From a virus: DNA of 64,000 bases. The stretch lies in the IMG/VR virus record IMGVR_UViG_3300022939_000016, positions 14,730 through 78,729 of that record; one strand, written 5' to 3'. Under the pieces are notes generated by a model. It was not told the origin of the DNA and did no database searches. It worked only from the letters and a program-made list of their open reading frames with translations. Positions 1 through 64,000 of the stretch are shown in pieces (position 1 is the stretch's first letter; the number at the start of each line of letters is the position of its first letter). The position numbers were made by a program, and so were the translations under genes.

Positions 1-3000
1 GCTGTAAAAATTGCTGGAGCTGCTATTTCTGGCTTTAGAGATTTAGAAAACAGATTAAAAGACGCAATTAAAGCCGAAGATACAGCCACTGCACAAAAAC
101 TTGCTACAGCCTCTTTAGTTGAACAAAATTGGGGCGGCGCTATCGGCGGTATCGCCTCTGTTCTTGACAACTTATCATCTTCAGGATCTCTCGCTACAGA
201 TACGCTAGCAGCCATAGGCACTGCTTTTGGCGGTACTTCCTCTGCCGCGATCAAGGCAGACGTTGCGGCTAGAATATCTAGCGCAAAAACCGCCAAAGCC
301 CTGACAGAGGCTCAGAAAGCTTCAGCTGAAGCAATGAAAGATCTAGAGAACGGTACTATTTCTGCAAGTCAAGCTCTGGCAAAAGTTCGATCATTTACTC
401 AGCAAGCTGAACAAAATTCTAAGGCGCAAAGAGCTGCTATATCAACCGCCGCCGAAGGCAAGTCTACTGGAGCTTTGAGCTATGGTCGAGAAGCTATGGC
501 TTATCTTAGCTTTGGTTATGTTGATTCTGCTAGACAAAGAAATGAAAAAATTGATGCTGAAAACGAAAAAAGAAGTCAAGACAGCATTAACCAAAGAAGG
601 CAAGCAATAGGTATTCAAAGTCAAGCAAGTATGGCTACTGCTAGAAGCATACTTTCTACTGGTGGAAATATAGATGAGGTTAAACAAAGACTTGGAGATG
701 CTGGCCCTCAAAAACTTAGAGATGAAGCTATAGAGGTTAGACAAAAGGCAATCAAGGCAACCAAGGAAGGCGACACAGAAACAGCAAAGCTGCTTGAAGA
801 AGAAGCGAAAATGCTTTCTGATGAAGCTAGAGCTTTAGAAAAATCTCTCATCAATCTAGCCAAAGAGGTCGAAAAGCAACAAAAATATTTTGCAGCTATG
901 AACCTTGGGCTAAATTCTGCAACTGGCGCTGCTGGAGCTTTTAGTAACGCTATGTCTAATTACGCTGCCGCTCAAGAGGCTGGCAATGTTTCTGTCATGA
1001 GAAGCTTTGCTACTCTTCAAGCCGGTGTGACATCAGCTGCTGCCGGTATGGACCCAGCGGTTTTTCAAAAGGCAGCCTCAGAAGGCGCGAAAGCGTTACG
1101 AGAATTTGGAGCAACGAAAGAGGCTGATAAATTTGAAGCCAACTTAAATGCAATAAATAAAGCGCAAGCAAATGCAGAAGCTGGTTTAAATTCCTTTAGG
1201 AATCAACTAAAAGACAGATCTGATAGCGGCCTTGGTTTAAAAAATGATGAACAAAAATTTGAAGGTTTATTTGATACAATAGTCAAGGGTTCTGGGATTG
1301 GCAAAGAGATGGAAGATCAACTCCGAGACATGCTTGGAGGAATGGACATTGATTATAGCAAGATTGCAAAGGGTGATTTTAGTCAAATCGAAGAAGTATT
1401 CAAACAGCTTGGAGATGAAACGTTACAGCAAGCTAAAGCTGTCATGGAAGCAGAGCAACTGTACCAAGAAACTATTCGCGATGCAGCGCAAAAAAGAGCA
1501 GCCGCTGAAAACGATTTCATTTCAGCTTCAAGACAGAGACAAGATTACCAAAAAGAATCTAGAGAAATTATAGCTTCAGCTGGGGGTCCAGCTTTTACTG
1601 CGCAGCAACAAAGGGAGATGGTTGTTGACCGTTATAATACTGGTAATAAATTTTCTAATCGTGACAATCTTGGTGGTGCTACCGCTAAAGACATTGTTGC
1701 CCAACAAAACGCCCTTAAGCAGCGTCAGGCTGAAATACAAAATGTTAGACTTCAAGCAGCACAAGGCGATGCCAACGCTGAAGCAAAACTTTCTGGAGAA
1801 AGAGGTGTTTCATTATCCAATGAAGAATCTCAAATCAATCAACAAAATCAAGAGCTATATAACTCAACCAAGCAGCTTATTGACATAAAAAGACAAGAAG
1901 TTAAAATTATTCAAGAAAAAAATAGACTTGAAAAACAATCAATGGAGTCTTTGCTTGCTGGTGATATAGATAGCTTTTTTGATGCCCAAGCGTCCCAAGG
2001 AGCCATTGACGCTCTCGCTGGCGGTGGCAACGTCGCTGACTTTGATGCAGACACTTTATATAGTGCGTTTGAGGAGTTAAAAAGACAAGCAGCTGCTGGA
2101 GTTACGGAAGTTAATGGTCAGCAACTGCAAGGGCCGGGAGGTTTACTTGAACGAGCAGCTGCCGCAACCGCCGAAGCTCGCGGTCTTGATCCAGCACAAG
2201 CGGCTCTCGTTGCTCAAAAAGCAGCTGGACAAACACCCGCAGAGCAAGCGGCAAATAATGAAATACAACAATTAGCTGCAACTTTGCCTGCGTTTGGCGA
2301 TATGGCTATGAATTCTTCTCGGGTGCAAATGGCCGCAGCCGAAGCTCAAAGACAAGCGGCTGAGATTCAAAAAGAAGCCGCTGTTAAAAGATCTCAAGAA
2401 AACGCAGAAAGAACATTGCCAAAGCCAGACCAGCAACAGCCTCCACAGCAACAGCCCCCAGCAAGACCTTCTACGCCTCCACCGGGAGCTTCACCTCCCC
2501 CCGCCCCCATTCCTCCCTCTGCGTCTGTTTCTGCGCCGCCGCCACCTTCTGGTTCTAGCTCTTCTGTGGGTTCTACTCCTCCTGCACCCCCGTCTTCTAC
2601 TGCTGACATCGCCGCAGCCGCCGCAGCTGCCGCTAGTCAGATACCTTCTTCAGTTAATGCAAATCAAACGCCACCAACTCAAGACCCGCAAACTATTGGT
2701 CAAGCCATCGCGCAAGCTTTTAGTAACAATGCTCGTGATTTTGCTTCATTTGCAACTGCCGGATATGTTAGACCTAGCCAAGAAAATGAATCGCAGGGCG
2801 TGGGCATTCGCCAACTTGCCAACCTTAATCCAGCTATGGCTCTTGGTAATATGGCGGCTTCTAATCTTGGTTTAGACACTCAAGCCTTAACTTCGTTTAC
2901 TAGCAATCAATTAGAATCTGTCTCTAATTTTGGCGCAGCCGTTAAGCAGTTTGAGTATATTGTTAAAGCTATAAATACAACAAACGGCTCAAATAATACT

Positions 3001-3324
3001 TCTGTTAACAATGGCTCCACTCAAGCTCCAGCTAGCAACAATAATTCTGCTATTGGGTTCGATACTTCTTCTATGAATCAGTTTACTTCAGCCTTAAGTA
3101 AGTTTAACGACACAATACTACAAAGTATAAGCACTCTACAACAAACTAAATTTACTGTTAAGCTAGAACCAACTAATATTAACATTAATTTAACTGGAAC
3201 TTCATTCCTGCAAGCTCTTACTGGCGACCTAAAGTCTAGCTTGTTAAAGATAGTTAGTGAAAAAATAAGAAACCTCAAGGTAGACAGCGCCGGAAGAGTA
3301 ATAGAAAGTAATAGTAATTTGTAA
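1..3324 (+). CDS. Tape-measure-like protein, C-terminal part (5' end outside window)
   Basis: Frame 1 is open from base 1 into the 334..3324 ORF. Long Ala/Gln/Glu-rich helical coiled-coil composition with a Pro-rich linker near the C-terminus, lying directly upstream of large tail genes. Confidence 0.7.
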   Translation, partial: AVKIAGAAISGFRDLENRLKDAIKAEDTATAQKLATASLVEQNWGGAIGGIASVLDNLSSSGSLATDTLAAIGTAFGGTSSAAIKADVAARISSAKTAKALTEAQKASAEAMKDLENGTISASQALAKVRSFTQQAEQNSKAQRAAISTAAEGKSTGALSYGREAMAYLSFGYVDSARQRNEKIDAENEKRSQDSINQRRQAIGIQSQASMATARSILSTGGNIDEVKQRLGDAGPQKLRDEAIEVRQKAIKATKEGDTETAKLLEEEAKMLSDEARALEKSLINLAKEVEKQQKYFAAMNLGLNSATGAAGAFSNAMSNYAAAQEAGNVSVMRSFATLQAGVTSAAAGMDPAVFQKAASEGAKALREFGATKEADKFEANLNAINKAQANAEAGLNSFRNQLKDRSDSGLGLKNDEQKFEGLFDTIVKGSGIGKEMEDQLRDMLGGMDIDYSKIAKGDFSQIEEVFKQLGDETLQQAKAVMEAEQLYQETIRDAAQKRAAAENDFISASRQRQDYQKESREIIASAGGPAFTAQQQREMVVDRYNTGNKFSNRDNLGGATAKDIVAQQNALKQRQAEIQNVRLQAAQGDANAEAKLSGERGVSLSNEESQINQQNQELYNSTKQLIDIKRQEVKIIQEKNRLEKQSMESLLAGDIDSFFDAQASQGAIDALAGGGNVADFDADTLYSAFEELKRQAAAGVTEVNGQQLQGPGGLLERAAAATAEARGLDPAQAALVAQKAAGQTPAEQAANNEIQQLAATLPAFGDMAMNSSRVQMAAAEAQRQAAEIQKEAAVKRSQENAERTLPKPDQQQPPQQQPPARPSTPPPGASPPPAPIPPSASVSAPPPPSGSSSSVGSTPPAPPSSTADIAAAAAAAASQIPSSVNANQTPPTQDPQTIGQAIAQAFSNNARDFASFATAGYVRPSQENESQGVGIRQLANLNPAMALGNMAASNLGLDTQALTSFTSNQLESVSNFGAAVKQFEYIVKAINTTNGSNNTSVNNGSTQAPASNNNSAIGFDTSSMNQFTSALSKFNDTILQSISTLQQTKFTVKLEPTNININLTGTSFLQALTGDLKSSLLKIVSEKIRNLKVDSAGRVIESNSNL

Positions 3325-6300
3325 TGGACGTATGCTTTATATTATCTAATAATAATTCTTCGAAAGCTAGGGGAAGTTTTAAGCTTCTGGCTAAAGATAA
3401 TTTACGTCAAAGAGCTAAAGCTAATTGTAAAATTAACTGTTCGCTAAAAGCTAATATTACTAAAAATGTTTATCTTAAGTCTAGACTAGACAGCCTTGTA
3501 AGATTTAAGACAGCGAGAAAAGATACGCTTTCTGCTTCTGCTAAATTGCCAATATCTTCTAGTATTAGAAGTAAACTTTCAGGAGTTTTTTTAAACTCTT
3601 CGCACATTAAGTGTGAATCAAAGGTTTTAGTATCTTATGTAGATAAATTTAATACAAGTATAACAGTTAAAGATAAACTTCACAAATTTCAACATGTTGA
3701 AAAACTTTATCCCATAGGGGATGTCTCAAATGATTATAATGGTAACTTTATAGTAAACGAAAAAAGAGAAACCGTACTCTATGAAAGCGTCAACGAGGGA
3801 ATATATCTAGGAAATCCCACACAAAATTTTGGCCATAGCGTTTTGGTTTCTGATGAGAAAGAAACATTTATACATCCATCCTCTATTTACTCTACTGGAA
3901 CATTTAAGTATGTATGTGTGGTAGATACTCCTTCTTCCGTTCCCACTCATAGCTTTTTACATATACGAGCCGCTGCTCCAATCAAAAACTATGCTTCTAA
4001 TTTTCCACCTTCTTACAAGCTTTACGAAATATATCTTAGAGATACTGGAGGAAAAGAAGTTGTTAAATATAAGGACGTTACAGTAAAAGGAGACGCTGAT
4101 TATCAAGACTTAAGTAATAAAAATTTTTCTACATACATAGTTGACGAAGAAATCAATAACGCCAGAAGGCTTTTCAGCGACCCCTTATTTCCCACCTTTG
4201 ATAACACCTCTACAAGTATTAAGACTCAGAGTGGCGATATTTTAATCACTCAAGATGGTTCTCAGATAGTTTCCCAAAGGGGAGATTTTACATTAGAGTT
4301 TTTACTTGATATCTACTGTGAAGACAAATCATTTAACGACGGCTTTAGTCACGGTTACGAAGACAGGGTTTGCGAAACAAATTTTTCAAACACCTCTGAG
4401 AACAATCATCTTTCTGTTGCCGGTGGTCCACTTAGTTCTCAGTCTCTGTCTCATCAAATAAATCCTTCTGATCACATTAGAATTACCGCCATAGAAATAG
4501 CAAACTCTGGAAGCTCTTTTGGTTTTTCTGCCTCTGACGCTATACCTCTGTCAGTAGAAGTTGATTCTTCTGGACAGAGGCTTAGTCGTGAGATATTAGT
4601 CAGCAATATTGAACTAAACAATTACACCAATAACATTTATCCCGAAACAATTCATAATTCTTGGGAGTCTATTAATAGCGTTAATAATAGTAGCGAGGAA
4701 GGTTGTTCTGGCATTAGAAATGTTTTAAGGTCTTATGACACAAAAGATTACATTACATTAAACCACACCACCATTTCTGAGTCAGGAAAGTTAATACTAG
4801 AGTTTTCCCACGAACCCCCGCGCCCCATAGAGAGATATATCAACGGCGCTTTTAAAATTGGCTTTAATTCAGAAAATAAAGAGTTTGATTACGCCGGATA
4901 CAAGACGGTACAGGAAACTGATTCTTACTTTGAAATAGATGATATATACCTTAAGGTCATTGCTAAAAAAGATGCAAACAGCACAGAAGATTTTTATCTA
5001 GACGTTGTGGGATATAGTGATGATAATTTCCTTGCTGTTACTTCTAGAGTTGGAGGATTCTTACAAAACATAAGCGGGACAGGAAGCGAACCTCTGGCTT
5101 CTGGTTTTATTAGATCTGACGAGTTATCTATTTCTTCAGAATCATTTTCTGAAAAAGATGAATTTTATGTTCGGTCTGACTTACACAATGCTGGTGGAGA
5201 TCATTACTTGGTAGACCAGTCTAGCTCCGCACATGTAACATCCACAGATTTCCAAGAATATCTCGTACCTTTAAAGATTTACAAAAATTCTATCTTAAAT
5301 AAGAATCAAAACTTTAATATCAGTTCTTTCTTTGAACACTTGCATTTAGATTTATGTCCAATTCCAAGTGGCGCTTCTATAGCATATATATCATTACTTG
5401 CTTTTTACAAGCCCTCAAATGCTATTCCCTTGTACACTCTTGGCTATAAAGGTGCAGAGGTTGGTAGTGCTGACGCTAAACTCTTTCCTTCATCTAGAAA
5501 AGAATACGATAATCCAATTAATACCGGATTAGATTATACGCCCCTTTCTTCTTTAAGCAACATTCCTCATGGCTACGGTTTTGATAGCTCTTTAAAAACA
5601 AATTACTCTCGCAGGTGGAGAAACACAGATGGATTAGTTGCTGTTGGTCCATTTGACTTCAATGGGTTCGATTTTTCCTTTTATAACCCGCAGCTTGCTA
5701 AACCATTTTTTGGTGGATATTTCTCATTCAATGACGATGTTGGAAATAATATTATTTCTGAAGAAATGTATGACTTGGTAACAGTTCAGGGTTCTTATGT
5801 TGGAAATTATGACAAGATTCATAACGTCGGACTAAGGTTTAATTCTAGCTCTCTTTTTAATAATCCAACTAGTCACACCACCATAGACTGGACAAGCATT
5901 AATGGATACCAAAGTGATCCACTGTACGGACAAATAGCTGACTCTTTTGATAATGCGATTAGGGTGTCTGGAGATCTTGGTTATATTTCTTTTCCCACGA
6001 TTGATTTGTCAGATGGCTGTGCTATTTTTGTTAGATTTAGTCCAGACGTTTCAATGAGCGGAATTGACTACAATTTATACAATTCTGGAATTATATTCTC
6101 AAAGCATGATGCAGGAAATAATTTAGAGTTAGCGCTCGGTTATGACAATGGATATTTAACAGCTTACGCGACAGACTCTAGTAATAATATTATCTCTATT
6201 CAGGATTCTATTTCATACTCTAATTATACCTATCCCCTATCGGTCTTAGTTACCTATAATAATAACAATGACAGTAAGTTAGTTCTTTATACAGACAACG

Positions 6301-7343
6301 AAAAAGATTCTTATGGATTTAGCAGACTTAGAGCAGAGTCAGGCGCGTTTGTTATTACTCAGAGCTTGAGTGATTTAACTTTTGGCTTCAGTCACGGCGA
6401 GGGTGTTGGCTTTAATGGATTTATTACAGATATTGCAATTTCTGCGCCAAGCACTCAGGTCATTGATGTTCCACTATCTTTCAATCCAGACACATTTTTA
6501 GATTCTATTCACACGAAATATTGGTCTCAGTCTGAAAGCCACCTACAAGACACCAATACTTCTTGGTCTTATGTAGATAAAGACTTAGACGAATGGCATT
6601 TGGGAGCTTTTAATATCTGTGAATTCTCCCCGTCTTTTGATAGATTTACCAGCAGATTTGGCAAAGATTATGTTATACACAGAATAAAGAGCGACGGAGT
6701 TGCTTATAGTCAACATGCGAATCTTTCTTTACCGCAAAGCGTGGACTCTTCAGCCTCTTATCATACTCAGATTGAAAACGACATGTTGCGATTCCCCCTT
6801 TCTGCTAAACCAGAATCTTTTGCTTCTCCCGGCGTTATGGAGGGCGTTCGTCCTAGAATATCAAACTCATTTGTAAGAGGATATTCTATATTCGAAGAAG
6901 CTTTTGTTGTCGATACTGTTATAGACCACGTAACATATAATGATATCATTTGGGATAATGGTAAAATAGGTCCAAAATTAATTGTTAGTTTATATACTAA
7001 GAATAAGGATGATCCAGAAAAGCCATATAAAAATCTTGGCCTAATTAATCGTTCAACTCACTACTTGGCTCCATCTGGATGTATAAACAAAATTAGCAGC
7101 AAGTTTAGTTTTGAAGATTTATTCAACGAAGATAGTGAGGAGTGGTCTAGCTTCGATCAATCTCAAAATAGCAGTGAGCTTGATAATAAATTTATGTCCA
7201 AAGACATTGAAGACATGTTTCTTCAGTATGACATTGTTTATCCGTCAGGCTTGCCTTATGATTCAAGTTTAAGTATTTATGGAATTACAGTAACATTAAC
7301 AGAAGCTTTACACAAAGCAAGAACTCTTAACAATTTGACATAG
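3324..7343 (+). CDS. Large virion structural protein with LamG/concanavalin-like domain
   Basis: 1339 aa; TAATG overlap with the upstream gene. LamG-like segment (GYISFPTIDLSDGCAIFVRF...IFSKH...VLVTYN...GFNGFITDIAIS). Contains one TQSGDILITQDG motif. Confidence 0.6.
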   Translation: MDVCFILSNNNSSKARGSFKLLAKDNLRQRAKANCKINCSLKANITKNVYLKSRLDSLVRFKTARKDTLSASAKLPISSSIRSKLSGVFLNSSHIKCESKVLVSYVDKFNTSITVKDKLHKFQHVEKLYPIGDVSNDYNGNFIVNEKRETVLYESVNEGIYLGNPTQNFGHSVLVSDEKETFIHPSSIYSTGTFKYVCVVDTPSSVPTHSFLHIRAAAPIKNYASNFPPSYKLYEIYLRDTGGKEVVKYKDVTVKGDADYQDLSNKNFSTYIVDEEINNARRLFSDPLFPTFDNTSTSIKTQSGDILITQDGSQIVSQRGDFTLEFLLDIYCEDKSFNDGFSHGYEDRVCETNFSNTSENNHLSVAGGPLSSQSLSHQINPSDHIRITAIEIANSGSSFGFSASDAIPLSVEVDSSGQRLSREILVSNIELNNYTNNIYPETIHNSWESINSVNNSSEEGCSGIRNVLRSYDTKDYITLNHTTISESGKLILEFSHEPPRPIERYINGAFKIGFNSENKEFDYAGYKTVQETDSYFEIDDIYLKVIAKKDANSTEDFYLDVVGYSDDNFLAVTSRVGGFLQNISGTGSEPLASGFIRSDELSISSESFSEKDEFYVRSDLHNAGGDHYLVDQSSSAHVTSTDFQEYLVPLKIYKNSILNKNQNFNISSFFEHLHLDLCPIPSGASIAYISLLAFYKPSNAIPLYTLGYKGAEVGSADAKLFPSSRKEYDNPINTGLDYTPLSSLSNIPHGYGFDSSLKTNYSRRWRNTDGLVAVGPFDFNGFDFSFYNPQLAKPFFGGYFSFNDDVGNNIISEEMYDLVTVQGSYVGNYDKIHNVGLRFNSSSLFNNPTSHTTIDWTSINGYQSDPLYGQIADSFDNAIRVSGDLGYISFPTIDLSDGCAIFVRFSPDVSMSGIDYNLYNSGIIFSKHDAGNNLELALGYDNGYLTAYATDSSNNIISIQDSISYSNYTYPLSVLVTYNNNNDSKLVLYTDNEKDSYGFSRLRAESGAFVITQSLSDLTFGFSHGEGVGFNGFITDIAISAPSTQVIDVPLSFNPDTFLDSIHTKYWSQSESHLQDTNTSWSYVDKDLDEWHLGAFNICEFSPSFDRFTSRFGKDYVIHRIKSDGVAYSQHANLSLPQSVDSSASYHTQIENDMLRFPLSAKPESFASPGVMEGVRPRISNSFVRGYSIFEEAFVVDTVIDHVTYNDIIWDNGKIGPKLIVSLYTKNKDDPEKPYKNLGLINRSTHYLAPSGCINKISSKFSFEDLFNEDSEEWSSFDQSQNSSELDNKFMSKDIEDMFLQYDIVYPSGLPYDSSLSIYGITVTLTEALHKARTLNNLT

Positions 7344-7352
7344 GATAATAAA

Positions 7353-10300
7353 ATGGCAGGTTTTAATTTATTCGTTGGCGGCGATTACTACCAAAAAGAT
7401 GATATCAATCTTTTTGCCAACGGCAAGGAATATTCTTATGATCAATTAAATTTATATCATTCTGGACAAACACCTCCAGAATATGAAATGAATCTTTATG
7501 CTTCTGGCGATAATGTTTATTACTCCTCAATGTCTCTTCATACCCTAACAACATTTTCTTTTAACAATCCTTTCATAAACCAAGACGATGAAGATGGAGG
7601 AGGGGAAGGAGGAGGCGGTGGAGATGGTGGAGGCGATAATAATCTAGACCCATTTGACTATATGCCCATATTTGTTAATGGTGCTGAAAATATACTTTCA
7701 GATGAAGACAATCCTTATCTCAATCTGTTTGTAGCTAAAGATAATCCACCCGGACTGCCGTTAGACAATTTATTGCATTTAAGCATTGACGTTGCTGACT
7801 ATAGTGTTTCAGAGTCATCATTGATGCTTTCTTTATGGCAGCTTGAGTTTTCAAGAACCCCCGTTGAGACTTCTTCATGTAGCTTATATATTTCTGGCTT
7901 TTTCCAAGAAGCACCCGCAGCCGAAGGGATGTCTCTATATCTTGAAAATTATGTATCATCTCAAGCTATTTCTGATAGCCTTGGTTTATTTTTGGCTAAT
8001 AACTATTTAATTAAATGGGACTCTTATGACTTCGGACTGAATTCTGAGCCTAACGACGATATTTATGCAACCGTTCCCGCCACAGATGCTATTCGTGGCG
8101 TTCAACTTATTTGTTACGGCGCTTGCGGTCAAGGCACTTGTGAAGACGTAAGCGTTGAAACTCATGACACCGTTTGGTTTGATCCAGTTTGTGTTGACGG
8201 TGGTATTTTTAGGGCTTCAGATGTTTATACTAATTTAGATATAGATGCTTTTGGATCTGAAGTTCCTTATAGCGGGCATTTTTATGGTTTTAGAAAACTT
8301 GACAAGTTATTACCTTTGCAAAAATACTTCATAAATATCATAGGCCAATCTGGATCCTCGGCAAAGATTACCGCCCCGAAAGAATTAGCTAGTTGGGAAT
8401 ATACTATTGATGGCAGCGACGTTGCCTACTCTGGATTGAAGCTTATTGGTGATAGTCCATTTGTTCAAAACGGAAGAAATGCTGGAGATCAGTATGGTAG
8501 CAGCCTTTCTATGAATGGAGATTTACTCGCCGTTGGATCCCCCCACTTTTCTTTTCCAGACGAACTGGGATATACTCTTCAAGACGCAGGAACAGTTTTT
8601 CTTTACAGAAGAGGACCAGAGCCTGATTTTGACCAAATTGTTAGCAATAAAGCTGGATGGGATTTAGAAGGACAGCTGAGACTTCCATCTGGAATACTGA
8701 GAGATTATTATACTGATACTCCAACAACGCAGGAAGATGGTATTGATATCGTTTTGAGAAATTGGAATCTTGGTCAAGAGGGCAGAAATTTTGGAAGTAG
8801 TGTTCACGTATGCTCTATTACAAATGATGACCCTTGGATTACTAGTGACAATAGAGAAATAATTGCCGTTTCTGCTCCAAACGCCCAGTGGTCTAGAACA
8901 TTTCCCGACCTACAAATACAAAGCAACGACATCATTTTCTTTGTTTTTACCGACGAATTCCTGCCCAGCTTTACTGTCACAATAAGGGGTGAAGAATACA
9001 CGTTGACCTATAGAGACATTGTTAAATCCATTACTTCTAAAAATCTATTGTATACTTATTACTCGCTACCAACCATCTCTTTGAATATAAATATCGTAAT
9101 CTTCCATCCGATTGATGCAGACATACAGCCAAGTCCAAGTTTTCCAGAACCACAACCTTCTTTTATTGTCAAAAAACCAATCACTAGACACAGAGAAGAG
9201 GCTTATGGCAGTCAAGAATTCTTAGATATAGATGACGAAATATTAGAGCAAATAAAAAATGTTTTCTATGAACTTTATCCATATGATACAAACAAGCAGC
9301 ACAATAATATACCAGCCATTCTTGGGGTTTATGTTGATAATTCTAGATCTTTGGGTTCTCAAGCAATAGAGCCAGCCCTTAGTAGGTTTAAAGAGCATTA
9401 CCAAGAATACGCCTTTCAAAGTGGCGTTGCGGATGTTTTTGGAAACCCTTCCTCTGGAGCCGTGCTTTCTACCACCTCTTTGGATGAAAATTGGATTTTA
9501 CAAACAACTACTGTTATTGACTTCACACTAGATAGCGGAAGACTTGCTACTAATAATCATTTAAGCCTTTTGACAGACCCTTCTACTTTTGGAGTTTTCA
9601 ATGAAAATCTCCCCGAGTTTAACATTCCACCCAGCAGCGGTGGTTGTGTTTACTTATTCGAAAAAGAATCTGATTCTTGGAATTTGATTCAACAAATTAA
9701 TTCTCCCACCGAAGATAATACTATCACTCCTGACCTGTTTGGTAAATCTATTAAGATGAGTGAGGATGGGTCTATTTTGGCGGTAGGATCGCCATATATC
9801 AATGAAGCCATAATGGTTTACGAAAGAGATCCAAGAGAACAGAATAGAATGTATAGCAATATTGAAAGTTGGGTAGATTATCATTTAGAAAAAGACGAGC
9901 TAAACGAAAGATACGCTTATTTAAAATTCACTATAGAAAATTTGAGAGCTTCTGGTAATTTTACAGATGGAGATTCTGGTGTATATAGATCTTTATTCTT
10001 TGAGCTTTCACATCAGGAAAAATACGATTACAGAAATGATTATGATTTCTGGGGTGATAAACCAATACAAGAATACAAGCACAATTTCACCTATCGTTAT
10101 ACAGACATTGACTACAAGGGTACTTACCTAAGCTTATTAGAAGAGTTTGCGCCAACTTCTAGAATGGGATACAGCGTAGCCGTAGAAGACGCTGGAGAAT
10201 CTGTTGCGTTCGGTTGTCCAACCGATAGCTTGGACGAGCTAGATGACACAAACTCATACTATCACCCAGATAATTCCGGGCAGATACTATGGCCTTCCTA

Positions 10301-13300
10301 CGTTAACGCTGGAGCCGTTAGAGTCCTAGATTCTATTAAGTACTTTAGGCATAATCGCGTTGTAGAGTATTCCAAATTTGGAAACAAGCATAAAGCTTTA
10401 TATGAACAAAATTTCCCCGAATCATTCGATCATTTTTCAAATTTGTTTAGCCCTTCTGGAATATCTTTTGAGAGAACAGACTTTAGTGACTTTGAGATAC
10501 CTCAAGACGCTGGAATGCTTATGATTATTTGCCCAGAAGTAGATTTTAGCAACATTGAGGTTATGAATAGAATTAAAAACTGGCTAGATCTGGGTGATAG
10601 AAACTTAGTTCTTGTTGGCGATGATGGAAATTTTGAGCAAGCTGGAAGATTTAATCAATCTAATCCTATCTTGAACAACATACTCTCCAAATTAGATTCT
10701 TCTATGAGGCTAGTGAGCGCCCCCAACACTGAAAGTGCCATTCTCAGCGCTCAAGGTTCTTGTCCTCTTAGGCCCAACATATTACCTTCCTTTAGGCCAG
10801 AAAATTCTATAGATACATACGTTGATACAAGTGCTAATATCTTTGGAAACGGAGTTGCAGATATTAGAATTCATGCTCCAGATGTTTATGAAGACTATTC
10901 ATGCTCAGAGTATTACAGGCAGCATAACGATTATTGTTCTCCACCCTTGGCTCATTCTGGAGACTTAAGAACTAGCTGGGATAGTGAAGACGGTATAATG
11001 AATTGGCCTAATTTATTTTCGGAGCGATTTCAAGGCAAACAACCTCCAGTTCCATTAATGGTAGCTGGATATTACAAAGAACCACAAGTAGTAAACATTC
11101 CTGCCATACCGCCAACGTCTGGGCTTTTCCAATATTACGATTATGTACAAACCGATGTTTCTCCAGCCTATGGAAATCTTACAACCGGAGAAATTGAATT
11201 TGGGTGGACAGAAGAATTAGAGCTATACAATAGCTTAAACACAAATGTCAATTTAAATTCTAACGCTAACAAGTTTTTCAACCCGCCTTACAAGATGGGT
11301 TTAAATGCTTTGTTACAATCAAAAGCCTCTAATGGAATTGATACAACCCTTGGAGAGGTTTTGGCTTCTGATGCGTGTCATTTAGCTGCCTCTGAGAACA
11401 TTCCAGATGCTAAAAATAGTCAATTGTTTTTGATAGGAACTTTATTTACTGAAAATCTAGAAATCCTTTATACTGGCCTCGGTGATAAAAATATTAATTT
11501 CTACTTCAATATGGTTGCTAAAAACCGATTCGGCTCTTCTTACGTGGCTCAAATAAATTCTTGGACTGGTCGCTCTAGCTTCAAGGACGCTAATCCAGAT
11601 TCTATCATTGAGCTTGTTCTAAGAAATACTGGCAATACAGTTTCAGCCAATGTTAGTTTGTCTCAACTAATTTCTGGACATCCTAACGGAAATAGATACG
11701 ACGTTTGCTGGGTTGCCAATCCTCTTAACGCCCCATCGGATCAAGACATCAAGACACTTAAAAAATGGCTTAATCAAGAAGATAAAAAAATAATCGTAAC
11801 TTATGATAACGAGATTTCGGCAAAGAATGCAGAAATATTGTTAGAAAAACTTGGCCTAACCATGAAGCCGCTTTATCTAACAAACAAGTCTAGATACGCG
11901 CATAATACGCAAGACGTTGATTACAATAACAGAAACTTTTATTTCTTACAAAGATTCGAAACAAGTTTAAGTAGATTTTATCCCGATATCAATCCCTACA
12001 ACTATCGTGCTAGATATGGATTTATTCCAAGTAGAGATGATATTTATGAGATTACATTAGACACAAGAACTTCTAACTTTATACCTATTGATCTTCAGGG
12101 TGGCACAGCTATAGCGTCTCTGAATCATGGAATTGTTGATGATAAATTTTACGATCTTGGCTTTTACTACATGAAGAGTGGCACTGCTCGGATTTCTTTT
12201 CCTGTTCGCCCCAATACTGCTTATAGAGTCTTTTTAGATACTGCTGCTTATTCATTCTACGAAAAAGAACCAATAACCGTTTATGTAACTAATTGCAACG
12301 CCTTACCTAGTTTTACTTCTCCATTTGTTCCTCCCGATCAAGACATTTACAACTTAAACTCCGATGACACTTTCAGCTCTGTTTTTTATGGTCCAGTTGG
12401 CGTTATTGCTCAAATTGGGGGAAGAAGTCAAGACACACTACTTCAATCTAATGTAATAGAATTTCACACCCTCCCCGGTGTAGATGAAGTTTCTTTCTTC
12501 ATTTCTGGTAATAGCTCTCGCGTTAGCTTTAAATATGATGAAGCGCCAAGCACAGTTGCCTTAGTTAGCATTTCTGGCGCGCTGGTTGACATAGTTGAGT
12601 CTCCATTAATGTCTCGCGTTCCTAGATATGAGTGGGAGATTATAGATCCGGGTTCTGAGGCTTTTACTACTACCGTAGAGTTTCCTGACCCTTTCCCAAT
12701 TCACTCTAATAGTAATAAATATTGTCCCGGCAATGTTGATTTTTTCAGTCTAGACGACTGTAGCAACATTTTTGCAGATTCGAAAATAGATGATGGTCCA
12801 GTAGTGGTTGCACAGGAGTTGTATTATGGAAGTCCCAAAAGGCAAGGTATAAATCAATCTAGGATTACGCTTATTAGTGATGCTAGTATTATTGAGGGTC
12901 CATGCGTTTTTCGTAGTGGAGAAGTGATAGAGGAAAATGCAAGCTTCATTAGAAGTCTTTATCCAGATACTATTTTTCCAGAAAATGAAAATTCTAAACT
13001 TTTTTCTCCTACTTCTATTACAAAAATTATTTCCCCAGAAAGAAGCAGTCCCGCAAGATTGTTTGCTAATATTGGCAATAGTGGTTTGATAGAAAGGTTT
13101 ATTCCATACAATAACCCCATAGTAAACTCTGGCAACAATCTGTATATGTTTAATGAAACATTAAACTACGAAACAGTTCAAAGACCAGAGTTAACAAGCG
13201 AAAATTCTTCAAGTGTTTTTTCTAAGTTTATAGATAGTCAAAATTTTTATGGTTCTAATTCTAAGTTCAATCAAGAAGTGGATGGTGTTTATTATCAAGA

Positions 13301-14840
13301 CTCCAGCGTGCTTGGCGGCAAACCGTCTATTATTGATGCTTATGGAGCAGATTTTATAGATCCAGATGTTTTTGTTTCTGGGTATCCCGGAGACCTTTTT
13401 GGATATTCGATAGATTACCACAGAGGAAAGCTTGTTGTAGGCTCTCCATTTGCTGCTTATTATGAAGAGCAGCCCATTAGCTGGAGCGGTGTCGTTGCAG
13501 AAACGGAAAGTTACACACAGCCATTTGGTACTATTACCAGTAGAAATGGCGGGGCGGGATCAGTTTACATATATGAAAAAACAGGAGAAGGAGTAACTCT
13601 TTCCGGTCGCGGTATACCTTGGCAATTTACTAACAAATTAAGACCAAAAAGCATAGGCGTTGGCCAAGACTTAGACAGCTCAATAGAATCTAAACTTATA
13701 GAACACTTGGGCGAAAATGACTACTCCCTAGATGACCTTTTAAAGTATTCAACTTTCACTGATCAGTTTGGAAGCTTTGTAAAAATCTATAGCGACTTGC
13801 TGGCCGTGGGAGCGCCGGGGCATGACTATTCTATTAATGTAGACTTGTCTAGTACAACCATCATCGAAGGAGCTTTTGAGTTTAGGTCTTTTAATTTTGA
13901 ATACGACGCTAAAGCTAGAGAGCTTATAGACTTGGGTGATCCAGAGGTCAGGGACTTAATTGGTATTATTAGTGGTGTCATGAACAATGGCGCTGTCTAT
14001 ACTTTTGAAAATAAGATTACTAACGCCAAAACAAAAGAGCAATCTTGGGCCTTGGTTGAAAAACTTATACCTGATGGTTATAAGTCGAGATTACAACAAA
14101 GTTATGATGAGCTATCTCAAGTTGTTGCTTCTGGTACAGAAAACGAGCATTTTGGAAGAAATATAGCTCTTTTCAGACCTAAGCGAACCGACGCTGATTA
14201 TACAATAGCAATTGGAACTCCTAATCACAAGTTTGCAACGAGTGGCACACACATTTCTGGAGATTTGGAAAAAGCAGGGGCCGCTTTTCTCTTTGACGCT
14301 ATGCTTAGAGATACTCCCCCGTTTGTTCCAGACGAGCAATGTTTTATGAACGCTAGTGTATTTGGTTATCCCAACCAAAAAGTAAGCCTTAGTATTGACA
14401 ATAGCACTCTAGACGCAACGTATCACACAACCGGATTTATTTATAGCAATACAGAAGGAGAAATCTTTATAGAAGCTTCTGGTCAAGATAATAACCTTAA
14501 GGGTTTTTCAGTACACAGACCCGTAATAAAGGCTGTTTACGGCAGGGTTGCAGATGACGAAGGAGACCTAGAATCTCAATCATTATCATTATATACAAAA
14601 TCCGTTTTAGGCCTTTCTAGCATTGATATTCCTCTTTATTGCAGTGTTCCAGACAATTCTAATGTGTATAATACTTTAGGATTAAGCACAATAGCACTTG
14701 GAAACATACAGGAAGGAAATGATATAAATCTATATTCTCATTGCCCTTCTGGTACAAACAGTGTTGCTTACGTTGGTTTAGTTACCAGCGGTGTAAGTTT
14801 TACTGATATTAATTTTTCATTATTTTCTTCTGGGTATTAA
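7353..14840 (+). CDS. Giant tail/baseplate protein with FG-GAP (integrin-alpha-like beta-propeller) repeats
   Basis: 2495 aa. Repeated blades such as DQYGSSLSMNGDLLAVGSP, DLFGKSIKMSEDGSILAVGSP, DLFGYSIDYHRGKLVVGSP and DQFGSFVKIYSDLLAVGAP, with GxVY/F partner strands. AGGA SD upstream. Confidence 0.7.
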   Translation: MAGFNLFVGGDYYQKDDINLFANGKEYSYDQLNLYHSGQTPPEYEMNLYASGDNVYYSSMSLHTLTTFSFNNPFINQDDEDGGGEGGGGGDGGGDNNLDPFDYMPIFVNGAENILSDEDNPYLNLFVAKDNPPGLPLDNLLHLSIDVADYSVSESSLMLSLWQLEFSRTPVETSSCSLYISGFFQEAPAAEGMSLYLENYVSSQAISDSLGLFLANNYLIKWDSYDFGLNSEPNDDIYATVPATDAIRGVQLICYGACGQGTCEDVSVETHDTVWFDPVCVDGGIFRASDVYTNLDIDAFGSEVPYSGHFYGFRKLDKLLPLQKYFINIIGQSGSSAKITAPKELASWEYTIDGSDVAYSGLKLIGDSPFVQNGRNAGDQYGSSLSMNGDLLAVGSPHFSFPDELGYTLQDAGTVFLYRRGPEPDFDQIVSNKAGWDLEGQLRLPSGILRDYYTDTPTTQEDGIDIVLRNWNLGQEGRNFGSSVHVCSITNDDPWITSDNREIIAVSAPNAQWSRTFPDLQIQSNDIIFFVFTDEFLPSFTVTIRGEEYTLTYRDIVKSITSKNLLYTYYSLPTISLNINIVIFHPIDADIQPSPSFPEPQPSFIVKKPITRHREEAYGSQEFLDIDDEILEQIKNVFYELYPYDTNKQHNNIPAILGVYVDNSRSLGSQAIEPALSRFKEHYQEYAFQSGVADVFGNPSSGAVLSTTSLDENWILQTTTVIDFTLDSGRLATNNHLSLLTDPSTFGVFNENLPEFNIPPSSGGCVYLFEKESDSWNLIQQINSPTEDNTITPDLFGKSIKMSEDGSILAVGSPYINEAIMVYERDPREQNRMYSNIESWVDYHLEKDELNERYAYLKFTIENLRASGNFTDGDSGVYRSLFFELSHQEKYDYRNDYDFWGDKPIQEYKHNFTYRYTDIDYKGTYLSLLEEFAPTSRMGYSVAVEDAGESVAFGCPTDSLDELDDTNSYYHPDNSGQILWPSYVNAGAVRVLDSIKYFRHNRVVEYSKFGNKHKALYEQNFPESFDHFSNLFSPSGISFERTDFSDFEIPQDAGMLMIICPEVDFSNIEVMNRIKNWLDLGDRNLVLVGDDGNFEQAGRFNQSNPILNNILSKLDSSMRLVSAPNTESAILSAQGSCPLRPNILPSFRPENSIDTYVDTSANIFGNGVADIRIHAPDVYEDYSCSEYYRQHNDYCSPPLAHSGDLRTSWDSEDGIMNWPNLFSERFQGKQPPVPLMVAGYYKEPQVVNIPAIPPTSGLFQYYDYVQTDVSPAYGNLTTGEIEFGWTEELELYNSLNTNVNLNSNANKFFNPPYKMGLNALLQSKASNGIDTTLGEVLASDACHLAASENIPDAKNSQLFLIGTLFTENLEILYTGLGDKNINFYFNMVAKNRFGSSYVAQINSWTGRSSFKDANPDSIIELVLRNTGNTVSANVSLSQLISGHPNGNRYDVCWVANPLNAPSDQDIKTLKKWLNQEDKKIIVTYDNEISAKNAEILLEKLGLTMKPLYLTNKSRYAHNTQDVDYNNRNFYFLQRFETSLSRFYPDINPYNYRARYGFIPSRDDIYEITLDTRTSNFIPIDLQGGTAIASLNHGIVDDKFYDLGFYYMKSGTARISFPVRPNTAYRVFLDTAAYSFYEKEPITVYVTNCNALPSFTSPFVPPDQDIYNLNSDDTFSSVFYGPVGVIAQIGGRSQDTLLQSNVIEFHTLPGVDEVSFFISGNSSRVSFKYDEAPSTVALVSISGALVDIVESPLMSRVPRYEWEIIDPGSEAFTTTVEFPDPFPIHSNSNKYCPGNVDFFSLDDCSNIFADSKIDDGPVVVAQELYYGSPKRQGINQSRITLISDASIIEGPCVFRSGEVIEENASFIRSLYPDTIFPENENSKLFSPTSITKIISPERSSPARLFANIGNSGLIERFIPYNNPIVNSGNNLYMFNETLNYETVQRPELTSENSSSVFSKFIDSQNFYGSNSKFNQEVDGVYYQDSSVLGGKPSIIDAYGADFIDPDVFVSGYPGDLFGYSIDYHRGKLVVGSPFAAYYEEQPISWSGVVAETESYTQPFGTITSRNGGAGSVYIYEKTGEGVTLSGRGIPWQFTNKLRPKSIGVGQDLDSSIESKLIEHLGENDYSLDDLLKYSTFTDQFGSFVKIYSDLLAVGAPGHDYSINVDLSSTTIIEGAFEFRSFNFEYDAKARELIDLGDPEVRDLIGIISGVMNNGAVYTFENKITNAKTKEQSWALVEKLIPDGYKSRLQQSYDELSQVVASGTENEHFGRNIALFRPKRTDADYTIAIGTPNHKFATSGTHISGDLEKAGAAFLFDAMLRDTPPFVPDEQCFMNASVFGYPNQKVSLSIDNSTLDATYHTTGFIYSNTEGEIFIEASGQDNNLKGFSVHRPVIKAVYGRVADDEGDLESQSLSLYTKSVLGLSSIDIPLYCSVPDNSNVYNTLGLSTIALGNIQEGNDINLYSHCPSGTNSVAYVGLVTSGVSFTDINFSLFSSGY
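14664..14675 (+). promoter_or_regulatory. Putative phage late-promoter motif GTGTATAATACT
   Basis: Identical 12-mer to the intergenic motif at 57930-57941 (-); lies about 170 nt upstream of the 14842 gene. Confidence 0.4.
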
Positions 14841-14841
14841 T

Positions 14842-16377
14842 ATGTCTTGTGAACAAGAGATTACATTTTCTCAATCAAGTGTAGCTGGATCTTCAGGTGC
14901 TAACTCCGCATCCATTATAGTTAAAAAAAGAACCGGCGGCAGCTTCTACATAACACCACCCCCACAGATAGGTTGGTCTGAAAACCCTGTCATTCAAGGA
15001 AATCATCTGCTTGGATATGAAACTACTGTTACCTTGTCCTGTTTCGCAGTGGGGTGTGGCTCAACGTCTAATCTTGGGCAATTAGTTAGTGTTGAAAGCT
15101 TCTTCAGTGATGCGACTACTTTAGAAGTCAAATCTTCAGCTTCTCAGTCTGGCGGCACGGTGTTTAATATAACTAATCCAAGAGTTTCCGTTCAGCCTTC
15201 TAACTTCGCGGGCGTTACTAGGTATGATATTGTTTTTGATTCTTTTAGTCCATCTGAATCTACTAAGGGAGCTATTACTAGCGAGACGCACGGAAATACA
15301 AGCAACAAGCAGGCAGTACCCTTAGCTTCTTTTTCAGATGTGTTTTCTTATGAACCAGATGATTCGCTTGGAAAACTGTACGACGATCCGGGCGCTCAGG
15401 TATATAGATTTACCAGAACCTGTAGTGCTAAAGGCAGACCAGCTGTTGGCGCTGATGTTAATAACACATCAACTTTTTACGCAAATGCATGTAGTGGAGT
15501 TAAAGCTTTTGTGGATAGCAGGATGGCCATAAATGAATATTCACCATATGTTGTTACAGACCATTATAAATACATTCAGGGCGCTTCCATAATGCGAATG
15601 TCTACCGCTGTTAATATAGACTTAGCCGAATTGAGTTATTCAGTCACTATTAATGGGTACTGGGCCAATAGCTCAGGCGGCACTCTGAGACAAATTGGAG
15701 CTTTTGAAACTTTTAACACCACCGTTCAAAATGACGCAAGCTCAAGATTAGTTTCCGTAACCGTAGACGGAAAACTTAACGGATATTCAATAGGAGCGCC
15801 AACTGATCCTAGACAATCGGTTCTTGCCGGGGCTGGGGGCGGCGCTCAAGATGTATTAAACCGCATTTCTGGCAATGGTAGTTATGGAATGGGTTCGGTT
15901 GTGTACTCTAGGGCGCAAAGTGCTTGCGGCTCTGTCCTAAACGCTATTCCTAAAAGTGTTTCTGTTGCAGATTCAGCTAGCGCTGATGGTGCTATTAGTT
16001 ACAACGTCACCTATGACAATAGGCCTACCAATGTGGTTACTGGATCTATTTCTGAAAGTATCAGTGTTTCAGATTCTTATCCTACCGATGTTTATGCTTC
16101 TATCCAGATAATGGGCAAGAGAGATGGCCCCGTGTTTCAATATATGAACACGACCACAGAATATGAAAGAACTTTAAACGTAGAATTAATTATGAGCGAC
16201 AACATTACCGCCAGCCCTTCTGTTCACAGCGACACCAGAGATCAGATAAATAGTCTAATAAGTAACGCAGTGCCGTCAGCTTCATCTGCTGGATACGTTA
16301 TGCTTAAGCAGGCTACAGAAAATTGGAACTCTACTGAAGGTCAGTATTCACTAAACATGTCTTGGGCTTATAAATGA
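14842..16377 (+). CDS. Virion structural protein (tail/baseplate), unknown family
   Basis: 511-aa Ser/Gly/Thr-rich beta-type ORF tightly packed in the structural operon. Confidence 0.5.
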   Translation: MSCEQEITFSQSSVAGSSGANSASIIVKKRTGGSFYITPPPQIGWSENPVIQGNHLLGYETTVTLSCFAVGCGSTSNLGQLVSVESFFSDATTLEVKSSASQSGGTVFNITNPRVSVQPSNFAGVTRYDIVFDSFSPSESTKGAITSETHGNTSNKQAVPLASFSDVFSYEPDDSLGKLYDDPGAQVYRFTRTCSAKGRPAVGADVNNTSTFYANACSGVKAFVDSRMAINEYSPYVVTDHYKYIQGASIMRMSTAVNIDLAELSYSVTINGYWANSSGGTLRQIGAFETFNTTVQNDASSRLVSVTVDGKLNGYSIGAPTDPRQSVLAGAGGGAQDVLNRISGNGSYGMGSVVYSRAQSACGSVLNAIPKSVSVADSASADGAISYNVTYDNRPTNVVTGSISESISVSDSYPTDVYASIQIMGKRDGPVFQYMNTTTEYERTLNVELIMSDNITASPSVHSDTRDQINSLISNAVPSASSAGYVMLKQATENWNSTEGQYSLNMSWAYK

Positions 16378-17171
16378 CTCTCCCCACTGCGCCATTTCCA
16401 CCGCTTGATACTTCTTATCTAGAGGAAGTTATATTACATTACGAAGATGGTATATACCCATCTGATCATGTTTCTGAAATTGGGAATTTTGATAATACTG
16501 ATCAGAAAAATGCTCTAAAGCTTAGTATTTCTTTTAACAACTACAAAACATACCTAGAAGATTATATAGACTTTGATGAATTTAACGTTCTTTACAGTGG
16601 AGGAATACCATCATTCGCTTCTACAACCTTTGGCTTATTAAGAGGAAATACTGGTTCAGATAAATTTAATCTGGAAAGCCTTCAAGACTATAACGATCCC
16701 TCTGACGAAACTGTTAAAGGAAAATTTAATACTAAGTCAGAGTTTGAGTCGGCTCAACAACTGTCTAATCTAGATTATTATTATAGTAGTTTCTCGTATA
16801 TGGAAATGTCGGATGGTGTTCAGGCTCCAGTTCGTCGTGATGTAAATATGACACATTTTGGCTTAGACGACGTTGTTGTTGTGGAGACACACTCCAGTGT
16901 TGAAAATTTTAATAGACCAAATTATTCACCTACCAATATTCCAGAAAACACTTCAGATTCTGGGGGGTCTGTTTTTGATCCAGATTATTTCAATCCAGAC
17001 AGACATCCCGCTGGACCTTCTGACGACTATAAGTCACCAAGCTCACCCTCTGGTCAATCGAGTAACAACAATCAAGATGATCAGGATCAAGATGATGACA
17101 CAGGGAATTTCGAAATGATGCCCCCTCCCCAAATGGCCACACTGTTTATATCTTCAGCGCCCTCTAACTAG
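16374..17171 (+). CDS. Acidic hypothetical virion protein
   Basis: 265 aa, overlaps the upstream stop. D/Q/S low-complexity linker before a C-terminal MATLFISS strand. Confidence 0.5.
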   Translation: MTLPTAPFPPLDTSYLEEVILHYEDGIYPSDHVSEIGNFDNTDQKNALKLSISFNNYKTYLEDYIDFDEFNVLYSGGIPSFASTTFGLLRGNTGSDKFNLESLQDYNDPSDETVKGKFNTKSEFESAQQLSNLDYYYSSFSYMEMSDGVQAPVRRDVNMTHFGLDDVVVVETHSSVENFNRPNYSPTNIPENTSDSGGSVFDPDYFNPDRHPAGPSDDYKSPSSPSGQSSNNNQDDQDQDDDTGNFEMMPPPQMATLFISSAPSN

Positions 17172-17179
17172 GATCTTAT

Positions 17180-20100
17180 ATGTCTACTAATTCCACAGAT
17201 TCCGTTGTTAAAGATTGGACTGGACCTCTTGATAATTCTCTTGCTACAAGGGAGGAGGTTAGAAGTACAGGTGGCTTTTTCCCGGAACAGCAAACTTTTC
17301 TTGGCGCAACTATAAAATCGTTTAGCGCTCAAGCCGGTGGGGGGTCTTCACCGACTACTCTGAATGTAGAACTTATAGTTGATCCAAATGGAACCAACCC
17401 AACAATAGACGATCCGTCAAAGTCTAAAGGCGTTTATGATCCATATCACACCGGTACTGACGCTTTCTCTCCCCCGGGGGTTGGAATGCCTGTATTTTTT
17501 GTTTATTCTAACCCTAGAGCTACCATTAGAGACGCATTCGAAGGAAATAGTACTGGTTCTGTATTAAAATTTGGCGGGTTATTACAATCATTTCATAGCA
17601 CCAGTAGCATATCTGGGCATTCATACTCTGTCACCGTCGTTGACCCAAGAGAAATCTTGTCTAACATTTACTTAATACTAAACCATTCTGACGATAAAGT
17701 TGGAGAAGTAGAAAATAATGTTTACAATGTTTTTGGTTTTCTTGAATATAATCCAACCTTAAGCACACGATCAATTTTTAAATCATACACTAAAAATATT
17801 GCCTCTAGAGGCACAAACGGTTTAGCTGGTGATGACATGTACTATTCTGGTGCTGCCGTTGGAGATTCATATTTCAGCAACCCCGGATACCAAAACAAAT
17901 TTCCAGTAACCGGAACGGCAATGTCTAGAAGAAGTTCTTCAGGCATTCCTTATTACAGAATAATGCAAGCACTTGCGGCTATGAATAGCACTTTACCCAA
18001 CAGTGAATATTCTGGATTTTCTGGCGGCATTTATTACAGAGGTCTTAGCTATTACATCAGCTTCCATAACTTACCCGCGCTAGATCCTCTGTATTTTTTC
18101 GATCAAGACAATATAGACTTACTTGCTTTTGTCATGGAAATTGCTGAAAGCTGTGGGTATGAAATTGATGTTTCTCTAAGCCCTTATTTTGGAAACGATA
18201 CTGGGGTTGGTGGAACAATTAGTATCAATTTTATTGATCGGTCTAACGAAAGTGCTGTTGGTCAAATAAATAGCTTTATAAATAATACTGGTAACTTTCC
18301 TGTCCACACTAGCGATGACGGAAATACATATTCATTGTTAGAAAAAACCGACATTGGATATGAATTAACAAATCCAACTACTAGCAAAGTTTTGTTTGGT
18401 GCTAATCGAGTTGATTTATATGCTTTTACTTCTAGTCACGACGGTGGAGCTTATCACGGAGGAGGTGGCGCTGGTAACTTGGACCAGATCATTCCATTTT
18501 ACGGAACTTTAAGTGGAAACGTTGTTGTTCCGGTTAAAGGTAGCGGTCCTTGGAAACAAATATTACTAGATAGCAGCGGCGTTGGCGCTTTTGGTGTAGG
18601 AAATTATTACGTCGCTACAGAAACAGAATTAAGATACGCCTTGAAAGGATTTAAAGCTTGGAAAAACTTTTTAGAATTCTACAACGCGAGATTTTTAGAA
18701 GTTGTTAACAAAAATCCTAAATATTCAGAGACTTTAATTGGTAACGGGATTAGCGTTCAAGACGATGAAAACGGAGATCATATAAAGGGGCTTAAAGCGC
18801 CTAGATGTCTATTTACGAACGATGCTGGCTATGGTGCTGGTGGCATGTTGCTTAACCCATGCTGTCCACCATTCGGCTATCCTCTGTACTACAACAGGGC
18901 TGTTGCATTAGGATTAACCGTCAAGAAGGTTTTTGACGAAAGGGCTAGTGTGGTGGCAGATCTTAGGGTACTAAGCAGTCTGGAAGGCTCTTCAAATCCC
19001 GCAGGTGTTGCTCAAGTTGTCAACGCCTTGCTTGAAAAGTATAAACAGTTAAGAAAAGTTAGAAAATTGAGCCAAGCTGAAAATGATGCCGTTAAAATTA
19101 TCAGCAGTCAAGGCGCAGGCGTAGACTCATCTTATCTAGATAGTATTATTTCTTCTATGAGCGGCCAGATGGTTATCGTTAAGAAAAATGTAGAGACAAG
19201 AAAAGAAAATGCTCAAAAAGTATTCAATTTTGTAAAGAGCGTTGCAGAAGAATGTTACGGAAAAAAATGGTTAGTGAGATTGCCTCCAAAGCCAAATTAC
19301 AAATTTGGCGTTCCTAAGCTTTCGGCAGACAAAAAAACTTATGAATCAGGTCCGTTTGGGTTCTATCCTATTGGCAATGGAGATTTATCCGCTGCTGCTA
19401 ATAACGGCTCTTTTGTTGAAGCTTCTAACAATCCGGTTTTTACGGCGGCTCAATCTCAGTTTAAATCAGGCTTTATATCAACTTACAATCCAATAGATGA
19501 TAGCCTTAACTACAACTACATCCCGGATAGTGCTGGGGGTTTTGTTAGTTTAGATGTCTACAATCTTGGTGTTACTTCGGCGCTCATGCCAGCAAATTTA
19601 CAGGGCTTTGGTGCTAACCACAGAATTAAAGCATATGTTCGATATGACTATGCAGAAAATCTTAATGTTTCTAGTGCTAACAGTAGGGTTTATACCGAAC
19701 CGGTAGGTGATAGAATTATCCCCCAAACAGACCCTAATAATTCTGCCCAGATGATTGCTTTTATTCCAGCAGAATTAGACACTCAGGTTTACTATCTGCC
19801 CGTAACACACACCAGAAGTGTCATGCAATGCAATGGCAAGAGGCCGGTTACATATCACATGCCATTACCTGTCAATCTAGACGCTTCTGGGAATGTTCCT
19901 GACGGCGCTGGACAATTAAAAACTAACATTCAATACGAACCTCTGTTTTCTGGTAGCAATGTCAATATTTCAGATTTTCCTAGATCTAACAATGGACAAA
20001 TTATTCCTTATCCAAACCTAGATTACGCCTATGCTTTAATAACAATAGGTAGTGTTGTTTCTCCAAAAAGAGATAGTCTAGCAGATATACCTAAAAAACA

Positions 20101-21160
20101 GAAATTTAATACTGCCGCATATCCATCTTATTTTACTGACAACGACACTCTGGGAACAGTCACTGCTGTATCTATTTCTAGGAAAATAGATTTAGATAAT
20201 TATGGCTCCAGTTTGACTTTTTATAATCCAGATAGGCTATTTTCAGTACCTCCCTGTGTAAAGCCAGACCTAGCAGTTTTACCTCTAGAAAATCAACAGT
20301 CTTGTTACGGACCTTGGTATAGCGGGCCTGTTAAATTTAAAAATCTTCAAGGCCAAGATGAATATAAGTTATTAAAGAACATTGGTGGAAAAGTAGACAT
20401 TCAAACAGACGGAAGCTTGGCCCCTTGGAATTTTGGCTCTTATGGTTTAATGAACATAGCCGCTAATAGTAGAGTTTCTTTAGCTGGAACTTTATACCTT
20501 GCTTCAGAAAAAGGCTCTGTAAGCTATCCCGGTATGCCTAATGGCAATATTGATATTGGCAACCTGATATCCACAGGTGGCCCAATTTTAGATAGTATTT
20601 CTCTAGACGTTGGGATAGACGGAGTGAGGTGTTCTTACAGATTTCAAACCTACAGTAGAAGCATGGCTCACGTTCAAAGGCAGCAGCAAAAACAAATAGA
20701 TATAGTAAAAAATCAATATCTTAAAAATAGTGCGGCCCAGTTTGATTTGTTCAGCAAGAGTTTAATTAAAAACAAGTTCAAAGGAGCGCCCCCTCCCGCT
20801 CAAGTATTAAAACCTTATGTATCTGCCATAGACCCCAATTACACAAGCCCGGGAACAAATAATTTATCTATATCTAGTGTGTCGTCAGTTGGCCAAGAAA
20901 CCGCCTTTCAGTCTTCTGTTGCTTCCTCAGAATCTATGCAAGAAGTCTTGGAGCAGGACAACGACACATTATCTCAGTATAGAGACAGATATAATTCTGC
21001 TTTAGAAAATTTATCTGACCAAAAAATTGCCGTCTCTCGACAGCACCACCACTTGTTGCCTTCAATGAGGGCGGCTGATCTTGAGCAGCTAGAAACCCTC
21101 TATGACAGCCCCCTTGATCCATTCAATAGAGATGAACACCACATAACATACTGGAGTTAA
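17180..21160 (+). CDS. Large tail/baseplate hub-like protein
   Basis: 1326 aa, downstream of the tape measure. Beta-rich N-terminus with helical insertions; the hub role is inferred from position only. Confidence 0.45.
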   Translation: MSTNSTDSVVKDWTGPLDNSLATREEVRSTGGFFPEQQTFLGATIKSFSAQAGGGSSPTTLNVELIVDPNGTNPTIDDPSKSKGVYDPYHTGTDAFSPPGVGMPVFFVYSNPRATIRDAFEGNSTGSVLKFGGLLQSFHSTSSISGHSYSVTVVDPREILSNIYLILNHSDDKVGEVENNVYNVFGFLEYNPTLSTRSIFKSYTKNIASRGTNGLAGDDMYYSGAAVGDSYFSNPGYQNKFPVTGTAMSRRSSSGIPYYRIMQALAAMNSTLPNSEYSGFSGGIYYRGLSYYISFHNLPALDPLYFFDQDNIDLLAFVMEIAESCGYEIDVSLSPYFGNDTGVGGTISINFIDRSNESAVGQINSFINNTGNFPVHTSDDGNTYSLLEKTDIGYELTNPTTSKVLFGANRVDLYAFTSSHDGGAYHGGGGAGNLDQIIPFYGTLSGNVVVPVKGSGPWKQILLDSSGVGAFGVGNYYVATETELRYALKGFKAWKNFLEFYNARFLEVVNKNPKYSETLIGNGISVQDDENGDHIKGLKAPRCLFTNDAGYGAGGMLLNPCCPPFGYPLYYNRAVALGLTVKKVFDERASVVADLRVLSSLEGSSNPAGVAQVVNALLEKYKQLRKVRKLSQAENDAVKIISSQGAGVDSSYLDSIISSMSGQMVIVKKNVETRKENAQKVFNFVKSVAEECYGKKWLVRLPPKPNYKFGVPKLSADKKTYESGPFGFYPIGNGDLSAAANNGSFVEASNNPVFTAAQSQFKSGFISTYNPIDDSLNYNYIPDSAGGFVSLDVYNLGVTSALMPANLQGFGANHRIKAYVRYDYAENLNVSSANSRVYTEPVGDRIIPQTDPNNSAQMIAFIPAELDTQVYYLPVTHTRSVMQCNGKRPVTYHMPLPVNLDASGNVPDGAGQLKTNIQYEPLFSGSNVNISDFPRSNNGQIIPYPNLDYAYALITIGSVVSPKRDSLADIPKKQKFNTAAYPSYFTDNDTLGTVTAVSISRKIDLDNYGSSLTFYNPDRLFSVPPCVKPDLAVLPLENQQSCYGPWYSGPVKFKNLQGQDEYKLLKNIGGKVDIQTDGSLAPWNFGSYGLMNIAANSRVSLAGTLYLASEKGSVSYPGMPNGNIDIGNLISTGGPILDSISLDVGIDGVRCSYRFQTYSRSMAHVQRQQQKQIDIVKNQYLKNSAAQFDLFSKSLIKNKFKGAPPPAQVLKPYVSAIDPNYTSPGTNNLSISSVSSVGQETAFQSSVASSESMQEVLEQDNDTLSQYRDRYNSALENLSDQKIAVSRQHHHLLPSMRAADLEQLETLYDSPLDPFNRDEHHITYWS

Positions 21161-21162
21161 AC

Positions 21163-24100
21163 ATGGGACTTAGTTCTGGGAACGCCTACTCTTCTTCAAC
21201 CGAATTTCATTCTTTTGTTACTAATGACCCCAAGATGGTAGCCGTAGGTCTCGGGTCATTTACAAGAGATAGCTTAAATAAGGCTCTAGTAGAACTCAAA
21301 AGTTTTGAAGACGAAATAGGAGACGAAGATTTTTTTAATGATATTAAATCGGCCAACGGCAGCAACGGTCTTCAAATTCTATTCAACACGATTAATTCGG
21401 GATCTTGGGAAGGGGGAGGGGGTTCAAAATCATCTAATGATATTATTGGATTAATTTCTACCTTTGAATCAACTATTGAAGGTTTAATTGTAGAAAATAG
21501 TAACGATAAATCAGCTTCTGTTAGTAAAGTTAAGGGCGCAAAAAAGTGGCTAGAAGCGAATATAAGCCCAGTTAAAGAAACGTCTAGTAGGTGTTATACT
21601 TTAATGGGTGGACTTTTTAGCAAAAATGATCCATCTGTTTATACCAACTTGTATTTTCACATACCCGGAGAAGGGGTTGATAGGCAAGAAAGAGTAACTG
21701 CACAAAAAGGTTCTCAAATTATTTCAGACGTTGCGGTTTCTGCCACCGGACTCAAGTATTCTAAATCAAAAACAGAAGCAGCAAGATCTTCGCTACATGC
21801 TGGAGTTTACGTCAGGCCAGACGACATGTCTGGAAATTCTATTAATGATTTAGCCACTGGTAAAATCAGGCTTTCTTACAACGACTCTCTAGGATCTTGG
21901 GAATCGACCCAAACCATTTTAGCCAGACTTATAACCCCCGTTGCTGCTGCTGGCAACACCGCTTTCCAAATGCCAGACGAAGACAGCGACGGCTTTTTGC
22001 AAAATGACGCAGACGGAGACTTATTTTACTCTAGAGGGTCTGAATACTATACAGGCAATTTTTCTTCAGGATTGGCTGTTCCAGTTTCGGCGCAGGATGG
22101 AAATCCAAATTTATTCGGTCCTAATATTATTATTGAATATAATGCGAAGAGAATAGAAAAAATTAGAGTTATTAATAGGTCGGAAAAATCATTTACTGCT
22201 GGAACTCTTGTTATGTGTACCCTAATAGGTTCAGAATGGATCATTCAAGAGTTCAGTATTGCTGGTGAAGGCCTTCCCACAAAAATGGGCGCTTGGACAT
22301 TTTCAAAATTAATTGCTAATTCAGATGCTTTTTTTAGAGACGCTGGCATGTCTAATGAAATGTGGAGTGCTGGGAAATATGAGTATAAGGCTAGACAGAA
22401 TTGGTATTTCTCATGGAAGAACAGTATTGCCGGGGGTAGCTCTTCCATGCTTCCGTTTCATGATGCTACGGAAATAATGTCCTTAAACGATGGATCTAAT
22501 GTCGCCTTCAATCCTAGTCTTGGGTATTTTGCAGCATCTTCTTTTGATAGCGCTAAATATATTCAGTATACAAATGTTACTACCGCTATGGCCGCATTTA
22601 CCACTGACGCTCTTATGGGATCGCATTTAAAAAATTGGTGGGGGCCAAGTTTTCCAGATGGCTATCAGGCTTCATTGGCCACTGGAGTTAATGATTCTGG
22701 ACCGGCTGGTATCAATAGTAGCCTTTATTTTCCCGGATATAGTTTCAATGGACCCAGAGAAGATACTCCAGCAGATATGGCTGTCAATGGCTATTATAGT
22801 GATGATAATAGTAGTTCTCCAATATTACCCTTGGATTATTGGCAATCTCTTTTAAATGGCAATACTCTGTATTCAGCTGCTTCACAATATAGGAGTGAAA
22901 TATATAATTCTCAAACCGTTATGCAAAGCAGAGGCCTCACACCCGCAAATCCAAATCATATACAATTTTCTCCCCTTCAAGCAGAAATGGTTATACAATC
23001 TGACCCTTTAGTTTCAAGCTTGCCTGATGGGGCAGAAAGAAAAGATATACAAGAACGAATGAATGGAGCAGAAGGCGCAAATGGTGATTCTCATATGTTT
23101 GGCAATATGTTTAGTCGTTTTAGCAGCTTGAACGTGGGGTCTTACCTACCTTACGACCACCACATTAAATCGACTCCTCTTAGCAAACCCCTTGGGACAT
23201 TATTATTATACAATGACGACGACATAGAAAAAGAAGGATTAAATTTAGTGGGGATTACAGCTGCTATTAATAGATTTACTAGGCCCGGAGGCGGCACTGT
23301 CAACATGGAGGTTTACGAAGACTTTGGACCGCCCATGTTTCAGAGCGCTCTTCCGGGGCAAGCTCCTCAATTTAGCACTGTGGCTGCCTTTTTTGGCGTT
23401 GTAGCATTTACCCCCGGGACTGCTCCTCGCAGCATTGGGTGGAACCAATATGGAAGCCCTATTGGTGGTCATAACTATTTTGGAACAACCGCCTTACACT
23501 GTAGGGTTTTTGACGCTTGGCCCAGAGAAGACACCATATGGGATACAAGATACTTTGCAGCTCTACATTTTAATTCTAGTGGCCCAGAAGTAGACTTTCC
23601 TGTTCCCACCCTTAGTGATGGGTCTTTCCCATCCGTAGGCTCCTCGGTGACGCACGAAAGTGGATTTAAAGCAACATCTGACTGGACCAAAGATCCCATA
23701 AGAAGAGGAATGTTATTAACATCTGGTGGTTTTGCGTACAAAAAATTAACCATTGGATTGTCGCCCTCTAGCATGAAAGTCATAAAGGGTCCAATTTCTG
23801 CGGGTAATTTTTTAGATAAACGGGGAAATATCGAAATGACCTTTGATTCTTCTGGAGGCGTTAGCTTTGGGTCTGACGAATTCGGTAATACTCTATCGGG
23901 AGAAGACCTAAATCCCGGATCTTTTGGGGATAGGTACTACGACGACTCTGACCCAAACAATATCATAGACGAGACTGGCTATATCGTAAAGCTAGATGGG
24001 GGAGGCGTTGTTTCCTTCCAAGGACAAGTAAGGTATATTACTAAGCTAGATACAGGGCCAAAAGAGCATGGTGGAATTAAGCGCCTTACAAGCGGAACTG

Positions 24101-24282
24101 GAGACGAGGCCGGAAGAATTACAGGAAATAAAAGTACTGAATTTGGTTTAGATCCCAATGATTCTGGACAATATGATGCCTATTTCTTCTTTCATAATGA
24201 TATTAGCCACACTTTTCAGTTTCAATATGGAAGAACTCAATACCCCGGATATGCTCAGTATGTTACGTTAAATATTAGTTAA
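21163..24282 (+). CDS. Large virion structural protein, unknown family
   Basis: 1039-aa Gly/Ser-rich ORF with GGAG SD, in the structural operon. Confidence 0.5.
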   Translation: MGLSSGNAYSSSTEFHSFVTNDPKMVAVGLGSFTRDSLNKALVELKSFEDEIGDEDFFNDIKSANGSNGLQILFNTINSGSWEGGGGSKSSNDIIGLISTFESTIEGLIVENSNDKSASVSKVKGAKKWLEANISPVKETSSRCYTLMGGLFSKNDPSVYTNLYFHIPGEGVDRQERVTAQKGSQIISDVAVSATGLKYSKSKTEAARSSLHAGVYVRPDDMSGNSINDLATGKIRLSYNDSLGSWESTQTILARLITPVAAAGNTAFQMPDEDSDGFLQNDADGDLFYSRGSEYYTGNFSSGLAVPVSAQDGNPNLFGPNIIIEYNAKRIEKIRVINRSEKSFTAGTLVMCTLIGSEWIIQEFSIAGEGLPTKMGAWTFSKLIANSDAFFRDAGMSNEMWSAGKYEYKARQNWYFSWKNSIAGGSSSMLPFHDATEIMSLNDGSNVAFNPSLGYFAASSFDSAKYIQYTNVTTAMAAFTTDALMGSHLKNWWGPSFPDGYQASLATGVNDSGPAGINSSLYFPGYSFNGPREDTPADMAVNGYYSDDNSSSPILPLDYWQSLLNGNTLYSAASQYRSEIYNSQTVMQSRGLTPANPNHIQFSPLQAEMVIQSDPLVSSLPDGAERKDIQERMNGAEGANGDSHMFGNMFSRFSSLNVGSYLPYDHHIKSTPLSKPLGTLLLYNDDDIEKEGLNLVGITAAINRFTRPGGGTVNMEVYEDFGPPMFQSALPGQAPQFSTVAAFFGVVAFTPGTAPRSIGWNQYGSPIGGHNYFGTTALHCRVFDAWPREDTIWDTRYFAALHFNSSGPEVDFPVPTLSDGSFPSVGSSVTHESGFKATSDWTKDPIRRGMLLTSGGFAYKKLTIGLSPSSMKVIKGPISAGNFLDKRGNIEMTFDSSGGVSFGSDEFGNTLSGEDLNPGSFGDRYYDDSDPNNIIDETGYIVKLDGGGVVSFQGQVRYITKLDTGPKEHGGIKRLTSGTGDEAGRITGNKSTEFGLDPNDSGQYDAYFFFHNDISHTFQFQYGRTQYPGYAQYVTLNIS

Positions 24283-24295
24283 AAACACAAAAAAA

Positions 24296-24308
24296 GTGTA
24301 TCTATAAT
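24296..24308 (+). promoter_or_regulatory. Putative promoter GTGTATCTATAAT
   Basis: Intergenic; GTGTAT core plus TATAAT, about 25 nt before the ATG at 24334, which has an AAGGAG SD. Confidence 0.5.
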
Positions 24309-24333
24309 TAGTTATAAATCTAAGGAGTTTTAT

Positions 24334-25077
24334 ATGCCTGCTTCACTTCAATTTTATGCCAATATTGGCGACCCAGACTCAACCGAGACGGTGATTGATC
24401 ACCAAAACGGAGAAGGTTTAGGCTTTTATGGCTTAGGCTTTGGCTTGTCTGTTCCTGTTGGATCTGTTCAAAATACCACTTTTGTTACTAATGCCGCTGG
24501 CACTATTGCGGGAGTTCAATGCAATAACACATCTATGATTTCGGTGGGAGATGCAAACACCGCCGGGGTTGTTGAAGCTAATGGCGTTAGTATGCCCTTA
24601 CCAAATCTACCCAATTATTTATGCCCCCTTAATATTAGATTTACAAATGACGATCCGGTTAGGGTTCAAAATTGTAAACTACGTATTTTTGATAGAGATA
24701 ACCCCGAAAATGCCGCGAGTGGAGTAACCACATATGTTTATGAATCTCGACACCCAGCGGCTGAAACTAGCTATTCTAACCTTCATTTTCGCGCACGTAA
24801 CAGAGATACTTGGGTTGAGTTTGGTCAAGGCATCAGCAGCATTGACGACCAAACTTTCAATGGTGCTTTAGAAATGACTTTTACACCTTCTCCCGGAATG
24901 CATGGGGAAAACTCTGATTCCTTGGAGACTGATAGTGGCCTTGGATATCAAACTACAGAAGGCGTGGAACACCTTTCTACCCAGCATGACTGGTATGTTG
25001 CCATAAGTGCTGAACCAACCAGTATTGGCAGTAAAACCCAGTATGGATTATTTTTTACTCTAGAGTATTTAGCTTAA
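24334..25077 (+). CDS. Virion structural protein, unknown family
   Basis: 247 aa, strong AAGGAG SD, beta-rich acidic composition. Confidence 0.55.
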   Translation: MPASLQFYANIGDPDSTETVIDHQNGEGLGFYGLGFGLSVPVGSVQNTTFVTNAAGTIAGVQCNNTSMISVGDANTAGVVEANGVSMPLPNLPNYLCPLNIRFTNDDPVRVQNCKLRIFDRDNPENAASGVTTYVYESRHPAAETSYSNLHFRARNRDTWVEFGQGISSIDDQTFNGALEMTFTPSPGMHGENSDSLETDSGLGYQTTEGVEHLSTQHDWYVAISAEPTSIGSKTQYGLFFTLEYLA

Positions 25078-25102
25078 CAATCTACAAACAAGGAGATCCT
25101 TT

Positions 25103-25423
25103 ATGTCAGCCTCAAATTTAAGTGATATTACAGATGTTTTTGTTGGCGCATCTGACGACGGAGCCAACGTCACCATTCCAATTTCAAGTTTAGAAAGTTA
25201 CTCGACCGGCAATGATGGCAAAGAGCTTTGCATGAGCCTTCTTTTGGCCGTTAACAAAGCTATAGCTGGCTCAGATCTGACAAAAATGACTACATCTACA
25301 GGTCAAGTTGCGACAGACGCTGACACTTTAACTAAAACTTTTAACTTTTCGGCCCAGCTTGCTTATAGTTTTGGCAATTTGGATATCGAAGCAGAACCAA
25401 CCACTACCACGCCCGCTCCGTAA
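25103..25423 (+). CDS. Small virion protein with C-terminal TTTTPAP tail
   Basis: 106 aa, AAGGAG SD; last gene before the terminator; ends EPTTTTPAP. Confidence 0.6.
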   Translation: MSASNLSDITDVFVGASDDGANVTIPISSLESYSTGNDGKELCMSLLLAVNKAIAGSDLTKMTTSTGQVATDADTLTKTFNFSAQLAYSFGNLDIEAEPTTTTPAP

Positions 25424-25448
25424 CGGTAGATTCTGTGATTTAATCAAT

Positions 25449-25494
25449 AAAAAAAGGCTACCCCAACCAATTGGAAGGGGCAGCCTTCTTTTTT
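25449..25494. terminator. Bidirectional intrinsic terminator
   Basis: A-run, AAGGCTACCCC-aa-CCAATTGG-aa-GGGGCAGCCTT, then a T-rich run; sits exactly between the convergent + and - gene blocks. Confidence 0.85.
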
Positions 25495-25507
25495 AGCCTG
25501 TGATCTT

Positions 25508-25840
25508 TTATTCCATTTGCTTTGACTTTGCGTTCCACTTCATCCATCCACCATCTGGAAGCCAAGTGTCACCATCTTTACGTCGTGGAAACAATCCACC
25601 GCCCTTTTTATGCGCCCCAAAGCCAAGCTTTGCTCCACAAGAACTGCACTTCAATTCATAATACTGATTGTCGTCAACCGTTCTTACAACGTACTGAATA
25701 TCTTCTCCTTTGCACTTTCCGCAGACATCATTTTCAAAGACTTCTTGGAACTTATTTAGTTCCGCGAACAGTTCTCGCTGTGATTCTGCTTCAATTTCTA
25801 CTTGTAGCCTATTGTTTTTAGTTGTATAAGATAGTCTCAT
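25508..25840 (-). CDS. Zinc-ribbon protein
   Basis: 110 aa with CGKC...CSSC; start abuts the stop of the annealing-protein gene. Confidence 0.6.
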   Translation of the reverse strand: MRLSYTTKNNRLQVEIEAESQRELFAELNKFQEVFENDVCGKCKGEDIQYVVRTVDDNQYYELKCSSCGAKLGFGAHKKGGGLFPRRKDGDTWLPDGGWMKWNAKSKQME

Positions 25841-26602
25841 TTATGATCTCCACTCTTCGTTATAGCCAACAATACTTTCCGGTATTGAACCCTTGTCACG
25901 TTGATATTCATTAAGACGATCAATGATATCGCTAGCGACCTTTTTAGAAACCTTGCGGTTTTGATCTACATTAAATACTTCCTTTAACAAACGTCCTCCG
26001 TCCACGTTTAGTTGCTTGCACTTAATATCTATGAAGTTAGACTGTGCATCGCTCATTCTGCCCTGATCGTCGTAGTCTCCACTAGTGCTATTTGTCTGCT
26101 TGGAAATATCACGAACAATTTTGGCAGTATCTTTCTTGGTTAATTCTTCTGCTGCTACACCCTTTATTTTGAGGGCTTTACGTAAAGCTCTAGCCTCCGC
26201 TCTGGTGCTAGCAATGGCAACGGCGTAGGCACAGAACATATCATCAGTGTTGCCCTCCCAAGCGTCAGCAACCTCAGAATATTCAGAACCATTGGCAAAT
26301 CTCACAGTAAATACCACAGTTGCCCTACCGTGATGGTCATCTCTAGTCACTGGAAATACTTGGGTTGGGCCACTATACATAATTTGCCCCAAAACAAGCT
26401 CAGAGACCCTTCTAAGGCCTGTTACTAAGGGATGACCATTCATAAGCTCATCTTCCTCAAATAGGCTCATAGCGTAATCGTGCCACTCTGAGGATAGCAT
26501 ATCTGGAGCATCATTTAAAACAACATTTTTTACTGACGTATCGGTGTTTGACGGTGTACTCAATTCTTCAACTCCTTCAAATAAGTCTTGTTCAACAAAC
26601 AT
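25841..26602 (-). CDS. Rad52/Sak-like single-strand annealing protein (putative)
   Basis: ATVVFTVRF...SEVADA...AIASTRAEARALRKALKI resembles the Rad52/22-type core helix; AGGAGG SD. Confidence 0.55.
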   Translation of the reverse strand: MFVEQDLFEGVEELSTPSNTDTSVKNVVLNDAPDMLSSEWHDYAMSLFEEDELMNGHPLVTGLRRVSELVLGQIMYSGPTQVFPVTRDDHHGRATVVFTVRFANGSEYSEVADAWEGNTDDMFCAYAVAIASTRAEARALRKALKIKGVAAEELTKKDTAKIVRDISKQTNSTSGDYDDQGRMSDAQSNFIDIKCKQLNVDGGRLLKEVFNVDQNRKVSKKVASDIIDRLNEYQRDKGSIPESIVGYNEEWRS

Positions 26603-26614
26603 TTAAACCTCCTT

Positions 26615-27382
26615 TTATGCTTCAATTTCAATATATCTCTTACTTTTGGGTGGAAATTTAATCTCAATATTCTCTAAAATTCCAGCAACTTTGTTCTTCA
26701 GATCTTCTTTTTCGGTCAGCGATAAAGAGTCTGACATATGCTTGACTCTAATGATAACAAAGCCTTTGCTCAAAATCAAGCCCGTTTTATTGCTGTCTGC
26801 CTTAATTTGCTTTTGCAGCTTTTCTTCTCCCCATATTGGAACAAAGTGAGAAGGCCCATCTATCTCTATGATAGCCTTAATCTTTGGGAAAAACATGTCG
26901 ATCTCAAGATTTTGATTAGGTATAAGATTCTTTTTGTGAATTTCTACAGTATGCCCCAGCTTTGTAAATTCGTTTTTCAAAAATTTTTCCAGCTTAGAGC
27001 CTTCCTTTCCGGCGTTCTGTATAGCTTTAATGGCCAGTCTTCTCATGTTTTCTTTTTCTTCCTGTGGCATATTCTTCCATCTATTTTTAGCTTTCTGCAC
27101 ATGGGAATCATATTTATCCTTTGCCATTTTTTTCCATTGATTTTTTTGCGACTTGCTTATTTTTAATCTTTCTTCTTTGCTTCTCTTTCTTCCTTCCGTG
27201 GGTATTTTTGCTTTACCTGTTTCCAGTGCATTTCTTTGCGCCTCGCTTTTACTTTTAAGATTCACTTTATTCTTGATCAGTATCCTTCTTATTTTATTTG
27301 GATAGGTATTCATAATGTCCGCTATTTCATATGTGCTTTTGTTTTCTTTTTCATATAATTTTACTACTTGGATTTCGTTCAT
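26615..27382 (-). CDS. Free-standing Vsr/DUF559-like endonuclease with HTH and NUMOD3-like DNA-binding repeats (homing-endonuclease-like)
   Basis: N-terminal HTH (STYEIADIMNTYPNKIRRIL), basic GRKRSKEERLKISKS repeat, C-terminal SKLE...EIDMF...IIEIDGPSH...GFVIIRV. Confidence 0.7.
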   Translation of the reverse strand: MNEIQVVKLYEKENKSTYEIADIMNTYPNKIRRILIKNKVNLKSKSEAQRNALETGKAKIPTEGRKRSKEERLKISKSQKNQWKKMAKDKYDSHVQKAKNRWKNMPQEEKENMRRLAIKAIQNAGKEGSKLEKFLKNEFTKLGHTVEIHKKNLIPNQNLEIDMFFPKIKAIIEIDGPSHFVPIWGEEKLQKQIKADSNKTGLILSKGFVIIRVKHMSDSLSLTEKEDLKNKVAGILENIEIKFPPKSKRYIEIEA

Positions 27383-27816
27383 GTCAAACCTCTTACTAAA
27401 TTTTCCACACCATCAAAAACTTTGATTTTCACATTATTCCCAATGATTCTTTTTATCCTTTCTTCTATTTCCCCACTTTGTGCTAATATTGTAAAGTCGT
27501 CATTGATGCTCATGAGAAAAACTGGATCTATGTGATTTTCTGTTGTTGGCACATAATACGATTTTATTTCAGATGTTTTATTTGCAATTCTTTTAATCAT
27601 CTTGAGTGATGTATTTAAAACAATTCCACAAAACCCCCACAACTGCTCTATGTTTAAAACGGATGTCTTAAAATCAAAAGACACGGGGCCGGATGTGTCA
27701 TAGAATACAACGGGGTTCTTATCTGTTTTTTCTTGAAGATAATCGCACACTTGTTTCGCTAGCAATCTTTGTGATTCAGATTGCATGTCTACACATATTC
27801 CAATATTTTTATTCAT
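27379..27816 (-). CDS. Hypothetical protein, possibly a detached Rossmann/GT-B-like half
   Basis: ORF track 27379..27846; the likelier start is MNKNIG at 27816 with a GGAG SD. Last gene of the glycosyltransferase cluster. Confidence 0.45.
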   Translation of the reverse strand: MNKNIGICVDMQSESQRLLAKQVCDYLQEKTDKNPVVFYDTSGPVSFDFKTSVLNIEQLWGFCGIVLNTSLKMIKRIANKTSEIKSYYVPTTENHIDPVFLMSINDDFTILAQSGEIEERIKRIIGNNVKIKVFDGVENLVRGLT

Positions 27817-27817
27817 A

Positions 27818-28690
27818 TTATTTCTCCATGCCTTCCAGAAAAACATGCGTTTCTTTTATTTGTGAAAAAATTTGTTTCAGTCTATTTCTTGGCTTATGCC
27901 TGTCTCCTATTTTCAAGCGTACTTTGTCTTCATTATATATCTTTGCTTGATTAAAATCAAACATTGTTTCATCGTCTAGCATCTTTGATAGCGATGACTG
28001 CAAAGCAATAGCCTCTTCTTTATTGTCATTATCAAAATACACCTTGGAGTTTGATAGCATTATTGCGTTAAAAAAACTTTCTGGAATCAAATTGGGTTTA
28101 ATGTTCCTAAAAATAATTTCATGATAATTGTGTAAAATACCAGCCATAGAGAATGGGTTCAAGTTTGAATCTGCCCCAACGTCTTCTGGAGCATTGGAAA
28201 GGAAGTGATAAGAGCCTGAATATTCTTTCTTGTCTTCTTTTTTGTTAATTATTATAGCTTTGTCTATTTTAAAATCTATATCAGACTTTTCAATCTTATC
28301 ATTAGCGCACTGCAAAACATGCTCATAGGGTATTCCGAAATCTTCCTTCTTATGATTTATGTTTGAACTGAATGCCAGCGGGCAATTTATTTCTTTTTGA
28401 TTTAGTATTTCTTTAATTAGTGGAATATGTTTGTCTTCAACTAAGTCTATGTTTATAATGTGCTTAACTTTTTTGGCAGAATTTTGATTGTAGTGTATCA
28501 CGTTTCTCATGTCAGTTCCGATATTCATAATTACAATATCAGGCAATGTTCTGTCATAAACATAATACAAGTTTTCAGTTCCACCATTTACCATTATACA
28601 TTGACAATCCGGTATCTTATTAATTTCTTCGTGTAGATACATTGGCTGAGAAGAGTCTTTTGTGCTATAATTAAATATTACAAAGTTCAC
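27818..28690 (-). CDS. Hypothetical protein, possibly a divergent GT-B-fold protein
   Basis: Likely GTG start at 28690 after an AGGGGG SD. Alpha/beta pattern (PDIVIMN) within the glycosyltransferase cluster. Confidence 0.45.
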   Translation of the reverse strand: MNFVIFNYSTKDSSQPMYLHEEINKIPDCQCIMVNGGTENLYYVYDRTLPDIVIMNIGTDMRNVIHYNQNSAKKVKHIINIDLVEDKHIPLIKEILNQKEINCPLAFSSNINHKKEDFGIPYEHVLQCANDKIEKSDIDFKIDKAIIINKKEDKKEYSGSYHFLSNAPEDVGADSNLNPFSMAGILHNYHEIIFRNIKPNLIPESFFNAIMLSNSKVYFDNDNKEEAIALQSSLSKMLDDETMFDFNQAKIYNEDKVRLKIGDRHKPRNRLKQIFSQIKETHVFLEGMEK

Positions 28691-28703
28691 TTTTATATAC
28701 CCC

Positions 28704-29420
28704 CTAGTGCTTGGCATTGCTTAATTTAGTTATTGATTCGCCGCCTTGGTAAGGTAATATTTTTATCCCCTTTTTAATCATGTGGTTTATTACCTCGTAG
28801 AATATCTTGTTGTTGAAATTACCAGAATTGATGATCTTGTTGAATTCATCATTAATGCTTGATTCTTCCATGTTCAAAACTTCACACCATCCGTCCCCCA
28901 AGCTTCCAAACGACATGTGTTCTATAGTTTTCGTTTCTTTATTTAAATTTACTTTAATGTCTAAGGTTCCGTCGCTAGATGTAACTATATGTTTTTTTTC
29001 TCTCAGCAGACCCTCAAGATCTTTCGGTCTTACTATATAATTACCATTTATTATCAGCGTTCGTTTATTTTTCGTATTATTTATAGCTAATCTAATTGAT
29101 TCACATATTCCAGAATTTTCGTAATTAATGTTTTCTACACACCTGATGTCAACATTCTTGTATTTACTGTATACATACTTCCTAATTCTTTTAGAGTCAT
29201 ATCCTGATGCAATAATTATTTCAAAGTCTTCTATTGCTTGCTGTATAGAATGTATTTGATAATCTATAACTTTCTGGCTGCTGTTTCCGATTGGGATAAA
29301 AGCTGCGTTTCCATAAGATTTCATCTTTGGTATAAAAGAATGATAAACCAGTATTACGGTTATCTTTCTTTTTTTTCTGTTTTTCTTTTTACTTTTTGAT
29401 GTAATGTACTGTATGCTCAT
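28704..29420 (-). CDS. Nucleotidyltransferase (NTP_transferase/LicC-like) fold, catalytic motifs degenerate
   Basis: MKSYG, IDYQI, EIIIASGY and ENINYENSGICESIRLAI match the family, but the LAAGxGxR and PK motifs are replaced. Confidence 0.65.
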   Translation of the reverse strand: MSIQYITSKSKKKNRKKRKITVILVYHSFIPKMKSYGNAAFIPIGNSSQKVIDYQIHSIQQAIEDFEIIIASGYDSKRIRKYVYSKYKNVDIRCVENINYENSGICESIRLAINNTKNKRTLIINGNYIVRPKDLEGLLREKKHIVTSSDGTLDIKVNLNKETKTIEHMSFGSLGDGWCEVLNMEESSINDEFNKIINSGNFNNKIFYEVINHMIKKGIKILPYQGGESITKLSNAKH

Positions 29421-29836
29421 TTTTTTGTAAACTTAATATTGTATTTACTTTCAGAAGGTGAAAACTCTAACGTACTACAAACCAAAGACATTTCTGCCAT
29501 AATTTGTTTAACTAAAATAGCCGGATGAATATTGCTCTTGTCTTTTATGGCCTTGTTAAAATAGTCTTTATCTCTATTTCTTATTGTGTTTTTACAAAGT
29601 AGGTCAATGTCGGTATCTTGTATGAAGCACTCTCCACCCATCCTGAGCTTTTTAGCACAAAAGCTCAAGCACTTAATGAAATCATCATTGTCTACATAAG
29701 AAAGAGCGTCTTCAACGATTATCTGCATAATCGAATCATTAGGAAGTAGGTCTTCAGATATTTCCGCTATCTCTACGGTTTTTATGTTTTCTATTATACT
29801 ACTACTATTTTTTTTGCTGTATATCTGCAATTTCAT
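29417..29836 (-). CDS. Truncated class I SAM-methyltransferase-like protein
   Basis: DSIMQIIVEDALSYV...CAKKLRMGGECFIQDTD matches the C-terminal MTase motifs; no GxG motif I. Likely start MKLQ at 29836. Confidence 0.5.
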   Translation of the reverse strand: MKLQIYSKKNSSSIIENIKTVEIAEISEDLLPNDSIMQIIVEDALSYVDNDDFIKCLSFCAKKLRMGGECFIQDTDIDLLCKNTIRNRDKDYFNKAIKDKSNIHPAILVKQIMAEMSLVCSTLEFSPSESKYNIKFTKK

Positions 29837-29837
29837 T

Positions 29838-30824
29838 TTATAAACTCCGTGTTGCCTCAAAGGTTTGGTTCCAATGTTCTAAAAAGACATCTTCTCTAAA
29901 ATCAGCTAATATTTTTTTTCTGGCGTTGTCGCCCATTTTTCTCGCCAGTTCTGGATCGTCTAAAAGTTGCTGAGTATATTTTTTTAACTCTTTTTCATCA
30001 TTTGATATAAAACCCTCTACCCCATGAGTAATAACTTCCGGTATCATACATGTTGCTTTTGACACAACGGCGCACCCACAAGACATTGCTTCTAACACTG
30101 ATTTTGGTATGGGACTAAACGTTGATGAGTTTAAAAATACGGAATGAGAATTATAAATATCAACTAGCTTCTCGACAGATTCAGTTGGCTCTGACAGACC
30201 GGGATTATCTCCAACCAAGGTAAAATCTAAGCCTTCTACTATATCCTTCCACCCCGTAAAATTCAAGCAATAGTCTCTATTGATAAAATCGTTAGCGACC
30301 GTTAATACTTTATTTTCTCTACTTTGTTTTTGATTGTGAAAAACTTTGGTATCGATAGAATGTTTAATTACTGTTGAGTTATATACAATTCCCCATTCAG
30401 ATCTGGAATATTCGGAAATAAAAACATTAACATCCCCAACCATTTCTCTCATGGCGTTTATTTGTCCACTTGCCACAAGGTTGGGTGTTGGCGTTGTATG
30501 TTCTAGGGAAATAAGGGGTATTTTTAAAATATTTCTTAGCCTATGAGCAATATTAAATTGATCAAATCTACTTTGGGCCAATATTAAATCAAAGCTCAAG
30601 TACGATAACAGCTTGTCCTCTGGCATTATTAGGTAGTTTTCTGGTATGCTTGCATATTCTTTTTTCCACTTCTTTCCCCCTCTTGCGTTTACTGCATAAA
30701 AATTATGTCCCGTTTTGCAAAGTTGGGTTTCATACCTTTCGTGCGTGGGGAAGGTGAGTATATTTAGCTTTCTACTTTTATTTTTATTGTTGGCTTTTTC
30801 TATGATTTCCTTGACTTTATTCAT
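29838..30824 (-). CDS. Glycosyltransferase, GT-B (GT4-like)
   Basis: VFISEYSR, IKHSIDTKVF, SVFLNSSTFSPIPKSVLEAMSCGCAVV, HGVEGFI, MGDNARKKI. Confidence 0.85.
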   Translation of the reverse strand: MNKVKEIIEKANNKNKSRKLNILTFPTHERYETQLCKTGHNFYAVNARGGKKWKKEYASIPENYLIMPEDKLLSYLSFDLILAQSRFDQFNIAHRLRNILKIPLISLEHTTPTPNLVASGQINAMREMVGDVNVFISEYSRSEWGIVYNSTVIKHSIDTKVFHNQKQSRENKVLTVANDFINRDYCLNFTGWKDIVEGLDFTLVGDNPGLSEPTESVEKLVDIYNSHSVFLNSSTFSPIPKSVLEAMSCGCAVVSKATCMIPEVITHGVEGFISNDEKELKKYTQQLLDDPELARKMGDNARKKILADFREDVFLEHWNQTFEATRSL

Positions 30825-31935
30825 TAATAATTTCCTTTATCTTTTCGCCAACCGTTTGTAAATTAAAATTTAAAGCCTGCTTATATCCCTCTTCGTTTTT
30901 CGGTTTATTTTGTTCAAAGTAAAATCGCATAGCTTCTACTGCCATTCTTTCGTCTGGTCTCGCCCAATATTCGTTTCCTGTGAATATGTGTTCAAAGGCA
31001 GCGCCTTCGTTAGAGCAAATCTCTTGGGATCTTTCTATTAAGTATCCCGTATCTCGATTGTCTTCTAAAATATAATCACATGGCCCTCCCCATCTCGTGC
31101 ATATGGGGTGGTTTCCATGACTCATTGCGTCGAATGATGGTATCGACCAAGCCTCTCCGTGAGAAAGATTTACAAAACAATCGCAAAGTTGATGTAAATT
31201 TTTTATCTCATTCTCAGAAAACCTTTCCGCAATAATAATTATATCTCCATAACTATCGTGATCTTTATATATAGCTAAATCTGTTCTTATTTTCTTGCAC
31301 ATTTCTTCCATGTGCATAAAAATTTGTCTTGGGTTGACTCCGAATTTTCCCACCTTTAAAATTAAACTTACATTTTCTTCTGGGCTAAATGCGCTATAAT
31401 AACATTTGATTATGGATTCTATATTTTTTCTTTTAGTTAAATCTGATATCGCATAAAACTTGTACGAAGACGTTGCGTTATATCTTTCAAAATTTACTTC
31501 CATTTTGTTTTCTTGTTTTATGATTTCCGTGTCGCAAGGTATTGGTACAACTTTAACATTTTTAATTCCGGCTTTTACTAAATCTGTTTTGTTTTCATTG
31601 CACGGAACCCAAACCTCATCCATTATTTCAAGATAATTAACCCAAATATTATGCTGTATATTATTAGATTCAAACATTGCATAAGCTATGTTTTTCTTAA
31701 ATTTGTTAGTTCCAACAAGCATGTGTGGCAAAACGTGCTGAATGCAAATATCGATGTCTTTTTCTTCTTTTTGTTCTAGTTCTGACAGCCAATCTGGAAT
31801 AGCACTATCTTTTGTGAGCGTAATATTTCTGCAAACAACTTCTATGCCAGCCTTAGTCATTGAAAGAATGATTCTTTCTGCCGACTTGGCCCAGCCGGTT
31901 CCTTCTTTGTAATGACCTATGTATAGTACTTTCAT
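30817..31935 (-). CDS. Glycosyltransferase, GT-B (GT4-like)
   Basis: DEVWVPC, KRKNIE, CDCFVNLSHGEAWSIPSFDAMSHG. Confidence 0.85.
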   Translation of the reverse strand: MKVLYIGHYKEGTGWAKSAERIILSMTKAGIEVVCRNITLTKDSAIPDWLSELEQKEEKDIDICIQHVLPHMLVGTNKFKKNIAYAMFESNNIQHNIWVNYLEIMDEVWVPCNENKTDLVKAGIKNVKVVPIPCDTEIIKQENKMEVNFERYNATSSYKFYAISDLTKRKNIESIIKCYYSAFSPEENVSLILKVGKFGVNPRQIFMHMEEMCKKIRTDLAIYKDHDSYGDIIIIAERFSENEIKNLHQLCDCFVNLSHGEAWSIPSFDAMSHGNHPICTRWGGPCDYILEDNRDTGYLIERSQEICSNEGAAFEHIFTGNEYWARPDERMAVEAMRFYFEQNKPKNEEGYKQALNFNLQTVGEKIKEIINE

Positions 31936-33590
31936 AAATTAAAAACCTCTGCTCTTTTTGTTTCCCATAGATTTATGTTGTTTCTTTTGTTCACTAGTTG
32001 TTCGTGTGCGTATTTGATTGTAAATGGTTGATTTTCAATTTTTTTAGAGAGAGATACCACTGAATCATCTTCATTAAAAAATGAACCTATAATTGGAGAT
32101 GTACTAAATCCATATATCAAATTATTCAAGATGTTGTCATATTCATAATTGTATTTGTCTTGTGGTTTGCATAAAGCTTTATCAAACAGCCAATTTACCA
32201 CATCTGGGTATGGGACATTGTTAAGTTCTTCTGGTATGTTACGTTCTGGTTTTTGTATATCTACTGGAGATTTCCAAGATTTTTCCAAACTTAAAGTTTC
32301 AACTGAGTCAAAATATGATTCCCAAACCTTTCCGCTAATTTCCCACTGGAATTTTTTCAAAAAGTTTTGCCGCATTTCAAATCCTTCTTTTTTTCTCATA
32401 GCTAATGGTTTTGAGAAAAATTCAGAAAACATTTGTGCGGCAGCGTCATTGTCTGGTACTGCTCTTTCGCATCCGGTTTCCATTTCTTTATAAAGAGACT
32501 TATAAGGTATAGCGTACCCATTTAGCTTTTTAATAACGCTAGACATGGCAGAGTAGTCAATGCTCATAACGGGAATTCCGCACGAAGCCGCCTCTACTTG
32601 TGGTAGCCCAAAGCCTTCCGAGTTTGCGTATTGAACGTATAAATCAAAACAATTCATAATTTTCGCCAAATCTGGATAAGATAGTCCGTTCTTAACATTA
32701 GCCAGTTTAGCGGAAAATTTACCAGTAAAGGGAGATCTTGTTACCGCCCCGTGAAAATGTGAGGCAAAAAATCTACCAGTTTCTAGGCATACATATGTAA
32801 ATAAAACATATGAGTGCAGAGAATGCTCTGATAATATCTCTGGCAAATCCCATCCAGCATCTGGATAGCTTGTGTGGCAATATAGCTTATACTCATTGGG
32901 ATTATTTGATGAGGATAAAAATTTTCTAAAAGCACTGAAGAGATCTGGGTAAAGCTTTCTTCTTTGATTTCTCATTACAGTCCCAATAATTTTTGTATTA
33001 GGATCAATTCCTAAACTTTCTCTTAAAGATTCTTTGTTTTCTATTGGTTTATATGAAAGGTCTGCCGAAGGAGACGCAGTTCCTATATAATTAATTTTAT
33101 TTCTGGATTGCTTTTTAAGCACTTCTCCAGACCAGTCTGAATAACTGAGGCAGGCATCTGCCGCGCTGTACATGTTAATCCACTCTTTTGCTTGTGGGTA
33201 TGCATCTACCGTTGGCATCAAAGCCCACTTAAAGAATTTCCTAAAGGGGGAATTGTGAACAAAGTCTGTCATCCAGAAATCTCTAATATCACAAACAATG
33301 TCTGGTAAAAATTCTAGGCACACCCTTTCAAAAGCAAAGCCTCCAAACTGACTTTTTGGATTACTTTTATATAGATTGGTTAATTCTTGGTTCGAAGGAT
33401 CTGGCATGACACCAAAAAATTTCCAAGGGGCTTTTGATCTGGGGTCTTTGTCCATACCATAAGCAGCTAATTCTGCTATTTCATATTTACCAGTACTATA
33501 CAAATATTTAAGTATTTCCCTTGTGTAAGTAGCGTACCCAGTATTAAGAAAGGTAGCTTCAGAACAGAACAGTATCCTAGTTTTTCTCAT
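31932..33590 (-). CDS. Glycosyltransferase, GT-B (GT4-like)
   Basis: NTGYA, RNQRRK, FDLYVQYANSEGFGLPQVEAASCGIPV (canonical ExFGLxxxEA). Confidence 0.9.
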   Translation of the reverse strand: MRKTRILFCSEATFLNTGYATYTREILKYLYSTGKYEIAELAAYGMDKDPRSKAPWKFFGVMPDPSNQELTNLYKSNPKSQFGGFAFERVCLEFLPDIVCDIRDFWMTDFVHNSPFRKFFKWALMPTVDAYPQAKEWINMYSAADACLSYSDWSGEVLKKQSRNKINYIGTASPSADLSYKPIENKESLRESLGIDPNTKIIGTVMRNQRRKLYPDLFSAFRKFLSSSNNPNEYKLYCHTSYPDAGWDLPEILSEHSLHSYVLFTYVCLETGRFFASHFHGAVTRSPFTGKFSAKLANVKNGLSYPDLAKIMNCFDLYVQYANSEGFGLPQVEAASCGIPVMSIDYSAMSSVIKKLNGYAIPYKSLYKEMETGCERAVPDNDAAAQMFSEFFSKPLAMRKKEGFEMRQNFLKKFQWEISGKVWESYFDSVETLSLEKSWKSPVDIQKPERNIPEELNNVPYPDVVNWLFDKALCKPQDKYNYEYDNILNNLIYGFSTSPIIGSFFNEDDSVVSLSKKIENQPFTIKYAHEQLVNKRNNINLWETKRAEVFNL

Positions 33591-34231
33591 TTTGTTAAAA
33601 ATCCCATTCCCCTTGTATAGTTTTCATACCTCGACATAGCTATTAATTTTCCTTGACAAACACAAGCATATTTATTACCAAGGCTTACCTCTTGTGCTAA
33701 CTGTATATTCATGTTTTCTATTTGATATTGACCCATTCTTAATTCTTTTTTATTTACGACATTGCTTACGTTCTTATACATGTCTTCTGTTGTGTAATAA
33801 AAATCATGCCGTGCGGTTTCTGGCTTCATTATATCTTTAATGCACTCATAAATAATCTCGTTGTCTTTTTCCGCATAAAGCAATGCCTGAAAAATCATAG
33901 GCCCAATAGCAGATATCACACTAAAAAAATTCAAGTTTTTTATGACATATGATGAAATTGGCATTTTGTGTTCAATGTCTATATCGCAGTAGTACCCACC
34001 TCTTTTAAGAAGATAACAATATCTGAAAAAATCCCCCTTGGTACAACCTTTTTCTAGCGTATGAAAAAAATCTACATAAGATTGATCATACTCTTTCTTA
34101 AGAAAGTTTACAACATCTTCGTCTGAAAAAAATAAAACATCCTTTTCAGGATTTAATTTTTTAATATTGCTAATTATATAGCTGGGGATTTTATTGTCTC
34201 TGTAGGTTAATATAATATTATCTGGAATCAT
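33587..34231 (-). CDS. Glycosyltransferase, GT32/OCH1-like (DxD sugar-binding)
   Basis: MIPxxI, KLNP, DFFRYCYLLKRGGYYCDID. Confidence 0.85.
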   Translation of the reverse strand: MIPDNIILTYRDNKIPSYIISNIKKLNPEKDVLFFSDEDVVNFLKKEYDQSYVDFFHTLEKGCTKGDFFRYCYLLKRGGYYCDIDIEHKMPISSYVIKNLNFFSVISAIGPMIFQALLYAEKDNEIIYECIKDIMKPETARHDFYYTTEDMYKNVSNVVNKKELRMGQYQIENMNIQLAQEVSLGNKYACVCQGKLIAMSRYENYTRGMGFLTK

Positions 34232-34545
34232 TAATCTTCTTCTTCTTCATTACATATATCAAATTCGTTGACCCTAAATATTAATTCGTCATCATCCTTA
34301 GATCTATGCTTTACAGAGGCGTGAATGGTTATCTTGCTTCCTTTTCTTGTATTTCTTTCTATTATTTCTGCCCCGGTGTGCCACGCTTCGCATTGTATGT
34401 ATGTTGGCGTTCTGTTTTTTTCTCCCGTCTTTTTTGTTTTTCTGTAGCTATAAACAACCATTACAAATTCAGACAGTAAAACATCGCCAACAAAATTAGT
34501 CCTTGGATTTTCTACCAAATATCCAGTAAAACAACAGTGATTCAT
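34231..34545 (-). CDS. ssb: Single-stranded DNA-binding protein (short OB fold)
   Basis: MNHCCFTGYLVENP...YIQCEAWHTGAE...KGSKITI; short acidic tail EEED; AGGAGG SD. Confidence 0.8.
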   Translation of the reverse strand: MNHCCFTGYLVENPRTNFVGDVLLSEFVMVVYSYRKTKKTGEKNRTPTYIQCEAWHTGAEIIERNTRKGSKITIHASVKHRSKDDDELIFRVNEFDICNEEEED

Positions 34546-34592
34546 AATACCTCCTATCGTAGTATATTAGCTGCTACACCACAAAAAAACAA

Positions 34593-36158
34593 CTAAACTT
34601 CGTGAATTTTCTCAATAATAAAAGACGAGTCGTTTTTAGCAACAGACCCGCATAGAATTAAATTATTACCTTCGTATAAAATGTATTTATATTTTTGCTT
34701 TGTTTTCGGAAAAGCTATAACGCTGTCTAGTACGCAGGTGTCGTCTTCTATGGTTAAAAACGACATTATTTGCCCCTTTGAGTCTCCCTTGCTTATTTTA
34801 TAATCTGACACTCGCTGTATATTAGCTACCACGCATAAGTTCTGCCCATGTTTGCCATTAATTATTTCCTTGCAAGTTGTGTTGGCGGCAGATGTATCTG
34901 AAACGTCTATTTTTGATAATGTTATTGGGCAGCCCAAAAACTTTACTTCTTGGTCAATTATCCAAGTTGGTTCATCTTCCAAGCTGTATGGTGGATTTTC
35001 TAATAAATTTACTTCATTGTTGATGATCTGTTTCCTTTCTTGTTTGCTAGTTCCTCCCCCCTCTTTCTTTGTTGGAGCTAAATCTATAAGTGCAGATGTA
35101 AAATCTTTCCACTTTTTACTTTCATAGTTGTTAGCAAGCCATTTCTTTTCTGCTTGAGTCAAAACCCTGTATATTTCGTAATCGTATAGAGCCTTATTCC
35201 TCGTGACCTTGCCGTTAAAGTCTCTAAAGAAACCTATAGATGCCAGAGCCTTAAAGGCAGTAGAATTAATACGAGGAGAGAAAAACAATAGCAATTCCAC
35301 CCATGAAAACTTTGTTATTTTTTTATCCAATTCTAATTCTGATTCTAATATTGACCTTAGTACAGAATCTCCAGTTTTTCCTGTTAGAGATTTGATATCC
35401 TTAATACCAAAATATATTTTATGTTTTTTTGCATTAAACTTTTCTTGATAATTAGCAATGCTAGGCGTTTTGGTATGAATTTCAAAAAGCTTTGCTTCTG
35501 AAACTAATTCATATATCTCCTGATGCGGATCTTGCTTCTCGTTAGCGTAATATAAGTAAGATAGAAAGAATTCTTCTGGATTGTGGGCCTTTTGATACGC
35601 ACTCCAATATGAACATACGGCGTATGATATACTGTGAGACTTGTTAAAGGCGTAACGTGACGATGCCTGAATCCATCCAAAGATTTGTTCTGCCTCTTCC
35701 TTAGTTACAATCTTGGCCTTCTTAGCTCCAGCTATGAACTTTTTCTTAACCTTAGCCATTAGGTCAGCCTTTTTCTTTCCGATGGCTTTACGAAGCTCGT
35801 CAGCTTCTTGTAGATCGAATCCAGCGATCTTTTGGGCGATACGCATGGACTGCTCCTGATAAACCAGAACGCCATATGTTGGTGCTAGGATTTCCTCTAA
35901 CGCTTCATGCAAGTATGTTACTTCTTCACGGCCATGCTTACGGTCAATGAAGTGCTGTGTCATAGACTTACCATCAACATAAGCCTTGAGGCATCCCGGC
36001 CTAATAATTGCAATAAGTGCGGACAGTTCTTCGATATTACTTGGAGCAAGTTTCTTTGACCACGATTTACCAAGGTTGCTTTCTAGCTGAAAGACACCTT
36101 TAGTTTTACCGTCTGCAAATAGTTGCCAAGTTTTCTTGTCATTATATTCCATTGTCAT
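34593..36158 (-). CDS. dnaE: DNA polymerase III alpha, C-terminal half (fingers, HhH, OB)
   Basis: GVFQLES, IRPG, TYGVLVYQEQ, EADELRKAIGKK, YAFNKSH, MSFLTIEDD; no intein motifs. Confidence 0.92.
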   Translation of the reverse strand: MTMEYNDKKTWQLFADGKTKGVFQLESNLGKSWSKKLAPSNIEELSALIAIIRPGCLKAYVDGKSMTQHFIDRKHGREEVTYLHEALEEILAPTYGVLVYQEQSMRIAQKIAGFDLQEADELRKAIGKKKADLMAKVKKKFIAGAKKAKIVTKEEAEQIFGWIQASSRYAFNKSHSISYAVCSYWSAYQKAHNPEEFFLSYLYYANEKQDPHQEIYELVSEAKLFEIHTKTPSIANYQEKFNAKKHKIYFGIKDIKSLTGKTGDSVLRSILESELELDKKITKFSWVELLLFFSPRINSTAFKALASIGFFRDFNGKVTRNKALYDYEIYRVLTQAEKKWLANNYESKKWKDFTSALIDLAPTKKEGGGTSKQERKQIINNEVNLLENPPYSLEDEPTWIIDQEVKFLGCPITLSKIDVSDTSAANTTCKEIINGKHGQNLCVVANIQRVSDYKISKGDSKGQIMSFLTIEDDTCVLDSVIAFPKTKQKYKYILYEGNNLILCGSVAKNDSSFIIEKIHEV

Positions 36159-36678
36159 ATTCTTGATTCTTAGTTAAACATAACTCTTCAAACGTTTTAC
36201 ATCTAAATTCTTCAAATTTAGGTATAGTATCTTCTTCTGTCTTGTAACCGTAGTTTATCGAACCCTGTTTGTTTGTAGGGTGTATGCTTACCATTTTAAT
36301 CCAATTTTTTTTAGGCAATGCGTAATACATTACATTTTGTTTTATGGAGTTGTATACAACTACTCTTAGAGTTCCATGTTTTTCTTTTCCCCCATGTGAA
36401 ACAACTCTATCGACCAATCCTCTTTTCCTGTTATTTATAGTAGAAGATTTACAATCGCTTCCGTCGCTAAAGTCCATGTGGTGACAATCTATTCTCTCGT
36501 ACCCACCAACGTATGACATCGCCTCTTCTAATAGTAGAGAAACATCAAACCATTCTGGATTAATTTTTTCGATGTTAACAGCTTCTGCAAAAGTTGGATG
36601 ATAAGGTATAATTACTTCCTTTATCAATATTTGCTTTTTTGTTTGTGTCAACGCGCTATTTAATGTAGAGATTTCCAT
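36142..36678 (-). CDS. Orphan ORF inside the split dnaE locus, possible PD-(D/E)xK nuclease
   Basis: Likely start MEIST at 36678 overlapping the dnaQ end. E...DFSDGSDCK pattern resembles a PD-(D/E)xK active site. Confidence 0.45.
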   Translation of the reverse strand: MEISTLNSALTQTKKQILIKEVIIPYHPTFAEAVNIEKINPEWFDVSLLLEEAMSYVGGYERIDCHHMDFSDGSDCKSSTINNRKRGLVDRVVSHGGKEKHGTLRVVVYNSIKQNVMYYALPKKNWIKMVSIHPTNKQGSINYGYKTEEDTIPKFEEFRCKTFEELCLTKNQEYDNGI

Positions 36679-37336
36679 CTGCAAACGCCCTTTCAAATTC
36701 GATGTTTTGGTAAACTGCTCTATGTGTTTTCAGCAGCTTTATGAATATGTTAGCGGTGTCTTTAACGTCCTGTAAGGCATCGTGAGCATTTTCCGAAGAT
36801 AAGCCCATGCGCTCACGTAAAGAATCCATACTAATTGATTTAACGCTAGGATCACTCTCAGTCCACAAGAAAACATTATCCATAAGATCCACTTTATATA
36901 CTTTGCTAAACAGTTTTTGCTGCAATCTTCCATCGTCCCAAGGTCCATATTGCCTGCATAATCGATTGATAATTACCATATCAAAACCAATGATATTATA
37001 GCCCACGGGAATTGGGGCGAAGAAAGGTTCACCCTTCCAGTTGTATTGATCAACAAATTTTGTAAACTTATTCCAAACAGACTTTAAAGCAGGTGCTTTA
37101 GATAACCCCTCTCTGGTTTTACCAGTGACCTTTAAGGCTCCTTCTTCAATTGGATCTATTCCGGCAGCAATTGCTTCGTCATCATCAAGAATTGGTTTAA
37201 TTTCACTATTAAAAGTTCCCTTAAGCGTTAGGCTTCTTCCATCAAGAGCCACTGCGGCTATCTGTGTAGGCTGTGTTTTGTTAGGATTGCGAGATCCTGT
37301 TTCAAAGTCAAATACAATATAATCCCTATTAGCCAT
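36656..37336 (-). CDS. dnaQ: DEDDh 3'-5' exonuclease (Pol III epsilon-like)
   Basis: ExoI VFDFETG, ExoII GYNIIGFD, ExoIII AHDALQD. Confidence 0.9.
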   Translation of the reverse strand: MANRDYIVFDFETGSRNPNKTQPTQIAAVALDGRSLTLKGTFNSEIKPILDDDEAIAAGIDPIEEGALKVTGKTREGLSKAPALKSVWNKFTKFVDQYNWKGEPFFAPIPVGYNIIGFDMVIINRLCRQYGPWDDGRLQQKLFSKVYKVDLMDNVFLWTESDPSVKSISMDSLRERMGLSSENAHDALQDVKDTANIFIKLLKTHRAVYQNIEFERAFADGNLYIK

Positions 37337-38888
37337 TTTTTATCTCCTGTATTTTCATTAGTTTATCTAGGAGATTAATTCCTAGAACATCAAACTTTAC
37401 ATGACCTAGAGCTTCTAAGTCAGACATTTCCAATCCTGCGATCTTTTCTGACGATCCTTTCTGTTTAACCATTGGACACACTTGGTGTAGAGGATCTTTT
37501 GATATGACAACGCCAGCGGCATGTTTGCCTTGAGTCTTAAAAGTCCCCTCAATGTCTATGGCCTGCTGGAAATATTGGGCATAATCACCTTCTAGTTTTC
37601 CATTTTCCAGAATGTGACAAAAATCCCTCAACTCATCAGCACGATTCAATAATGACCAACGAATAATAGATCTATCTTCATCATCCATATCTGCAAGTTG
37701 GTCAGAAATATCTGCTTCGTTTGGTATACTCTTTGTTATAGCGTTCATCTCGCCAAAAGAACAAGCGTCATTTATGCGCAGCACTTCTTTTATTGCGCTT
37801 CGCCCTTGCAGTCTACCAAACGTAATCATTTGACTTACATGATCCTTGCCGTATTTACCCTTGAGATAATCTATAACATCATCACGCCTCTTTCCCGGAA
37901 CGTCCATGTCAATATCTGGTAGAGATACGTGACCATCAGTGTTTCGTCCAGCATTGTAAAATCTTTCAAACAGTAAGTCGTATTCCACTGGGTCAATTTT
38001 TGTAATTCCAATTAAATATGATATCAAGCATCCAGCTGCCGATCCTCGTCCCGGACCAGCCAAGCATCCCATATCATGCTCTACGTGCCTGATAATATCC
38101 TGCACGATGAGGAAGTAGCCAAATAGATTTGCATCTTTAATGACTTGTAGTTCTGAATTAAATCTATCTAGATATTTCTGCTTATCTTCTGGCTTCTTTA
38201 CTTTACCAGTGTCAATAAGATGACGTTTCCAGCCTTCTCTGGCAAGCACCTTGAGGTAATCTTCTTCAGATAATCCTTCTGGACAATCGAACTTGGGAAG
38301 CATGGGAGGACTGAGAATATCATAGTCTTCACATACTTCATAGATATGCTGCAACTCCTTTGTTACTGCAACGGGTTGTATACACTTGTCATCGTGCGTA
38401 AAGTATTGCGATACCGCTTTGTCCAGTTCGTTCTTGCGAAGCTGTTTTTGTATTTTAGGCAACGTGGTCTTTAGTGCTGAACATAATAATACTCTATGTA
38501 AACCAGCCTGTTTAGAATCAACATAATAGCTTGGTTGAATATTTTTACTTATAGATATGAGATTGTCCCTTGACATAATCTCTTGACAGAATTTTATATT
38601 AACATTTCCATCTTCGTCTAAAGATGATACCATTTCTATTAAGTCAAACCATCCATCTTTATTTCTCGCAAAGACTGCATTATTGTCAAAGGAGCAGCCA
38701 AGGATTGGCTTAACACCAACCTTCTTGCAAGCCTGAAAAAACGAAACACAACCAGAAATAGATTTGTAATCTGCAATACCACATGCTGGATAATCATTAT
38801 CAGCACAAATCTTGGCAAGTTCAGTTGGTTTTGAGAATCCTTTTAGCAAACTGTAATGTGTAAAATTACGCAATGGAAACCAATTCAT
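37329..38888 (-). CDS. dnaE: DNA polymerase III alpha, N-terminal half (degenerate PHP, palm/thumb)
   Basis: HYSLLKG, GYFLIV, GPGRGSAAG, LLFERF, PDIDMD, HAAGVVI, KFDVLG; stops shortly after the third catalytic Asp. Confidence 0.92.
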   Translation of the reverse strand: MNWFPLRNFTHYSLLKGFSKPTELAKICADNDYPACGIADYKSISGCVSFFQACKKVGVKPILGCSFDNNAVFARNKDGWFDLIEMVSSLDEDGNVNIKFCQEIMSRDNLISISKNIQPSYYVDSKQAGLHRVLLCSALKTTLPKIQKQLRKNELDKAVSQYFTHDDKCIQPVAVTKELQHIYEVCEDYDILSPPMLPKFDCPEGLSEEDYLKVLAREGWKRHLIDTGKVKKPEDKQKYLDRFNSELQVIKDANLFGYFLIVQDIIRHVEHDMGCLAGPGRGSAAGCLISYLIGITKIDPVEYDLLFERFYNAGRNTDGHVSLPDIDMDVPGKRRDDVIDYLKGKYGKDHVSQMITFGRLQGRSAIKEVLRINDACSFGEMNAITKSIPNEADISDQLADMDDEDRSIIRWSLLNRADELRDFCHILENGKLEGDYAQYFQQAIDIEGTFKTQGKHAAGVVISKDPLHQVCPMVKQKGSSEKIAGLEMSDLEALGHVKFDVLGINLLDKLMKIQEIKNG

Positions 38889-38927
38889 TCAATATCCTTA
38901 TTTCAAAGTAAGTCCTGTCAACAATTT

Positions 38928-38956
38928 ATTATAGCAATCGAACCATTTTTTTGCAA
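38928..38956 (-). promoter_or_regulatory. Sigma70-type promoter for the polymerase operon
   Basis: On the minus strand, TTGCAA-17 nt-TATAAT with an extended TG, in the intergenic gap about 40 nt upstream of dnaE-N. Confidence 0.75.
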
Positions 38957-38959
38957 ATT

Positions 38960-39622
38960 TTAAACCCACCAATCCAAAATCATTTCTGGCAAAGTGTGTG
39001 TGTTTGGAAAATCAAGCCCATCAACTGGGAAAGCAGATGTTTCTTTTTCTGGCTCTTCTGAAAATAGGTTTTTGTTTACATATGTACACTCTAAAACTTG
39101 AGGAATGCCTTCTTCGGTTAGCTTCTTGTGGTTATTTCCGTGCATGTGTATCAAGTAAAAGTATTTATTTATTTTGTCAAAGATTTCTTTTATGTTTTTA
39201 TTTTTCGTAACATGTGGATAAAAATGAAATTCTATAATCATTTGCCAAACGTTAGAGAAAAATCCTTCATAAGAAGATAAGCAATCGAATTCTGACCCTT
39301 CTATGTCCATCTGAATTACTGTTGGTAGTTTATGTTCTATAACGTTCTCTAGATTGTCTACCCTTTCCTTAATGAAGAAAACGTTTTCTTCTTTAGATGC
39401 CAGATCGCAAGATCCTTGAAGGTCATAAATTTTACATTCAAAGTTTTTTCGTTTATTGTGTTTTAAAAAATCTTCTTCAAAGCCGGTTTGATTGCTACAT
39501 CCCAGCGACAACAATCTTTCAACCTGAATTAAATTTCCGGCTACTACATAACCACCATCTCTGTTTGGCCCCAGTCTTATTTTGTTTCTATATGCGTATG
39601 GAATTAGCAATTTTTTTAACAC
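38960..39622 (-). CDS. FkbM-like SAM methyltransferase
   Basis: RLGPNRDGGYVV, LLSLG, QMDIEGSE, QMIIEFH, HMHGNN, LECTYVNK. Confidence 0.8.
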   Translation of the reverse strand: MLKKLLIPYAYRNKIRLGPNRDGGYVVAGNLIQVERLLSLGCSNQTGFEEDFLKHNKRKNFECKIYDLQGSCDLASKEENVFFIKERVDNLENVIEHKLPTVIQMDIEGSEFDCLSSYEGFFSNVWQMIIEFHFYPHVTKNKNIKEIFDKINKYFYLIHMHGNNHKKLTEEGIPQVLECTYVNKNLFSEEPEKETSAFPVDGLDFPNTHTLPEMILDWWV

Positions 39623-39631
39623 AAACTATCC

Positions 39632-39874
39632 TTATTGTTGAAGTGAATTTTTAGAATTTTTAATTTCTTCTTCATGATCAACAAAATCAATTTCCAACTT
39701 ATGCACCAGCTTGCTGCCAGCATGTCTGTAAAAACATGGCAAGATTCCATGTATGCATAAATAAATTCCGGCCCTAATACATCCAAGGCCGTGGCCAACC
39801 GCAAACACAAAGTGTTCACAGTAGGTCATGTTATTTTTAGAAAGATGTTCTTTCCATTTTTTTGTTAGAGTCAT
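39632..39874 (-). CDS. DUF6356-like small membrane-associated protein
   Basis: EHL...MTYCEHFVFA...IHGILP pattern. Confidence 0.6.
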   Translation of the reverse strand: MTLTKKWKEHLSKNNMTYCEHFVFAVGHGLGCIRAGIYLCIHGILPCFYRHAGSKLVHKLEIDFVDHEEEIKNSKNSLQQ

Positions 39875-39877
39875 ATA

Positions 39878-40735
39878 TCACCAAGCACGACACGACCAAT
39901 AACGAGCTTTCCATTTTGGACCCGGATTATCACAGTTATGTCTAGCCCTGAAGCTTTTTCTTCTCTTTGGATTGTCCTTCTTAATTTCCATATTAGGATC
40001 GCCAAAGTTGACTTTAACTACGTTACCCTTGTCGTTCTTGACATATACGCTCATTTTCTTGGGACCATCTGGAGTTCTAAAAGGCTTATTTAGCTTTACC
40101 TTGCGACCTTGATATTCTACAGCATAAGATTCTTCTTTTTCAGTTTCTCTAACGTCTGTATATTTCATGTAATCGTATGCTGACGCGACATGGGCTTCGG
40201 CTTTAGAGATATTATCTTGAACCCAAGCTTCAATTTCCATGTCTTCTGTCATCATGTTGTAAAGCTCCATAGCTTGCGATGCAATCTTTTTCAATTGAGC
40301 CTTAGACATTCCTCCCTCTCCACCTTCTCCAGACTGGGCTTTTTTCCAAGCTTCTGGATCTGGCCTGTCTTTGTCACCTCTTTTGGCTGGCTTATAGTTT
40401 TTTCCTTCACGTTCTTTCTTTTTGCGAATATTTTCCCAAAGACCGGGACGATCAGCTGCCACATCCCATTCTACCACATCTTCACCAAAGTCAACATATT
40501 CTGCGTCAGGGGGAGCATAAAAATTATTTTCTGTAATTTCTTCTTCGTATCCATATTCATTGAAGTAAAGCTCAAAGTCTGCCTGAGCAACCGTGCTTAA
40601 ATCTTCCGACGCTTTGCTCAAGCATATAGAAGTTCTTTGTTTTGGTGCATATTCTTTTTTCATCGTTTCGTCGCTCATGCACCTAGACAAAAACTCTGTC
40701 CTTTCTTCGCCATTTTTTTTATTTGGAATTGGCAT
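39878..40735 (-). CDS. Modular phage protein with C-terminal DUF6321-like domain (possible head-internal protein)
   Basis: C-terminus KVKLNKPFR...FGDPNM...RKSFRARHNC...ARYWSC. Likely start MPIP at 40735 after GGAG. Confidence 0.6.
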   Translation of the reverse strand: MPIPNKKNGEERTEFLSRCMSDETMKKEYAPKQRTSICLSKASEDLSTVAQADFELYFNEYGYEEEITENNFYAPPDAEYVDFGEDVVEWDVAADRPGLWENIRKKKEREGKNYKPAKRGDKDRPDPEAWKKAQSGEGGEGGMSKAQLKKIASQAMELYNMMTEDMEIEAWVQDNISKAEAHVASAYDYMKYTDVRETEKEESYAVEYQGRKVKLNKPFRTPDGPKKMSVYVKNDKGNVVKVNFGDPNMEIKKDNPKRRKSFRARHNCDNPGPKWKARYWSCRAW

Positions 40736-41594
40736 TCTGCTCTCCATTGGTTTTTATAGCCTGTTTTAGTATCATGTTCAATCTTCTTTCGGGAATTCTA
40801 GTCTTAAAATTTTCATATATTTCCTTAATCATGGGGTGTTCTGGATCTTGTTTAAGCTCCATCCAGCCCAAGAAATAATTCCATATTCTATCTTCTAAGG
40901 ACAGCTTATAAGGCACTCCATCAGGCCTTCCAAATCTATGCAACCATTTAAACTCAGGCAAGCATATTGCCTTGCCTCCATTTTGCCTAAATTTTTCATG
41001 TATGTAGCCCTCTTCTCCCCCGAAGCCTCTGAATTCCTCATTAAATCCTAGCCAGTTTTTTGTTTCGCATGAAAAAGTTCCAAGACCCATCATGGGAATT
41101 TCAAATGGTTTTCCCGACTTAACGCCTTCTTCGTTTTTGGCCCACTGTCCATACATGTCTCCACCCCAAGTTGGCTTAAAGTGGGTGGCAAAGCCCACAT
41201 GGTTATCGTACATCATGGGTCCAGATACAATGTTTTTGCAATCTGTATTTTTCTCATAATAATTCATTAAGGCATCTATACTGCCGACAGGAAATAATAC
41301 ATGACAATCCATCGAGATGCAATATTTCCCTTTTGCGTTTTTAAAGATTTGATTTCTAGATGCTGTTGTTGTTTTTTCAGTATATGGTATATACCTTACC
41401 TTGTTCTTTAGCCAGCCCCCTACAACAGATTGCAGTTGTTTTCCATGCCTTCCTGATGGATTGTTATCAATAATGATTATTTCTGTGGTTGGCTCTCTAG
41501 CAATTTTGTGATATAATAATAATGATTGTATACTAAAGTACACGCCGTGGTAATCATCGTATGTGGCCATCCCAATCGTTAGTTTTTTTTCCAT
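40719..41594 (-). CDS. Glycosyltransferase, GT2 (GT-A)
   Basis: LTIGMATY, EIIIIDN, SRN...AKGKYCISMDCH, GFNEEFRGFGGEE. Confidence 0.85.
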   Translation of the reverse strand: MEKKLTIGMATYDDYHGVYFSIQSLLLYHKIAREPTTEIIIIDNNPSGRHGKQLQSVVGGWLKNKVRYIPYTEKTTTASRNQIFKNAKGKYCISMDCHVLFPVGSIDALMNYYEKNTDCKNIVSGPMMYDNHVGFATHFKPTWGGDMYGQWAKNEEGVKSGKPFEIPMMGLGTFSCETKNWLGFNEEFRGFGGEEGYIHEKFRQNGGKAICLPEFKWLHRFGRPDGVPYKLSLEDRIWNYFLGWMELKQDPEHPMIKEIYENFKTRIPERRLNMILKQAIKTNGEQNANSK

Positions 41595-41608
41595 GTTTTC
41601 CTCTTTTC

Positions 41609-42634
41609 TTAGCCGGGAGCTTCGTAAAAACCTATGTCAAAACCCTCTCTAGTGCAATTAGCAATGGTTTTTTCCATTCCGTGTTTTTGCAGATGGTTCT
41701 CTATATACATACACATATTTTGATCTGAGTCTTTCCAATTGTTTTTGCAAAAATGGCACAATTTAGTGCATTTCCAGTGACTTCTATCGCTAGAAATGGG
41801 TCTGGGTGTATCATTTTTCTGTATTTCTTCAAATCTATCTTTCAGCATATTCAAGAATTTTTTCTGATCAGATTGGTCAAAACACATAGAAAATGGACCG
41901 CCATCTTTAATGAAGAAAATGCTCATAATAGCTTGTTTATATTCTGGGAATAGTTTAGAGATGGCATAATTATAAAGCAGCAGTTGCGGATCCGAGCATA
42001 GTTTTTCATATGTTTTTTCTTCTCCCGTCGCCCAGTCTAGTCGCCTTCCCGTTTTCCAGTCTATTACCTCTATTGTTTCGTCGTCTACTTTGGTAACTAA
42101 ATCTATAGTACCCTTAATTGCCAGTTGGCCTTTTACCGTTTTTCCGTCTGGCATTTTATATTCAAACTTGGCCCAGTCTTCTTCGATTGGTATATCAAAA
42201 TGAGGTTCTGGTTCAAGAACGTCTCGTTGTCTGGGATCAAATTGTCCAGCGTTGTACTTTAATGTCTTCCATATTAAGTTATGGCACATGTGTTTATCGG
42301 ACATGTCCCAAGAGTGTACCGATGAGCCAGTGTAAAACTTAAAACTTGCATCTAAAAGCTCGTCGATTAGCTCTTCTGACATTAACTCAGAGCGCCTACA
42401 CTTAATCTCTTTCAGTGCATCGTCTTTTATCTTTAAATATTTTACTCTTGCGCTTGCGTCTTGGTCGGCCTTTTTAAGGCCAGCTAGACACTCCATGACT
42501 TTGTGGACAATCGTGCCAAGTTCGGCCTTTTTACCACTTACAGACTGATGCCCAAGAACATATGTTATAAAGTACTGCATTTGACAGTAGGCATAGTTAT
42601 TGTAACTCGATGATCTTACGTATGTAATTAGCAT
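41609..42634 (-). CDS. Cas4/AddB-like PD-(D/E)xK exonuclease with putative Fe-S cysteines
   Basis: SSS...YCQMQY, GTIVHKVME, GTIDLV...IDWKTG, QLLLY, CTKLCHFC. Likely start at 42634 (TAATG overlap). Confidence 0.8.
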   Translation of the reverse strand: MLITYVRSSSYNNYAYCQMQYFITYVLGHQSVSGKKAELGTIVHKVMECLAGLKKADQDASARVKYLKIKDDALKEIKCRRSELMSEELIDELLDASFKFYTGSSVHSWDMSDKHMCHNLIWKTLKYNAGQFDPRQRDVLEPEPHFDIPIEEDWAKFEYKMPDGKTVKGQLAIKGTIDLVTKVDDETIEVIDWKTGRRLDWATGEEKTYEKLCSDPQLLLYNYAISKLFPEYKQAIMSIFFIKDGGPFSMCFDQSDQKKFLNMLKDRFEEIQKNDTPRPISSDRSHWKCTKLCHFCKNNWKDSDQNMCMYIENHLQKHGMEKTIANCTREGFDIGFYEAPG

Positions 42635-43338
42635 TAATTTCTCCAAATATGATTCATGAGCAATGTCTGTTCTTGTAGTTCTGATATATTGTATCCCTGA
42701 TTATCAATAACGTAGTCAAATATATCCCAGTCAAAAACGTCTTTATTCAACGCTGACTCACATGCATGAGTACTCTGCTTTGTGTCTCTGGTAAGCCTGA
42801 TGACAAAACCTCCAGCGTCCTTGATTGCGTGAACTTCGTTTGGAAATCTTACATCTGGTATTACAGCGATTACAGACTGCTCTTCTTCAATAGTTTTCAT
42901 AGTTCTGTCTAGCCATACAGTGTCTTTAATTTCTCTCATAATGTTTGTGCCAAAGTGCTGCAAAAACTCTCTTGCTGTCATTCCATATTTTGTATAGGTA
43001 TTTTTATCTTCGTCGGTTCCGTAAGCCTGCTTAGGCTCAAAATCAAAAAGGTCTACACAAATCATTTTCAGGTAATCTGCAAAGTGATGTATCTTGATGT
43101 ATGGCCAAATGTTATATTCAGCATAAGAAACAAAATCATCATCTCGCCTGAGCAAATCTAATATCCCCCAGCCACTAACATTGTTTTTATTAGTAGTTAA
43201 GATATTTAATTGGCCATTGTCGTCTATTCTGTAGTCTTGAACCATGCCCAAGCTCTTTAAGACATCTCCGTTAATAATGTTTGCAACAGTATTTTTCCCG
43301 GATTGCTTTCGTCCAGATATTCCTATAATTTTGGTCAT
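42634..43338 (-). CDS. Deoxynucleoside monophosphate kinase (T4 gp1-like)
   Basis: IIGISGRKQSGK, FADYLK, AREFLQHFGT, PDVRFPNE, HACE. Confidence 0.88.
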   Translation of the reverse strand: MTKIIGISGRKQSGKNTVANIINGDVLKSLGMVQDYRIDDNGQLNILTTNKNNVSGWGILDLLRRDDDFVSYAEYNIWPYIKIHHFADYLKMICVDLFDFEPKQAYGTDEDKNTYTKYGMTAREFLQHFGTNIMREIKDTVWLDRTMKTIEEEQSVIAVIPDVRFPNEVHAIKDAGGFVIRLTRDTKQSTHACESALNKDVFDWDIFDYVIDNQGYNISELQEQTLLMNHIWRN

Positions 43339-44369
43339 CTTTTAATTCCTTTATTGATTTCTAATATTTGCTCTTTAATTTCTTTAGGGTTCATTTCTCC
43401 AACGTCTTTTCTTGTTAATTGAGGAAATGTTAATGTGTACATTCTTCCCAGCTGCCTTTGTATTTGTATTCTTGCTTCTTTCCCAGCTTGATCGTTGTCC
43501 ATTAAAACGACAATATTTGTAACAGCTAATTTTCTGAGCTTTTTTTCCTGTTGATCAGACAGGGTTTTGCCAAATATACTCACCGCGTTTTTAGCACCCG
43601 CTTCATACATTTTCCAAACGTCTCCTTGCCCCTCTAATAAGTAGATGCTGGACAGTGCATTTGCTTCTTTTTTTGCTCTATGATAATTATATAGATACTG
43701 CCTTTTCTCAAAACCTTTTGGATATAATAAAAATTTAGGAACCTTATATTCTTTGGTAGATCTTCCTATGTATCCGACTATTTTACTGCCATCGTCATTG
43801 TGAATTGGTATTACGGCTCTGTCTTTCATTATACTTTCTTTATCACAATCTCCCACTCCAAAATATCTTAGAGTTGATTTTTTAAAAGCTCTGTTATAAA
43901 AATAATTTGATGGCAGCTGTACTTCGAATTCGTAATCTAGCGCTTTATCTTCTAGCTTATCGTCTTGCTTTTGGAGTATCTCTAGCAGTTCATAAATAGA
44001 CGGTTCTACTTCTTCATCTTGCTCTTGGCTCGTCGTGTTAAAACTGTATAGGCGACCGATGTTAAAATTAGAAGAAACCCAAGACATTACTTCTTTAAAT
44101 GAAACCTCTTTGCCAGCTTGTAAAGATAACGCCCCTTGTATTAAACCAAACACATCGTTTTTATATTCGTGTTGACAATCTCTAGTCCAGCACTTCCATA
44201 TACCCTTATCAACAGAAAAAGAGAATGCCCTTGGGTTATCACTGTTTTCATGAACCGGGCAGGTTGAGTATATATTATCAGAGAAAAGCTCATACTTTAT
44301 TTCTAATTTAGTAAGAACTTGTTCTATCTCTTTGTTTAGCTTATTCTTTATTTTCTTCAGGTTCATCAT
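43335..44369 (-). CDS. dnaG: DNA primase (CHC2 zinc finger + TOPRIM)
   Basis: CPVH...WKCWTRDC, VGYIGR, LLEGQGDV, MDNDQAG. Confidence 0.9.
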   Translation of the reverse strand: MMNLKKIKNKLNKEIEQVLTKLEIKYELFSDNIYSTCPVHENSDNPRAFSFSVDKGIWKCWTRDCQHEYKNDVFGLIQGALSLQAGKEVSFKEVMSWVSSNFNIGRLYSFNTTSQEQDEEVEPSIYELLEILQKQDDKLEDKALDYEFEVQLPSNYFYNRAFKKSTLRYFGVGDCDKESIMKDRAVIPIHNDDGSKIVGYIGRSTKEYKVPKFLLYPKGFEKRQYLYNYHRAKKEANALSSIYLLEGQGDVWKMYEAGAKNAVSIFGKTLSDQQEKKLRKLAVTNIVVLMDNDQAGKEARIQIQRQLGRMYTLTFPQLTRKDVGEMNPKEIKEQILEINKGIKR

Positions 44370-45813
44370 TTAAGTCAATATTTCCTATCTTGTCTGCATC
44401 TATTAGGCCAGTATCTCCTATTGGCTGATTTTTAAACTCGTTGCGAGTTTTTAATTCTATCAGTTTTGCGTGAGATCCAACCATTTGCATATTTATATAG
44501 TCCCCATCGTCTAGGCCAGCGCCGTGTCTAGAGACAATGGGTACTAGCTTTCTATTGCCAGCATTTGGACCATCTTCCGCAAGTTCTTCTGGCGATTTTG
44601 CTTTAAAAATACTAAAAGAAGTACATAGCCAAATTAAACGATCTGATCCACTAACGGCATCGGTACTCTCTTTGGTAATGCCGTCACGATTCAATTGCAC
44701 GAAGGATAGACAAGGTATGTCTAGCTTAACGCATAAATTATGTAGAGAGGTAATCTGGAATCCTAATGCTTGATATTCCTGAATATTGTTTGTAATAGAC
44801 GAGGATGACATCAATTTTAGATAATCATATATGATGAGGCATTCGTTTGTTTTTCCGCTCTCGTCCGTTTTAACTTCCTGCACTATCCAGCGCTTAATTA
44901 AATTCAAAATGCCTTCAAACGGCTTGCCAGCAACACTAATATAACTATAAGGAACGCTGTTAAGCTTTGCTACGCTTTCGTTTACTTTAGACAGTTTCTC
45001 TTCGTCGTCAACAAATTTACCAGTTGCTATCTCATTAATTGTTACGCCGCTAATATTTGCTAAAAGTCGATTCAAGTGATCCTCTTTGGACATTTCTGTA
45101 TCTAGTACCAGAACGGGAATACCTAATGAAGACACATTAAGGGCAACATTATCAGCGAACACTGATTTACCAACTTTGGGTCTTGCAGATACAAGGTCAA
45201 CGCATTTTCGTCTAAGACCACCCCCAATGGCTTCGTCATATCTAGAGAATCCCGTGGGTATACCAATGATATCGCATTTATTTTCTGATAAAAATTGTAC
45301 ATAATCTTCTACGCCTTCACCTATTTTTTCTGGATTTTCGCTACCGCTATCTTCTCTCAAGAAATCGGTTACTGGATTTTCAAGTACTCCAATAATTTCA
45401 TCTATTGTTTCAGAGCCATCAATTTTATCTATGTCTTTATGTACTTTTAATGATAGCTTTTTTATTTTCCTTGCAAACTCAAATTTCTTTAATTGTGCAG
45501 CAAACTTAATTATGTTATCCTGATTAACAGGGAAGTCAAAAAGCGATTTGATGTATTTAATTTCTTGTTTTGTGCTAATTGTTTCAATTAAATTAAGCTT
45601 TTCTGCGGAAGCTAATAACGAAGCTATATCTACAGATTTTTCTTCTAGTATAATATCTTCCAAGCACTTGTATATAGCTTGATTGTTTGTATTAACAAAG
45701 CTATCTGAGGTAACGAGATCGGATATGCGAACATATACGTCTACTCCGTATTGCATTAATCCTGCCAATACAGCCCTTTCCGAACCAACATCTAATAATT
45801 TATTTGAGTTCAC
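44341..45813 (-). CDS. dnaB: Replicative DNA helicase
   Basis: SERAVL, GIPTGF, ARPKVGKS, TEMS, IYDYLKLM, QLNR. Confidence 0.92.
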   Translation of the reverse strand: MNSNKLLDVGSERAVLAGLMQYGVDVYVRISDLVTSDSFVNTNNQAIYKCLEDIILEEKSVDIASLLASAEKLNLIETISTKQEIKYIKSLFDFPVNQDNIIKFAAQLKKFEFARKIKKLSLKVHKDIDKIDGSETIDEIIGVLENPVTDFLREDSGSENPEKIGEGVEDYVQFLSENKCDIIGIPTGFSRYDEAIGGGLRRKCVDLVSARPKVGKSVFADNVALNVSSLGIPVLVLDTEMSKEDHLNRLLANISGVTINEIATGKFVDDEEKLSKVNESVAKLNSVPYSYISVAGKPFEGILNLIKRWIVQEVKTDESGKTNECLIIYDYLKLMSSSSITNNIQEYQALGFQITSLHNLCVKLDIPCLSFVQLNRDGITKESTDAVSGSDRLIWLCTSFSIFKAKSPEELAEDGPNAGNRKLVPIVSRHGAGLDDGDYINMQMVGSHAKLIELKTRNEFKNQPIGDTGLIDADKIGNIDLNDEPEENKE

Positions 45814-45820
45814 TTAGCTG

Positions 45821-46222
45821 TTATCCTATGCACTTGTCGCATCTGTAAAACTCGCCATAAACAAGCCCTGCATTTATCTTGCTTTTTTGCCCACACTTGT
45901 GGCATGTAACAGTTGTTTTTTTAGGCTTAGATCTATTGCGAGGAGTAATACTAGCATCTGGAGTTTCGATGTGCCTGTCTTCTCCAGTGTCCTTCCAAGT
46001 ATTTTTATTGGCTCTCACTGCTTCTTTGCGTTTCTTAGAAATATTATTTTGCTTTATTACCTTAAAATCGCTGTTGACTTTTATTTCTTCTTGATCGTCT
46101 TGCATCATTTCCTTTAAGTGTGGAGGCATAGTTGTCCAAGATGTTGAATTTTCTGTTAGTATATCAAGCAGCTCTGCTCTTTCTTCTATCGTTAAGCCAT
46201 CTACGAAATTCCGTAAGTTCAT
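45821..46222 (-). CDS. Hypothetical protein with C-terminal zinc ribbon
   Basis: CHKC...CDKC at the C-terminus; immediately upstream of dnaB. Confidence 0.55.
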   Translation of the reverse strand: MNLRNFVDGLTIEERAELLDILTENSTSWTTMPPHLKEMMQDDQEEIKVNSDFKVIKQNNISKKRKEAVRANKNTWKDTGEDRHIETPDASITPRNRSKPKKTTVTCHKCGQKSKINAGLVYGEFYRCDKCIG

Positions 46223-46680
46223 AACCTTTTCCCCTTTTCCATTAGTATATCACCTTTTCGTTTTAATTCGTACACTTTGCCATCTAGCTCTTGTATCCTC
46301 GCTTCTGCGACTTGTTTGTAATTATCAATAGATGCGGCATATTCATTGTCAACAACTATCATTTGCATTCTTATTTCGTGCTTAGTATATGGGTTAAACT
46401 TGTCGTTGTATTTAGCTACCATTTTTTGTAATTGGTCATTGCATAAATTAAATACAACTTTTTGTCTATTGATTTGATCCTGAATATATGAGGCATAACC
46501 ATATAGAGCATAGGCATAATCAAAAAGCTCTTCTTGATTAAGCTTTTTAACTTGCTCCATCTCCATGTCGGCAGCTAATAGAAATTCTTCACGAAATGTG
46601 GCAAACTTTGTGTTTGTTTCATTTGTAAATTGATCTAGCTTTTCAAGGAAATTTTCAACGGTTTCTTTAGCTGTTTTCAA
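46219..46680 (-). CDS. Helical coiled-coil protein (UvsY-like mediator possible)
   Basis: 153 aa, all-helical heptad pattern between recA and dnaB; function inferred from context only. Confidence 0.4.
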   Translation of the reverse strand: MKTAKETVENFLEKLDQFTNETNTKFATFREEFLLAADMEMEQVKKLNQEELFDYAYALYGYASYIQDQINRQKVVFNLCNDQLQKMVAKYNDKFNPYTKHEIRMQMIVVDNEYAASIDNYKQVAEARIQELDGKVYELKRKGDILMEKGKRL

Positions 46681-47089
46681 TTTGTTCTCTCCATTGCTCG
46701 TCTGTGTCCGAATGCTTCAACTCAATCAAGTCAATTTTGTTCAACTTGCACCACTCTATTTTATCTTCATCCTTGGCTTTTGCCAACACAAAATCTGCTT
46801 TCGTCTTATGGAAAAATGGCGTGAATTCATAATGTTGTTGACCGTGAACTTCTATAGCAAGCATTATTTGTGGCACATAAAAATCTAAATATAAAACTCC
46901 CTTTCTGTGTCTTGGTGTACTTCCCGGTAGCTTAACTTCTTCAAGTATTCTATAACTATGGAAGATAGTCTTCAAGAGTTTTCTTGCGCGAACGTGGTAC
47001 TTTGACCGCCTTCTTGTGTCGTTCGCGTCCACGGAATAATTTCTTAAATCCCAAGCGTACTCTCTGCCATTTAAACCCTTAACTTTCAT
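46667..47089 (-). CDS. Vsr/DUF559-like endonuclease
   Basis: LYLDFYVP...AIEVHGQQHY...DEDKIEWCKLNKIDLIEL. Confidence 0.75.
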   Translation of the reverse strand: MKVKGLNGREYAWDLRNYSVDANDTRRRSKYHVRARKLLKTIFHSYRILEEVKLPGSTPRHRKGVLYLDFYVPQIMLAIEVHGQQHYEFTPFFHKTKADFVLAKAKDEDKIEWCKLNKIDLIELKHSDTDEQWREQIENS

Positions 47090-47171
47090 TTTCTGGCCTG
47101 TACAAATAAATAAATAGAATTACCCAAACAGTCAATAGCCCAATAATCTTAGGCCACATGTCATTACTCAT
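47079..47171 (-). CDS. 30-aa single-pass membrane microprotein (not in ORF track)
   Basis: MSNDMWPKIIGLLTVWVILFIYLYRPENES*; overlaps both neighbours as the other operon genes do. Confidence 0.5.
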   Translation of the reverse strand: MSNDMWPKIIGLLTVWVILFIYLYRPENES

Positions 47172-47310
47172 TGACCACCTTCTTTAATTTCTTTTCTGCG
47201 TTACGAATAGTCCTCTTTGCATACTCAGTTAATTCGTAGTCTTTCTTATATACCCGAATAGCGTCTAGTATTCTCCAAGCTTCCGTTTTTGTTAGTTCTA
47301 CTTGAGCCAT
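47164..47310 (-). CDS. 48-aa helical microprotein (not in ORF track)
   Basis: MAQVELTKTEAWRILDAIRVYKKDYELTEYAKRTIRNAEKKLKKVVNE*; TAATG coupling to the recA stop. Confidence 0.65.
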   Translation of the reverse strand: MAQVELTKTEAWRILDAIRVYKKDYELTEYAKRTIRNAEKKLKKVVNE

Positions 47311-48419
47311 TAAAATAATTCCTTAATCTTGTCGTAAATGAATGATGATATATCAGGATTTTCATTTAAAAACTCAAGAGTATTATTAGCACCCTGAAAT
47401 TTAAAAAATCTCTCGATATCTTCTTCTTTATCTCCAACGTTGTTATCCTTAAGAAGTTTTTGAATAGTTGGGTGTTGAACGTCATCCAATGCGCACTGAA
47501 TTGTATACCAAGCTCCAGCAGTCTTAATTAGTCTAAACTCGCAGGCAATCTGTACAACTTCCTGTGTTTCGTCAATACCAATTCCATAACGTATCCAACT
47601 TTCGGCTGTGCTGTTTGGAAGACCGCCAGCGCAAGATGTTTTTATTGCCCAGTTGGCAATTTGCCCAACGTGCGGGCCGCTATCTTTTGGCACTTGCCAT
47701 CTTCCACGGTGCGTAATAACCATGTTAGTTCCAGCTTGATATTGTAGCATGTTTCCGCAATCAGCCATTTTGGATGGAGAATATGGTGATCCACCGGTAT
47801 TGGCAATGTTGTGCGTAATACATGTCAGTATGGTTTTATTCTTCATAAGCGTACCGCTGATTCGCTTGAAGAACATAGACAGCAAACGTGGCAACGCATT
47901 GCGAACTCCTGTTCTTATTTCTCCATCAAGTTCATCTTGGGGAACCATGTTGGATAATGAGTCAGCAATTATTAAGCATCCGGGATCGTTATTGATATAG
48001 TATTCAATAATGTTTAGAAAATCTTGTGCTGATAATATTTTATCATCTGTTGATTCTATAATTAATATCTTGTCTGCTTTTAAGCCTTTGATGCCGTCGA
48101 AATTCTGTCGTGATAATCTACCCTCCGTGTTAACATAAATCACACGCTTGCCAAGAGCTTGGCATTTTGAAGCAAAATGAAGGGCGGTTGTGGTTTTACC
48201 GGATTTAGGATCTCCAGTCATTACCACAACACTACCCTCCCGTAAACCGCCACCCAAGGCAATGTCTAGGGCAGGTGACACTCCAATAACTTGAAGACTA
48301 TTTATAGATTCAAGGACTTCTGTGCCACTCCTAACAACATCTCCATACTTACTAACGATTGAATTGCTAACAACGTCGCTATCAAACTTGCTTGATGATT
48401 TTTTCTTTAGCTTACTCAT
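47310..48419 (-). CDS. recA: RecA/UvsX-like recombinase
   Basis: SPALDIALGGG, GDPKSGKTT, NTEGRL, IIADS, YGIGID, AGAWY. Confidence 0.9.
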   Translation of the reverse strand: MSKLKKKSSSKFDSDVVSNSIVSKYGDVVRSGTEVLESINSLQVIGVSPALDIALGGGLREGSVVVMTGDPKSGKTTTALHFASKCQALGKRVIYVNTEGRLSRQNFDGIKGLKADKILIIESTDDKILSAQDFLNIIEYYINNDPGCLIIADSLSNMVPQDELDGEIRTGVRNALPRLLSMFFKRISGTLMKNKTILTCITHNIANTGGSPYSPSKMADCGNMLQYQAGTNMVITHRGRWQVPKDSGPHVGQIANWAIKTSCAGGLPNSTAESWIRYGIGIDETQEVVQIACEFRLIKTAGAWYTIQCALDDVQHPTIQKLLKDNNVGDKEEDIERFFKFQGANNTLEFLNENPDISSFIYDKIKELF

Positions 48420-48940
48420 ATGTTCCTCAATTTATTTATGATGCTTTGGTTTTTACTTGCTGTAACTTTTCTTCTTTGTTTAAATTCCTTTTTTTCTTCT
48501 ACAATTTCTACCTCTTTGGTTTTCTCTCTAAGCTTAATAGACTCTTCTTCCTCCTTATTGTACTTTCTAATGGCTTCTAATGCAACCTGATTATACTTCC
48601 ACCCCCTTGGTCCATATGCCTTTAATCCTATGTGGTATATGTTTGCAAAATAATCAGATTTTATCGCTTGCAAAATGATTCTTTCTGCAAACTTTTTCTT
48701 TAGGGAGTGCGCGGCTTTCATGTTTCGCATAAAAACCTCGTGATATTTATCACCCACGGTCCAAAACTTATAAGACGGCTTGTCCATCTTAAAAGCATCC
48801 GTCCACCTTATAACCAACAATTCTGCAACATAAGCTTCAAACGTGCAGTGTTCGCCAGTATGTATATGTGTGTATTTATGCTTTTCAGACCAGCGCTTTT
48901 GATATTCTTTATTAAATAGCTTTGGTTTGTTTTTTTTCAT
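48416..48940 (-). CDS. Hypothetical basic protein
   Basis: 174-aa ORF overlapping both neighbours in the operon. Confidence 0.55.
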   Translation of the reverse strand: MKKNKPKLFNKEYQKRWSEKHKYTHIHTGEHCTFEAYVAELLVIRWTDAFKMDKPSYKFWTVGDKYHEVFMRNMKAAHSLKKKFAERIILQAIKSDYFANIYHIGLKAYGPRGWKYNQVALEAIRKYNKEEEESIKLREKTKEVEIVEEKKEFKQRRKVTASKNQSIINKLRNI

Positions 48941-49370
48941 TATTAATTATAGCTTTTTCAAACGACTCAGCTATTGTGTCAACTGAGTTAAACGCAAGTG
49001 TTAGTTCAGGCACAATCCATGTAGATTTTTCAATTTTATCATCAATTACTTTACCAACGGTATAACAATGCTTTGGTTTTAATCCAAAGTCTGCTTTGAT
49101 TGATCTAACTAAATATATACCACTCCAATCAGAAGTATTTTCAGTAACCCTATTGGTTCTGTATTGCAAGCCAACCTCTTTTATTGTTAAAGTGTTTTTC
49201 TTGCAATACTCATCAACGGTTAGCCAGTCTTCGTATTCGTCTAAGAATACCGTTGAGTCATTAGAAAATTTTATATAGATCCATATAATTTTTCTGTTTG
49301 AATGTTTTTGATAAGCTTTTTTCCAACCTTCTTCTTCAAATATGTATGTCATTTTATTTTCGTCGTGCAA
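48912..49370 (-). CDS. Hypothetical protein
   Basis: 152-aa ORF in the operon. Confidence 0.55.
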   Translation of the reverse strand: MHDENKMTYIFEEEGWKKAYQKHSNRKIIWIYIKFSNDSTVFLDEYEDWLTVDEYCKKNTLTIKEVGLQYRTNRVTENTSDWSGIYLVRSIKADFGLKPKHCYTVGKVIDDKIEKSTWIVPELTLAFNSVDTIAESFEKAIINNEKKQTKAI

Positions 49371-49639
49371 GACCTATCTAAATTATTTACTGCTTTTCTT
49401 GTTTGTTCAGACATAGAAGACGCATTCTCTGTCATGGCCACAGTTCCACTAGATCTAGCAAACTGTTCCGAAACACGAGCAGTCTTTGGCTGTGGTTCAA
49501 TTTTATGTTTTTTCATAAACTTTTCAACCGAAGATATGCTTCTGTCTAAATCTATTGCAATTTCTTGAATAGTTTTTTCGTTAATTTTACTCTCAATATA
49601 AAATTTTTCTACTTTTCCTATTGGTCCTTTTTTAGCCAT
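49349..49639 (-). CDS. Small helix-turn-helix protein
   Basis: Likely start MAKKGP at 49639; TIQEIAIDLDRSISSVEKF HTH. Confidence 0.6.
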   Translation of the reverse strand: MAKKGPIGKVEKFYIESKINEKTIQEIAIDLDRSISSVEKFMKKHKIEPQPKTARVSEQFARSSGTVAMTENASSMSEQTRKAVNNLDRSCTTKIK

Positions 49640-49907
49640 TGTTAAATAACCTCTGGGCGTGTGTGAAAAAAAGCTTGTTGTTTGTTTGCAAGTACTTAAC
49701 ATAAGAGCCAAACACTTTTGTATCAACTTGTCTTAATTTTGTATCTAAATTATTTTCTCTATTAGAATCTGCTCCGAGCGGATCATATAGTAAATTATTG
49801 TATGTCAAAACTTTTGCCACAATTTGTTGAGATCCATTATTTAGATAAGCAAAAACTTTGTCTTCGCCTTTGGCTGGCTGTCCCTTTTTGTTGAAATTTT
49901 GTTCCAT
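49632..49907 (-). CDS. Hypothetical protein
   Basis: 91 aa, coupled to both neighbours. Confidence 0.55.
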   Translation of the reverse strand: MEQNFNKKGQPAKGEDKVFAYLNNGSQQIVAKVLTYNNLLYDPLGADSNRENNLDTKLRQVDTKVFGSYVKYLQTNNKLFFTHAQRLFNNG

Positions 49908-50242
49908 TATTTTTTTTCTCCCGTCATAATGTAATGATACTGATGATCTTTATTCATCCTGTTTATCATCTTTCTTTTTTCTCTTTTTTCTCTAGCCGCT
50001 TGATCTTCTTTAGCCATCGCGTTCGATCTTTCGTAATGCCCCTTATTTCTCCAGTTTTTATCTGCCTGTTGCCCTATTGTAGTTGGTTCTTGGTACACAT
50101 GTCCATATATTCCACCAGTGACTATTCTTTCTAAAGATTGTTTTTTGCATTTTGGACACTCTGTAAGAGCGTCATCTTTAATGGACTGGTATACATCCTC
50201 CATAAAATGTTTACATTTAGAACATTCGTAATCGTATAACAT
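49907..50242 (-). CDS. FmdB-family zinc-ribbon protein
   Basis: YDYECSKC...Q...LTECPKC...LERIV. Confidence 0.8.
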   Translation of the reverse strand: MLYDYECSKCKHFMEDVYQSIKDDALTECPKCKKQSLERIVTGGIYGHVYQEPTTIGQQADKNWRNKGHYERSNAMAKEDQAAREKREKRKMINRMNKDHQYHYIMTGEKK

Positions 50243-50922
50243 TATGACTCCAATGCATAAAGTATGGATCCAATAATACCGTTTCTCTGTATATCATGAT
50301 ACTCCAGTTTGCAGATCCCAACACCCGGAACATCAGATAATCTTTCCAAGCAAAAGTCCAATCCACTATATTTGTAGATATCTGTTTGCTTATTATCACC
50401 ATTAATAATAACTTTAGAATTATTTCCCATTCTTGTTATGAACATTTTTATTTGTTCGTTTGTGCAGTTCTGAGCTTCATCTAAAATCATAAATGAATCA
50501 TGAAATGTAGAACCACGCATGGTTTCTAGTGGCTCAAATCTAATTCTACGTTGATTATAATAATATCCAAACTTATCTCTACCAAGGAAATACTTTAAAT
50601 TCTCTTCCATTGGCTGTAGGTATGGTTTAATCTTTTCGTTCAATTCTCCCGGTAAAGAACCAATGTCTCTACCAGTACAAACTAAAGGACGAGTAACTAT
50701 AACTGTTTCAATCTCATCTTTTAATAACTTCTGAGCTGCTAGCCCAGCGGGAATAAAAGATTTACCGCTACCAGAAGGTCCAGTGCAGAATACTACATCG
50801 TTTTCTACAATTGACCTGATATATGTCTTTTGATTTTCAGTTTTGGCCTCCAAATGGTTTTGCTTAGGTTTCTTTTTCTCTTGACGCTTTTTTCTATTGT
50901 TGTTATTTGCCTGTGCTACCAA
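50242..50922 (-). CDS. phoH: PhoH-family ATPase
   Basis: GPSGSGKS, IGSLPG, MRGSTF, ILDEAQN, TRMG, GDNKQTD, DIQR. Confidence 0.92.
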   Translation of the reverse strand: MVAQANNNNRKKRQEKKKPKQNHLEAKTENQKTYIRSIVENDVVFCTGPSGSGKSFIPAGLAAQKLLKDEIETVIVTRPLVCTGRDIGSLPGELNEKIKPYLQPMEENLKYFLGRDKFGYYYNQRRIRFEPLETMRGSTFHDSFMILDEAQNCTNEQIKMFITRMGNNSKVIINGDNKQTDIYKYSGLDFCLERLSDVPGVGICKLEYHDIQRNGIIGSILYALES

Positions 50923-51331
50923 AGCCGTTACTCCCTCGTTGTGAGGAACCTAGTTTTTCTCTTAACTGTAAAGATATGACAGGAACCTCTTGGAATATCA
51001 TCTGTGCGATTCTATCCCCACGTTTGATTTCTACATCTTCATCAGAAGTATTGTAAAGACAAACCATGATCTCTCCTCTGTAGCCAGCATCTATAACGCC
51101 AGCTAATACATCTATACCTTTCTTTACCGACAGTCCAGATCTTGGCCAAATTAATCCAGCCAAGTTATTTGTCATGTCTAGACTGATGCCAGTCTTAATT
51201 GTTGTTCGTTTATTTGCAAATATAAATTTGTCTTCATCTGCATACAAGTCAAATCCAGCATCTGTTCTATTAGATTTAGTTGGAACGTGAGCAGTTTCTG
51301 TTAAATATTTAAATCCTACAAAGTTCATCAT
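50903..51331 (-). CDS. dut: Trimeric dUTPase
   Basis: AGFDL, PRSGL, GVIDAGYRGE, RIAQ, RGSNGFGSTG. Confidence 0.95.
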   Translation of the reverse strand: MMNFVGFKYLTETAHVPTKSNRTDAGFDLYADEDKFIFANKRTTIKTGISLDMTNNLAGLIWPRSGLSVKKGIDVLAGVIDAGYRGEIMVCLYNTSDEDVEIKRGDRIAQMIFQEVPVISLQLREKLGSSQRGSNGFGSTGK

Positions 51332-51358
51332 GTATTCTCTCCTTTTATTAATTCCTTA

Positions 51359-53557
51359 TTAGCGAATTTCGCAAGATCCTCCAGAACAGGCCCACTCTTG
51401 CTCTGCTTTTACATTGTTTTCCTCTTCGATAACTTGCGTATAGTCTACTTCTTTATATTCACGATTCATGTCTAACCAATTTTTCCAATTGTAGACATCC
51501 TTCATGCAGTAGGTTAAAAGTTTGAGGTCTCCATTCATGTATCTATCAGCAAATCTTTGACATCTATCTCTATATTCTTTTTTCTCTGAGCCTTTAATCT
51601 TTTGACCAACACCTAATAGACTATCACAAGCCGCCCATAAATTATCTTCGTAAAGAGATAGGCCAACTTCAATTAAACCGCTCACAAACATGGCTGCGTC
51701 TCCATAGTGTTGTATCTGCTCACTAGGTAAATACACAGTTGTGAATGGAGCTTGTGCATAATCTTTATCTCCAGCGATTGGAAGTAGTGAAACGCCGCAG
51801 AAATACTGACGATTATCGTAAATAAAATCTGTAACAGCATCCCACTCTTCCGGCTTAACATTAATAGTATTAGAAACATTATGTGTCAGCCACTTTTGCG
51901 TACACTGTTCTGGGTTTGTTCCGCTCATAACCCAGCTTTGCTGTGTGCTTTTTACGTATTCTAGAAGATCTATTGCTCCAAGTTGATTTTTAATCTTAGA
52001 ACCGTCTGGAACTTCTACGCAAAATGCTACAACGTCATCCGAGTCATTATTAGACCATACGGACTCCTCACAGGCTCTAGGATTGATAGTTTTAAAATAC
52101 TGGTATATCGGTTCCATTTTATTTGCTTGGACTCTACGGATGTATCTCTTGGCGTGGTGAGGGTGAATCCCAGAAGATGTTCCAAGAATACAACTAGATG
52201 TACCCTCTGGCTTAACACAAGTGGTACGTGCCGCTTTGTTAATGCCGATAAGCTTGGCTATTCTTTCGTTGGTTTTCTTTACTATTTCTGCACCCTTCTT
52301 TTGAACTTTCGGGTCTAGGCAGATTTCATGCTGTTCCATAATCCCTGTCATTGACACGCCAAGCAGTGCTTCACGGCTAATAATATTTTCTGAAGCCTTG
52401 CCAAGATATGGGAATTCAGCAAATCCAGCCTGAAGCGTTCCGATAATAGCGGCAGATTCACACGCAGCATAAAAATCTTCTACAGTTTTCACCTTAGCGC
52501 AATTAATTGTAGATAGATTGCAGGCTTGCCATCCGCTTTCTCCAGTGGTTTCATCTACAGGCCACATGCCAATTTCCACGCAAGGGTTTACAATCAATTC
52601 TGTAGAGTCAGACCATACGAATCCGGGTTCGCCAAACTCTTTTACAGACTGCATTAATTCATTGAATTGTTTCTTTGATGTTTTATTTCGTAATAATAGT
52701 GCCGAGTTATTTGATCGTCCTCTTTGTGGATTGTCAATGAACCATGAGCCAGTTTTAGCTTTTGCCATTTCTTCGTCATCGGCAGAAAATAAACAAATTG
52801 TAGCACTACGCCTAACGCCACCGCTAATTACAGCGTCAGCACCAAACATGACAATATCATACGCTTCAATTGGTTTAATTTTATCGCGGCCATCTTTAAT
52901 AATATTGTCGAGGACTTTCTTAATGCTTGTCAGAGCTTTCTTAAGGGGTTCTGGCCCGGGAGCTTTACCGCCGCTTGATTTTAGATATGCTCCAGCCGGT
53001 CTAATTTTCGTGTAATCAAACGATACATTCTTTCCGTTGTACTCAGGAAAGAGGTTGCACTTCTTAAAATAACTAGACACCAATACCCCAACCGCATCCG
53101 ACCAACCCTCAATAGAATCTTCAATGATAAATTTCTTTTGCCCTTCTTTTGATTTAACTATCTTTGGTAGCTTGTCTATATGATGCTTCTGAACAGAAAA
53201 TCCAGTACCACATCCACACAATAATAAATACATGCACTCTTGGAAGAAGCGCACCCTGTCTGTATAAGACGCGATGCAATTATAGATTCTCGCGTTGTGC
53301 TTGAAAACTGGTGAGCCGCCAAACTGTAAAGCCCTTTGAGAACCAAGAATCTTTTTCTTTCTCATATCCTCATATGCTTGAGATATTGCGTCCTTAACGT
53401 CTAGAAAATTGTCGTGGTGAGGGTCTACATATTTGTCAAGCATCATTTGCTTAACTCTATCAACTGATTCGCTCCACGTTTCTCTTCTCTTCTTTTCTGG
53501 ACACCATCTTGCATATTTAGATACGAACGTATAGTTCATCAATGACTTTATTGACAT
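51359..53557 (-). CDS. nrdJ: Class II (adenosylcobalamin-dependent, monomeric RTPR-type) ribonucleotide reductase
   Basis: RRETW, YNC, GCGTGFS, GGKAPGPEPL, GGVRRSA, NPCVEI, CNL, TTCVKPEGT, C-terminal CSGGSC; no small-subunit gene adjacent. Confidence 0.88.
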   Translation of the reverse strand: MSIKSLMNYTFVSKYARWCPEKKRRETWSESVDRVKQMMLDKYVDPHHDNFLDVKDAISQAYEDMRKKKILGSQRALQFGGSPVFKHNARIYNCIASYTDRVRFFQECMYLLLCGCGTGFSVQKHHIDKLPKIVKSKEGQKKFIIEDSIEGWSDAVGVLVSSYFKKCNLFPEYNGKNVSFDYTKIRPAGAYLKSSGGKAPGPEPLKKALTSIKKVLDNIIKDGRDKIKPIEAYDIVMFGADAVISGGVRRSATICLFSADDEEMAKAKTGSWFIDNPQRGRSNNSALLLRNKTSKKQFNELMQSVKEFGEPGFVWSDSTELIVNPCVEIGMWPVDETTGESGWQACNLSTINCAKVKTVEDFYAACESAAIIGTLQAGFAEFPYLGKASENIISREALLGVSMTGIMEQHEICLDPKVQKKGAEIVKKTNERIAKLIGINKAARTTCVKPEGTSSCILGTSSGIHPHHAKRYIRRVQANKMEPIYQYFKTINPRACEESVWSNNDSDDVVAFCVEVPDGSKIKNQLGAIDLLEYVKSTQQSWVMSGTNPEQCTQKWLTHNVSNTINVKPEEWDAVTDFIYDNRQYFCGVSLLPIAGDKDYAQAPFTTVYLPSEQIQHYGDAAMFVSGLIEVGLSLYEDNLWAACDSLLGVGQKIKGSEKKEYRDRCQRFADRYMNGDLKLLTYCMKDVYNWKNWLDMNREYKEVDYTQVIEEENNVKAEQEWACSGGSCEIR

Positions 53558-53589
53558 CGATCACCATCTTTCCTGTTAGTGGTAATTAT

Positions 53590-54219
53590 TTAGAAATATT
53601 TTTCAAGCAATCTCACAATAATGAATCTAGCAACTGCTGGTATTATAATGAATACCAAGAGATATGTCAATATTACGGACCCATATTTTTTCTCATTAGC
53701 GTTTTTTCTGACGTTCTCTACTACAAAATCATAGCATTGACGTTTTAGTTCTTTCTTTTTTGCTGGTCCAGCCTTGCAAAATCCACCAGACTGACTAACT
53801 ATTGTAGCCCACTCTGTGGCATATTGCAAGCAGTCTTTAGCAATTTTTCTTCTCGTGTCATCAGAATATTTTTCTTCAATTTCTTTTTCTATTTCACATT
53901 CTCCAGCATAAGTAAGGTGATCAAGAAAATTCAATACGCTGGATTTATCGTAGCCAAAACTAATGTCTGGGAAATTCTTAAGCCTAACAGTTCCACCATC
54001 CTTCCTGAAAACTAATTGCTCAATATATGCGTACAGAGTTATTAAGCGGGTAATTTCTGCCCTTGGATAGTTAGTTCCAAAACTTATAGTTGTTGTGTCG
54101 CCTTCACTGTGGACGTTTGCAATAAGTGGGCTTTCTGATTTAATCTTAAATCCATTTACGCTAAACCCTTTATCGCTAAAAATTTTAAATAGAATTTCAC
54201 TTATTTCTTTTGGTGACAT
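53590..54219 (-). CDS. Hypothetical protein with C-terminal transmembrane anchor
   Basis: Ends YGSVILTYLLVFIIIPAVARFIIVRLLEKYF. Confidence 0.55.
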   Translation of the reverse strand: MSPKEISEILFKIFSDKGFSVNGFKIKSESPLIANVHSEGDTTTISFGTNYPRAEITRLITLYAYIEQLVFRKDGGTVRLKNFPDISFGYDKSSVLNFLDHLTYAGECEIEKEIEEKYSDDTRRKIAKDCLQYATEWATIVSQSGGFCKAGPAKKKELKRQCYDFVVENVRKNANEKKYGSVILTYLLVFIIIPAVARFIIVRLLEKYF

Positions 54220-54220
54220 T

Positions 54221-54688
54221 TTAGTTCTCCTGCAATAAAGCCCAAGCTACACCAGAAAAGTATTGAGAAAGCATTTCTTTTTCTTCTTGACTCAACGAAT
54301 GGTTTTCGTCAGTTAAAATTTCTTCCATCAGCTTTACGATATTTTCTGAAAGACCTTCGTATTTTCCTACTAAAGTTTTATCGAAAATAATTTTTCCAGC
54401 TAGAGCATATACATCATTAACCTGCTGAGAAGTGGTTTCATAACCAACTATTCTTTGAGAAAACTCATAATTAAATACTGCTATTTTTTCTCTATCTTCT
54501 TTGTTGGTAATTAATTCTGAAAAAATCGCAACCCTATCTCTAATTTCTTCCGTGGGTGTGCTTATATCTAATATTTTAGTTTCCGGCTTAACAATAACCG
54601 GAATAACAATATTATCAATTTGATCAAGCAATCCATTGCCAAACACTGAATAAAATAAAAGTAATAAAGCTAGTATTTTTTTGTTCAT
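54221..54688 (-). CDS. Hypothetical exported/signal-anchored protein
   Basis: MNKKILALLLLFYSVFG signal-like N-terminus; GGAGGAG SD. Confidence 0.55.
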   Translation of the reverse strand: MNKKILALLLLFYSVFGNGLLDQIDNIVIPVIVKPETKILDISTPTEEIRDRVAIFSELITNKEDREKIAVFNYEFSQRIVGYETTSQQVNDVYALAGKIIFDKTLVGKYEGLSENIVKLMEEILTDENHSLSQEEKEMLSQYFSGVAWALLQEN

Positions 54689-54689
54689 G

Positions 54690-54956
54690 CTACTCCTCCG
54701 TGTTTAGGAGAGGAAATACCTCGTCAATTTTATGAATCGCTTCTGTTAATTTTAGTGTTTCGCATTGATTTTTAAGAGTGTGCCAAGATTCTACAACTTG
54801 AATAAAAGAAATTTCTTTCTTTTTTCCCCACGAAGGCATTCTTATGTCTCCAATCTTTCCTAATTTATGTGTCAACCATGAAAAATCCCAACTCGTGGCT
54901 AGGATGCCAGCAGCTAAGATGATTGCCACCATCCTAAAAAGGCTTTCGTTGTCCAT
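54690..54956 (-). CDS. Small membrane protein
   Basis: N-terminal hydrophobic helix MVAIILAAGILATSW. Confidence 0.55.
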   Translation of the reverse strand: MDNESLFRMVAIILAAGILATSWDFSWLTHKLGKIGDIRMPSWGKKKEISFIQVVESWHTLKNQCETLKLTEAIHKIDEVFPLLNTEE

Positions 54957-54958
54957 GT

Positions 54959-55321
54959 TTACTCCAGTACGGTTAGTGGTTTGATGATAATATCTTTTCC
55001 AAATTTGCTGCCGTGATAAGGGCAGACGGTTTTATGCCCATCTCCTTGAATGATTACTCCACTTCCCTTGCAGATGCATTTTTTTGGATCTTCGTGGGGG
55101 CCAACTATGTCTGGAGTTGGCTTGATATTGTAAATTTTGATTTCCGCTTCACCGAAAGCTATTGAAACTTTTTCTTTAAATTCTGACAATAAAACTTCAC
55201 CGCTAAAGCCAAAGCTGTTGACATTTCCCCCATCTATACGATCTTCTGCTATGTTGACGAAGTGTAGGGTTAAAGTAATAGATATTAAGCTAACAAAGAC
55301 AAGTTCCAAAAATCTTTTCAT
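54959..55321 (-). CDS. Membrane-anchored protein with a Cys/His zinc-knuckle-like motif
   Basis: N-terminal TM segment; CICKGSGVIIQGDGHKTVCPYH. Confidence 0.55.
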   Translation of the reverse strand: MKRFLELVFVSLISITLTLHFVNIAEDRIDGGNVNSFGFSGEVLLSEFKEKVSIAFGEAEIKIYNIKPTPDIVGPHEDPKKCICKGSGVIIQGDGHKTVCPYHGSKFGKDIIIKPLTVLE

Positions 55322-55539
55322 GGAGTTCCTCCATCTACTGCGTTGTAGTAAGCAACGTCATCAAACCTTGACGTTAACAGCGTTTCTAATTCTGCGTAAG
55401 TCATGCTTGTTTCATACGTTGCGTCTATAGTATGAAAAGATCCAGTGGGTGTGCATGTTACAACACATGTTGCGTTTTTAGCGACTTCTAGAGACGTGTT
55501 GGGATTAGTAACTACATCTGTTGTGGATACAATAGCCAT
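55318..55539 (-). CDS. Small Thr-rich virion-associated protein
   Basis: 73 aa, AGGAG SD, ends DGGTP. Confidence 0.55.
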   Translation of the reverse strand: MAIVSTTDVVTNPNTSLEVAKNATCVVTCTPTGSFHTIDATYETSMTYAELETLLTSRFDDVAYYNAVDGGTP

Positions 55540-55553
55540 TTATTTACTCCTAG

Positions 55554-55679
55554 TTATGGTGCTGACGTTGTGGTGGTATAAACGCTTACAATGGTTTCGC
55601 CAATAGCAACTGTCTGCATTTGTGCTTCACCCTTGTAAATTTTTGTGATAGGTGTTTCTCCTAAGTAAATTGGCGGCAT
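55554..55679 (-). CDS. 41-aa fibre-tip/adaptor microprotein with TTTTSAP tail (not in ORF track)
   Basis: MPPIYLGETPITKIYKGEAQMQTVAIGETIVSVYTTTTSAP*; GGGAG SD; fills the gap between two genes. Confidence 0.7.
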   Translation of the reverse strand: MPPIYLGETPITKIYKGEAQMQTVAIGETIVSVYTTTTSAP

Positions 55680-55689
55680 GGTAAGCTCC

Positions 55690-56283
55690 CTATGGTCCAG
55701 TTATTATGTACATGGTGTTGGCATCATAGATTGAAAGATTGTTGTACTCTGTCTGTGTTAAGTTTATCACTCTGGTTGCTTGCCCACTGCCGGTAATGAG
55801 CCAACGATTAATGCTTTTGTCATAAATAAATCTAACGCTATCGCCATTGTACACAAACAATCTTGACCCACTTGGATAGTACAATCGGTTATTAGCATCA
55901 GAACTTAAGCTTTGGTGATCTAGATACATATTGTATGGTCCGTCGTTAACTAGAATAAACTCTGATCTGGCGTAACTAGTGTTTATGCCAGTAATAAAAA
56001 CTGGACCAGTATTTGTGACTCTAATCGTGTCTGTGTTTACGCTTGGCAAGTAATTGTTATAAGTTCCACCAGCAATTTCTAGAGTGTCGGCTTCTACGGT
56101 TTGAACGCTGCCGCTAGACATACCATCTAGATCTGCCCAAGCGTCAACCCCGTTTCCAATTTTTAAAATATCGTTAGTTGTATCGTATCCCGGCTCACCT
56201 TTGCCCAATACGGGATTGGAAGCAGACCAACTGTTGGCTGTTCCTCTTCGAAATTGTATTCTTGTGTCTGTGTAGTCTGCCAT
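55690..56283 (-). CDS. Tail fibre protein, Mtd_N (major tropism determinant N-terminal)-like, paralogue 3
   Basis: RIQFRRGT...NPVLGKGEPGYDT...LKIGNG..AWADL; C-terminal LTQTEYNNL...NTMYII. Confidence 0.75.
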   Translation of the reverse strand: MADYTDTRIQFRRGTANSWSASNPVLGKGEPGYDTTNDILKIGNGVDAWADLDGMSSGSVQTVEADTLEIAGGTYNNYLPSVNTDTIRVTNTGPVFITGINTSYARSEFILVNDGPYNMYLDHQSLSSDANNRLYYPSGSRLFVYNGDSVRFIYDKSINRWLITGSGQATRVINLTQTEYNNLSIYDANTMYIITGP

Positions 56284-56293
56284 TTATGCACCC

Positions 56294-57313
56294 TTACGTT
56301 GTTTTGTAAGCTCTCCATCTGCTTACGGTATTGTCATATACTAACTTAAATCCAGCATGAGGCTCAATGGTTACGTTAGATCCCGTTGTAGTTAAAATGC
56401 TATTTTCGCTTCCTCCAACATCGTTGGTTAAAGTTATATCATTAGCTCCCACGTTATAAATTTCTATTTTACCGTTTCCGTATGTTGCGTCTACGCTGTT
56501 TAATGTTAGAGCCGCCGTCGTTGTTAAGGATATAAAGTCGGCAACAACGTTGGGGGTCCAGTTGCTATAGCTGCCAGACCCAACAGCAATTAAAGTTGAA
56601 GAAAATCTTTGACTTACAAAGCTTAATTGGCCAGCACCATCCGTTTGCAGCAATTGATTAGCAGATCCGTCCGAAGTAGGTAAGGAGTAATCGCCAATCG
56701 TAATCCGCTCACATGTCACATGGTTGGGAACATCATTTGTCCTCATAATACTAGATACAATAATAGAGCCAGAGTTGCCTCCGCTAACCTTACCAACCTT
56801 GCCGACATTTTGCACTAGACTTGATGTTCCAGACGGCCTTGTTGTTGTAAGACCACCCCCACTTTTTACATATAGAACAGACCCAACAGATGGAGTTATT
56901 CCGTCTATGGGATCTGTTGCTATGTGGTTTAATCCACCACCAACAACAACATACCCTTGAGCGTTAATGTCTAAGTCTGTTTTTAGAAGACCAACAGATG
57001 GCATTGTCGTTGGATCAGAAGCATCAGCCGCTGATATCTCTAATGTTTCTGTAGCGCCGACTGTTCCTGTGATATATACTGGAGTACCTTTTTCCAATAG
57101 TCCACCAGATGTGTTTTTTACATGAATCTGAACGTGGTCTGCATATGTAGAACTCAGATTTCTTAGTTCTGTAAATGGTGTTTGACCATCACCAATGACA
57201 AACCTTGTATCATCTATGGCATAGCATGGCTCTCCGCTAGCCAAAATCATATTGGTAGCTTCAAAGTCAGATAGATTTCCCCTGCGCATTTGAAAAACAG
57301 AATGTTGTCTCAT
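56294..57313 (-). CDS. Tail fibre protein, Mtd_N-like, paralogue 2 with extra central domain
   Basis: FQMRRG...ILASGEPCYA...IGDG; VKNTSGG..KGTPVYITG insert; LPTSDGSANQLLQTDGAGQLSF fibre repeat; shared C-terminal domain. Confidence 0.72.
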   Translation of the reverse strand: MRQHSVFQMRRGNLSDFEATNMILASGEPCYAIDDTRFVIGDGQTPFTELRNLSSTYADHVQIHVKNTSGGLLEKGTPVYITGTVGATETLEISAADASDPTTMPSVGLLKTDLDINAQGYVVVGGGLNHIATDPIDGITPSVGSVLYVKSGGGLTTTRPSGTSSLVQNVGKVGKVSGGNSGSIIVSSIMRTNDVPNHVTCERITIGDYSLPTSDGSANQLLQTDGAGQLSFVSQRFSSTLIAVGSGSYSNWTPNVVADFISLTTTAALTLNSVDATYGNGKIEIYNVGANDITLTNDVGGSENSILTTTGSNVTIEPHAGFKLVYDNTVSRWRAYKTT

Positions 57314-57314
57314 T

Positions 57315-57905
57315 TTATGTTACGATATATAATGTATTTGGGTCATATGTAGAAAGTGCGTCGTATTCAACTTGTGTTAATGATAATATTTTTGTCGCTT
57401 GACCAACGCCATACACAAGCCATCTTGAGTATACGTTATCATAAGTTAGAGTAGCACTATCGCCGTTATTTAATACTATATCTCCTTGTGGCATGTTATA
57501 GAATCTATTTTCTGCTGTTGCTGTAGCACTGTCTTGCTTAAGAGTCATGGTGAATGTGCCAAAGTTATTAATGGTAATTTGTTTCTTTGAAACGTGTGAC
57601 TGATCTAGCCCATGAATAATAACGTCGGCGGTGGTTGTTACTCGTAAAACATCTGCAACTTCGCTTGGCTGCCAATTAGCATATGGACCAGCTCCCAAGC
57701 TAAAGTGATTTGCAGTTTGCTCAACAGAAGAGCCTCCAGTCCCAATGGGAGATAACTCAGACCAAGTTTTTGTTCCATCTCCAATTTTAAGCGTATTCGT
57801 GTCGGTGGCTATTGCTGGCTCACCTCTAGCTAAAACCGGATCGTGGGTGTTGAACTGAGTAGAAGTTCCTTTTCTTATTTGTATTCTTGTATAATCTTCA
57901 GACAT
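57315..57905 (-). CDS. Tail fibre protein, Mtd_N-like, paralogue 1
   Basis: RIQIRKGT...PVLARGEPA...LKIGDG..TWSEL; C-terminal LTQVEYDAL...NTLYIV. Confidence 0.75.
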   Translation of the reverse strand: MSEDYTRIQIRKGTSTQFNTHDPVLARGEPAIATDTNTLKIGDGTKTWSELSPIGTGGSSVEQTANHFSLGAGPYANWQPSEVADVLRVTTTADVIIHGLDQSHVSKKQITINNFGTFTMTLKQDSATATAENRFYNMPQGDIVLNNGDSATLTYDNVYSRWLVYGVGQATKILSLTQVEYDALSTYDPNTLYIVT

Positions 57906-57929
57906 GTTTAGCTCCTAGTTTTGATACAT

Positions 57930-57941
57930 AGTATTATACAC
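57930..57941 (-). promoter_or_regulatory. Putative late-promoter motif GTGTATAATACT
   Basis: Intergenic, about 25 nt upstream of the 57905 start (AGGAG SD); identical to 14664-14675. Confidence 0.55.
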
Positions 57942-57955
57942 TGATTTTGGCTTAA

Positions 57956-58444
57956 TTACCATGCAGCAACGGCTACTCTTTTCCACACACCGTCAGAAAC
58001 GCAAACAAGCAACCACTCGCCGTCGTCACTCACAGAAATTTGGCCCTTTTTGCCGGGAGTTGCTGAAACTGCTGGGGCTGGTTCTTCAACTAAGCAAGGC
58101 TTCACGGCTGTTTCGTCTGCTCTAGTAAAGACTAGCTCATCAGCAGCGGTGCTAAGTTTATTATCACCGATAAACATACTATTGCTACTCAGATATAAGT
58201 GTCTGATTTTGTATTCTGCTGAACCCAAATCATATGCTGAGTTGGTATCTGGAATGTAGTGGCCGGATACTGATATATTTGTGTCCGTACACTGAATCTC
58301 TCCTCCAGCCGATTTAATACCAGATGCCAAATTGACAATAGAATCGATAGTAACTTTGGAAGTTGTTGTGCCATCATCCGCAACTACAAACTGAGAAGCT
58401 GTTGCGTTTGCGGCTAAAAGTTCTGAAATTTTTACTGTTGCCAT
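57956..58444 (-). CDS. Short fibre protein with N-terminal KISEL motif
   Basis: MATVKISEL; IPDTNSAYDLGSAEYKIRHLYLS fibre repeat; C-terminal PGKKGQI...LLVCVSDGVWKRVA motif typical of phage fibres. Confidence 0.7.
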   Translation of the reverse strand: MATVKISELLAANATASQFVVADDGTTTSKVTIDSIVNLASGIKSAGGEIQCTDTNISVSGHYIPDTNSAYDLGSAEYKIRHLYLSSNSMFIGDNKLSTAADELVFTRADETAVKPCLVEEPAPAVSATPGKKGQISVSDDGEWLLVCVSDGVWKRVAVAAW

Positions 58445-58489
58445 TTTGTTTACCCTTTTATGGTTAGAAGAATTGAAATTGAAAAAATA

Positions 58490-61400
58490 CTATGGTGCTG
58501 TTGTTGTGGTTGTGGTGGTTGTGGTAGTTGTTGTAACAAACCCATTAACACTAATTATCTCATCATCTTGCGTTGTTATATAATTTCCGGTTTGTGTTGA
58601 GAGAAGGTCTGCTTCTCTAATTTGATAAAGCGCTGCGTATCCACCGAGATCGTTATCAGCGATAGCAAAGTAATTTCCGGTATCATCAATGGCTAATTCT
58701 GTAATATCCTCGCTGGAGCCACATGTAAATTCAGAAATGGACAAAAACATCCCAGTAATTTTGGCATCGCCAGTAATTCGTACATATACATCCGTTACAC
58801 CCGCAGGCTTAATGATTGTGTAAAATTTCGCACTTGGTCCCGGCATACCACAAGGAGTATCCGTAGGGCTGCCTGTTACAATTAGCCCCGTGTCTAACAG
58901 AGAAACTTCACTGTTATTTCCGTCGTAATAAAATACTTCAACTCTTTCTCCGGCCCCGTATGTTTCAAAAATTACTGAATAATCAAGTTGTTCACTTACT
59001 GTGCTATATGGGCCGTGGGTTTGTACGCTGACTCCGGGAGAATCTGAAACGCTAGTACAATCTGATCTATGTTTATAAGTTATTAACACTAACGGTTCTG
59101 GCTTATCTATTGCTAGTTCGTGAGCAGAGTACCACTGGTTATTGTAGTATACAAGATTGTGATTATTTATAAACAGGGAATTGCCATCGCTAGACAGTTT
59201 AGCTCTGGTAATTATATTGGACTCCAATCCTTGCACCGGAACACCCTTTATGCTCCAAGAGGATTCGTCTTCGCTCAGAGTAAAGACTTCTGCCTTACCG
59301 TAAGTTTGTCCGTTTGAGTTTTCTTCTGAGACAATAGCAATTGTTCGCCCATCTGACGAAAGGTCAATGCTGACACCAAATCTTTCGTTTGCGTTAGAGC
59401 CATTGATTATGTTTCCAAGAACATCCCAATTATTGCTTGTTGCATTGTATCGATAGGCTACAACTCTGCCAGCGTTACCTGTTGAAATCTCTTGAATTAA
59501 ATCCTGTTCGGTCGCCTCGTCTGGAACTGTGACAGTTTCGTTAATGCTTTGGCCGGGTGCTGAAATTGCTATAATTTGGCTATTAGCACTAATTGCTACA
59601 TCGTATCCGTTGTTGACATCAACCTTGCTTTCCGTTCCATCTAAGCCCGCAGTTAAATCAATGGGATTTCCCTTGGGTTTCCACAAGGAGCTTTCAGAAC
59701 TTAAAGCTATTTGATCTTCATTCTGTGTAACAATTTCATCTCCGCTCTGTGTTGCGAGTGAGACACCTAACTGATAGACCTGAACCTTTCCAATGTCTTG
59801 TTCGTCTTCATTGTTATCGTAATATGGAGAACCAATTATTATAGTTTCTCCATGTTCGCTTATATCTATTGACTTGCCAAAGCCCTCATCTATTTGTGTT
59901 CCTTCAAGCGTATTTCCTAATTGGTTCCATGATTCTTGTGTTTCATTGTAACCCCAAACTTGCACATATCCTCCAGCTGTTTGTTGGCTGCTCACACCGC
60001 TAGGCGCAGCAATAGCTACAACATTGCCGTTAGCAGTTAAGCTTATAGTTTCTCCATAGTTATCATTGCTTGCGGAACCATAGAGTTCTTGGCCTTTAGC
60101 AATCCAGCTTGTTCCGCTTGGATGATAAATCATAACAGACCCATTAAAATTTGAACCACTGACGCTTTTCTGTGGAGATCCGACTGCTATATTAACGCCG
60201 AGTTGACCATTAGAAATACTTAAGCTTGTTCCCAAATTATCTTCTACGGTAGATCCGTGAAATTCTTGAAGCTTTATAAATTCCTCTGGGGTTTCGGGCG
60301 TATAAGGTTGCGGTTCGTTGAGCAACTTGCAACTGTTTACCACATTGTCTGTTAAAAATTCTCTGGGATCAAAAATGCTGCTCATATCATACACTGTATA
60401 TCCAGAGTATCTGGTTGGCGGCTTGTTTATTGGAGATAGGACAACCAAATCGTCATTATCTATAACGTCTGGAATAGAATACAAAAAGCTGTATATTAGA
60501 CGGGAAGCTTCGCTACTCCATCCCCAGTAATTAAAGTAATACAAAGCATTTGTCCAACTCTTAAAGTTAGGCAAGGAACTAGGTGGCGCTTTAGATGAAG
60601 TAAAAAAGCCATTACCAAAGTTGCTAAATAATTTTCCATTGCAAAATTTAGTCTCTGTTTGATTTAATGTATAGTCATTTCTAAGTGCCTTACGGAAATT
60701 ACAGTTATACCGATAGTCCCACTGCCAACTCCAATCCCACCAATAATAATAATAATCATAATAATTAATATAATAAACGTTATAAGAGGCATCCTGCCCC
60801 CAATATTGATTGCTAAACACTGGCAGTGTTATCGCAAGACCCGCTGGCAATGTAATTTCTTTATCCTCTTTACCAAAATCTTCACCGCCATGATAACTTA
60901 GCTTGCCAAATCTATTGTACTCGTAATTAAAACTTATAGGTTCTTCTGATGTGTTTACTATGGTAAAATATGCCATATTGCCAGTATAATATGGAAATTG
61001 TCTCAAATACGCATTGAATGTGGTTGTTACTTCGCACCCGTCGCAAACCCCCGGATTTGTAAACAGATCGTTATATTCCTTGCATGTAATTACAGCACAG
61101 TCATGGTTTTCTGGCGCTGCGTCAAGCTTGGAATTTAACAGGGTTATGAGTCCACTTGGAACGGTTTTTGCGGAATAAGTTTTTCCAAAATCATCAGCAT
61201 GGCTACCATCGTACAGAAAACTTGGAAGCGGAGGACATTCACAATCTGTGGTTGATGCGTCTGTTGTGACGTTCCATGTTCCTGAAGGTCTTATCGTATT
61301 ATCGTTAGTGCATGATTGACAAGGAAATTCTGTGCAAAGGTCTATTGCTTCTTCGCTTGTGTATACGTCTGGATAGTTATTTACGAGGTAATTGGCGCAA

Positions 61401-64000
61401 TCTTGTATGCTTGAAAAACCTCCAGCTTGAAAACACGCTTCGCTTGGCGGCTCATAAGTCCAGATGCAATTTCCAACACAACTTCCGGTGTCGCACTCAA
61501 TACAGTCTTTTTGTGTCAGATACCAACCAGTATTGTACAATCTCCCCGGCTCAACAAGGTGAGCGGTTGAAATATTACCATAAGTAGGGTTTGGATAAAT
61601 TTCATTGAATCGAGCGTCCAAATTTCTTGAACTATAAGTACTGTAGCTTAGGTTTTGGATGTTGTAATCATACAAACCCCATTCTGGAGTAACGAATTCA
61701 TATGAACCACTAGGATGTGCAGGCGAAGAGTATGAAACCGTAATATTACCTGCATTAAAATCCCACACTTCTTCTAGATGGTAGTCTAAAGGGTTGGGTA
61801 TAGTTAAAGTTTGTCTTATTTCTCCGTCACCCCCCCAATTTAAGTTAGCGGTAGTGAAGGTATATGGAGGGGCATTCATATATCTAGTAACATCGTTGCC
61901 GTTACTATCATAGAAAAGGTATTTCCTGTTAACAATAAATTTTTCTAGGTCGCCTTGATAATCTACGATAGATTCCGTATGCTCTTCGACATAACTAACC
62001 AAGGGGTTGGACGAAGACCCTGCGCAAGTAGGGTCATGTTTATAGCTATAATATTTTAGAGTACTATCCCTCGGCTCGTAATACCTAAAATTCATTGTGC
62101 CATAGCGATCATCTTCAGATGAAGTTATTGTCCCTGAAGCTCTGACTTCTGGTTCTGTCACCCCATAGCCTGACTGCGCCCAGTGACGAATGAAATAAGA
62201 ACTGTTGCAGTATGGTCGTACAACATTGCGCAGACAGTTTGAATTTCTGTATTCCAAGCTTCTTGATTCCAAGCCTTTAAAGTTGGATTCATTTCCCCAC
62301 GGATCTGTTAAAGAAACATCCACTGCGCATAAGTCAGGATTGTGACTTCGGACATAATTAACAAGCTGTTTATATGTACTATTTATCCAGCCCGCACTTC
62401 TAAGGTAAACTTTTGGGCTTGTTTCTAAATATAACCCCGGAGCAGATGTCATGTCGCAAGTAATTACCCCCTCTGTGCTTCCAGAGAACTGTGCGGAATT
62501 TGCACCAGATACAATAGAACCCCTATTCTTCCACTGATACGAGAAAGTTTCATACTTAGTATCAATTTCAACAGAGATATACCCCGCATTAAAAACCAAC
62601 TCTTCTGGTTTCCTAGCAAGAACACTAAAGTTTGTGTTTTCCAAAATTAAGTGTCTTTGTTCAGTAAGGTGGCTAGCCATTAACTTGTGGCCAATGTTGC
62701 TCATTTGTATTGAAGACGAATTTAAGCCAGCAATTGCGCTAGTATTGCTTGCGGTCATCGGGCTTGCTGTTCTGTCAACTTCATAAAACTTAATTGCGCC
62801 ACCGGACTGATTGTAATTGTCAACGCTTGCGGCCACATAATTTCCAAAATAATCTAAAGCGATACCATTATGGGCTAATTCTTCAGAAGGTTCTCCATAT
62901 TGCTGTAGTTCAAGATTGAAAAGTCCAGTGTCTAAATCTAATGAAACCAACTTAAAGGAACCATTATCTCCGTTGGTCGCATAATCTCCACTATTACCGG
63001 CTGGACCAAAAGCAAAAAGAACACCCGAACCATTAATAGCTACATTGTAATTATTTCGTCCGCTCAAGTTAAAAAGTGGAGTTGTTGAGTTTAATAATGT
63101 AGACCCATCATATTTATATACTTGCGGGCCTCCAGCTTCGTTGCCAATGACTATAGTATTTCCAGCATCGTCCATGTCTAACATGTGATGCCAAGATATA
63201 TCTTGGCTATTATTTGGATCAAAATTAGTATCTGGATATGTCTGACTGCTAAAGATAGCTTCTCCAAGCTTAGACCACGCAGAACCAGAATATTCATGCA
63301 GAGAAAGGAAAGAAGAATCTCCACTAATTGCTGTATCTACCAATACAGCTAACCTGTTTCCATCTACACTGCTTTTCATTGAAACGAACGCGCCGCCAGA
63401 AATTGCTATGTCTGATCCTACCTGAGACCAAGTTTTGTCGCCATTTGTGTCTTCGTAAGATTTGATAGTATACTGAGTGCCATCAGTTGTAACGGCTGCA
63501 AATATTTTGTCACCAACACCATTAATAGCGAGAGGAATTTTGTAATCAAAAACATGTTCGGCATCCGTGAGTGGTATAAATCCAGAACCAGTAATTGTTC
63601 TATGTTGTACTCCATAAATACCAACTCCCGAAGCTGTAGCGTCTTGTTCGTATTGCGTGGTAGACCTGTATGAAGAATTAACTACAACGTTTCCGTCTGC
63701 GCTCATTGCGGAATCTTGTTCATATGCCCCGATGTAGAATTGTAAATCTTCTGAGTCATACGGTTTGGGGTCAGTTTCTGTGTCATAGACAGTTTCCCAA
63801 GAGGCACTAACGGGATCAAAAAGTGTAAATTCGTTTGGCTCTTTTTTATTAATAGTAAGAACTCTAGATGTTCCATCGTCGGTTCCGACAATATCAGCGT
63901 TAGGAGATCCAACGATAAGAATGTCACCTTCGGCGTTTGATCCTATTGCATAACCAGAATAATCGTTTAGATTTTCTCCGTGTATTTCTTGAGCGACCAA
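58490..64000 (-). CDS. Giant beta-propeller (FG-GAP-like) virion protein, 5' end outside window
   Basis: >1836 aa, open to the window edge. Blades such as YGETISLTANGNVVAIAAP, FGKSIDISEHGETIIIGSP and FGVSIDLSSDGRTIAI; Cys-rich and Tyr/Trp-rich central region; poly-Thr-AP C-terminus. Confidence 0.75.
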   Translation of the reverse strand: MVAQEIHGENLNDYSGYAIGSNAEGDILIVGSPNADIVGTDDGTSRVLTINKKEPNEFTLFDPVSASWETVYDTETDPKPYDSEDLQFYIGAYEQDSAMSADGNVVVNSSYRSTTQYEQDATASGVGIYGVQHRTITGSGFIPLTDAEHVFDYKIPLAINGVGDKIFAAVTTDGTQYTIKSYEDTNGDKTWSQVGSDIAISGGAFVSMKSSVDGNRLAVLVDTAISGDSSFLSLHEYSGSAWSKLGEAIFSSQTYPDTNFDPNNSQDISWHHMLDMDDAGNTIVIGNEAGGPQVYKYDGSTLLNSTTPLFNLSGRNNYNVAINGSGVLFAFGPAGNSGDYATNGDNGSFKLVSLDLDTGLFNLELQQYGEPSEELAHNGIALDYFGNYVAASVDNYNQSGGAIKFYEVDRTASPMTASNTSAIAGLNSSSIQMSNIGHKLMASHLTEQRHLILENTNFSVLARKPEELVFNAGYISVEIDTKYETFSYQWKNRGSIVSGANSAQFSGSTEGVITCDMTSAPGLYLETSPKVYLRSAGWINSTYKQLVNYVRSHNPDLCAVDVSLTDPWGNESNFKGLESRSLEYRNSNCLRNVVRPYCNSSYFIRHWAQSGYGVTEPEVRASGTITSSEDDRYGTMNFRYYEPRDSTLKYYSYKHDPTCAGSSSNPLVSYVEEHTESIVDYQGDLEKFIVNRKYLFYDSNGNDVTRYMNAPPYTFTTANLNWGGDGEIRQTLTIPNPLDYHLEEVWDFNAGNITVSYSSPAHPSGSYEFVTPEWGLYDYNIQNLSYSTYSSRNLDARFNEIYPNPTYGNISTAHLVEPGRLYNTGWYLTQKDCIECDTGSCVGNCIWTYEPPSEACFQAGGFSSIQDCANYLVNNYPDVYTSEEAIDLCTEFPCQSCTNDNTIRPSGTWNVTTDASTTDCECPPLPSFLYDGSHADDFGKTYSAKTVPSGLITLLNSKLDAAPENHDCAVITCKEYNDLFTNPGVCDGCEVTTTFNAYLRQFPYYTGNMAYFTIVNTSEEPISFNYEYNRFGKLSYHGGEDFGKEDKEITLPAGLAITLPVFSNQYWGQDASYNVYYINYYDYYYYWWDWSWQWDYRYNCNFRKALRNDYTLNQTETKFCNGKLFSNFGNGFFTSSKAPPSSLPNFKSWTNALYYFNYWGWSSEASRLIYSFLYSIPDVIDNDDLVVLSPINKPPTRYSGYTVYDMSSIFDPREFLTDNVVNSCKLLNEPQPYTPETPEEFIKLQEFHGSTVEDNLGTSLSISNGQLGVNIAVGSPQKSVSGSNFNGSVMIYHPSGTSWIAKGQELYGSASNDNYGETISLTANGNVVAIAAPSGVSSQQTAGGYVQVWGYNETQESWNQLGNTLEGTQIDEGFGKSIDISEHGETIIIGSPYYDNNEDEQDIGKVQVYQLGVSLATQSGDEIVTQNEDQIALSSESSLWKPKGNPIDLTAGLDGTESKVDVNNGYDVAISANSQIIAISAPGQSINETVTVPDEATEQDLIQEISTGNAGRVVAYRYNATSNNWDVLGNIINGSNANERFGVSIDLSSDGRTIAIVSEENSNGQTYGKAEVFTLSEDESSWSIKGVPVQGLESNIITRAKLSSDGNSLFINNHNLVYYNNQWYSAHELAIDKPEPLVLITYKHRSDCTSVSDSPGVSVQTHGPYSTVSEQLDYSVIFETYGAGERVEVFYYDGNNSEVSLLDTGLIVTGSPTDTPCGMPGPSAKFYTIIKPAGVTDVYVRITGDAKITGMFLSISEFTCGSSEDITELAIDDTGNYFAIADNDLGGYAALYQIREADLLSTQTGNYITTQDDEIISVNGFVTTTTTTTTTTTTAP
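58499..58534 (-). repeat. Poly-threonine coding run (mixed ACA/ACC/ACT codons)
   Basis: About 12 consecutive Thr codons before GCA CCA TAG. Confidence 0.9.
60705..60785 (-). repeat. (TAT)n-rich low-complexity run encoding YYINYYDYYYYWWDWSWQWDYRY
   Basis: The plus strand reads caataataataataatcataataattaatataataa. Confidence 0.8.

Follow-up and report, generated by a model that had tools for sequence, protein, structure and literature searches.

What might lead three unrelated proteins of one phage to end in almost the same short sequence, and is this end connected with the glycosyltransferases (GTs) encoded in the same stretch of DNA? The window analysed here comprises 64,000 nucleotides of a 78.7-kb (78,729-bp) contig, a partial genome of an uncultured marine phage with a completeness of about 52% from which the capsid gene is absent. 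The C-termini of three ORFs in the contig follow the pattern T(4-12)-x-AP, and an earlier note on this DNA had proposed that they are acceptors for a virion glycosylation system formed by five phage GTs. The genes that carry the tails and the features around them are as follows.

25103..25423, plus strand: gene of a 106-aa protein; tail EP-T4-PAP encoded at 25400-25420
25447..25490, no strand: GC-rich hairpin with A and T runs on both sides, read from the sequence
55554..55679, minus strand: 41-aa ORF; conserved N-terminal module (residues 1-33) and tail T4-SAP (55557-55577)
55690..57905, minus strand: three Mtd_N-type tail-fibre genes (55690-56283, 56294-57313, 57315-57905); Pfam Mtd_N and Phage_tail_C, PHROG tail-fibre families
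58490..64000, minus strand: giant fibre/adhesin protein, its last 1836 aa encoded here; tail V-T12-AP (58493-58534); the gene runs past the contig end

The three ends that had been described, EPTTTTPAP, YTTTTSAP and V-T12-AP, are all present in the sequence, and the claim that their proteins are not homologous agrees with sequence comparison, which detected no similarity among them. A six-frame scan of the whole contig for such ends, proposed beforehand, yielded 1197 stop-bounded ORFs of at least 30 aa; just three end in AP, and the same three match T{3,}.{0,2}AP$. Thr makes up 5.8% of the coding residues of the contig. Approximately 0.24 T4 runs are expected in its 21,216 coding residues and three are observed, and all three runs of T4 or longer fall in the last 7-14 residues of their proteins, with no other in the contig. 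Two neighbouring proteins had been added to the series because they end in Pro. Their ends, ITGP and GGTP, are real but lack a Thr run, and one of them ends differently in an 85%-identical relative, so we did not count them as tags. The Thr codons of the tails are mixed (ACC, ACT, ACA and ACG). Homologues of the 106-aa protein end in EP-T5-SSP at 88% identity and in EP-T6-AAP at 65% identity; the tail is thus kept while synonymous codons drift and the length of the run varies, suggesting that it behaves like a selected protein-level tag, as the note had supposed.

The 106-aa gene is the final gene of the plus-strand tail/baseplate module, and the hairpin just past it, between the convergent modules, is likely a bidirectional terminator. 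Wider clade members (G101, G107, G118 and G122) are missing this gene, and Pfam and PHROG searches with its product gave no match. The 41-aa ORF is a real gene, with GGAG 6 nt 5' of its ATG and with 51% identity between its residues 1-39 and the start of a ~205-aa Cys-rich ORF that occupies the same slot in the relative G001. It had been described as a docking strand plus a tag, and the comparison with G001 supports this insofar as a conserved N-terminal module is followed by the tail. The three Mtd_N-type genes, whose products have no Thr tails, separate the 41-aa ORF from the gene of the giant protein. The giant protein carries an FG-GAP-type propeller region ahead of its tail; its distant homologues have PF14312 FG-GAP repeats, and none of them has the tail. 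Two of the three tailed proteins are encoded within fibre or tail modules. There is no Thr run in the candidate for the major tail protein (G000 6766-7611).

Tails of the T5-AP type occur widely among uncultured phages. We surveyed IMG/VR with a pattern scan for C-terminal T5-AP and used the composition-matched pattern T5-PA as a control. The tail pattern was found at no fewer than 118 loci, which gave at least 76 plausible ORFs in at least 33 unrelated clusters, whereas the control pattern gave 85 loci from few families and no multi-tag contigs. Among the matches listed, each complete genome with T5-AP tails encodes 2-6 tagged proteins, and the tagged proteins with a PHROG name are all virion proteins (capsid, decoration, tail-tube, head-closure and fibre). 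The view that tags sit on virion proteins therefore holds for these named proteins, while for the 106-aa and 41-aa proteins of our contig we infer incorporation from gene position alone. The co-occurrence of tags with GTs, a further check that had been proposed, is pronounced: GT4 and/or GT2 genes were present in all 12 near-complete tail-bearing genomes among the matches listed versus 2 of 20 controls (p = 4e-7), and the enzymes of the tail-bearing genomes include GT4+GT9 and MTase+GT4+GT9 fusions. A counter-case is one family of T5-PA-tailed ORFs found in records without a PF00534 or PF00535 match, one of which is 100% complete.

Pfam searches reproduced the inventory of modifying enzymes that had been read from the window.

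29838..33590, minus strand: GT4 trio (29838-30824, 30817-31935, 31932-33590); Pfam Glycos_transf_1
33587..34231, minus strand: DXD sugar-binding glycosyltransferase (Gly_transf_sug, GT32-like); PF04488
38960..39622, minus strand: FkbM-family methyltransferase; PF05050
40719..41594, minus strand: GT2 glycosyltransferase (Glycos_transf_2, GT-A fold); PF00535

The GT genes sit within a replication/nucleotide-metabolism module that encodes SSB, split DnaE, DnaQ, dNMP kinase, dUTPase and RNR. The proposal that all five GTs form a single tag-directed system did not survive comparison with related phages and was rejected: the GT4 trio is replication-linked (in 69-79 of 79 related loci it keeps synteny with SSB, split DnaE and DnaQ), universal in this large clade, and present in G118 and G122, complete relatives without any poly-Thr. 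Because of this distribution, most of the GT cluster has another or a broader role. Among 80 loci, a Thr tail lies within 10 kb of a GT4c homologue in the close relative alone. The AF2 model of GT4c (pLDDT 94) has the chlorovirus NY-2A GT (3oy2) as its best PDB fold match, with GlgM, SPS and BshA also among the top Foldseek matches. Homologues of the DXD transferase occur in 4 of 79 related loci and in G001, with none in G101, G107, G118 or G122, and this gene is accessory in the sublineage. The FkbM-family protein, possibly a sugar O-methyltransferase, is found in 21 of 47 clade records, including that of G118, which is without poly-Thr; in other tail-bearing phages, methyltransferase domains are joined to GT4+GT9 enzymes.

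Poly-Thr is tracked by the GT2 alone among the GTs of the window, and the GT2 is our best candidate for a tail-specific, poly-Thr-directed enzyme. Its orthologue is present in 10 of 10 poly-Thr-rich clade genomes, and genomes without the orthologue are never poly-Thr-rich; the joint change of GT2 and poly-Thr occurs once on the clade tree, so this pattern counts as one independent contrast. Outside the clade, a poly-Thr ORF lies within 10 kb at 39 of 60 GT2-family loci versus 2 of 79 background loci (p = 8e-17), and GT2-family genes adjoin poly-Thr ORFs of 14 unrelated families. Of 75 GT2-family loci for which the match start was tabulated, 29 had a poly-Thr ORF directly upstream. The unrelated record G097 encodes a 39% GT2 homologue at a distance of 5.3 kb from a T8PA-tailed major tail protein. 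A search of the PDB with the GT2 profile returned the teichoic-acid transferase TarP as the best match (E = 3.7e-6), and the matches to GalNAc-T10 (E = 0.12) and GalNAc-T7 (E = 0.27) were not significant. The GT2 is a single-domain protein of 291 aa in which PF00535 was the only domain to be found; PF02709 (Glyco_transf_7C) is present in some look-alike clusters.

On balance, and with moderate confidence, we favour the explanation that each T(n)-x-A-P tail is a putative acceptor tag, short and mucin-like, carried by a protein of the distal tail or the fibres. Since the tails travel with phage GT genes across many lineages, the phage probably sugar-coats its tailed fibre-type proteins. The three tailed proteins would be synthesised late in infection in the cytoplasm. 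There a soluble phage GT, likeliest the GT2, would put sugar on the hydroxyl groups of Thr in the C-terminal tail, which would be exposed and disordered. The DXD transferase, the FkbM-family methyltransferase and possibly the GT4s would be accessory and may lengthen the glycan or add methyl groups to it. The tips of the fibres would thereby gain a small tuft of glycan, and the 41-aa protein, a docking module with a tail, would represent a minimal glycan carrier. A wider idea, which we put forward as a tentative possibility, is that of a portable 'mucin tag' across tailed-phage lineages: a GT2 family that is mostly viral would recognise a C-terminal or linker Thr run plus x-A-P and act as a minimal polypeptide O-glycosyltransferase with the same Pro +3 rule as animal mucins. 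Virion sugar-coating might then be general and modular in environmental phages instead of a mycobacteriophage curiosity, and the sole purpose of small proteins like the one encoded by the 41-aa ORF might be to bring a glycan to the fibre.

The tails could also be unmodified mucin-like linker stubs left after loss or swap of a distal domain, perhaps as a hydrophilic flexible bristle, with the GTs unrelated to them. T(n)-[AVP]-AP units link domains in modular Cys-rich adhesins of related phages, the relatives G101 and G107 contain many internal T(n)-AAP/VAP linkers, the 41-aa ORF looks like a longer Cys-rich protein that has kept its N-terminal module and has the tail in place of the rest, and variable cassettes house all three tagged genes. 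We nevertheless consider stubs rather unlikely, as the tail of the 106-aa protein is retained at 65% identity, capsid, tail-tube and head-closure proteins bear tails yet have no distal domain to lose, and both the co-occurrence with GTs and the adjacency of the GT2 family would be left unexplained. Thr linkers are classic O-glycan acceptors and this alternative thus partly merges with the acceptor-tag explanation. Clearly unlikely in our view is a GT cluster that acts on phage DNA or on envelope glycans of the host, for anti-restriction or superinfection exclusion, with a shared host or habitat accounting for the co-occurrence of tails. PF00303 and PF12851 gave no match in the contig or in G107, G118 and G122 (the PF12851 half of this result is weak), the fold of GT4c is that of retaining GT4 enzymes and the chlorovirus GT and differs from T4 beta-GT, and the 14 unrelated contexts in which a GT2-family gene lies directly downstream of a poly-Thr ORF would have no explanation. 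What speaks for such a role is the location of the GT genes inside a replication and nucleotide-metabolism module, the conservation of the GT4 trio with the replication module across the clade whether or not poly-Thr is present, and a resemblance to TarP that is also seen for phage GT-A DNA glycosyltransferases (bioRxiv 10.1101/2023.12.21.572611).

Host enzymes instead of phage GTs might glycosylate or otherwise modify the tails, which we regard as very improbable given the strong link of the tails with phage-encoded GTs. Virions are moreover assembled in the cytoplasm, whereas general bacterial O-glycosylation systems operate in the periplasm. A precedent for host modification exists in the methylation of phage tail proteins by host MepM (PMC13445384). 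The idea that a terminal Pro before the stop slows termination and that the tail is a translational device for coupling or assembly pausing is hardly credible, because it leaves the Thr run unexplained and because equivalent Thr/Ser tails in other phages end in TA, TS, GA or ST. A C-terminal Pro does slow termination, as is known from the SsrA-tagging literature, and Pro is the last residue of five fibre-region genes.

If the tails are glycosylated, as the acceptor-tag explanation holds, virion glycosylation would be a trait of large groups of uncultured aquatic phages as well as of a few mycobacteriophages, and a simple genome-readable sequence tag would come with a specific candidate enzyme family. 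Glycan tufts on fibres or capsids would influence adsorption, particle stability and stickiness towards mucus and marine gels, as well as how grazers or immune systems recognise the particle. For glyco-engineering in bacteria, whether of proteins or of phage particles, a short transferable tag together with a soluble transferase would be useful.

Virion glycosylation has been described for the mycobacteriophages Che8, Corndog and Myrna (Freeman et al. 2023, Cell Host Microbe 31:1216; via PMC12619734, PMC12363180, PMC11256854), where capsid and tail-tube proteins carry the glycans at their C-termini (Freeman 2023, via PMC12619734, PMC12363180). Beyond this mycobacteriophage precedent, we found no published accounts of poly-Thr tags with phage glycosyltransferases. 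Like the Che8 type, our phage encodes its own GTs (five by Pfam) and has a short C-terminal motif common to unrelated proteins, the virion status of the 106-aa and 41-aa proteins being position-based here. The tag itself differs, as it is a Thr run plus x-A-P here and G-S there (the Che8 capsid protein ends in TGS and the Che8 tail tube in DGS), and the tagged proteins are of the fibre type or accessory in contrast to capsid and tail tube. BLASTP of the window GTs against Che8 gp108-110 gave no match better than E = 0.03 and thus no support for homology. Finally, ours is a marine phage and Che8 an actinobacteriophage, in which glycosylation is proven, whereas here it is predicted.

The GtfA/GtfB system of serine-rich-repeat glycosylation offers another parallel, as a soluble cytoplasmic GT4 there modifies long Ser/Thr runs of adhesins prior to export. 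GtfA was the only PDB sequence match of GT4c (5e9t, 4pqg), although the match is weak (E = 2e-4 over a 65-residue stretch). Unlike in that system, the GT4 trio does not follow poly-Thr, generic GT4 enzymes and the chlorovirus GT come first in the fold search with no GtfA entries among the Foldseek matches listed for GT4c, and TIGR02918, which represents the GtfA architecture and has a cut-off of 574.6, scored 32.5 bits. GT-A/GT-B genes near nucleotide metabolism are a feature in common with phage DNA glycosylation (T4 alpha/beta-GT; 5hmC, 5hmU and 5hoC glycans). DNA glycosylation differs in that its pathway is defined by a ThyA homologue or a C5-methyltransferase + TET pair: in G000, G001, G101 and the 94-100% complete relatives G107, G118 and G122 neither ThyA (PF00303) nor TET/JBP (PF12851) gave a match, and the TET/JBP negative is weak because no control genome matched either. 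The mucin-type GalNAc-transferases (GT27, GT-A fold) differ from the GT2 of 291 aa in their C-terminal ricin-type lectin domain and in being Golgi-resident, whereas the GT2 would be cytoplasmic. The two systems are alike in their Thr-rich, Pro-punctuated segments and in a candidate enzyme of the GT-A/GT2 type. In the tails of our phage, Pro stands at +3 (T-S-A-P, T-T-A-P) or at +1/+3 (T-P-A-P) relative to a Thr, and Pro at these positions is the classic acceptor preference of mucin-type O-glycosylation.

The window spans positions 14730-78729 of one 78,729-bp viral contig (G000) in which giant ORFs are cut open at both ends, and the completeness of its record is estimated by CheckV at 52%. No match to 14.5 kb of it was found among GenBank phages using megablast. 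The genes are laid out as follows:

1-25423, + strand: tape-measure C-terminus and large tail, baseplate and fibre proteins, with almost no family matches
58444-55318, - strand: fibre cluster with Mtd_N-type genes
minus strand, with the fibre cluster: small membrane proteins
minus strand, after the fibre cluster and small membrane proteins: replication/nucleotide module with class II RNR, dUTPase, PhoH, RecA, DnaB, primase, dNMP kinase, PD-(D/E)XK nuclease, SSB, and a DnaE split in two with DnaQ in between

The glycosyltransferase genes sit embedded within this replication/nucleotide module. Six unnamed ORFs at 25841-29860 gave no Pfam or NCBIfam match, and the three that were tried gave no PDB sequence match. 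Ahead of the window, at the contig start (G000 1-600; locus L245), the first 100 bases reappear 297 bases downstream; this 297-bp tandem repeat lies inside an open 1530-aa ORF and probably explains the assembly break at this end.

Three proteins of the window carry a poly-Thr tail:

25103-25423, + strand: 106-aa protein ending in EPTTTTPAP
55554-55679, - strand: 41-aa ORF ending in YTTTTSAP
58490-64000, - strand: giant fibre/adhesin protein running off the contig end, ending in V-T12-AP

These C-termini, each directly before the stop codon and each with mixed Thr codons, were found as described in an earlier note on this DNA. When the whole contig was scanned in six frames, the pattern T{3,}.{0,2}AP$ occurred in exactly these three ORFs, which were also the only ones to end in AP among 1197 ORFs of at least 30 aa. 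At a Thr share of 5.8%, 21,216 coding residues should contain about 0.24 T4 runs by chance; three were observed in real genes, with none besides, and every one of them is C-terminal. The three proteins share no mutual similarity. The shared tail is a solid observation and lies far beyond chance. Two neighbours ending in Pro (IITGP, DGGTP), which the note had cited as well, were rejected as part of the tag.

Each of the tagged genes is accessory and lineage-specific. Homologues of the 106-aa protein end in EP-T5-SSP (88% identity) and EP-T6-AAP (65% identity), and a comparison of the DNA with that of the 88% relative shows synonymous differences in the Thr codons of the tail. Selection on the protein thus keeps the Thr run, the small residues and the terminal Pro while the codons change. 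An AF2 model of this protein, built from three sequences, was unusable (pLDDT 40), and Atlas look-alikes were uninformative. For the 41-aa ORF, a GGAG lies 6 nt ahead of the ATG, and its residues 1-39 share 51% identity with the N-terminus of a Cys-rich ORF (~205 aa) that occupies the same slot in the related phage G001; it is a real gene whose distal part is replaced by the tail. In the giant protein, an FG-GAP-type propeller region is followed by a further domain and then by the tail, which is absent from its distant FG-GAP homologues; its C-terminal 499 aa have no relative in IMG/VR. Directly before the T12 tail (window 58535-58600) it carries TQTGNYITTQ, fitting TQ[ST]GxxIxTQ. A candidate major tail protein encoded ahead of the window (G000 6766-7611, L245; phrog_1407, E = 1.9e-5) ends in ...SQSTSWTSYSSWY; this end is Ser/Thr-rich, lacks a Thr run and may represent another type of acceptor.

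In IMG/VR, the pattern T5-A-P-stop was found at no fewer than 118 loci; among the matches listed, 76 were plausible in-frame ORF ends falling into 33 unrelated clusters, and many single contigs held two or three different genes with the tag. As a composition-matched control, T5-P-A-stop was found at 85 loci across the entire collection, with just 32 in-frame ends from few families and never more than one per contig. Tagged proteins with PHROGs names comprised major head, head decoration, head closure, major tail, tail fibre and virion structural proteins. Complete genomes encode 2-6 tagged proteins each, and the last two residues of their tails differ (AP, TA, TS, GA); what the tails have in common is therefore the Thr/Ser run. 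None of the T5-AP loci listed was related to the window, and a literature search found no paper describing poly-Thr tails on phage virion proteins.

The glycosyltransferase and methyltransferase assignments of the earlier note stand:

29838-30824, 30817-31935 and 31932-33590, - strand: GT4 trio, the last being GT4c
33587-34231, - strand: DXD transferase
38960-39622, - strand: FkbM methyltransferase
40719-41594, - strand: GT2

We then compared the glycosyltransferase content of tail-bearing and control records.

Occurrence of glycosyltransferases in tail-bearing and control records
Tail-bearing records: GT4 (PF00534) in 17/49, and in 10/12 at ≥90% completeness; GT4 and/or GT2 in 12/12 at ≥90% completeness
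Control records: GT4 (PF00534) in 2/50, and in 0/20 at ≥90% completeness; GT4 and/or GT2 in 2/20 at ≥90% completeness

The proposed co-occurrence of tag and glycosyltransferases was thereby borne out (p = 4e-7 for GT4 and/or GT2 in records at least 90% complete), although the 12 complete tail-bearing genomes represent about five lineages, which makes the test less independent than such counts imply. Both tail-bearing records of this completeness without GT4 carry GT2, and one of the two control GT4 matches comes from a relative of a tagged phage. Glycosyltransferase genes of tail-bearing phages are often fusions (loci L210, L211, L221, L222, L223, L225), either of GT4 and heptosyltransferase-like GT9 (671-690 aa) or of a methyltransferase, GT4 and GT9 (1153-1165 aa); the methyltransferase fusions echo the FkbM gene of the window. 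Separately, an ORF family ending in ...VVAALKTTTTTPA (L153, L165, L177, L178, L189, L194, L199) is found in records of up to 100% completeness with no match to PF00534 or PF00535 (GT2); short Thr tails are therefore possible without these two families.

Within the clade of the window, GT2 is present in 10/10 poly-Thr-rich records, and no record lacking GT2 is poly-Thr-rich. This link was rejected as independent evidence, since its Fisher p = 2e-5 collapses to a single change on the GT4c tree and hence to only one contrast. Independent support comes from neighbourhoods outside the clade. Among the best 80 IMG/VR loci of the GT2 family, which is overwhelmingly viral, 60 come from outside the clade; a poly-Thr ORF is present within 10 kb at 39 of these (background 2/79, p = 8e-17). 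Over all 75 family loci with a tabulated match start, inside or outside the clade, 29 have a poly-Thr ORF immediately upstream of the GT2 gene, and 24 clustered poly-Thr ORFs beside or near the gene fell into 14 unrelated clusters. In the unrelated record G097, a GT2 homologue with 39% identity lies 5.3 kb from a major tail protein with a T8PA tail, whose relatives were searched for with only the protein itself returned. One protein family, encoded directly upstream of the GT2 homologue at six loci (L406, L410, L412, L414, L417, L425), has a T12 run near its C-terminus, capped by a conserved knob that contains Cys, ...IYPTTILNCNPYCNKLGY. A 289-aa ORF between the GT2 and FkbM genes (39878-40747) is conserved in 49/79 related loci, and two unrelated viral loci of high GC content (L017, L026) match it at the Cys-rich C-terminus.

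The earlier note had joined all five glycosyltransferases into one tag-directed system. This proved too broad: GT2 tracks the tails, whereas the GT4 trio is found clade-wide regardless of them. The trio stays in fixed synteny with the genes for SSB, DnaQ and the two DnaE halves in 69-79 of the 79 related loci (window 29838-38888 and L247-L325; genomes up to 167 kb), and GT4c belongs to a huge family (more than 609 representatives at E ≤ 1e-30; at least 549 IMG/VR loci). Of 79 loci other than that of the close relative, 78 show no Thr tail near the GT4c homologue, and the close relative is the one case of a plausible Thr-tailed gene within 10 kb. Two near-complete clade members (G118, G122) carry the trio and are devoid of poly-Thr throughout, while T(n)-[AV]AP linkers are numerous in G101 and in G107, the latter having an EP-T7-PEPT tail as well. 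GT4c was therefore rejected as a tag-specific enzyme, and the trio has a clade-wide role independent of the tails. The AF2 model of GT4c (pLDDT 94) best matched a chlorovirus NY-2A glycosyltransferase, followed by generic retaining GT4 enzymes. Its family has a helical C-terminal extension and four nearly invariant Cys residues (C268, C271, C286, C289) that resemble a zinc ribbon set into the C-terminal Rossmann domain; tandem double-length relatives (~900-950 aa) are common.

Alternatively, the glycosyltransferases of the window might modify phage DNA. Known pyrimidine glycosylation is entered via a ThyA homologue, or via a C5-methyltransferase together with a TET-type dioxygenase (bioRxiv 10.1101/2023.12.21.572611; PMC13326640). 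PF00303 (ThyA) and PF12851 (TET/JBP) are both absent from the contig and from G001, G101, G107, G118 and G122, the negative for PF12851 being weak because that search matched no control genome. For the three GT4 genes, DNA modification stays alive as a reading because of their place within the replication module.

For the tails themselves, the best-supported explanation, and on sequence grounds a somewhat probable one, is that they are putative O-glycan acceptor tags. GT2 is the prime candidate enzyme, with the DXD transferase and FkbM as possible accessories. In mycobacteriophages, according to later papers citing the work, capsid and tail-tube proteins are glycosylated at their C-termini (Freeman 2023, via PMC12619734, PMC12363180, PMC11256854). 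In contrast to the poly-Thr tails of the window, both acceptor proteins of mycobacteriophage Che8 end in G-S, and the glycosyltransferases of the two phages are unrelated.
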